Origin: a virus | Lineage: Duplodnaviria > Caudoviricetes | Length of the DNA stretch: 31,494 bases | Direction: 5' to 3' (one strand) | IMG/VR virus record: IMGVR_UViG_3300042321_000182 | Span: 1 to 31,494 of that record | Shown: positions 1 through 31,494 of the stretch, piece after piece | Layout of the letters: every line of letters starts with the position of its first letter | Numbering within the stretch: the first letter of the stretch is position 1 | Program-made: the position numbers and the translations under genes | The notes under the pieces: model-generated | Told to the model about the DNA's origin: nothing | Database searches by the model: none | Seen by the model: the letters and a program-made list of their open reading frames with translations, nothing else

Positions 1-348
1 GGTGTTGTCCTTTATCCTGACGGAACATACGCACGCAGGGTATTTGACTCACTAGAAAAAATGCAGGAAAGTGTGGGCGGACTTATTGAAATCATGCGTT
101 TGCCTAACGCAACTGCATACATAAATGAAGAAGGCAAGATACATGACCTTGACTTCAACAACAACGCAACGCTGCTATGCCTACTGGCTGGCAACATTAC
201 ATACTGGGACAATATCAAAGGCAACATGATTGTTGTTGGCACAGATGATGGCGAAGGCTACGACACAGACATCTCGGACTATTGGTTAACAACTATTGAA
301 ACCTTTTGGGAACCGAGAGAACTACATGAGTGGGAGAAAGCAGCATGA
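1..348 (+). CDS. DUF3846-like phage protein (5' truncated at window edge)
   Basis: Frame 1 is open from base 1 (GVVLYPDG...) into the listed 61..348 ORF; motif VGGLIE...INEEGK...N..AT...IKGNMIVVG resembles DUF3846. Confidence 0.65.
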   Translation, partial: GVVLYPDGTYARRVFDSLEKMQESVGGLIEIMRLPNATAYINEEGKIHDLDFNNNATLLCLLAGNITYWDNIKGNMIVVGTDDGEGYDTDISDYWLTTIETFWEPRELHEWEKAA

Positions 349-878
349 AACCTAACGAAGCAAGCAAGTACAATCCCCTGATTAAAGAAACCGCAAAGCC
401 ATCAAGACAGATGCGTAAGCGTAAGTTTAAACGCAGCACCCTGACCACCCGTGGAGTTAAGACGGTGGCAGCAACAGCGTTTGTGCTGGGCTTACTCATT
501 GGCTATCAAGCAGCACCAAGTACAGCCATCTCATCAGCCACCCCACCGCAGCCAGCGGTTGGGTTGGTTGCTTATCACACTAACGACTTCCAATTACATG
601 CAATCAATCTGCTAATGCAACGCAATCAAGTAGAACAATGGTCTTGTTTGTGGGCGTTATGGACTGCCGAAAGTAATTGGCGAAATAAAGCAGAGAACAA
701 ATCTAGTGGCGCATACGGTATCGCACAGTTTATGCCAGCCACATGGAAAAATGTTGGATACGAAAAGACATCTGACGGTTTCATCCAAGTCCGAGCAGGA
801 CTTGCTTACATTGACCACCGCTACGCAGGTTCCCCGTGCAAAGCATACGCACACTTCCTTGCCAAGCGGTGGTATTGA
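345..878 (+). CDS. Lytic transglycosylase (SLT/lysozyme-like) with N-terminal basic + hydrophobic anchor
   Basis: C-terminal QWSCLWALWTAESNW...A.N.SSGAYGIAQ...Q...GLAYI..RY.GSPC.A...WY is typical of actinobacterial SLT domains (catalytic E in AES); ATG at 345 overlaps the upstream TGA (ATGA). Confidence 0.85.
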   Translation: MKPNEASKYNPLIKETAKPSRQMRKRKFKRSTLTTRGVKTVAATAFVLGLLIGYQAAPSTAISSATPPQPAVGLVAYHTNDFQLHAINLLMQRNQVEQWSCLWALWTAESNWRNKAENKSSGAYGIAQFMPATWKNVGYEKTSDGFIQVRAGLAYIDHRYAGSPCKAYAHFLAKRWY

Positions 879-1225
879 TGTCGTTTAAACCACAACAGCA
901 TAGAGTCATAGGAGTCAGGCAAATTGGGGACATCACATACCATTACCTTTCGTACAACTCAACAGAGTTTGCGAAGGGTAATTGTGTGGGAATTGATACG
1001 GAATTATTTTTCCCTGAAAATGCTGAACTTACAGCAGAACAACATAACCTGTTTAAACGCATCTGTGGTGATTGTCCGGTGCAAGCCATGTGCTTGGAGT
1101 GGGCGTTATGCCATGAGCGAGAAGGGATTTGGGCTGGTACAAAACCACACGACAGGCGTTTAATTCGTGAGAAGGCACGCATAGGCTTGTCTGACCCAGC
1201 CCTTGCAAGCAAGTTTATTGTCTGA
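878..1225 (+). CDS. whiB: WhiB-family Fe-S transcriptional regulator
   Basis: C-x26-CxxC-x5-C pattern (GNC..IDTELFFP...ICGDCPVQAMCLEWAL) plus a GIWAG turn motif and RR tail; ATG at 878 overlaps the upstream TGA. Confidence 0.9.
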   Translation: MSFKPQQHRVIGVRQIGDITYHYLSYNSTEFAKGNCVGIDTELFFPENAELTAEQHNLFKRICGDCPVQAMCLEWALCHEREGIWAGTKPHDRRLIREKARIGLSDPALASKFIV

Positions 1226-1237
1226 TACGCTACATCT

Positions 1238-1282
1238 GAACAACACCCAATGGTTCCAGTCCCAGCGGGTGTTGTTCCTTTT
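1238..1282. terminator. Hairpin between convergent whiB and dNMP kinase genes
   Basis: Perfect 11-bp inverted repeat GAACAACACCC (1238-1248) / GGGTGTTGTTC (1267-1277) followed by CTTTT. Confidence 0.65.
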
Positions 1283-1820
1283 ATAGCCCTAGTTCTTTAG
1301 CAAGCATAAAGACTTCATCACTTAAATCATCAAGAGTTCCATCATTATAGATTACATGTTTAAACAAATGATTATCCATTGCATGCTCTGAGATGTGATG
1401 ATTAACTGGTGCGTGGTTATGACGATTGATACGCCATACATCACCACCTTTATTCTGAATAGCCTTGGCTTCATTAGGAAAACGCACATCAGAAAATACT
1501 ACTCGCTGGTATTCGGCTGCTCGTTTAAACGCTTGGTCAATCCAAAATGTTTCACCAAATAATTCACGACCAACATCAGTTCCAAATACTTGCAGCAATC
1601 TACGGACTTCTGCATTGCCCTTGGCTACATCCCAACCATACTCATCAACTAAATCTGCAACACGATTACCACTTTCAAGAAAAGGGTTCAATGTATAGAC
1701 AGCATCACGCATAGGTAGCGCAAATGAAATGCGCTTGAACCCATAGTTTAAACACAACAGTTCTGCAACTGTATCTTTACCTGATTGGGCGTAGCCCGAT
1801 AGTCCGATTATCATTGCCAT
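1281..1820 (-). CDS. Deoxynucleoside monophosphate kinase
   Basis: IIGLSGYAQSGKDT P-loop, SFA.P, R.LLQ.FGT..GR, FWI, SDVRFPNE, HISE motifs of the T4 gp1-like dNMP kinase family. Confidence 0.9.
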   Translation of the reverse strand: MAMIIGLSGYAQSGKDTVAELLCLNYGFKRISFALPMRDAVYTLNPFLESGNRVADLVDEYGWDVAKGNAEVRRLLQVFGTDVGRELFGETFWIDQAFKRAAEYQRVVFSDVRFPNEAKAIQNKGGDVWRINRHNHAPVNHHISEHAMDNHLFKHVIYNDGTLDDLSDEVFMLAKELGL

Positions 1821-2008
1821 CTCACTTTCGGATAGAGAGTTATGTGAATAAAGAATACAAGAAAATCTAAATGTAAACAGCGAGCAAGCACCCTTGCATC
1901 ATTGGTTCCGTCTATAAATTCTACAACTGGGTAGAAATCAAAGCCCACTCCAAAAGCATGTATGCTGTTTAAACGCACATTGATAGTCAGTCTGCCAAAG
2001 TCTTTCAC
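1811..2008 (-). CDS. Hypothetical protein (65 aa)
   Basis: Fills the gap with overlaps to both neighbours (GTGA-type coupling); no recognisable motif. Confidence 0.55.
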   Translation of the reverse strand: MKDFGRLTINVRLNSIHAFGVGFDFYPVVEFIDGTNDARVLARCLHLDFLVFFIHITLYPKVRWQ

Positions 2009-2691
2009 TCTTGCCTCTGTGTTTCTGCTCTTGCCTGAGCGTTTGACCTGACTATTCTCCTACGGTTTGACCAAATAGGTGGCTCTCCACCCAGTCTATC
2101 TTGAAGTTTCTTGATAGCCCTATGCACCCGCTTACGCAATGCTTCCTCGGTCATCTCATACACAACGGCTAACACATCAAAGTCCATGCCACCATTAGCG
2201 TATCGTTGCCGGAGAAGGTTCTTATCTTGCTCGTTTAAACCACGCAATCCATTGGCTACATCCGATAGCAAAGCAATCCTACTGTTACCTTCGTTAACCT
2301 TAGATGTCTTACTGACGAACTCACTACTCAAATCAGGCGTATCCAACCAGCCTTCATAGTCCCATACATCTCGTAATAATTGATGCAAGATTTCAGGTGT
2401 GTAATAAAAGTAATCACTTGTAGATACACGGGACTTGTAAGCACGCTCTTTCGTAACAAACTTCTGCGCTTCATTAGCATAGGTGCGGCGCAGTTTAAAC
2501 GCTAAAGATTGTTGTTCGTTCCACTCATCAATCTTGTGCCAATGGGATAAAGCCCAAACAATTAGATGTTGAAAGATGTCCTCAACAGGCACAGCATTAC
2601 GGTTTATCTTGGCTGAGTACCTTGATGCGGTGCGTGCCAACTTGTAAACCGTATCCCACAATGGGGACTTCTCAACATCCTGCAATTCCAC
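2005..2691 (-). CDS. RNA polymerase sigma-70-like factor (region 4 HTH)
   Basis: C-terminal L..L.EQDKNLLRQRY..GMDFDVLAVVYEMTEEALRKRVHRAIKKL matches sigma region 4; N-terminal EDIFQ is region 2-like; GTG start with AAGGAG RBS. Confidence 0.7.
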   Translation of the reverse strand: MELQDVEKSPLWDTVYKLARTASRYSAKINRNAVPVEDIFQHLIVWALSHWHKIDEWNEQQSLAFKLRRTYANEAQKFVTKERAYKSRVSTSDYFYYTPEILHQLLRDVWDYEGWLDTPDLSSEFVSKTSKVNEGNSRIALLSDVANGLRGLNEQDKNLLRQRYANGGMDFDVLAVVYEMTEEALRKRVHRAIKKLQDRLGGEPPIWSNRRRIVRSNAQARAETQRQE

Positions 2692-2693
2692 AC

Positions 2694-3161
2694 TTACTCC
2701 TTTATTATTAAATCAATCCAGTACTGTTTAAACATCATAGCACTAACTCTGACCACAAGGTCACGCTCGTTTGTGTCGTGGCGAACATTAAACTCAGGCA
2801 TCAATCCACCTAGTTCTTTAACTGGTATCAATAAAGTTCCGTCAGTAAATCTAAAACAAATGCGGTGAAAGGTATCAGGATTGTCTAGGTATGGCGGGCT
2901 AATCAGCATCTGTTGCAACTTATTAAATGGAAAGATTGCTGACTTACTGCTATCTATGGACAGCCACTTAATTTCTATGTCGCCTAAATAATTTTCTCTA
3001 CCGTTATCATGCAACCAAGTTAAATGGAAGTCAGTAAAGTAAAACCTAGGCGTAGGATAAAAGCGCCAGTTTGGATAGAGCCTAGATAAAGCGTGAACGG
3101 CAGCAGTTTCCCGTCTGCCGTCACCGCCCACCTGACGGATAGGTTCCAAAAAATCAGGCAT
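2694..3161 (-). CDS. Hypothetical protein, possible PD-(D/E)XK nuclease fold
   Basis: E...A / TDF / IEIK arrangement resembles restriction-endonuclease-like motifs; overlaps upstream gene. Confidence 0.5.
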   Translation of the reverse strand: MPDFLEPIRQVGGDGRRETAAVHALSRLYPNWRFYPTPRFYFTDFHLTWLHDNGRENYLGDIEIKWLSIDSSKSAIFPFNKLQQMLISPPYLDNPDTFHRICFRFTDGTLLIPVKELGGLMPEFNVRHDTNERDLVVRVSAMMFKQYWIDLIIKE

Positions 3162-3909
3162 AGTGTTTGTTATTAACTATGAATTGACCCTTGTGTAGAT
3201 ACACAGGAGTAGGAAATACTTGACGGTCTTTAACTGTTAATAAACCAAAGCCTTGTTGCCAGTTAGCAGAGCCACCCACATAATGGGCAGCGTTTAAACG
3301 CATCATGTTTCCTACTTCAAAACCATACAACTGTTCAGTAACTTTTCCATTAAGTGATGTAGTAAACGCTTGTAAACCCAAACGGTGCGTGTGTCCACAG
3401 ACGACACTTTTGCCATAGCGTTTTGCTAAATTCATTGCAGTTCCGCCCGCAATACGACTCATAGCACCTTCATCCCCATGGGCTAGTATCCAATTTGGCG
3501 CTAGTTCTACCGGCTTACGGTGCAATGTAATGTTTAAACGGTCAAGGTCAAGCATTTCCTCTATGGTTAAACTACTAAGACTACGAAGTGCTGGTGCAAA
3601 TTGCGACACATACTTCTCAACTCTTATGTCGTGGTTGCCAGTCTTAAAATGAATAGGTCTGCGACCCATAATGTGGCGTAGGTCTGCTAATAAATCTGTT
3701 GCTTCATTAACCGAACCTTGTAAAGTTTTTGCATACTCACCAGCATTACCCCTTGACCAACGGCTAGGTTCAGGTTGGTCAATCCAATCTCCCACTATCC
3801 ACAGTTCATTAGGTTTGTAATCCCAAATGAAATCGTGGAGTAAAGCGACTGCTTTTCTATCTTGAAACGGTACTTGATAGTCACTCAGTACCACGATTTT
3901 TTTAATCAT
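3154..3909 (-). CDS. Calcineurin-like metallophosphoesterase
   Basis: All five motifs present: SDYQ, GDWID, GNHD, HGD, GHTH. Confidence 0.9.
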   Translation of the reverse strand: MIKKIVVLSDYQVPFQDRKAVALLHDFIWDYKPNELWIVGDWIDQPEPSRWSRGNAGEYAKTLQGSVNEATDLLADLRHIMGRRPIHFKTGNHDIRVEKYVSQFAPALRSLSSLTIEEMLDLDRLNITLHRKPVELAPNWILAHGDEGAMSRIAGGTAMNLAKRYGKSVVCGHTHRLGLQAFTTSLNGKVTEQLYGFEVGNMMRLNAAHYVGGSANWQQGFGLLTVKDRQVFPTPVYLHKGQFIVNNKHYA

Positions 3910-3913
3910 GTGT

Positions 3914-4528
3914 TTAAACTCCTGCTCGTTTTCGTAGCCCGTCAGCGCCCTCAGTTAAGAACACATCATTTACATCACACCCCTCAGGCATGAACACGGG
4001 AAATACATTGTCTAGTTCACGGGATAAACTCTTTGCCATCTCACGACCAGCATTATCACCATCACAAAACAATAAAATCTTTGACCAATCTGCTAACACT
4101 CTGCCATAAAATGGTTTCCAATTATTAGCCCCCGGAAGTCCGACAGCACTAAAGCCTGCTTGTGTAGCAATCATTGTGTCTATCTCACCTTCACATACAA
4201 CTAATAAATCACTCTCTTGGAATAGAGCAGCAATGTTGTAGATGTGTGTACTAGCCCCCGGTCTTGATAAATACTTCGGTCCATCACCGTTTAAACTACG
4301 GAAGCGGATGTCCACAACTCCTGTTGGAGTTAGATAAGGTATTGATAATTTATTAGAGTATGGTTCGTGACCAATCTCAGGTTCACTTACGAAGCCTAGG
4401 CGGAACATACGCGCCGTCTGTTCGGTGATACCTCTCTGACTCAGGTAAGGCATCACTTGTTCTAGGTTTTCCGCGTACTTCTGACTCGCTGACTCCAGTA
4501 ATTCTCTCTGCGATTTTGATAGCCTCAC
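3914..4528 (-). CDS. DNA primase, catalytic/TOPRIM part
   Basis: YL..RGI, IPY, PKYLS, VCEGEID, GLPGA, DGDNAG, DVND motifs; likely GTG start at 4528, 9 nt after AAGGAG. Confidence 0.85.
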   Translation of the reverse strand: MRLSKSQRELLESASQKYAENLEQVMPYLSQRGITEQTARMFRLGFVSEPEIGHEPYSNKLSIPYLTPTGVVDIRFRSLNGDGPKYLSRPGASTHIYNIAALFQESDLLVVCEGEIDTMIATQAGFSAVGLPGANNWKPFYGRVLADWSKILLFCDGDNAGREMAKSLSRELDNVFPVFMPEGCDVNDVFLTEGADGLRKRAGV

Positions 4529-4760
4529 GAAATACAACTCCTTCTTTTTTCATTATGATTGAGTACACATCCCCAGCCATGTCGCAGCCAAAGCATCTGA
4601 ACCCACCGTTGTCTATGTTTAAACGCGCTGACTTAACTCTATCACCATGGAAGGCGCACCGCACCGTAATCCACCCATGTCGTACAGGTATTTGAAACCC
4701 GTAATGTTCCAGTACAGGTACTATGTCGTGCTTTTTATCAGAGTTTTGCAAGGGCATCAC
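4383..4760 (-). CDS. DNA primase, CHC2 zinc-binding part
   Basis: CAFHGD..SA......FRCFGC..GDVY..I...EG..F.EA is a DnaG-type CHC2 zinc finger. Confidence 0.85.
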   Translation of the reverse strand: MMPLQNSDKKHDIVPVLEHYGFQIPVRHGWITVRCAFHGDRVKSARLNIDNGGFRCFGCDMAGDVYSIIMKKEGVVFREAIKIAERITGVSESEVRGKPRTSDALPESERYHRTDGAYVPPRLRK

Positions 4761-5097
4761 TTAGTTTCTGTACCACATAAGCATCTCCAATACCCTTATT
4801 TGCAGCCTTTATGATGACCAATGGGTTGGGTGCTAACGCCAACTTCTTGGCAATCCGATAGTTCTCTGCCTCAATGTAGGCTTCTCGTAGCCACCCACTT
4901 AGGTCAATACGCCCATCCCGCCTTGGGGCTTTGGCTTCAACAACATAGAAGTCATTTGCCGTAGGCAAGAACACATCCCCTATGTCGTTTCTACCAGCAC
5001 GGGGTAAACGCTGTGCGTTTAAACCCTGAGTCATAAACCAGTCGGCTAGTTCTATTTCAAAGGCTGCGCCTCTACGCTTGTTCGCTTGGTTGTTCAT
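4738..5097 (-). CDS. Holliday-junction resolvase-like PD-(D/E)XK endonuclease
   Basis: NKRRGAAFE...DIGDV...VVEAK motif of Hjc-like phage resolvases; start taken at MNNQ (5097). Confidence 0.75.
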   Translation of the reverse strand: MNNQANKRRGAAFEIELADWFMTQGLNAQRLPRAGRNDIGDVFLPTANDFYVVEAKAPRRDGRIDLSGWLREAYIEAENYRIAKKLALAPNPLVIIKAANKGIGDAYVVQKLSDALAKL

Positions 5098-5818
5098 TTG
5101 CTTTTGCCTTTCTTGCTTCGGCTTCATAGACAGAACCCCAATACAACTTGTAATAATTTTCATCTAAACTAAAACGCTTCATGTGTTTAACGCGAGCGCC
5201 AGTATGAGCATGAACAGGTACACCTGCTTTCTTTAAGTATCTAAAGAACACAATGTCCTCACTTACAAACTGATTGTTTAAACCTTCCTTCTCTGCAAAC
5301 AAAGAATAGTCAGGACAAACTTCTCGTAATCTAGGAACAACACTCTTATGCATTAAGGCTAATCCCATGCCAGCACAATCAACTTTAATGATTTCATTTT
5401 CAGGCAAAGGATGTATGTAGTTAATAGTAAACTCATTACCAGTTTCATTAAAGACACATGGCATAGGTTGCATCAATGCTTGTTCATTTTCTTTTGAGAT
5501 AAAGTAAACACCAGTAACAACTGGGCGTGTTAACTTATCTGCTGTATCCCATAATTTCTTTAACACATCTTGATTAAGCACAATGTCTGAGTCAACCCAT
5601 AACAACCAATCGGTCTTTACTTGGTCAGCCCATAGGTCAAATAGACTTTGGCGTTGCCTGCCAATCTGATTACCTTGAACTCGGATAGCATTATGCACTT
5701 GTATGTTCTTAGGGTCTTGACCCATAATAATTGTGTAAACAAGTCCTTCGGTAAACTTACCGTCAGACATACCATTATCACACCAACCAATAGATAATGT
5801 TTCATTTTTACTGTGCAT
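5072..5818 (-). CDS. Glycosyltransferase (GT-A/GT2-like)
   Basis: DWLLWVDSD (DxD), VVTGVYF, AGMGLALMH, SEDIVF, H.K motifs; start taken at MHSK (5818). Confidence 0.75.
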   Translation of the reverse strand: MHSKNETLSIGWCDNGMSDGKFTEGLVYTIIMGQDPKNIQVHNAIRVQGNQIGRQRQSLFDLWADQVKTDWLLWVDSDIVLNQDVLKKLWDTADKLTRPVVTGVYFISKENEQALMQPMPCVFNETGNEFTINYIHPLPENEIIKVDCAGMGLALMHKSVVPRLREVCPDYSLFAEKEGLNNQFVSEDIVFFRYLKKAGVPVHAHTGARVKHMKRFSLDENYYKLYWGSVYEAEARKAKANEQPSEQA

Positions 5819-6239
5819 CTTTATCCTCAATCCCAATAATTATTTCATCAAAGTCAAACATCTCTGCTTTAATTTTTAAATCATCTAACATAGTCATAGC
5901 ATTTTCTGCCATGGCTTTCCAAATACAAGACATAGTATGTAATCCAACGGCTATCTCCATCTTGCAACCATCATCATGCCCATCAATAACCGCATCTCTT
6001 AGGTGTTCTGATAGTTGGTCAACATAATCTGCGTATTGAATAGACTCAAACCAAATCTTTTGTGGGTCATAAATTCTGCGAGTTGCTTCATCTAAACTAT
6101 CCGCAATCATTGGTAGTTGGGTAGAAATCTTTTCACGCATTTCATCAGAGATAGGTGCATTATCAATCATCTGCCTTAACAACTCTTGTGAAACTTTTAA
6201 CTTAGGTGCAAACTTATCGTTTAAACTTTCCTCGCTCAT
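5808..6239 (-). CDS. Hypothetical acidic protein
   Basis: 143-aa ORF coupled to neighbours; no motif recognised. Confidence 0.65.
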   Translation of the reverse strand: MSEESLNDKFAPKLKVSQELLRQMIDNAPISDEMREKISTQLPMIADSLDEATRRIYDPQKIWFESIQYADYVDQLSEHLRDAVIDGHDDGCKMEIAVGLHTMSCIWKAMAENAMTMLDDLKIKAEMFDFDEIIIGIEDKDAQ

Positions 6240-7045
6240 AACAGTTGCGGTTGTCCTATCTGTACTTGATGCTGTTGTAGGTCTGAAATCTGCATGCTTG
6301 CTGGTTCATAAGATAACCAAATAGGTGTACCACCAGTAGCATCTGCTGGACCATAACGATTTTTAACTGCACACACACCCATCACACCTTGTTGGCTGTG
6401 TACTGTAAGTATCAAACTTGGAGTCTGCGCTACCTTGCCATGCAAAGAGTGTCGTGGTGGACAAGGATTACCTTGTACACCTTCGCTTGTATGGTGGCAC
6501 ACAACAACGGCTGCGCCAGTTTCTCTAGCCCACCATTTAAGTTCACGCATCAATGTACGCAAACCACCCCACTCATCTTGACCTTCAAGGGTTACATCAA
6601 CAGCATTATCAAGGATGATTAAACGAACATCATCACCAAGCCTTTCACGGGCTGCAAGTACTGAGTCCTCAATGTCTTTTAAACTTGGTGCGCTATCAAA
6701 TTCCCACATCACATGGTCGGCAGGCTTTAACATTTGTGCTGCCCAATCTCTATCGTTTTCCATTAAAGGTTCAACTTCACCTTGTGGTTTACCCGTAAGC
6801 ATTGCAAGCATACGAAGGGACATGGTGTGTGAGTGCGTGTCCGCCGAGATGTACAGGGTAGGTACTTTTGCTTGCACGGCTAACGATAAAGCCAAAGTAC
6901 TTTTACCTGCCCCCGGCGGACCAGCAATCATTGATACTTCACCGTGTCTAAACATTATCTGTTGTGATGCTAAGGACTGCCACACGGCAGGGATTGTTGC
7001 CCCGCCCTGTGAAGCAGTCTTTATGGCACGGCTAAGTAATCTCAT
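6236..7045 (-). CDS. DnaB/RecA-fold replicative helicase (C-terminal ATPase domain only)
   Basis: Walker A GPPGAGKS, YISAD, Walker B LIILD, VVVCHH, VKNRYGP arginine-finger motif. Confidence 0.85.
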   Translation of the reverse strand: MRLLSRAIKTASQGGATIPAVWQSLASQQIMFRHGEVSMIAGPPGAGKSTLALSLAVQAKVPTLYISADTHSHTMSLRMLAMLTGKPQGEVEPLMENDRDWAAQMLKPADHVMWEFDSAPSLKDIEDSVLAARERLGDDVRLIILDNAVDVTLEGQDEWGGLRTLMRELKWWARETGAAVVVCHHTSEGVQGNPCPPRHSLHGKVAQTPSLILTVHSQQGVMGVCAVKNRYGPADATGGTPIWLSYEPASMQISDLQQHQVQIGQPQLL

Positions 7046-7047
7046 TG

Positions 7048-7497
7048 TTAGCCAGCGACCTTCTTATTGCATGCTTGTTCCCTAGGTTTAGGACATGCAT
7101 AGAACGCCTTGTATGGCTTACCTGCCTTACTAATACCAGCAGGTACAAAACGCATAGCCATACCACAATCGCAACCTGCTGCATTTTGTGCTGGCTGTGT
7201 ACTTTGTTGACCAATAGTATTTGGTCCCCATGTATCAATAGGATTTGGTGCTGGTGGTGCTACAACCTGTGGATTAAATCCAGCATTTTGTAGAGTTTGA
7301 ATTGCTTGTGCAGCAGGGTTGTTGTTAAGTTTGTGTAACTCATCAACCGTGTTTTCTAGTTGTAAAATGCGTTGCATACGCACTTCCAATCCATCAAGGA
7401 TTGTGTCTAACTGTTGCTCATCCCATGCTCTGAGATTGAGTAGTGAACCTTTTGGTGTCTTTAAGTTCACTTGGTATGGTGCTTCATTACTCATCAC
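7048..7497 (-). CDS. Hypothetical protein with Q/P/A-rich linker and C-terminal Zn-binding motif
   Basis: CDCG.AM...G.SKAGKPYKAFYACP.....C resembles a GRF-type Zn ribbon; lies between nuclease and helicase. Confidence 0.65.
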   Translation of the reverse strand: MMSNEAPYQVNLKTPKGSLLNLRAWDEQQLDTILDGLEVRMQRILQLENTVDELHKLNNNPAAQAIQTLQNAGFNPQVVAPPAPNPIDTWGPNTIGQQSTQPAQNAAGCDCGMAMRFVPAGISKAGKPYKAFYACPKPREQACNKKVAG

Positions 7498-8332
7498 TTG
7501 TTTCTCCTTCTGTTAGTTCGGGGTATTTGTGTGAGTCCTTGCCGTTTACGACATAGCATGCAGCGTTTACACCGCATGTACCGCACATAAATCCGGGTGC
7601 TGGTATGTAGATGTCGTTCATTACTGCCTTCTCAAAGTTTTTAACCCATGAGCCTAGGCGTGCTTCTGTGAAATTATCTAGGTTTACCGTTTCCGTCAGT
7701 TCACCTGTGCGGGACATCCAATAAGCACCACCAACTGGGCGCACACCAAATGTTTTCTCTACCATAATTGAATAGATACCCATTTGAGTTTTGCTTGCTG
7801 GTTCTCTGCTTCCTGTTTTGATGTCCACAATAATTAGTTCCCCATCAGGATTAACAAACAAGCGGTCAAGGACTGCCTTTACTGGCACTCCACGAACATC
7901 TTGGTTCATCTCAATCTCAATGGCAGGGCGACCATCAGGTAGTTTAAACAGTTGATAACCTGAGTCATTGCGGAACTGTACCCAGCGGTCAACCATTTTA
8001 GGTCCTTCGGTTAACCACCAAGTTGCATCCTCACCATTTGGATACGCTTTAGTAGAGCGCCCACCAGCACGGAACTGCATGCCGTTGTCGCTTCTTTCAT
8101 AGTTGCGTTTCCATGCTTCGTTAAAAGCAATGGTTGAGTTAAAGTTCTCCGTACCCGTGGCATCATAAACTTCTGTTGCTTCGTGTACAGACGAACCACC
8201 TACTAACCAGTAGGATGGGTTCTCAGGAACTTTTTGTATTCGGGATAGATAGAATTGCCACCCGCAGTTTAGCCAAGTTGAAATACCACTATGGCTAACA
8301 TAGGATTTCCCTGTCTTTATTTCTAGGGTCAA
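7487..8332 (-). CDS. RecB/Cas4-like PD-(D/E)XK exonuclease with Fe-S cysteines
   Basis: SHS.I.TW..C, GSSVH, LDRL, IVDIKTG, Q...Y, CGTC.....C; TTG start after an AGAAAGGA RBS. Confidence 0.85.
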   Translation of the reverse strand: MTLEIKTGKSYVSHSGISTWLNCGWQFYLSRIQKVPENPSYWLVGGSSVHEATEVYDATGTENFNSTIAFNEAWKRNYERSDNGMQFRAGGRSTKAYPNGEDATWWLTEGPKMVDRWVQFRNDSGYQLFKLPDGRPAIEIEMNQDVRGVPVKAVLDRLFVNPDGELIIVDIKTGSREPASKTQMGIYSIMVEKTFGVRPVGGAYWMSRTGELTETVNLDNFTEARLGSWVKNFEKAVMNDIYIPAPGFMCGTCGVNAACYVVNGKDSHKYPELTEGETSDE

Positions 8333-8475
8333 TTATCCAGTCCTTTCTATGTGTAGTTGATTTCTCCGCTAGGATACAGGTGCAATCTCTCTCCTATTCG
8401 GCGACACGCCGTGTCGGTACAAGCAAAATTACACAAATGTAATTAGACTGCTGTTCGTGCAGCGTAAGGATAAGT
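8333..8475. promoter_or_regulatory. Divergent promoter region with palindromic operators
   Basis: Non-coding gap between divergent genes; CGACACG-C-CGTGTCG (8402-8416); AATTACA-caaa-TGTAATT (8427-8444); -10-like TAGACT (+, 8444-8449) and TATCCT (-, 8376-8371). Confidence 0.65.
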
Positions 8476-8712
8476 ATGCCTGAGCCAACGCCAGTTGGCG
8501 AGTGGAAGCCTGACTACGGCAAATCCTTCGGCGACTTGCGTGGCGAGCCAAGCCATAGTTGTATCTGTGGTTGTGAAGTATTAAATGTTAAATGTATTTT
8601 TATTGATTATGAAATAGCGGTATGGTTTACTGATGCTGAGTGTGCAAATTGTGGCACAAAATTAACAGCGCCTACCCCTGCTGATAAGGAACCAACAAGT
8701 GGCGATTTATGA
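8476..8712 (+). CDS. Small Cys-rich (Zn-ribbon-like) protein
   Basis: H.CICG...AECANCG.KLTAPTP; RBS TAAGGA upstream. Confidence 0.7.
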   Translation: MPEPTPVGEWKPDYGKSFGDLRGEPSHSCICGCEVLNVKCIFIDYEIAVWFTDAECANCGTKLTAPTPADKEPTSGDL

Positions 8713-8878
8713 ATTTAAATGTGAACAATGTGGCATCCAGTATGAAACAGAATTTTCTATACATAATGAAGTTAGCGCACCTAACTGTTGCGGGCAGCAG
8801 ATGAGTAGGGTATGGTCTGTCCCATCAGTTAAGTTTAACGCTAGCGGTTTTTACTCAACTGATAATCGGACAAGTTAA
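8699..8878 (+). CDS. FmdB-family zinc-ribbon protein (59 aa, not in ORF track)
   Basis: GTG start after TAAGGA; MAIYEFKCEQCG...PNCCGQQMSRVWSVPSVKFNASGFYSTDN matches the YE..CxxCG ... F.GSGFY.TD signature. Confidence 0.8.
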   Translation: MAIYEFKCEQCGIQYETEFSIHNEVSAPNCCGQQMSRVWSVPSVKFNASGFYSTDNRTS

Positions 8879-8884
8879 TAAAAC

Positions 8885-8948
8885 AAAAAAAGCCCCGCAA
8901 TCACAGCGTACACAGGGGAAGTGTACGAAGTGAAAGCGGGGCTTTCTT
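8885..8948 (-). terminator. Long three-segment hairpin terminator ending the structural/lysis operon (possibly bidirectional)
   Basis: AAAGCCCCGC/GCGGGGCTTT, TCAC/GTGA and CGTACAC/GTGTACG stems; A7 run at 8885-8891 gives a U-tract on the - strand. Confidence 0.8.
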
Positions 8949-8965
8949 ATGTTTAAACGATTAGA

Positions 8966-9154
8966 TTACTCTGCGCCTCTGCCGAAATTTGTGTCGGATG
9001 AGTCAAGCGCTTTTAGCAATGGTCCTGCTACACCTGTTAGTGCTGCTAAGCCCAATGTTTTTAGGTCAGTAGTTCCTGCTAGATACAGGGCGAGAACAGC
9101 AGCAACCGCTGCACGCGCATAACTGCCTAGTATTGCTGCTAACTTTTGGTTCAT
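8966..9154 (-). CDS. Putative holin / small membrane protein
   Basis: 62 aa with two hydrophobic segments (SYARAAVAAVLALYLAG; LGLAALTGVAGPLLKALD); directly follows the endolysin. Confidence 0.65.
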   Translation of the reverse strand: MNQKLAAILGSYARAAVAAVLALYLAGTTDLKTLGLAALTGVAGPLLKALDSSDTNFGRGAE

Positions 9155-9614
9155 TTATTACCACCTTCTTTTGGGGGACAACCGCAATGGTTGCTTTTAT
9201 TTGGTTTACTAACTTAGGTGCTGCCATCCATGGGAACCATGGGCGGACATCATCACCGTATCCATCATTGATGGAAATGTGCAAGTGTTTCGTGTGTGGA
9301 TTTGAGCCTGTGTACTTGCGGTCACCTAACTTGGCTTTCTCTTTAGACCAAATCTTTTTGTTAAAGATTAGGTATTTCACACGACTGTCTGTTTTTAGTT
9401 TTTGAAAAATCTCTGCACAATCAATCCCATTATCAGGGTCATGTGTTAAGTCAACAGCGTAACCAGTATTGTGGTCGCTAGTTGGGCTTTGCTTTATGTG
9501 AGCAGCAGAAGGAAGTAATCCATCAGATAACTTTTTGCGCTTTGGTGCAATAGCAGTTGCTTGGCGCAATACTGCAAGTGCTGCTGGTGTTGCTTTCTTT
9601 GCTAGTTTATTCAC
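9066..9614 (-). CDS. Endolysin, Zn-peptidase (M15/LAS-like)
   Basis: SDHNTGYAVDL (H-x6-D) and HTKHLHIS (HxH) metal ligands; position in the lysis cassette. Confidence 0.75.
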   Translation of the reverse strand: MNKLAKKATPAALAVLRQATAIAPKRKKLSDGLLPSAAHIKQSPTSDHNTGYAVDLTHDPDNGIDCAEIFQKLKTDSRVKYLIFNKKIWSKEKAKLGDRKYTGSNPHTKHLHISINDGYGDDVRPWFPWMAAPKLVNQIKATIAVVPQKKVVINEPKVSSNTRQLCACSGCCCSRPVSSRNY

Positions 9615-9877
9615 TTGATTTCCTCATCTTTTTTTCTTGATTTTAAACCATTAGCGCTAACAATTCCTGCTAATGTACCTGTTAAAAATACACACAATGT
9701 ACTAACTAAATCAATAAACGCAGCATCATTAGGCGCTTGTTTCATAGGTTGAGTAACAAACACAAGTGCATAAAGTAAAGAAAATACAGAGCCAGCAAAT
9801 ACAATGGCTAAAATAATTCCAATACTTACTATGAGTCTTGCGTGCAGTTCCTCAGGGGTTAGTCGTGGTCGTGGCAT
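9611..9877 (-). CDS. Two-TM membrane protein of the lysis cassette
   Basis: Start taken at MPRPRL (9877, GAGG RBS); two hydrophobic helices and a charged C-terminus. Confidence 0.7.
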   Translation of the reverse strand: MPRPRLTPEELHARLIVSIGIILAIVFAGSVFSLLYALVFVTQPMKQAPNDAAFIDLVSTLCVFLTGTLAGIVSANGLKSRKKDEEIK

Positions 9878-10055
9878 CTGTAAATACCTCAGGGGGTAGT
9901 AGGTCTTTAGTGCATGTTCCGGTTGCTTCACATTGTGGGGGGTTACACTCAGGTTTTTCCCAATTTTCAAATTGTTGGCACGGGTATCTTATTGTGCCAT
10001 CATAAGCACAACTACTAAGAGTTAGTGCGGTTAACAAGCAAAGAATAAATTTCAT
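9852..10055 (-). CDS. Small Cys-rich lipoprotein
   Basis: MKFILCLLTALTLSS-C signal peptide with lipobox; four further Cys in the mature part. Confidence 0.65.
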   Translation of the reverse strand: MKFILCLLTALTLSSCAYDGTIRYPCQQFENWEKPECNPPQCEATGTCTKDLLPPEVFTDATTTTNP

Positions 10056-10218
10056 CAACTCGTCTTTCAACTCTGTTTAAACGGTCAGACACACTTGTTC
10101 CCCCGTTTGGTTTAAGTTCACTTAGATAATGTTTGACCAAAAATCTAATAGCAGCAGTAAAGCCAACTAGAAGGGTCATTACAGATACGGCTAGTGCAGC
10201 CCAGTTTGCAGGGGTCAT
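10015..10218 (-). CDS. Single-TM membrane protein with coiled coil
   Basis: N-terminal TM, then ELKPNGGTS..DRLNRVE motif typical of actinophage lysis-region membrane proteins. Confidence 0.7.
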   Translation of the reverse strand: MTPANWAALAVSVMTLLVGFTAAIRFLVKHYLSELKPNGGTSVSDRLNRVERRVDEIYSLLVNRTNS

Positions 10219-10230
10219 TTGTTCTATTCC

Positions 10231-12207
10231 TTAGACGACAGTTCTCGCAACGACTTGAACGATACCGCCAAAGCCTGAGAAGTTACGGTTGGGTGGAGTT
10301 GAGCGAATAAAAGTTATTTGCTCTATCACCGCTTCAATAGGCTCTCCGCCTGCGGTGAAATCTTGGATGACGACTGTTTCGCCAACACCTTCAACTGCTT
10401 CAAGTGCGCTTAATCGCGTTCTTGCATAGCCTTCGTAACCCAATAGGTTACCAAGTTTGTCGGTTTCTCTATCAAAACAAAATAAAGGAATTTGAATAAC
10501 GCGAGCGCGGGTAGGAGTAGGAAGCGCTTTAGCAGAATAACCATAAATAACAGCGCCAGTAGTGGCATCAGAACTGTTGCGAGAAAGGGTGAAACGGAAA
10601 GAAGCATCAGGCGAAACATCCGGGAATACAACCGCAAGGTCATAATCGTACTGTTCGGTTGTGCCTTGTGCAACAGTAGTGAGCGCATCAGCAGCAGTTT
10701 CTGTAACTCTTGCAATTTGTATGTCCCCTTGCAATGTATCAGGTGTACGCAAACGAAGTCGCTTCCACGCTTTATTTTCTAATGTATCAAAACGAATTAG
10801 TCCAGTAGTAAATGTTCCTGACTCAACTAAGTCAGTAGAGTGTTCAATCCAAAGACCTGAGCCTTCAACGGTAAATGCTTTGCGACCATTATCAAATGTT
10901 GCAACAGAGTGGATGTGTCCAGTTACGCTAGTTGCAACCAAGTCTGTTGCGTAGGCATAACCATTATTAGCCAATGGCGCACCAAGATTGATACGAATTA
11001 AACCTGATTGTCCACCAACACCTGCGTTTACACCAGCCCAAACAAATGAGTTACGAGCAGTAAATGCATAGACACCACCAGTTGCTTCAAAGACAAGTGG
11101 ACCGTAAGAAACATTGCCATCAGTATCAACAACAGCCACACGCACACCACGGCTTGTTCCAAGCATTACATAAGAACCTAGATAGCCATACATTTGTAGT
11201 AACTGTTCGCTCTTTGGTAAAAGGAGTACACGAACCATTGTAGATAATGCACCACTATTATCTACTGTAACTTTAAAAGCCATGCCTTCATCACCCGAAT
11301 AACCACCAATGTAGAAAGCATTAGATGACTCAGTTACAGCGGTAAAAGTAAATCCCGAAGGTAATGTTGTTGAACCATTGATAGCAGTTAAAGTGCTAAA
11401 GTTAATTGATGAACCTGTGTTTCTTGCAAGTGCATAAGATTGTGTTGTACCGCTAGTAGTAGAATAAGCAATAACAAAACGACTTTTAACATAGTTAATT
11501 GCAACTTTATCACTAGCAGCATCTGCTGAGTTAATAGCATAATCTTGATGTATCGCTGGACTGGCATCATCAAATGAATAACGCCATACTTTAGTAGGAG
11601 TAACAATCATAAGGTCGTTACCACCCATAGCAGCAGCCAAGATTTTTTCATTTATTGCTGTATTATTAACAAGCGTTGTTTCAGTACCAGTAGTAGAAGT
11701 TCTTAATACGCGAGATGTGGCAGATGCTGACTCTGCAACTTTAATAAGAAAGTCTGCGCCATTAACAGTTGTGGAAAAAACATAAGATTTGCCAGTTGCT
11801 GCTTCTGTAAGCGTGGCTTTCTTTAATAATTTAATTTGTCCAGTAGTCCAAGGGTCAATGCCTTCACCAGTCTTGTAACGGAACTTGGTTTGGTCAGGGT
11901 CGCCTTCAAGTGGTTCCTGATAGTTAATGCCTTGACCTAGATGCAAAGATGATTGCGACCTAATCCAGTAACCTGAACCAGCAAGTGACTGCTCACCGGG
12001 GTCACGCTCTTGGTCAACGCGCTGAGTACGAAACTCTGCGGTTTGTCGGCGGTAAGGTGTAGAGTCAGTTACGCCAAGAATAAAAGGCAAACCAGCAATA
12101 GCCACATCAAAAGCATTACCTGTAATCTCATAGTATTGAGATACGGAACCCGACAGGTCAATCTGTGGGCGTTCGGTAATGTGGGGCGCACGGCTTGTTA
12201 TTGCCAT
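10231..12207 (-). CDS. Tail protein (tail tubular protein B / nozzle-like, beta-rich)
   Basis: 658 aa, beta-propeller-like repeats, position at the end of the tail module; assignment by size and synteny. Confidence 0.55.
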   Translation of the reverse strand: MAITSRAPHITERPQIDLSGSVSQYYEITGNAFDVAIAGLPFILGVTDSTPYRRQTAEFRTQRVDQERDPGEQSLAGSGYWIRSQSSLHLGQGINYQEPLEGDPDQTKFRYKTGEGIDPWTTGQIKLLKKATLTEAATGKSYVFSTTVNGADFLIKVAESASATSRVLRTSTTGTETTLVNNTAINEKILAAAMGGNDLMIVTPTKVWRYSFDDASPAIHQDYAINSADAASDKVAINYVKSRFVIAYSTTSGTTQSYALARNTGSSINFSTLTAINGSTTLPSGFTFTAVTESSNAFYIGGYSGDEGMAFKVTVDNSGALSTMVRVLLLPKSEQLLQMYGYLGSYVMLGTSRGVRVAVVDTDGNVSYGPLVFEATGGVYAFTARNSFVWAGVNAGVGGQSGLIRINLGAPLANNGYAYATDLVATSVTGHIHSVATFDNGRKAFTVEGSGLWIEHSTDLVESGTFTTGLIRFDTLENKAWKRLRLRTPDTLQGDIQIARVTETAADALTTVAQGTTEQYDYDLAVVFPDVSPDASFRFTLSRNSSDATTGAVIYGYSAKALPTPTRARVIQIPLFCFDRETDKLGNLLGYEGYARTRLSALEAVEGVGETVVIQDFTAGGEPIEAVIEQITFIRSTPPNRNFSGFGGIVQVVARTVV

Positions 12208-12220
12208 TTAAACACTTCCT

Positions 12221-12328
12221 TTACTGGGGTTCGCCTTCGCAACAATTTGCTTTGGTCTTACAAAAAGGGCATAGCCATCTAGTGGCAACAGGAGAAAATT
12301 CCTTGCCACAGTTTAAACAATCAATCAA
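12221..12328 (-). CDS. 35-aa Zn-ribbon microprotein (not in ORF track)
   Basis: TTG overlaps the upstream TGA; MIDCLNCGKEFSPVATRWLCPFCKTKANCCEGEPQ has two CxxC; exactly fills the gap. Confidence 0.55.
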   Translation of the reverse strand: MIDCLNCGKEFSPVATRWLCPFCKTKANCCEGEPQ

Positions 12329-12672
12329 TTACTAATTACTTCAATCCAAGATGTTGTTGCTTCATCCCAGTTGTAACGCTTGCCGTCAGTAGGTGCAGCA
12401 ACTGGTGGCTCCCATAGGTATGACTCTGTGTTAAGACTCCATGATGCGTATGGCTGTGGGGCTGCAAAGCCTGTGCCATCCCATGTATATCCAATACCTG
12501 CATAGTTTTTGTTTAATGGCGTACCACCTAGAGTGTGAACTCCACCGATTGTGTTGTATGAAGTCTTAATCCAAGTGCCTGTGTAGCGGTCAGGGTTTGC
12601 TTGCAAGAAATCATCCTCAACTACATTAACTTGAGTAACAATTCCATTTTCTACTTTAGCCCAATGTGCCAT
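12325..12672 (-). CDS. Conserved aquatic-phage tail-associated protein
   Basis: MAHWA...WIKTSYN...NYAGIGYTWD...P.PY.SW.L....W.PP...P....Y.WDE motif, usually found next to Gly-rich fibre genes. Confidence 0.7.
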   Translation of the reverse strand: MAHWAKVENGIVTQVNVVEDDFLQANPDRYTGTWIKTSYNTIGGVHTLGGTPLNKNYAGIGYTWDGTGFAAPQPYASWSLNTESYLWEPPVAAPTDGKRYNWDEATTSWIEVISN

Positions 12673-12872
12673 TATTTTTTATCCTTATCTTCGCCGTAAA
12701 GCGTTACTGTGTTTACCAACTTAACATCACGCTTAGTGACAATGCCGCCTTTTTCATCTAGTTGCGATTTAGCGGTTGCCTCATCATCTGCAATGATGTG
12801 TACCAACATAGTTACTTCGTATGAAAAGCATTGAGTTGGTTTTGTTTCTTTAATCTTAGTTACATTTGACAT
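12672..12872 (-). CDS. Hypothetical protein (66 aa)
   Basis: Strong AAGGGG RBS; TAATG coupling to the next gene. Confidence 0.65.
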   Translation of the reverse strand: MSNVTKIKETKPTQCFSYEVTMLVHIIADDEATAKSQLDEKGGIVTKRDVKLVNTVTLYGEDKDKK

Positions 12873-12881
12873 ATATTCCCC

Positions 12882-14627
12882 TTATGCTAGATAACGAACG
12901 ATAACTATACCTGAACCACCAGTACCACCGCTTCCAGAAGTAGCATTGCCTTGACCACCACCACCACCGCCACGATTTATAGTGCCATTATTTGCAGTAC
13001 CAGTACTAACTCCAGCACCTCCGCCGCCAGCACCGCCAGCACCATTTGTGCCTGAGGAAGTACCACCACCACCGCCACCTGCGTAAGTTACAGATGAACC
13101 TGAAATACTTGAGGCAGTTCCTGCACCACCTGCACCGCCATTACCGCTAGAGCCACCATTTGTAGTTGCGTTTGCACCAGCAGCACTTGCACCACCACCA
13201 CCACCGCCACCGCGTTCGTTTGGCGCATTAACTACCGCACCTTGTCCGCCTGCGTTACCTTGTCCAGATGTGCCAGCAGCACCGGGGTGACTGTTGTTAT
13301 ACGCCCAGCCTCCACCGCCACCACCTGAACCTCCAGTAGTAGCAGTAGATGTAACCGTATCGCCTTGCCCTCCACCGCCACCACCAGTAGCGGTTAAAGT
13401 AAAGGCTGTGGAGTTTGTACCTTGTGTTCCAGGAACAGTAGTTGAAGTACCTACTGAACCTGCTCCACCGCCCCCTACGGTAATTGTGTATGAAGTGCCA
13501 CTAGTAACAGAGGTAGTTCCTGAAAGCAATCCACCTGCTCCACCACCACCACCTGCATAGCGTGAACCTCCTCCACCACCACCTGCAACAATTAAGTATT
13601 CAGCACTTAAGTTTGCACTAGGAGCAAATGTTCCGTCAGAATTAAATGTGTGAACCCAATATCCACCACTAAGACTAATTGTTCCGCCAGTTGCTTTAGC
13701 AAGGGCAGTAATAAATGTTCCGTCAGAGTTAAATGTATGAATTGTATTTCCGCCTGATGTGGTTACAGTTCCACCAGTTGCTTTTTGAACTGTGCCTGAG
13801 TAACGGGCTATAACAATTCCTGAACCGCCTGCGGAACTTGTATAACTATTATTATTTCCACCGCCACCACCGCCTCTATTAGCAGTTCCAGCAGTTGAGT
13901 TATTAGCATTTCCTGTGCCGCCATTTCCAGCGTTAGTTCCGCCTGTGCCACCAGTTCCACCATTGAAAGATGAACCGCCACCACCGCCTGAATAAGTTAC
14001 AGATGAACCTGAAATTGAATTAGCCGTTCCAGCACCACCAGCACCGCCAGTTGATGATGTTCCGTTGCCACCTACTCCTCCAGCACCGCCACCACCGCCT
14101 GTACCGTAATTAGAAGCAGTACCAACACCAACACCACCATTATTACCTTGTGAAGGTGATGTTGAAGGAGTGTTACCTGCTCCACCAGTTCCTGCTGTGC
14201 TAGTTGTAAAGTTAAAAGCACCACCACCGCCTGAACCACCAGCGACACCATTTTCTCCGCCTACTGGGTAACCAAAACCAGTTCCTCCAATAGAAGCACC
14301 ACCGCCACCACCTGTTGATGTAATTGTACTAAAAATGGAATCTACTCCTGAGCCACCTTTGTTGATGCTTGACTGTCCTGCGCCACCAGCGCCAACTTGA
14401 ACTGTATAAGAAGTATTCAAAGAAAGTGTAAGTGGAGTCCCACCTATTGAAGTTCTAAAACCGCCACCACCGCCACCACCACCGCCTGACGAACCATTAC
14501 CTGTTGTTCCACCACCAGCGCCACCAGCAACAACAAGATAGTCAACAACCAATTCTGCTGGTGCAAAAGTTCTCATACCGCCCAAACCTCTAGCGGAAGC
14601 ACCTGCTAATGAACCTATAATTGGCAT
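12882..14627 (-). CDS. Glycine-rich tail fibre/adhesin with two tandem Gly-rich domains
   Basis: Two units each YL(V/I)VAGG...GGSGIVI.RY, joined by a duplicated KATGGT...HTFNSDGTF linker. Confidence 0.75.
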   Translation of the reverse strand: MPIIGSLAGASARGLGGMRTFAPAELVVDYLVVAGGAGGGTTGNGSSGGGGGGGGGFRTSIGGTPLTLSLNTSYTVQVGAGGAGQSSINKGGSGVDSIFSTITSTGGGGGASIGGTGFGYPVGGENGVAGGSGGGGAFNFTTSTAGTGGAGNTPSTSPSQGNNGGVGVGTASNYGTGGGGGAGGVGGNGTSSTGGAGGAGTANSISGSSVTYSGGGGGSSFNGGTGGTGGTNAGNGGTGNANNSTAGTANRGGGGGGNNNSYTSSAGGSGIVIARYSGTVQKATGGTVTTSGGNTIHTFNSDGTFITALAKATGGTISLSGGYWVHTFNSDGTFAPSANLSAEYLIVAGGGGGGSRYAGGGGGAGGLLSGTTSVTSGTSYTITVGGGGAGSVGTSTTVPGTQGTNSTAFTLTATGGGGGGQGDTVTSTATTGGSGGGGGGWAYNNSHPGAAGTSGQGNAGGQGAVVNAPNERGGGGGGGASAAGANATTNGGSSGNGGAGGAGTASSISGSSVTYAGGGGGGTSSGTNGAGGAGGGGAGVSTGTANNGTINRGGGGGGQGNATSGSGGTGGSGIVIVRYLA

Positions 14628-14642
14628 TATTAAATCTCCTTA

Positions 14643-15203
14643 TTAAGCAAACTTAGTTTGTGTTTCAAGAACTGTAAATGTTGCTGATGCTGTTTTAATA
14701 ATTGTAAATGAATACGCATCAATGGATGAAGCATTACCTGCGGTAATTGCAGCAGGAACTTTTGGAGTTACTGTGCTTCCATCAATTTGAATAACATTTG
14801 GATAATAAGCAGTTGCACCATTGGTATTGAGCCATACTACGGTGATAGCATCACCAACTGCTAAAGCAGTATTAAGTGATACTGTGCTACTGTATCTAAT
14901 GTTAAGTGTATGATTAGCAGTTGCGTTTGATGTGTAGTACCAAATAGAAGCAGTACCTACTTCAAGGTTAATTGTTCCTGTTGCAGCAGAAGCAACAACA
15001 TTTACATTTTCCTCTAGTCCTTTAACTGCTGTATCAGCAAGTGTTCCACCCGCTGCTCTAGCAAGTGGCACTCCACCTGCGGTTGAACCGTCATGTACTA
15101 CTACGGTCTTTTTGTCTGTATCAACTGTTAGTTCAGCGAGCAATCCTGTGAAAGAAGCATGCTGTGCAGTCGTACCTCTACGGCGTTGAAATGCAAATGG
15201 CAT
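14643..15203 (-). CDS. Tail fibre protein with Mtd_N/hyaluronidase-N-like attachment domain
   Basis: Start MPFAFQRRRGTTAQH..FTG...ELTVDTDK..VVVHDG.TAGG.PLA; ATG at 15203 coupled to the upstream TAA. Confidence 0.7.
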   Translation of the reverse strand: MPFAFQRRRGTTAQHASFTGLLAELTVDTDKKTVVVHDGSTAGGVPLARAAGGTLADTAVKGLEENVNVVASAATGTINLEVGTASIWYYTSNATANHTLNIRYSSTVSLNTALAVGDAITVVWLNTNGATAYYPNVIQIDGSTVTPKVPAAITAGNASSIDAYSFTIIKTASATFTVLETQTKFA

Positions 15204-17146
15204 TAGATTGTTCCCCAATCTGATAGTGATGCCCAAGAAGCGGTAGTTCCGTTATTGGTTAAAAAGTACCCACTAACTCCTGATGTTATTGCGGGTATGT
15301 ATCCGGCAGCAAGTGTGGCGCTGGATGCAGCAGCAGTTGCCGAAGCAGCAGCACTTGTTGCGCTGGTAGCAGCAGCCGTGGCTGATGCAGCAGCAGATGT
15401 TGCAGATGTAGCAGCAGCCGTAGCAGAAGCAGCAGCGCTTGTCGCGCTAGTTGCTGCTGCGGTAGCAGATGCTGATGCGCTAGTTGCGGAAGTAACAGCA
15501 GCCTGAGCATGATACTTGGCTGAGAACTCCCCACCAGCGACTGGACCAGTTGTTAATGTAGCCCAATCATTTGCAAGAGTTGCACTAGCAGCAGAACTTG
15601 TAGCACTTGTGGCAGCAGCGGATGCTGATGCAGCAGCGCTTGTAGCACTTGTTGCTGCGCTTGTTGCGCTTGTTGCAGCAGCGCTAGATGATGCCTGTGC
15701 GCTTGATGCTGATGTGGCTGCTGCGGTAGCACTAGCAGCAGCGGATGTTGCGCTAGTTGCAGCAGCGGTAGCACTTGCTTCTGCGCTTGTAGCGCTAGTT
15801 GCAGCGTTTGTAGCAGATGTAGCAGCAGCGCTTTGGCTTGCAGATGCGGATGATGCGCTAGTCGCAGCAGCAGCAGCAACAGTTGCAATGTTAATGTAGG
15901 TAGTAGAAGTGGTATCGGCTTCATCAATTCCACCCATGTCGCGGACAAGACCTGAACCCGTAACACCTGTAATAGCACTAAATGAAGCAGCAGCGCTAGA
16001 TGCGGATGTGGCAGCGGATGTGGCTGATGTTGCAGCAGCGCTGGCACTAATTGCAGCAGCAGTAGCAGATGCACCAGCAGATGTTGCCATGGTATCAATG
16101 TAATTTTTAGTAGCAGCATCTTGTGCAGATGTTGGGTCACCAAGACCAGTAATTTTATTTGTACTCATTGCAATAGCACCAGTCATAGTGCCACCACTTA
16201 GCGATAGTTTTGCTGCTAAAGCATTAGTTATTGTTGTTGCATAGTTAGGGTCATCACCTAAGGCAGCAGCAAGTTCATTAAGAGTATCTAGTGTTCCCGG
16301 TGCTGAGTCAACAAGGTTTGCAACTTGTGTATCTACATAACCTTTAGTTGCAGCATCTGATGTAGCAGAAGGTGTAGCCAAACCTGATACAGTAAATCCA
16401 CCAGCAGCAAGGGCAGAACCTAAAGTATTGCTTGTTAAAATTTTGTTTTCTAATGTTTGTGAAGCATCAAGAATTGCAACAGTACCAGTCACATTTGGAA
16501 GCGTAATAATACGGTCAGCGGTTGGGTCAACTACGGTAAGTCTTGTTTCATTACCATCAGCAGTTGAGCCTTCAAAATAAATGCCATCACCATCAACAGT
16601 TGGGCTTGTTAAAAGTTTATTGGTAAGTGTTTCAGAACCAGCAAGAGTAGCAACACCAGTAAATGTATTATTGGTTGTGCTTAATGTTTTATTGCTAAGG
16701 GTTTGAGCCTTTGCAGTACCTACTACCGAACCATCACCTGTACCAAGACCGTGAACATGTGTTTCAATGTTAGTCATAATGCCTGAGTCGGCATCAAAAC
16801 CACGGGCTGCAATGTGGGTTTGTAATTCACGGAACTCGCGGGCAGATACTGCATGGCGAACTGTTGCGCCTGCTGAGTGGGCTACTGCCTGTGTATTATC
16901 TTGACCACGAACAACTTGTAGAGTTGTGCCAGTACCAGCGGTGACTGTGACTACTTCCTCTTTGTTTGTATCAGGGTTAACGAGAAGTGTGTAAGGGAAA
17001 CTTGCAGCAAAACCGCTTGTTGATGCGACAACAAAAGATGTGTAAGTATCTCCTTGTGATGCCGAAGGAATAGCAGCAGTAATTGTTGTTTCTACTGCTG
17101 TTGCTGAATAGTACCGTTTTGGTGAGCCTGCATCTCCTGCTGCCAT
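15203..17146 (-). CDS. Tail fibre protein with Ala/Ser/Thr heptad repeats
   Basis: QTLSNKTL repeats, DAATK.Y.D motifs, VDSAPGTLDTLNELAAALGDDPNYATT fibre motif, long SA.AAAT repeats. Confidence 0.8.
   Translation of the reverse strand: MAAGDAGSPKRYYSATAVETTITAAIPSASQGDTYTSFVVASTSGFAASFPYTLLVNPDTNKEEVVTVTAGTGTTLQVVRGQDNTQAVAHSAGATVRHAVSAREFRELQTHIAARGFDADSGIMTNIETHVHGLGTGDGSVVGTAKAQTLSNKTLSTTNNTFTGVATLAGSETLTNKLLTSPTVDGDGIYFEGSTADGNETRLTVVDPTADRIITLPNVTGTVAILDASQTLENKILTSNTLGSALAAGGFTVSGLATPSATSDAATKGYVDTQVANLVDSAPGTLDTLNELAAALGDDPNYATTITNALAAKLSLSGGTMTGAIAMSTNKITGLGDPTSAQDAATKNYIDTMATSAGASATAAAISASAAATSATSAATSASSAAASFSAITGVTGSGLVRDMGGIDEADTTSTTYINIATVAAAAATSASSASASQSAAATSATNAATSATSAEASATAAATSATSAAASATAAATSASSAQASSSAAATSATSAATSATSAAASASAAATSATSSAASATLANDWATLTTGPVAGGEFSAKYHAQAAVTSATSASASATAAATSATSAAASATAAATSATSAAASATAAATSATSAAASATAAASSATLAAGYIPAITSGVSGYFLTNNGTTASWASLSDWGTI
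15320..16100 (-). repeat. Degenerate coding tandem repeat (SATAAAT/SATSAAA, 21-nt period)
   Basis: Three blocks of 7-aa repeats inside the fibre gene. Confidence 0.85.
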
Positions 17147-17154
17147 TTATTTAC

Positions 17155-18060
17155 CTACCTTTGATAGTGACTGCGGACTGGGAATTGTCTGCGTTGGTTT
17201 TCCGCACACTCGTTTAAACGCTGTTGGTAAACACCAAACAGGAAGCGTGCTGCGGTTTCGCCTGAACGAGCAGTTTGTTGTGAGTCAAGCAAGTCTGCTG
17301 CTGCGTGTTGCGGACCAAGGCGAGATGGGTCAAGAAAGGAAATCATCCTAAAGGAAGCGCCATAAAGGATTACATCCTCAGCGTATGAAGGCAGACCAGT
17401 AACAGTTGCAAAGTCATCAGTTGCTGCCGACAATAAAGTTGGGCGCTTTGAATAAACAACATTGACTTTACGCCCCGGAACGATAGGAGAGTAAACGCTG
17501 ATACTCTTTCCTAAGTTACCGCCTGTGCCAAATGTTGTTGGGTTTGCAAGTCTGTCTAATTGCCATGCACGAACTGGAAGCCACTCATTGCTCGGACCAA
17601 CAACAGAGTGTGTAATGTTTAAAATGTTTTCTGCATCATCAGGTAAATCATAAGTTGTTTTAGCAGCAACATAATTAAACTCTGTTTGTCCAGTTGCAAA
17701 GATAGCAGGATAGACGGCATTGATAGTGTCGTTGATTGCCCGTTTAATTTCATTGCGTGGAAATAATGGTGAAACTGTAACTCTATCATTAGCAGCATGA
17801 GCAGCAGCGGTAGTACCACGCTGTCCTCTACCCCAAGGGGCAAGAGTTAATGTGCTTGATGCTGGGTTAACGGTGTTTACATACACCATTTCATCATTGA
17901 TTTGTATGAAGCCACGACCAATTACTGATGTATCAAAAACAGTAAGGGAAGTTGTAGAAGTTGTTGCGCTAGTTGTTAGCCATGTGCTGGCTTCGGAGTT
18001 AACCGTGTAGCCATGCAATAGCGTATCAATACGCTCAGTTAATTGGTTAAGTGTACTCAT
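17155..18060 (-). CDS. Head-tail adaptor / tail tubular protein A-like
   Basis: Helical N-terminus, R.EIKRAINDTI, YDLPDD motif, helical C-terminus; position after the capsid module. Confidence 0.6.
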   Translation of the reverse strand: MSTLNQLTERIDTLLHGYTVNSEASTWLTTSATTSTTSLTVFDTSVIGRGFIQINDEMVYVNTVNPASSTLTLAPWGRGQRGTTAAAHAANDRVTVSPLFPRNEIKRAINDTINAVYPAIFATGQTEFNYVAAKTTYDLPDDAENILNITHSVVGPSNEWLPVRAWQLDRLANPTTFGTGGNLGKSISVYSPIVPGRKVNVVYSKRPTLLSAATDDFATVTGLPSYAEDVILYGASFRMISFLDPSRLGPQHAAADLLDSQQTARSGETAARFLFGVYQQRLNECAENQRRQFPVRSHYQR

Positions 18061-18323
18061 AGGTTAATAGACCTCAATGCATCTACCGCAGATTTTCCGG
18101 TTGTACTAGCAAGTTCATTACAAATTGCGTTTAAACCTTTATAGTCTTTTGGTTGTCGGGATGAACTAGCCTTGTAATTAAGGGCAGCAATAAGACCTAA
18201 GCCTGTTGTGCCTGCATAGGAATTGGCAGCACCTTGCGGTGCTTTAAAAGATGCCACGCTGGTAATACCTGCAAGGCGATTAAGTTCACCTGTTAATGTA
18301 CTGCCTGCTGTTCCTAGTGCCAT
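18057..18323 (-). CDS. Hypothetical virion-region protein (88 aa)
   Basis: Internal repeat ELNRLAG / CNELAS; coupled to neighbours. Confidence 0.65.
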   Translation of the reverse strand: MALGTAGSTLTGELNRLAGITSVASFKAPQGAANSYAGTTGLGLIAALNYKASSSRQPKDYKGLNAICNELASTTGKSAVDALRSINL

Positions 18324-18484
18324 TACTTAGCCTTTCTTTTTGCTGCTGCGTTATCCACTAAATTTGGATAAGGGCGACCAGCCCTCTTAGCCATAGCCTT
18401 AGCCTTGGCTTTCTGTGCTGGTGTTAAAGGTGTAGATTTTTTATTAGGGTTTTTAGTATCCCAAAATGCTTTTTTCTTTTTCAC
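18323..18484 (-). CDS. 53-aa Lys-rich protein (not in ORF track)
   Basis: GTG..TAA with overlaps at both ends: MKKKKAFWDTKNPNKKSTPLTPAQKAKAKAMAKRAGRPYPNLVDNAAAKRKAK. Confidence 0.7.
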   Translation of the reverse strand: MKKKKAFWDTKNPNKKSTPLTPAQKAKAKAMAKRAGRPYPNLVDNAAAKRKAK

Positions 18485-18747
18485 CACTTCTCCTTATTCG
18501 CCCAGTATGCTGCGGACATTTTGCCTTTGGCAATGTTCTTAGCATGACGAGCCTTGAAGGATGCTTGGCGTGCGGTTGGTTGTTTATCACCAGTCACGCC
18601 TTGCTGTCCAAAACGAATTGTTTTTACTTGTGAGCCTTCTTTAGCCACAACAACATGAGATTTAGTCGGATGACTTGGAGTACGCTTAGGTTTGTTAAAA
18701 CCCGATACTCCTGCTCTTGTTAGTCGTGGGTCTTTCTTGGCAGGCAT
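18481..18747 (-). CDS. Conserved basic phage protein
   Basis: NKPKRTP.HP.KSHVV.A......IRFGQQG...SFKARH.....SAAYWA..KW motif common in aquatic phages. Confidence 0.75.
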   Translation of the reverse strand: MPAKKDPRLTRAGVSGFNKPKRTPSHPTKSHVVVAKEGSQVKTIRFGQQGVTGDKQPTARQASFKARHAKNIAKGKMSAAYWANKEKW

Positions 18748-18749
18748 GC

Positions 18750-18908
18750 TTAGTACATCCCACCCATTTTTTTCATTGACTTAACTGCTTTTTTCATTGG
18801 CTTAACTGCTGCTTTCTTTGCAGGTGTCTTTGGTGCATTGGCTGCTTTCTTAGCAGCAGCCTTACCTTTTGCTGTGTATGGGAATTTCTTTCCGTTTACC
18901 ATTGGCAT
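18750..18908 (-). CDS. 52-aa Lys/Ala-rich histone-tail-like protein (not in ORF track)
   Basis: MPMVNGKKFPYTAKGKAAAKKAANAPKTPAKKAAVKPMKKAVKSMKKMGGMY; GGAG RBS, TAATG coupling. Confidence 0.7.
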   Translation of the reverse strand: MPMVNGKKFPYTAKGKAAAKKAANAPKTPAKKAAVKPMKKAVKSMKKMGGMY

Positions 18909-19060
18909 TATTCGTTCTCCATTTCCATGTTGTTTTTGTGATACATACCGGGTTGAACTGTGACCTTGTTTAAACTTGCTTCTGTTGGTTTACTGCTTAC
19001 TTCCCTACCGCCTACGCCGTAAGGTTCAACAGCACCATAGCATCCACACTCAGCACACAT
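18908..19060 (-). CDS. 50-aa protein with N-terminal CxxCGC (not in ORF track)
   Basis: MCAECGCYGAVEPYG...; AAGGAG RBS, TAATG coupling at both ends. Confidence 0.65.
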   Translation of the reverse strand: MCAECGCYGAVEPYGVGGREVSSKPTEASLNKVTVQPGMYHKNNMEMENE

Positions 19061-19623
19061 TACTTACTCCTTTGTGTTATGACTTTTACATCTCCGCCAA
19101 CACTTATGTTGTAATCAGCGGAAACCTTAATTGCTCTACGAGCCACAGCCTCAACGCTCTTAATAGAGTTCTTGCTCATGCCTGCTGCTGCTAGCGCACC
19201 AAGGGCTAAATCGCCCCCACTACCTACCGCATACAAACCACGGTCATCTCTTGACCATAAATAATCTTGGTCAACTTCGTAGATAACTCCGTTTAAACAA
19301 ATAAGTGCATCAAATCCGGCATCTTTATCTTTAGTTGTATCAGGGTTGTACCCATGTTCAATCATTGTTTCCCGTAGGGAAGGCAGAACTTTTGTCTGCA
19401 TAAACACATCTGTTGGTATTGTCTTAATTACTTTCGGTGGAGTCCAAAGGTAAGTTGCAATGTTTCCTGCAATAGCATCACCTGAAAACCCAAATACATA
19501 GTCGCCTTTTTTGATAACTTTATCCACACCTTTTGCATAGTATGGTTTGTCCTCATAGGTAGTCATGGAGTCGGCTGCGATTAACGCCCAACCCTTTCCC
19601 TGAATACCTACAATGGCAGTCAT
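19060..19623 (-). CDS. HslV/proteasome-beta-like Ntn protease
   Basis: Thr at position 2 (MTAIVG), AADS, K, GFSGD, A(V)GSG..ALGAL motifs. Confidence 0.8.
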   Translation of the reverse strand: MTAIVGIQGKGWALIAADSMTTYEDKPYYAKGVDKVIKKGDYVFGFSGDAIAGNIATYLWTPPKVIKTIPTDVFMQTKVLPSLRETMIEHGYNPDTTKDKDAGFDALICLNGVIYEVDQDYLWSRDDRGLYAVGSGGDLALGALAAAGMSKNSIKSVEAVARRAIKVSADYNISVGGDVKVITQRSK

Positions 19624-19625
19624 AG

Positions 19626-19898
19626 TTACCCCTTAAATGTCCCTGTATTTGCATCAAAGGCTTTGCCAGCCTTGTCAGATTTTTCAACTGCATCTTTAAT
19701 TTTTGCCATTGAAGTTCCAGCAGGTTGAATACCTTGCGCTCTTGCAGCAGCATAGGCATTAAGTTCAGCGTTCCATTTTTTATCAGTCATACCTTTAGCG
19801 CTGTTAGCATCACCTGTGCTGAACTCTAGGTTAGATGCTCTCAAACACTCGCCCCAATTTGTATGGTCTTGTGTTGGACAGCCAGTTCTACATGCCAT
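19626..19898 (-). CDS. Hypothetical protein with Cys/His N-terminus
   Basis: MACRTGCPTQDH..WGECLR...WNAELNAY..AR.QGIQP.GT. Confidence 0.7.
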   Translation of the reverse strand: MACRTGCPTQDHTNWGECLRASNLEFSTGDANSAKGMTDKKWNAELNAYAAARAQGIQPAGTSMAKIKDAVEKSDKAGKAFDANTGTFKG

Positions 19899-19900
19899 GT

Positions 19901-20158
19901 TTAAACCGTTGTTATGTATTCCTCATAGCCTGCTGCTATGAGCCGTGTTCTTGTTTGTTCATCAATGTCGTAAATGTGACCACCTAAATAAACTTCATCT
20001 GCTTCCAAGGTTTGAGTTTGACTTGGATAACGAAATGATGAATACACACCATTAACTCGTAGGACAGTAATCCCACGGTTTATGCCCATACGCTCAAAAA
20101 GGGTATGTCCACCAGCAGGGGTTTCTTTAATGCTGGGTGGTGTGAATTGGTATGCCAT
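19901..20158 (-). CDS. Hypothetical virion-region protein (85 aa)
   Basis: TAAGGAG RBS; YLGGH.Y....L.AAGY motif; first gene after the capsid. Confidence 0.7.
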   Translation of the reverse strand: MAYQFTPPSIKETPAGGHTLFERMGINRGITVLRVNGVYSSFRYPSQTQTLEADEVYLGGHIYDIDEQTRTRLIAAGYEEYITTV

Positions 20159-20177
20159 AATTCTCCTTAGTGTAACA

Positions 20178-20207
20178 GGGTAGCGGGCGTTTAAACACCC
20201 GCCACCC
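20178..20207 (-). terminator. GC-rich hairpin downstream of the major capsid gene
   Basis: On - strand GGGUGGCGGGUGU/ACGCCCGCUACCC, a 13-bp stem with two G-U pairs and a UUAA loop; weak U-tract. Confidence 0.7.
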
Positions 20208-20225
20208 CGGTACTAATCTCCGAAA

Positions 20226-21371
20226 TTAGTCAGAGATGCTAGATGAAGTTTCAATGCGGAACAACGCATCATCACGATAGCGGGCGAAACCAAGTACGCC
20301 GTACCATCCGATTGGGCGGAAACGCATTAACTTATCAGTAACAGGTCCGATAACTACGCCCGGTTCCTGTGCTACTGCTTCTGCCAAAGCCTGCTTTCCG
20401 CAAAGAATTGTGCGGTAAACATTTGTCTTTGGAGTAACAGTTACAGTTGCACCTGATGTTACAGCAGCAGTAGTTGCTACTGAAAGGGTGAGAACTGCAC
20501 CGTTGATTGCTGAAACAAGTGTGCTTGCGCCAGTTGTTGCAGAAATCGCTACACCATCACCGACATCAATACCTGATGTTGATGCAACAGTAATTGTTGT
20601 TGCACCTGATGCAGATGTTGTTGTGGTTGTAGTTGTGAAGGTTGACTGATTAGCACCTTCTGCCTTTTCGTACATGCGTGGTGTTTCTACAAAGAAAGCA
20701 CCTTCGTATGTTCCGATTGTTCCAGCCCATAGGTTACCCTGTGCAGAGTCTGTTTGAGCGTGGATGTCGCGCCATCCGACTGAGCCGGTTTCGGCGCGAA
20801 GGTCGTGTGAAACCTCAGGGTGAATACCTGCCCAGTACAAAGAACCTTGGCGTGGAACAGCCTTGTTGCTACGCAACTTGGCTACCGCACGGCGGATTTT
20901 TGCAGATGTTAGGGTATCAGCAGATGATACTGTTGCTGTTGAAGTAACAGTACCACCATAGATAACATTTGTTCCCTGACGGAGAGTTTCCATTGCTAAC
21001 TTATCAAGTGAGTCAGCCATGTTGAAGGCAATAATGTCTGCAACTGCTGGGTCCACATCTGATAGTGAGAATAGTTGTAACTTACGAGTTACAAGTGATG
21101 CATTACCGTATTCTGCAAGTGTTACAGAAGTGGTTGATACATCTGATAGCGCTACTGCATCAGGGTCTGTTGCCTCTGATAGTGCAGAAGTTGCCGCTGC
21201 CAAATCATTGTAAAGTGAAAATACAACGCTTGACCCCGGCATTGCTTGCTGTGCTGGTCGCTTGTCTGCAACGCTACGAACTAGCGGTTGCGAACGGAGA
21301 GCGAACTCAACATAGCGGTCATACGCAACTTTTACCAAGCCTGCAAGGGCTGTGGTGTTGGTATCTGCCAT
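20226..21371 (-). CDS. Major capsid protein (HK97 fold, N4-gp56-like)
   Basis: L.E..DP, TL.EYGN, A.S.D, YWAGIHPEV..DL, IG.YEG.FFVETP, D.L.RF..IGWYG.LG motifs; AAAGGAG RBS; follows the scaffold. Confidence 0.85.
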   Translation of the reverse strand: MADTNTTALAGLVKVAYDRYVEFALRSQPLVRSVADKRPAQQAMPGSSVVFSLYNDLAAATSALSEATDPDAVALSDVSTTSVTLAEYGNASLVTRKLQLFSLSDVDPAVADIIAFNMADSLDKLAMETLRQGTNVIYGGTVTSTATVSSADTLTSAKIRRAVAKLRSNKAVPRQGSLYWAGIHPEVSHDLRAETGSVGWRDIHAQTDSAQGNLWAGTIGTYEGAFFVETPRMYEKAEGANQSTFTTTTTTTSASGATTITVASTSGIDVGDGVAISATTGASTLVSAINGAVLTLSVATTAAVTSGATVTVTPKTNVYRTILCGKQALAEAVAQEPGVVIGPVTDKLMRFRPIGWYGVLGFARYRDDALFRIETSSSISD

Positions 21372-21401
21372 GAGTTATTACTCCTTTAGATTGGTAGTTG
21401 G

Positions 21402-21869
21402 TTAATTTAATCCAAGGATGCGATTTAATTCATCTGCGTTTCCTGCTGAAAGAATTTTAGCCATAGCATCTGAGTCAACTTCCGGAACTTGTCCTGTTGA
21501 AACCACTTGGTTAATTCTTGCATTTGCAGAAACATCTAGTGAATTGTTATTTGAAGCCTGCTCTGAATTAGCGTTTTGGGTTGAACCAAATACATCACCG
21601 TATTCATTTAGCCAGCCATTGATTGCTTCCTCAGAAGTATCAATGTCTTGCGGTATGAACGCAGCAATCTTTGGGTTAATGCCCTTGGCTTGTAACACAT
21701 CCTTCACAGTACGCTGGCGGGTCTGCGATTGCAGTCCTTTCAACTCCTGTTCCAGTTCTTTTGCACGCTTTTCAAGAGTGCGATTTACTTTTCGGAGTTG
21801 CTTAACTACATCCGTGCCTTCGTCACCGAAGTCATCAAACTCGTCATCATACTCGTTATTTTGGCTCAT
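21402..21869 (-). CDS. Capsid scaffolding protein
   Basis: Acidic N-terminus, coiled coil (QLRKVNRTLEKRAKELEQELKGL), directly upstream of the capsid gene; start MSQNN after a GGGAG RBS. Confidence 0.75.
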   Translation of the reverse strand: MSQNNEYDDEFDDFGDEGTDVVKQLRKVNRTLEKRAKELEQELKGLQSQTRQRTVKDVLQAKGINPKIAAFIPQDIDTSEEAINGWLNEYGDVFGSTQNANSEQASNNNSLDVSANARINQVVSTGQVPEVDSDAMAKILSAGNADELNRILGLN

Positions 21870-21994
21870 TAGCCATCTCCCTTTCGTTAGTTGTTGTATT
21901 CGCAATCCACAATGTATGTAGGGGAACATACCTTGGCTATTGCTACCAGACTTCTTACACTCATCCGGGCTGGTCGGTCAGATAAGGAACCTAG

Positions 21995-23506
21995 TTATTG
22001 GTTAGTCGTACTGCGTAGTGAATAAGCACCTACGCCTGACTGACCACCAAAGCGGAACATTTGTTCACGCTCTGCTCTGCGCTTTGACTTTAACAATTTC
22101 TCTTGCTCGCCACCTACAACGGCTTGTACTGCTTCTAGTTCGTTGTAGTTTTCGCGTTCAAGTTTTGCTAGTGATGATTGAGTATCAGCAAGTATTCTTG
22201 CTTTACCAAATTCTTGTTTTAACATTGATACATCTGCTGTACCAGTAGCACCAATTAAGGCTTCTGCTTCTCTAGCACGGGCAGCAGCATCAGCGCCTAA
22301 CATAAACCTAGCGCTAGCAGCAGCAGCACCAATTTCAGCAGAACGAACCTGCTTCTTAATAACATCCATTGCCTTCAATGGGTTAAGTAAGTAGCCAATG
22401 GCATCTGCTTCTGTTACATACATTTCGCCAAGAGCCTTCATAACATCAGGTTCTTTTTTCACACGGTCTGCTGCAAGGGCTGCTCGTTCCTCAAACTCAG
22501 GAAGTTTAACAAAGTTACCAATGTACTTTCCTAATTCAGAGCGTGAGCCATAAACCTCAGCATCAAGTCCCCGTGAACGAAGGACTGAAATCATGCCTGT
22601 TTCTAGGTCAATGTATTCACCTTCGGTAATTGCTCTTTGTGCATCACTAAGAGCCTTCATACCCGGAAAGCGTGCTTCATAAGATTTAGTTTTACGGATT
22701 TCAAGTTTAATTTGTGCAGCAGTCTTATCATCTAAAATCATTTTGTTTACTTCATCAGCAAGGTCTTTTAAACCTGCGCCTGAAAGAATAGAAACAAATT
22801 CCTCTAATGCTGTGCGTTGTCTATCGCGCTTTTCCTCTGTAAGAAGTTCAGCAGCCCTAAGATTACTTTCAGTATTATCTCCACCTGCATCATCAGGAAT
22901 AAAGGCAACAAATTCCTCGTATGTTCCACCTTTACCGTTGGAGAAAACATTGAAAATGTTTGTTCCGCCACCAACTTTAACTGACTTTGTTGTTATGAAC
23001 TTTCCAACAAAATCATTGCCAGTACCAGTACCGTCATCATCAGTACCGTCATCCTCAGTACCCTTACCTTTGTTTTTAAGAGCATCTGCTTCGGCTTTTT
23101 TCTTTTTAGCCAAGTCAATTTTTGCTTTAGCCTCAGCAGCCTTCTTTTTTGCTTCCTCGGACTTAGCCTTAGCAATAGCAATTTTCTCATCTGCTAATTT
23201 TTTAGATGCTGCTGCTTTATCAAGAGCAGCCTGAACCTTAGGGTCAATAGGAGAATACTTTGAAGGACCAGTAAACTCTACTGTCGCACCAGCACCTTTA
23301 GTTCCTGTTGTGCCAGTAGTTTTAGTAGGTGTCTTTGTAGGGGTAGGAGTTTTAACAGGTGTTGACTTAGGTAAATTACTGGGACCCGGTGATTGTGGAA
23401 CTTGTGTTTTTGGCGCAGGAGTAGGCTTTGGTGTTGGCTTAGGTGTAGGTTTTGGCGCAGGAGTAGGCTTTGGTGTTGGCTTAGGTGTTGGTTTAGGAGT
23501 TGCCAT
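21995..23506 (-). CDS. Putative internal virion protein with Pro/Lys/Thr-rich N-terminus
   Basis: PKPT repeats, Lys/Ala coiled coil, helical C-terminal domain (Y.ARFPG, EY...E). Confidence 0.55.
   Translation of the reverse strand: MATPKPTPKPTPKPTPAPKPTPKPTPKPTPAPKTQVPQSPGPSNLPKSTPVKTPTPTKTPTKTTGTTGTKGAGATVEFTGPSKYSPIDPKVQAALDKAAASKKLADEKIAIAKAKSEEAKKKAAEAKAKIDLAKKKKAEADALKNKGKGTEDDGTDDDGTGTGNDFVGKFITTKSVKVGGGTNIFNVFSNGKGGTYEEFVAFIPDDAGGDNTESNLRAAELLTEEKRDRQRTALEEFVSILSGAGLKDLADEVNKMILDDKTAAQIKLEIRKTKSYEARFPGMKALSDAQRAITEGEYIDLETGMISVLRSRGLDAEVYGSRSELGKYIGNFVKLPEFEERAALAADRVKKEPDVMKALGEMYVTEADAIGYLLNPLKAMDVIKKQVRSAEIGAAAASARFMLGADAAARAREAEALIGATGTADVSMLKQEFGKARILADTQSSLAKLERENYNELEAVQAVVGGEQEKLLKSKRRAEREQMFRFGGQSGVGAYSLRSTTNQ
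23408..23488 (-). repeat. 39-bp perfect direct repeat with 42-bp period (PKPTPKPTPAP)
   Basis: TTTTGGCGCAGGAGTAGGCTTTGGTGTTGGCTTAGGTGT at 23408 and 23450. Confidence 0.85.
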
Positions 23507-23509
23507 TTA

Positions 23510-24997
23510 TTAACCTACAATTCCGAAGTCACGAAGCAGGCTGAGTGCCTGATTGGTGTAAGTTTCTTTAGCGTTCTTTGTGTATTGCCATAGTGGGTCA
23601 TTTTTAACAGACTTAGTAAAATCTGCAAATGTAGATTTAGCAGGCTTACCGTCAACGCCAGTTTTCATTGCATACTTCATAAGGTCGTTCCACTTGATTG
23701 AACTTTCATCCATTTCAAGAAGGGAAGCCATCTGATTGCGATAATTACGAGTCATGTCGTAAAGACTTCTACCTTGATTTAAACCCTCAGCAAATGGGGA
23801 ATAAAGTTCACTAGATTGGCGTTTCATTTCCTCATACCAAAATGACTCATCACGACCATCCATTGTGTCTAACAATGATTGGTTAATTGATTTCTTGTAA
23901 TTGTCGTCAAGGCTAACGCCATACTTCCAAGCCAAATCATTGATACGGCGAATTGAACTTCCAATACTTCCGCCACCTGAAAAAATAATGTCTGACTTAG
24001 TAGCCAAGTAATTATCTAACTGGGCATCAGTCCAATCGTTTTTAACAGTTTCTAGGATGATGCCGTTTACACGCTTATTGTATTCCTCAGGGGTCATCAT
24101 CTTGCCAGTAGTCGGGTCAATTTGGTTTAAACGGATACCCAAGGCTTCAAGCCGTTGTCTTACTGCATCTGTTTTATTGTTAATCTTTTGACCAAAAGTT
24201 GCAGCGTTGCGTGGGTCATTAGACTCTAAGAAAAAGTTACGGAAAGTTGGATACTCGGTTTGCCACCAAGTTGTGCCTTTAAGGGCTTCCATAAAGGTTG
24301 CTTCATCCCAATTCTGCTTCTTAGCAGTATCAAGAAGTTTCTCAATGTCGTCACGCATTTTGGCATCATCAAGTGTTTTAAAGGTTTGTCGCATGTAAGA
24401 AACCCATACGGTCTTATCAATAACAACTTTATTCTTATCACCTGTGCCACCAGTACCGCCTGTGCCACCTGTTCCGCCAGTTACTCCACCAGTAGAACCT
24501 TTTGTGCCACTTTGTGATGCTGAACCTTTGGCTGTGTATGGCTCAGGGTCAATGGAGTTAGGAATACCATCTCCATCTGCATCCTCAAAACTTCCAGTAC
24601 CCTTACCACCGCTACCAACAACTGATGTAGGTGTAACCGTTCCACCAAGTTCTTTAATCTTGGCATCAATGTCTTTAATCTTTTTATCAGTTTCTTTAGC
24701 ACCAAGAGTAAGCGCTCTCTTGCGCTCGCCCTGTAAGCGAGTAACTTCTGCTTGATTTTTCTTTTGCAATGCAGCAGCAGATGCTGTTTTAACTTGTGCA
24801 TTAAGTTCGTCAAATGCTTTCTTTGCTGCTAAGTATTCTTTTTCTGCTTTTGTGTATGCAGGAGTGTTTAACTTAGCGCTTGCAAACGCTTTTCTTTTTT
24901 GTTCAAGAAAATAACCTGTTCTAGCAAGTTTTTCCTCAGGGGTCATTTCATCAGGTTGGACATTACCTCTACCGCCACCGCGTGGACCGACTGCCAT
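23510..24997 (-). CDS. Putative internal virion protein
   Basis: Helical, GGT-repeat linker, DADGDGIPNSIDP Ca-binding-like motif, C-terminal DP.WQYTKNA. Confidence 0.55.
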   Translation of the reverse strand: MAVGPRGGGRGNVQPDEMTPEEKLARTGYFLEQKRKAFASAKLNTPAYTKAEKEYLAAKKAFDELNAQVKTASAAALQKKNQAEVTRLQGERKRALTLGAKETDKKIKDIDAKIKELGGTVTPTSVVGSGGKGTGSFEDADGDGIPNSIDPEPYTAKGSASQSGTKGSTGGVTGGTGGTGGTGGTGDKNKVVIDKTVWVSYMRQTFKTLDDAKMRDDIEKLLDTAKKQNWDEATFMEALKGTTWWQTEYPTFRNFFLESNDPRNAATFGQKINNKTDAVRQRLEALGIRLNQIDPTTGKMMTPEEYNKRVNGIILETVKNDWTDAQLDNYLATKSDIIFSGGGSIGSSIRRINDLAWKYGVSLDDNYKKSINQSLLDTMDGRDESFWYEEMKRQSSELYSPFAEGLNQGRSLYDMTRNYRNQMASLLEMDESSIKWNDLMKYAMKTGVDGKPAKSTFADFTKSVKNDPLWQYTKNAKETYTNQALSLLRDFGIVG

Positions 24998-25629
24998 TAT
25001 GCCTTCACCTCACGCATCTCTCCTGCTAATTCATTGTAGATAGCATCTAAGTATTTATTTTCTTGGCGAGAGTCATACTCATCTGATGATTTAATAAAGT
25101 CAACAACAGCCTGTTGGCGACCACCAGCACCAGTTGAACTGGATTGAGTCATAGCCTTTTGAAAAGCCTTTTCGTATTCTCCACCAGTAGCATCACGACC
25201 AAGTAATGATTGGTATGTGCTTTGAACTAGAGCCTTAGCATCCTGAGATGTGTAAGAAATACCTGAGCCAACACCTTGTTTAGCATCCATGGCAATAAGT
25301 TCATCAGGTGTAAATTTACCACCCTGTTGAAAGTAACCAATAGACTTGCGACCATAGGCAATCCACTCATCAATACCATTAACAACATTAACTTTCTTAC
25401 CAAGGGCGTTGAACTTATCTACCCACTTTTGGCGTTCTGTTTCAGACATTGAAAACCATCTTTTGGTCCACTCATCTAAGCCAACAGTTTTGTCTTTACC
25501 ATCAGCGCCTTTGCCTTGATAAACACCGCCTGCTGCTAAAGCATTATTAAAGATGTCCATAGAACTGGTTGAACCAGTCTTATTACTAGCAGTTGTTTCA
25601 ACCGCTGTTTTATCTTTTTCGTCTGCCAT
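24997..25629 (-). CDS. Hypothetical virion-region protein
   Basis: YQSLLGRDAT..E...SDEY resembles DUF4214-like helical repeats; coupled to neighbours. Confidence 0.55.
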   Translation of the reverse strand: MADEKDKTAVETTASNKTGSTSSMDIFNNALAAGGVYQGKGADGKDKTVGLDEWTKRWFSMSETERQKWVDKFNALGKKVNVVNGIDEWIAYGRKSIGYFQQGGKFTPDELIAMDAKQGVGSGISYTSQDAKALVQSTYQSLLGRDATGGEYEKAFQKAMTQSSSTGAGGRQQAVVDFIKSSDEYDSRQENKYLDAIYNELAGEMREVKA

Positions 25630-28600
25630 TTAAATCACCACCGGGTCGTTAGGAAAGTATCTATTGTAAAAATCGCTAAACTCAGGTGACTCAGCACCAA
25701 GTTGGGTAACAAATCTATCCCAAAGGTCTGCTAAGTCATCATTACTATTTGCTTCCAATGAGCGTGAACCACCCATTTGGTCGCGTTGCAATAATGCTTG
25801 ACCAATCTTTTTACGAGCATCTAGGTACAAAGCAACAGCCTTTACAACTGGGCGATTACCATTTTGTGCCATCCATGCTTTGTCTTGAAGTGCTTGTCCA
25901 AGGACATCAGCACGCTTCATGTACTTACCACGGTCAGGGGACATGTAGGCTGCATACCAATCAACATTGTTTTCAGCCATGTAATCTAACCATGCTCGCT
26001 TAGCATTATTGTATTGTTCTAATAATGGGTCACGATTACTGCCAATACCGTTTTGGATTTTAAATGCATCAATTACATCTTGTATCTTACGGTATTCAGT
26101 CCAGCCACGCTTTAAGTTTGCATCTTTAATAAGTTCTGCTGGGTTACGGTTTTGACGATAGGTGTTAGCCGAACCGGGGTATGAACCTGTGCGATACTGC
26201 CATTGATAGGCAGCCTGCGAGAAATCATACTTACCGTCAAAATCATTAGCAAGCCATCCCATAAGTTCAGGCTCACCCTTTGCCTCTGCTTCTGCCATTA
26301 AACCGCTGAACTTACGAAGGTTACGAACGGTGTCTAGGTTGGCTTCAAGGCTGCCGGGGTTCTTAGATAAAGATACTGTGGCTTCAAAGAAGTCAGGGTA
26401 CATCTCAAAGAACTTGGCTTCTGCTTCGCCGGGTTCTGTGTATTGATTTTGGAACTGGCGGAAAACTTGTTGGTAGAAATCTACCTCAGGTGAGATAGCA
26501 AACGGTGCAGAAATTGCAGTCAAAGAACGAAGTAAATAAAACTTGTTAACTTTGCTGGTAATTTCATCTACCGTTGGTGTTTCTTGGCGCTTACCTGTGT
26601 TGTAATTGTATGTTTCATAACGCAACATTTGGTTAAAGGTACGAACATACATTTCGTCTTTAGACCACATGGTCTTTAGACGGCGCAATGTGCTAGGTAG
26701 AAAAATCTCAGATGCGCTGTTAGGCATACCTGCTGGGAATAACGGTTTAAACGCTTCCTCAAATTCAGGGCGTTGGCGCAAGATTAAATAAGTTGGGAAT
26801 ACGGCATAAGGACCAAAACCCGGATTACCTGCTTGACCTTGGGTAATAACATCAAGGCTTGATAATGGGATGTTAACTCGTTTAAACGCGTTCTCAGCCA
26901 CATCTTGCCACTCACCCGGCAATGCTTTGATAAAAGCATCAGGTACTTGAACCACAAGGTTAGCCATACCACCCTCACCAAGTTGCTTGGTATCGGTAAT
27001 ACGGTTGCCTTCTTGGTCAACTACTAATTGTCCATTAACAATTTGTGCAATAGTTCTAGCAGCAGTTGTAACTACCTGTGGGTTCTCGGCAACAATGCCA
27101 CCCCAACGCATTAAAGTATTTTCATAGGCTGCATAGAACGGGAACAACAAGCGCATTACTTGGCTTGATGATGCACCAGTTCTACGAACAATAGTAAACA
27201 AAGTACGCTCTACTTCACGGCGGGCTTCCTCACGGGCAGCACGCTCAGCACGGCGTATTTCATCACCTGTAAGTTTATCTACACCTCTAGCCTGTGCAAT
27301 TCCATCAATGTTTCGTTTAACATTTTCTTGATAAACAATGTTTACTAATGGGTGACGAGCAAAGGTATCCTCAGGAAGTGAGCCTAGGAAGCGCATAACA
27401 CGGCGGTTAACCATGTCCACAATACGCTCTTGGTCACGGTATTCCTTACTTGTAGTTACAAGCAGACCGTTAATTTCAGGTAAATTCTCAGGTTGAGTGC
27501 CAAAACGATTAAGTAAAAATACTTCTACATCTCCACCTGTAAGTGGCTTACCATCCTCTTTAGCAGCAGTAAGCATAAGTGCTGTATCCTCATCAGGAAC
27601 ATACAACTTAACAGCATTGCGTGTATCACTAATACGAGTTAATAAATAATCATTTTCCTCGCCAGCCTTTAACTTACCAAACCCAAGTCCCTTGCCGGGA
27701 ATTGTGTATGTGTTATTGGCATAGATACGCCCACCACGGGTTCTAGTTAAAAATCCTAAAATCTCATCATTAGTTGCACCGTCAAGAATACGACTTACTA
27801 TTGGGTCCATAATCCCAGTTTCAGGGTCACGGAAGTGTAGATTTAATACACCAGCCCATGCTTCAAAGTAGCGTGGGTCGCCGGGCTTAACTGGTCGCAT
27901 TGCTCTTGAACCGGGACCTGCAAGGAACGCCATTTGCTGGCTTCCAATAATGCTGCCCCATGTTTGTTCAGATGATGTACGAGCAAGCATCCAAGATGCA
28001 TTGTTAAATACTTCATCAACTTCGTATGAGTGACCATTTGCTTCGTGAGTAAAAGTTCCAAATCCAACTTTTGACTTAACAGACATTTGTTCTGATTGAC
28101 TGATACGAGCGCCTAAGCGACCCATCATGTCGTCAAGTTGAGCATTGACCTCTGCGTATGAACGACCAATGTTAGCAGCAGCATCCTCAACACCATTGTT
28201 AATCATGGCAATTAAGTTCTCATCATCATAGTAAGGAGAAACTGCTGGGCGAGTACGGCGTGATTTTTCTTTACGGCGTACCTGTGTCCGAGCAAGACGG
28301 CGTTCTTTAGTTGTTTGCAATGGCTGAGCAATGTCTAATGCAGCATCTGCTTCTGCTTGTGCTGCTTCAATTTGAGCGCGAGTTAACTTAGTAACTTCAC
28401 GACCACGACCTGCTTCGCCTACTGCCTCAGGTAGAACAATGTGTGATAGTCCACCTGCACGGCGGTCATCACCTACAACTGCACGACCAAAATTGTTTTC
28501 ACGAAGGTACTTGTACAAAGGAGAGTTTTGGTCTTGCCAACCTTTACTCTTTACCCAAGCACGCCAAACTTTTGCATCTCCACCAAATACTTCTTTGCGT

Positions 28601-31494
28601 ACATCCAATGGGATGTCTGACCATTTATTAAGATAAAGGGCATCACCATAAACACGCATTGGAGTAACGCTTCCACCATCACGGCGGACACGGAATACTG
28701 CACGCTCTAATTCTTTAGGATTAAGGTTGCGTATTCTATCCTCATCAACCTTAACAAAACCTTTACTTGTACCCTTGCGAAGTTCAACAATGTTTCCAGC
28801 ACGGCTAGCGCCAATCATGTCTGACTTCATGCGGGCTGCTGCGGTAAGTAACTTTTCAGGGTACGGCTTACGGGCAGGGCGTGGGTCATAACCCCACTCA
28901 AACCAAGAATTGCCATCTGTAAAAATGTCGCCTGCACGAACACGCATTTCCTCAATACGATACTCAGGGTCTAGGTATCTACTTCCATGAAGGTCTGCAT
29001 ACTCACGAAGTGGTGTTACCCAATCACCTTGGTTAATAACAGCAGGTGCATCTTTAGGAACAGCACGATAAACGGTAACCATACGATTTGGGTTACCTTT
29101 GTATTGATTGATAAATTCAACAATTTGTTTATCTAATCTACTAAAATCTTTTCCACCTACACCATAGATACGAGCAGCATCAGCAGAATAGACATCCTCA
29201 GGATAAATACGAGTTATGTTGTCTAGTGATGCACCAAACTCGCGGTCAGGTGCTGTGTGTGCGCCACGGTATCCAGCAGTAAATGATGATTGTGGATGGC
29301 GTTGTGGACCTTTACGAGTAACAACTCTTAGTGGAACTGGTCGCCCAGTATCTGAGATGTAACGCTCTAGTCCAAAACTAAATTCTTGTGTTGCATAACG
29401 GTCAGCAATTTGTGCATTAGTAGATGCAGATAATGGTCTTGCTGGGTCAAATTCAAAAGTATTTGTTGCTGAGCCATGATACAAAGTAACGGCTTCTGCT
29501 TCTGCCAAGGCAGAACGAAGTCTTGTAAGTTCTCTAGGTAGAACAATGGCTGCTGCTTCCTCAACACCAACTAAATTACCTTTAGCCTTTTCAGCAGCAA
29601 TGTAGTTAGCAATTAAGCGCTCGCCACCACGCTCAATGTCTGCCATGCGGGTACGGATTTCTCCTGCAAGACCTTTACGAGAAAGGTCAAGACCACGAAG
29701 CATGTCTTGAAGTTTTGCAACTTCATCACGCAAAACATTGATGTCGTCTTTACGACCAGCCAAAACTTCAACATTATCAATAAGACGGCTAACTCCCGCT
29801 TTACGATTTTGTAAAAATCTTTGTACAGCCGAAGGACCACCAACTGCTACTGCTGCTGGTAGGGCAAAAGCCTTAGCCATCATAGATAGTTGTGCTTCTG
29901 TAAGGTTACGAACTGTGTAACCTAGGCGCATAAGAACGGATGTTTTGAAAATGTCGTTAACATTATCAAGTGTGTTCATAAACTTTTGTCCACGAACAGC
30001 AATTTCCGTTGGGTCAATGCCTGAAAGAATACTTGGAAGTACACGCTCGTAAGAGTCAATGCCATCTTTTAGTCGGCGTAAATCCATTGCAATAACAATG
30101 TTTGCAGACTCACGCTCTAACTGTGGAAACTTAGCAATTACTGGACCGTTCTCTGTAAAGATAGACAAGAAGCCACGGTCTTTATGTTCTTTAAGTGTCT
30201 TAGCACGGCGGTAATCAAAAATTGCGTACAGTTTTTCAATTTGTTGTTGGCTCATGTTTGGGGCAATAATTCCCAAAGCATCTTTTTCAGCCAACTTAAT
30301 AATGTTTAAACGCTCGCCTTCGGTGGCTGCTGCAAGATACTGGTCAGCGTATGCCCCAGCCTTTGGTGCAAATGTTCCACCTGAAAGTTCAACAGCCTCA
30401 CGCAAAAATGCGTTCATCTCTACATAGGAGTCGCCATCATTTACTCTGAATACACCACTTGGGCGAAACTTTGTAAAGAACTCTGACTTACCCTTCATGT
30501 AATTAACAACCATAACGGCTGGATGAAGGCTAGTTTTTTGTATCATGGTTACTTCGGGGTCAGCAAAAGTCTTTGCTAACTTTTCTGCACGATTGCGTGC
30601 ATAACCTGATAGTGGACCACGGGCAAAAGTTCCACCACGGAACTCATTACCGCCAGTTGAAACTCTTTCTAATGCAATACGGAAACGGTCATCCTCTTTA
30701 ACAAGGTTGCCTAGATAAGTTGAAACTGCATTATTGTACTCAGGGCTAACAATTAAATCACCATCAAGTTTTCCATTAAGTGCTTCACGGAAAGGCTTTG
30801 GTGTATCTGTTAAATTATCAAGAACAAGCGCTGCTTCGTCATCAACTCTTGCGATTGCTGCCATTGCTTGCTTATCTGAACCAAGTACGGCACGGAAAGT
30901 ATCAACAACTTCTTGGTCGGTAGTTGCACGACCAAATAAATAAGCCATAGCATCAGGGTGTGTAACACGCTTTTTAGACCAGTATGGATACTGAGTCTTT
31001 GCATCAGAGCGTGCAAGGAATTGAACATCCTCAACTGCACGACCCTCACCTTTAAGAGCGCGACCTAATAGGTCATCCACTCCATCAGAAGTCATTGCTA
31101 ACTTACCAAAAACTTTACGAGTTGCAGAACCCGGAATTGATGCAATACCAGTACGACCAGCACCCATCAACCCTGCTGCCATTGGCGCACGGGCTGCAAT
31201 AGAAACACCTTTACCAGCAAACCCTGCAAAAAATAGCGGGTCAATAGTCATAGATGAAGTAAAATCAAGAGAACCACTAGCAAACTTACCAATAAATTGG
31301 TCGTTAAATGCTGCTTCTCTATCCTCAGGATTAAATAAATCAAATCCTGCTGCTAAATACTTTACATTACGGTCAAGAAAATCATGGAACCAACCTGAAT
31401 TTTCTGCTGCGTTCTTGCCTTGACCAAACAAAGACAGGGCAACTTGTCCCATTGAAATGTCGTCTTTGTTGTCGGCTACGCGCTTTTGATACTG
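25630..31494 (-). CDS. Giant (>1950 aa) internal virion / polyvalent protein with ADP-ribosyltransferase-like domains (5' truncated)
   Basis: Frame is open to the window edge (14 more codons before the listed Met); LYHG...S....A.RYA and VYRAVP...GDWVT...EWGY motifs; helical remainder with FPFY and LMRLGY..RN motifs. Confidence 0.7.
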   Translation of the reverse strand, partial: QYQKRVADNKDDISMGQVALSLFGQGKNAAENSGWFHDFLDRNVKYLAAGFDLFNPEDREAAFNDQFIGKFASGSLDFTSSMTIDPLFFAGFAGKGVSIAARAPMAAGLMGAGRTGIASIPGSATRKVFGKLAMTSDGVDDLLGRALKGEGRAVEDVQFLARSDAKTQYPYWSKKRVTHPDAMAYLFGRATTDQEVVDTFRAVLGSDKQAMAAIARVDDEAALVLDNLTDTPKPFREALNGKLDGDLIVSPEYNNAVSTYLGNLVKEDDRFRIALERVSTGGNEFRGGTFARGPLSGYARNRAEKLAKTFADPEVTMIQKTSLHPAVMVVNYMKGKSEFFTKFRPSGVFRVNDGDSYVEMNAFLREAVELSGGTFAPKAGAYADQYLAAATEGERLNIIKLAEKDALGIIAPNMSQQQIEKLYAIFDYRRAKTLKEHKDRGFLSIFTENGPVIAKFPQLERESANIVIAMDLRRLKDGIDSYERVLPSILSGIDPTEIAVRGQKFMNTLDNVNDIFKTSVLMRLGYTVRNLTEAQLSMMAKAFALPAAVAVGGPSAVQRFLQNRKAGVSRLIDNVEVLAGRKDDINVLRDEVAKLQDMLRGLDLSRKGLAGEIRTRMADIERGGERLIANYIAAEKAKGNLVGVEEAAAIVLPRELTRLRSALAEAEAVTLYHGSATNTFEFDPARPLSASTNAQIADRYATQEFSFGLERYISDTGRPVPLRVVTRKGPQRHPQSSFTAGYRGAHTAPDREFGASLDNITRIYPEDVYSADAARIYGVGGKDFSRLDKQIVEFINQYKGNPNRMVTVYRAVPKDAPAVINQGDWVTPLREYADLHGSRYLDPEYRIEEMRVRAGDIFTDGNSWFEWGYDPRPARKPYPEKLLTAAARMKSDMIGASRAGNIVELRKGTSKGFVKVDEDRIRNLNPKELERAVFRVRRDGGSVTPMRVYGDALYLNKWSDIPLDVRKEVFGGDAKVWRAWVKSKGWQDQNSPLYKYLRENNFGRAVVGDDRRAGGLSHIVLPEAVGEAGRGREVTKLTRAQIEAAQAEADAALDIAQPLQTTKERRLARTQVRRKEKSRRTRPAVSPYYDDENLIAMINNGVEDAAANIGRSYAEVNAQLDDMMGRLGARISQSEQMSVKSKVGFGTFTHEANGHSYEVDEVFNNASWMLARTSSEQTWGSIIGSQQMAFLAGPGSRAMRPVKPGDPRYFEAWAGVLNLHFRDPETGIMDPIVSRILDGATNDEILGFLTRTRGGRIYANNTYTIPGKGLGFGKLKAGEENDYLLTRISDTRNAVKLYVPDEDTALMLTAAKEDGKPLTGGDVEVFLLNRFGTQPENLPEINGLLVTTSKEYRDQERIVDMVNRRVMRFLGSLPEDTFARHPLVNIVYQENVKRNIDGIAQARGVDKLTGDEIRRAERAAREEARREVERTLFTIVRRTGASSSQVMRLLFPFYAAYENTLMRWGGIVAENPQVVTTAARTIAQIVNGQLVVDQEGNRITDTKQLGEGGMANLVVQVPDAFIKALPGEWQDVAENAFKRVNIPLSSLDVITQGQAGNPGFGPYAVFPTYLILRQRPEFEEAFKPLFPAGMPNSASEIFLPSTLRRLKTMWSKDEMYVRTFNQMLRYETYNYNTGKRQETPTVDEITSKVNKFYLLRSLTAISAPFAISPEVDFYQQVFRQFQNQYTEPGEAEAKFFEMYPDFFEATVSLSKNPGSLEANLDTVRNLRKFSGLMAEAEAKGEPELMGWLANDFDGKYDFSQAAYQWQYRTGSYPGSANTYRQNRNPAELIKDANLKRGWTEYRKIQDVIDAFKIQNGIGSNRDPLLEQYNNAKRAWLDYMAENNVDWYAAYMSPDRGKYMKRADVLGQALQDKAWMAQNGNRPVVKAVALYLDARKKIGQALLQRDQMGGSRSLEANSNDDLADLWDRFVTQLGAESPEFSDFYNRYFPNDPVVI

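Follow-up and report, generated by a model that had tools for sequence, protein, structure and literature searches.

Distribution of an 8-bp palindrome in the window

We analyzed a window of 31,494 nucleotides, a 31.5-kb piece of an approximately 41-kb actinophage-type podovirus. It contains 32 exact copies of the palindrome GTTTAAAC, the first starting at position 425 and the last ending at position 30311. The first-pass annotation had reported at least 32 copies, and exactly that number was counted; the over-representation was also found, at 25- to 28-fold rather than the 40-fold claimed. Dinucleotide shuffling gave a mean of 1.14 copies and a maximum of 5 (100 shuffles), and the order-2 Markov expectation was 1.27. 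The second most common 8-mer palindrome in the window was present in four copies, and the 12 one-mismatch variants of GTTTAAAC were present in 0-4 copies each, matching expectation. Flank bias was recovered with the same counts as before (pyrimidine before 25 and purine after 22 of the 32 sites), and the flanks beyond the 8 bp are weak. There were 55, 56 and 37 copies in other complete, independent relatives, so the excess is shared by related phages and is not an artefact of assembly or cloning. When the tail region was used as a nucleotide query against cultured phages, the only matches were short ones in tail-fibre sequence. Separately, the window showed extreme restriction-site avoidance: 45 of the 64 six-base palindromes are missing, and TTTAAA is among the survivors.

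The distribution is uneven. There are 18 copies within 425..6226, with a mean gap of 341 bp and a shortest gap of 165 bp. This dense zone is the distal portion of a zone of about 10 kb that begins at a SprT-like/zinc-ribbon gene outside the window. The gene lies 3.5-4.0 kb past the left end (position 1) in all four close relatives that reach there. In the complete relative G001, in which window position 1 corresponds to 24645, it is on the minus strand at 28147-28686 (L223:8147-8686).

Twenty-seven of the 32 copies are wholly intragenic, 10 of them read as xFK and 17 as xLN. The xFK copies are in an SLT transglycosylase gene (425..432, KFKR), whiB (883..890, SFKP; 1051..1058, LFKR), a dNMP kinase gene (1358..1365, LFKH; 1523..1530, AFKR), a sigma-like gene (2493..2500, AFKL), a 155-aa ORF (2726..2733, MFKQ), an exonuclease gene (7942..7949, LFKL) and a 1940-aa ORF (26745..26752, AFKP; 26880..26887, AFKR). 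The xLN copies begin with codon 23 of the dNMP kinase gene (1746..1753, CLN, which class B phages encode via TGTCTTAA), followed by a 65-aa ORF (1967..1974, RLN), the sigma-like gene (2233..2240, GLN), a metallophosphoesterase gene (3292..3299 and 3532..3539, both RLN), the primase Toprim gene (4289..4296, SLN), the primase zinc-finger gene (4617..4624, RLN), a RusA-like resolvase gene (5017..5024, GLN), a glycosyltransferase gene (5276..5283, GLN) and a 143-aa ORF (6219..6226, SLN). Further to the right they are in a 67-aa ORF (10075..10082, RLN), an adaptor gene (17212..17219, RLN), an 88-aa ORF (18129..18136, GLN), a 50-aa ORF (18968..18975, SLN), an HslV-like peptidase gene (19291..19298, CLN), a 495-aa ORF (24125..24132, RLN) and the 1940-aa ORF (30304..30311, RLN). 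Two copies close genes as GTT-TAA stop codons, in the primase Toprim gene (3912..3919) and an 85-aa ORF (19899..19906). The three intergenic copies are at 8951..8958, with convergent genes on either side, at 12311..12318, and at 20189..20196, in the loop of a G+C-rich inverted repeat past the major capsid gene that looks terminator-like by eye.

The word is under selection at the DNA level, and protein sequences have been bent to accommodate it. There were 27 intragenic copies compared to 3.4 ± 1.5 (maximum 9) in 1000 synonymous shuffles with the protein fixed, and the word is used at 27 of the 34 protein-permissive positions in the window genes. The dense zone has 19 permissive peptides compared to 2.7 after amino-acid shuffling, and six class A relatives have 4.9-8.2 permissive peptides per 1000 aa compared to 1.2-2.1 in four class B phages. 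The enrichment therefore persists under Markov and codon-preserving models, and codon or amino-acid preference is insufficient to account for the word, as had been argued from its use in unrelated genes as FK, LN and stop codons.

Co-variation of the word with a SprT-like/zinc-ribbon gene

The gene at which the zone begins encodes an N-terminal SprT-like fold and a C-terminal zinc ribbon of about 50 aa, of the beta-hairpin/helix kind. It belongs to the early genes rather than the virion genes and comes first in the early operon. Six of ten homologs matched Pfam PF10263, with a weaker match in one more, and the G001 protein was aligned at 20-54% identity. Foldseek detected a weak fold likeness to SPRTN, selecase and IrrE (E 0.02-0.3; 6mdx, 3dti). 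We found no solved relative by sequence and no NCBIfam family for the protein, and fold searches with the ribbon returned generic zinc ribbons only (best Z 3.3), which speaks neither for nor against a known fold. The SprT-like fold is present in the homologs, and the HExxH motif is intact in most carriers; in the lineage of the window, G001 and its clade, hydrophobic residues stand in its place. Four relatives have the ribbon only (about 55 aa), and these ribbon-only genes go with 23-47 sites. The HExxH-less lineage and the ribbon-only relatives have the highest site numbers. Carriers include prophages and plasmids, the latter with the gene adjoining relaxase and coupling-protein genes. An integrase adjoins the gene in the annotated records of Mano and Honk; general adjacency was rejected, as only 2 of the 59 large neighbouring ORFs scanned are tyrosine integrases. 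No integrase was seen in G001.

The word co-occurs with this gene. A phrog_6361 match was present in 9 of 11 motif-rich loci scanned, from phages that are otherwise unrelated. In a comparison of Manuel and 25 records that are at least 90% complete, profile A1 matched 12, of which 11 hold 9-55 sites, and all 14 unmatched records hold 0-3. The profile itself derives from motif-rich contigs, and the motif scan had supplied 7 of the 12 complete records with a match. In a set of 140 non-redundant loci fetched by protease-domain peptides alone, GTTTA(A/C)AC was enriched (p<0.01) at 91 loci, compared to none of the 140 in the reversed control; 49 loci had no significant enrichment. Pooled over this set, there were 302 copies of GTTTAAAC compared to 8.8 expected and 323 of GTTTACAC compared to 16.2 expected, and a site within 250 bp upstream of the gene was found in 34 cases compared to 10.8 expected. 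Five incomplete motif-rich records (G026, G028, G029, G034, G050) had no profile match, and three of them end within the dense zone. Eden, ChiliPepper and CN1 combine the SprT domain with a changed ribbon, and a de novo search for ungapped 8-mers found no comparable word in these three or in seven gene-less records. In host genomes, the sites are confined to prophage.

The word also changes with the ribbon. At all 19 loci with a GRNTNL-type ribbon the word is TGTCTTAA, with 0-1 copies of GTTTAAAC each, and the same pairing was found in three further genomes (G022, G027, G030); identical CLN codons carry GTTTAAAC or TGTCTTAA according to class. In the QPTR ribbon subgroup (8 loci), the word is relaxed to RTTTAAAY. 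Word classes interleave on the helicase and primase trees, with at least four changes forced by well-supported branches. G021 and G023, with near-identical helicase and primase, have different words, each matching its own ribbon. G044 has a GRN-type ribbon yet carries 29 copies of GTTTAAAC, so the residue code is not simple. We consider it very probable, from these sequence comparisons, that GTTTAAAC is the binding site of the phage SprT-like/zinc-ribbon protein. Other candidate readers were rejected: whiB, the sigma-like gene and the 155-aa PD-(D/E)xK-like ORF of the window are also present in class B phages, and many motif-rich phages have no gene in common with the window.

Position of the sites and proposed role of the protein

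The predicted promoter of the SprT-like/zinc-ribbon gene itself is overlapped by sites, and sites also occur in the -35/-10 spacers of repeated early promoters. In L207 a TTGACA-17-TATAAT promoter has a site inside its spacer, as do promoters in G005, L051 and Honk, and in G001, DrManhattan and ECO1230-10 a site is directly past the -10 (all by eye). GTTTACAC is present in both orientations in otherwise identical Honk promoters, and in a 16:23 ratio of orientations in UNTPL. The word as a sigma-factor promoter was rejected because coding sites are without a long conserved flanking element. Metatranscriptome contigs from four runs covered scattered pieces at high identity, from which starts, strand and level are not readable.

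In 23 records there were 2.3-3.3 sites/kb over the 8 kb downstream of the gene compared to 0.06-0.33 more than 2 kb upstream. The signal previously described as genome-wide is thus present across the window, and its spread is not even but a gradient that starts at the promoter of the SprT-like/zinc-ribbon gene; analogies to parS, matS, HIP1 and packaging signals were not supported. Spacing is regular (about 250-350 bp) over a zone of fixed size, and whole-genome spacing is even in UNTPL (P 5e-5), DrManhattan (7e-4), Honk (0.025) and R5C (0.03). In G001 the zone crosses a change in gene direction. Site density in the rightward-read replication operon of the window peaks far from its promoter, a pattern that fits position better than operon control.

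We favor, with a probability of roughly 0.55, an undescribed type of stoperator-like silencer that acts on early genes. The zinc-ribbon protein would be a repressor at its own early promoter and would reduce transcription across about 10 kb downstream. The ribbon probably contacts the DNA, given the ribbon-only genes, and probably does so as a dimer, judging by the symmetry of the site (the palindrome, and promoters that differ only in which way GTTTACAC points). Bound protein would repress initiation at promoter sites and form a roadblock within genes. Temperate carriers could use it for immunity, as their repressor, and its metalloprotease domain could then have a regulatory or oligomerising function. 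A point against the silencer is that 27 of the 32 sites are in coding sequence, where known operators are not usually placed. Lysogenic immunity cannot be its role in the lineage of the window, since no integrase was seen in G001; in this integrase-less, protease-dead lineage the protein may shut off or hold down the early phase. The earlier suggestion of a selected cis-signal for a DNA-binding protein, analogous to stoperators, was in this respect supported.

The same protein might instead form a protective coat or a DNA-tethered protease. It would then mark the DNA of the element at even intervals and keep the first-exposed 10 kb or so free of host proteins, by clearing or blocking restriction and other defence complexes, silencers or crosslinked proteins. 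Even spacing, sites in coding DNA and terminator loops, and a positional zone that spans a change in gene direction would suit such a function, as would the likeness to SPRTN, selecase and IrrE, the intact HExxH of most carriers (including plasmids) and the restriction-site avoidance of the window phage. We regard this as rather doubtful: the lineages that have lost HExxH or have only the ribbon carry the most sites, sites are within promoter spacers, and the gene is early rather than virion.

It seems unlikely that the protein organizes phage DNA, through looping or compaction, pacing of entry, or replication and segregation of an unintegrated carrier state, with promoter overlap reflecting autoregulation only. 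No ParA/ParB partner was found among the G001 early ORFs, and temperate carriers show whole-genome spread, not a centromere-like cluster, although the regular spacing, the fixed zone size and the presence of the gene on plasmids and prophages are what an organizer would predict. The 1940-aa protein has a PHROG match labelled 'ParB C-terminal', but of 18 genomes tested just G001 and G002 show it; the match does not track the word and was rejected as a reader. The word also differs from parS/ParB, a clustered 16-bp site with ParA/ParB genes, in being a dispersed 8-mer.

GT-N-TA-N-AC is the consensus of HutC-subfamily GntR regulators, and the word fits it. A host protein (GntR/HutC-type, a methylase, or an uptake or nucleoid factor) could then read the word, with the SprT gene a fellow traveller of an early module; such modules move as blocks and could carry gene and sites together. 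However, only GTTTAAAC and GTTTACAC of ten GT-N-TA-N-AC variants tested were strongly enriched, which goes against a degenerate site, and neither a GntR domain (PF00392; control 12 of 14) nor an N6/N4 methylase domain (PF01555, these families only) was found in the five complete relatives. The 301 Actinomycetota genomes searched are at background, with at most 58 copies in 1.5 Mb, though the actual host may lie outside this set. Carriers infect Actinobacteria and alpha-, beta- and gammaproteobacteria, and in G021 and G023 the words follow the ribbon. We therefore consider a host reader very unlikely; of the two readers first proposed, phage or host, it is the phage-encoded one that the data favor. 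Finally, that GTTTAAAC is a passive survivor, the only palindrome uncut by host restriction enzymes and inflated by codon bias, would fit the missing six-base palindromes, but it is refuted by the synonymous and amino-acid shuffles and by the altered proteins, other surviving palindromes are near expectation, and the word is enriched also in genomes of 62-70% G+C.

Relation to known systems and to phage immunity

HIP1, DNA uptake sequences and Chi are chromosome-wide host signals. The word resembles them as an exact short sequence that runs through coding genes and changes amino acids, and differs in being limited to a mobile element, starting at one promoter and switching with one element gene. 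SPRTN/Spartan, Wss1, IrrE/PprI and ArdC are structure-specific or ssDNA-activated, not sequence-specific, and we know of no genome-wide cognate word for any of them. The protein shares with them a zincin-like HExxH fold joined to a DNA-binding part; unlike them, it has lost the catalytic motif in the window lineage.

PMC9283540 describes the Cluster A stoperators (L5 gp71, TipsytheTRex) as 13-bp, asymmetric, intergenic sites oriented with transcription, bound by a monomeric protein with HTH and Stoperator domains. The systems are alike in having a phage protein, more than 20 sites per genome (55 in G001; 26-39 in DrManhattan, Honk and UNTPL), some in promoters (overlap judged by eye) and some dispersed, site densities that are comparable when temperate carriers are considered (26-39 sites in 42-54 kb), and specificity that varies among relatives. 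In the present system an 8-bp (pseudo)palindrome serves as the site; it occurs either way round and mostly within genes rather than in intergenic gaps, and its partner combines a zinc ribbon with a SprT-like fold. For Lizalica gp46, a Cluster AZ/EH SprT-like protease, a SPRTN-like function has been predicted; the main text of that preprint names no DNA site and contains no GTTTACAC strings, and the sequence-specific site, its variants and the dead-protease and ribbon-only forms go beyond it (bioRxiv 10.1101/2025.05.26.655371). We found no description of the word or of its pairing with the gene in literature from which most subscription papers were absent.

Cluster AZ/EH phages are homoimmune, and their repressor has not been identified (PMC8758107). 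The SprT-like/zinc-ribbon gene, which is conserved in them, is a candidate for that repressor. Liebe, with a frameshift in the gene, forms clear plaques and Maureen turbid ones (bioRxiv 10.1101/2025.05.26.655371), and the two differ at three further positions. Tentatively, all of this may belong to an undescribed system by which phages, prophages and plasmids widely mark their own DNA. In it, a sequence-specific zinc ribbon of swappable specificity would tether a SprT-like metalloprotease at evenly spaced words on the DNA of the element, where the protein would silence transcription and also cleave itself or host DNA-bound proteins. Such a protein would be the metalloprotease equivalent of cI/LexA and would supply the AZ/EH repressor.

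These results attach a DNA site and a probable function to an 'SprT-like protease' that is very common in phages and plasmids. They also make the question of the immunity-repressor gene of Cluster AZ and EH phages directly testable; DrManhattan, Honk and UNTPL are cultured, harmless carriers. If a zinc ribbon of about 50 residues does recognize an 8-bp sequence, and its specificity varies naturally, it would represent a small DNA-binding module of a new kind. In fragmentary viral contigs the word can serve as a marker for the gene and for the early genome end, and it is a clear case in which selection for a DNA word rewrites protein sequences.

Selection for GTTTAAAC in the window

We found 32 exact copies (sites) of the 8-bp palindrome GTTTAAAC in the window, the first at 425 and the last at 30311, against an expectation of 1.14 from dinucleotide shuffles and 1.27 from an order-2 model. 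The first-pass annotation was correct that the word is enriched, and its estimate of about 40-fold is reduced to 25- to 28-fold by these models. One-mismatch variants were present at their expected counts. Within genes there were 27 copies compared to 3.4 after synonymous shuffling with the proteins held fixed, in agreement with the earlier claim that codon preference is insufficient to account for the excess, and 27 of the 34 positions at which the window's proteins could encode the word were used. Placement was uneven: the first 6.2 kb alone contained 18 of the 32. The dense zone (330-6239) had 19 word-permitting peptides versus 2.7 expected from amino-acid shuffling, indicating that selection acts at the protein level too. 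The word is real and strongly selected. Complete relatives, a comparison proposed in the annotation, were also word-rich (55, 56 and 37 sites); Manuel had none.

Matches to PHROG and Pfam in the window included whiB, a sigma-like gene, dNMP kinase, a split primase, helicase, exonuclease, tail and capsid proteins, and a 1940-aa protein. The closest cultured capsids were those of Streptomyces Beephvirinae (53-55%), and from whiB and the capsid we infer an actinobacterial host. A freshwater habitat is suggested by near-identical contigs from four RNA runs of freshwater or river origin, and the phage presumably resembles acI phages. The window represents 31.5 kb of a genome of ~41 kb and aligned at 85-99% with G001, a complete close relative.

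Several other features of the window were observed. Avoidance of six-base palindromes was extreme and restriction-site-like (45 of 64 missing). GATC, GGCC, TCGA and AGCT were absent, and ATAT, TATA and the asymmetric GAAGA, CCAGA, TGACA and CCWGG were nearly purged, the asymmetric set in this clade only. The early promoter of G001 lacks the TTGACA present in relatives, which fits the purge of TGACA. A 155-aa ORF (2694-3161), patchy in relatives and with no Pfam or PHROG match, has a D...EIK pattern that we take to be a PD-(D/E)xK-like motif; it is possibly a phage nuclease. Residues 721-859 of the 1940-aa protein (25630-31452) carry the PHROG label 'ParB C-terminal domain', a segment limited to G001 and G002 among 18 genomes checked, and are a variable insert in a probable ejection protein. 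CCACCACC and CCACCGCC were enriched (24 and 14 copies on both strands of the window). Read on the opposite strand they are G-rich octamers resembling Chi; their excess may simply come from glycine-rich tail proteins.

A partner gene that varies with the word

A scan for three sites ~200 bp apart gathered 65 viral stretches of 29-52% G+C, many without any gene in common with the window. When large ORFs were scanned, nine of 11 motif-rich loci matched phrog_6361, in which a SprT-like domain is joined to a C-terminal zinc ribbon. This gene is the first of the early operon in G001, 3.5-4 kb past the window's left end, and was found in all four distinct close contigs long enough to include its position. 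Directly 3' of it are amidoligase and class II glutamine amidotransferase genes (L223:6018-8141, in the G001 early operon). The protein has lost HExxH in the window's clade, and a ribbon-only form (~55 aa) was found in G021, G024, G025 and G049, genomes with 23-47 sites each; one natural ribbon-only protein is encoded at L234:6761-6925.

In the 25 records with a completeness of 90% or more and in Manuel, a match to the protein profile went with 9-55 sites in 11 of 12 cases, and all 14 without a match had 0-3, a comparison that is partly circular because the profile was derived from motif-rich contigs. An unbiased test drew on loci retrieved by protease-domain peptides alone (80 of 83 from genomes and 80 of 506 from viral contigs). 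Enrichment (p<0.01) for GTTTAAAC or GTTTACAC was found in 91 of the 140 non-redundant loci, was not significant in 49, and was seen in none of the 140 for reversed words. Carriers included Streptomyces, Arthrobacter and Microbacterium prophages, and alphaproteobacterial plasmids with the gene near relaxase and coupling-protein genes. Of cultured-phage records, 164 contain a member of the family. Among 11 cultured phages looked at, Honk, Emotion, DrManhattan and UNTPL had 17-39 copies of GTTTACAC each; R5C, Mica, ECO1230-10 and Mano had 4-17 of GTTTAAAC each; and Eden, ChiliPepper and CN1, with altered ribbons, had 0-1 words. A second GTTTACAC cluster in the Arthrobacter genome G051 (contig C4, ~1,366,000-1,385,000) is possibly another element of this kind.

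The single complete exception, G023, has a ribbon starting GRNTNL (class B, as opposed to the class A ribbons paired with GTTTAAAC). Its word also differs: TGTCTTAA(G/T) is a near-palindrome with half-sites longer by one base. This pairing of protein type and word recurs in G022, G027 and G030, none of which the first profile had picked up. A class B protein is encoded at L236:8253-8888. All 19 loci retrieved with a GRNTNL-type protein carry a TGTCTTAA-type word (only two copies in one), and just 0-1 GTTTAAAC each. At codon 23 of the dNMP kinase, Cys-Leu-Asn is encoded via GTTTAAAC in class A and via TGTCTTAA in four of four class B genomes. The classes are interleaved in helicase and primase trees, forcing at least four changes, with five rows labelled class A by their word only; part of these changes could be due to block exchange of early modules. 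Eight loci whose ribbons have a proline in their first strand form a subgroup in which the word relaxes to RTTTAAAY. G044 departs from a simple code, having a GRN-type ribbon yet 29 GTTTAAAC. Besides GTTTAAAC, L249 and L201 (G044) have a second, longer repeat that contains CCAGACTC, in ~20 copies. Loci L346 and L422 have five and six copies of GTGTACAC, possibly a further specificity variant.

Site placement and a proposed repressor

In the promoter of the gene itself, a site occupied the -35/-10 spacer or lay just past the -10 in genomes G005 and G001, loci L207 (TTGACA, 17 bp, TATAAT) and L051, and phages Honk, DrManhattan and ECO1230-10, with promoters called by eye against the sigma-70 consensus. 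A site was within 170 bp of the gene for 14 of 19 class A genes, and within 250 bp upstream in 34 of the 140 unbiased loci, compared to 10.8 expected. In high-G+C phages the promoter-plus-site unit recurs ahead of several early genes. Streptomyces podovirus-like prophages (L045, L051, L322-L325) have a repeated, partly divergent early promoter unit with a spacer site and a conserved downstream box.

From the gene to 8 kb downstream, site density was 2.3-3.3 per kb in 23 aquatic-type records, several of which originate from the motif scan; upstream, and past 10 kb, it was close to background. The class B profile had the same shape. The dense zone in the window corresponds to the distal half of this gene-anchored region. 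Spacing was more regular than chance would give in four cultured genomes, with no chosen boundary, and in dense zones, with boundaries set post hoc; it was not seen across the entire window.

The best reading of these patterns is that the protein is a site-specific repressor; we propose that the ribbon protein binds the word, dimerises and represses. Searches with the ribbon fold were uninformative. Overlap with promoters, its own included, points to autoregulation and early shut-off, and dispersed sites would act as roadblocks, a role proposed for stoperators (PMC9283540). The likeness to stoperators is in the manner of working; their defining site, placement and protein fold all differ from those here. 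In the window's lineage, with its dead protease and no integrase seen, the protein would hold down or close the early phase. There is circumstantial outside support for repression. AZ and EH actinophages are homoimmune but have no known repressor (PMC8758107), and clear plaques of Liebe accompany a frameshift in this gene (bioRxiv 10.1101/2025.05.26.655371); in the Liebe gene the ribbon is still in frame and the upstream site is present.

The main rival to a repressor is a coat on the element's DNA, protective or protease-delivering, which is favoured by the positional zone and even spacing of sites and disfavoured by protease-less forms of the protein. A host-encoded signal, one option raised in the annotation, is unlikely: in five host genomes listed sites were concentrated in prophage (for example, 14 of 23 inside 44 kb of one contig), and 301 Actinomycetota genomes showed no enrichment, the top count of 58 in 1.5 Mb being ~26-fold under the window's density. 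G056 and G175 in this set are marked unpublished, and the conclusion is independent of both. The suggested fit to HutC-type GntR regulators found no counterpart, with no GntR gene in five complete relatives, and these also had no methylase gene of the N6/N4 families.

The protein already has an annotation, and the AZ preprint notes it as a DNA-binding candidate with predicted SPRTN-like function and names no site in its main text (bioRxiv 10.1101/2025.05.26.655371). Other Microbacterium phage motifs are listed in PMC7302621, whose main text mentions neither SprT nor GTTTAAAC. We found no description of the gene-word pairing in the literature searched, the coverage of which was limited. This analysis adds a second specificity class with its switch at codon level, forms of the protein that are reduced to the ribbon or have a dead protease, a zone of sites anchored at the promoter, and a link with the missing AZ repressor. 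Gene and word probably make up a repressor-operator system, as yet undescribed, that is carried by mobile elements.
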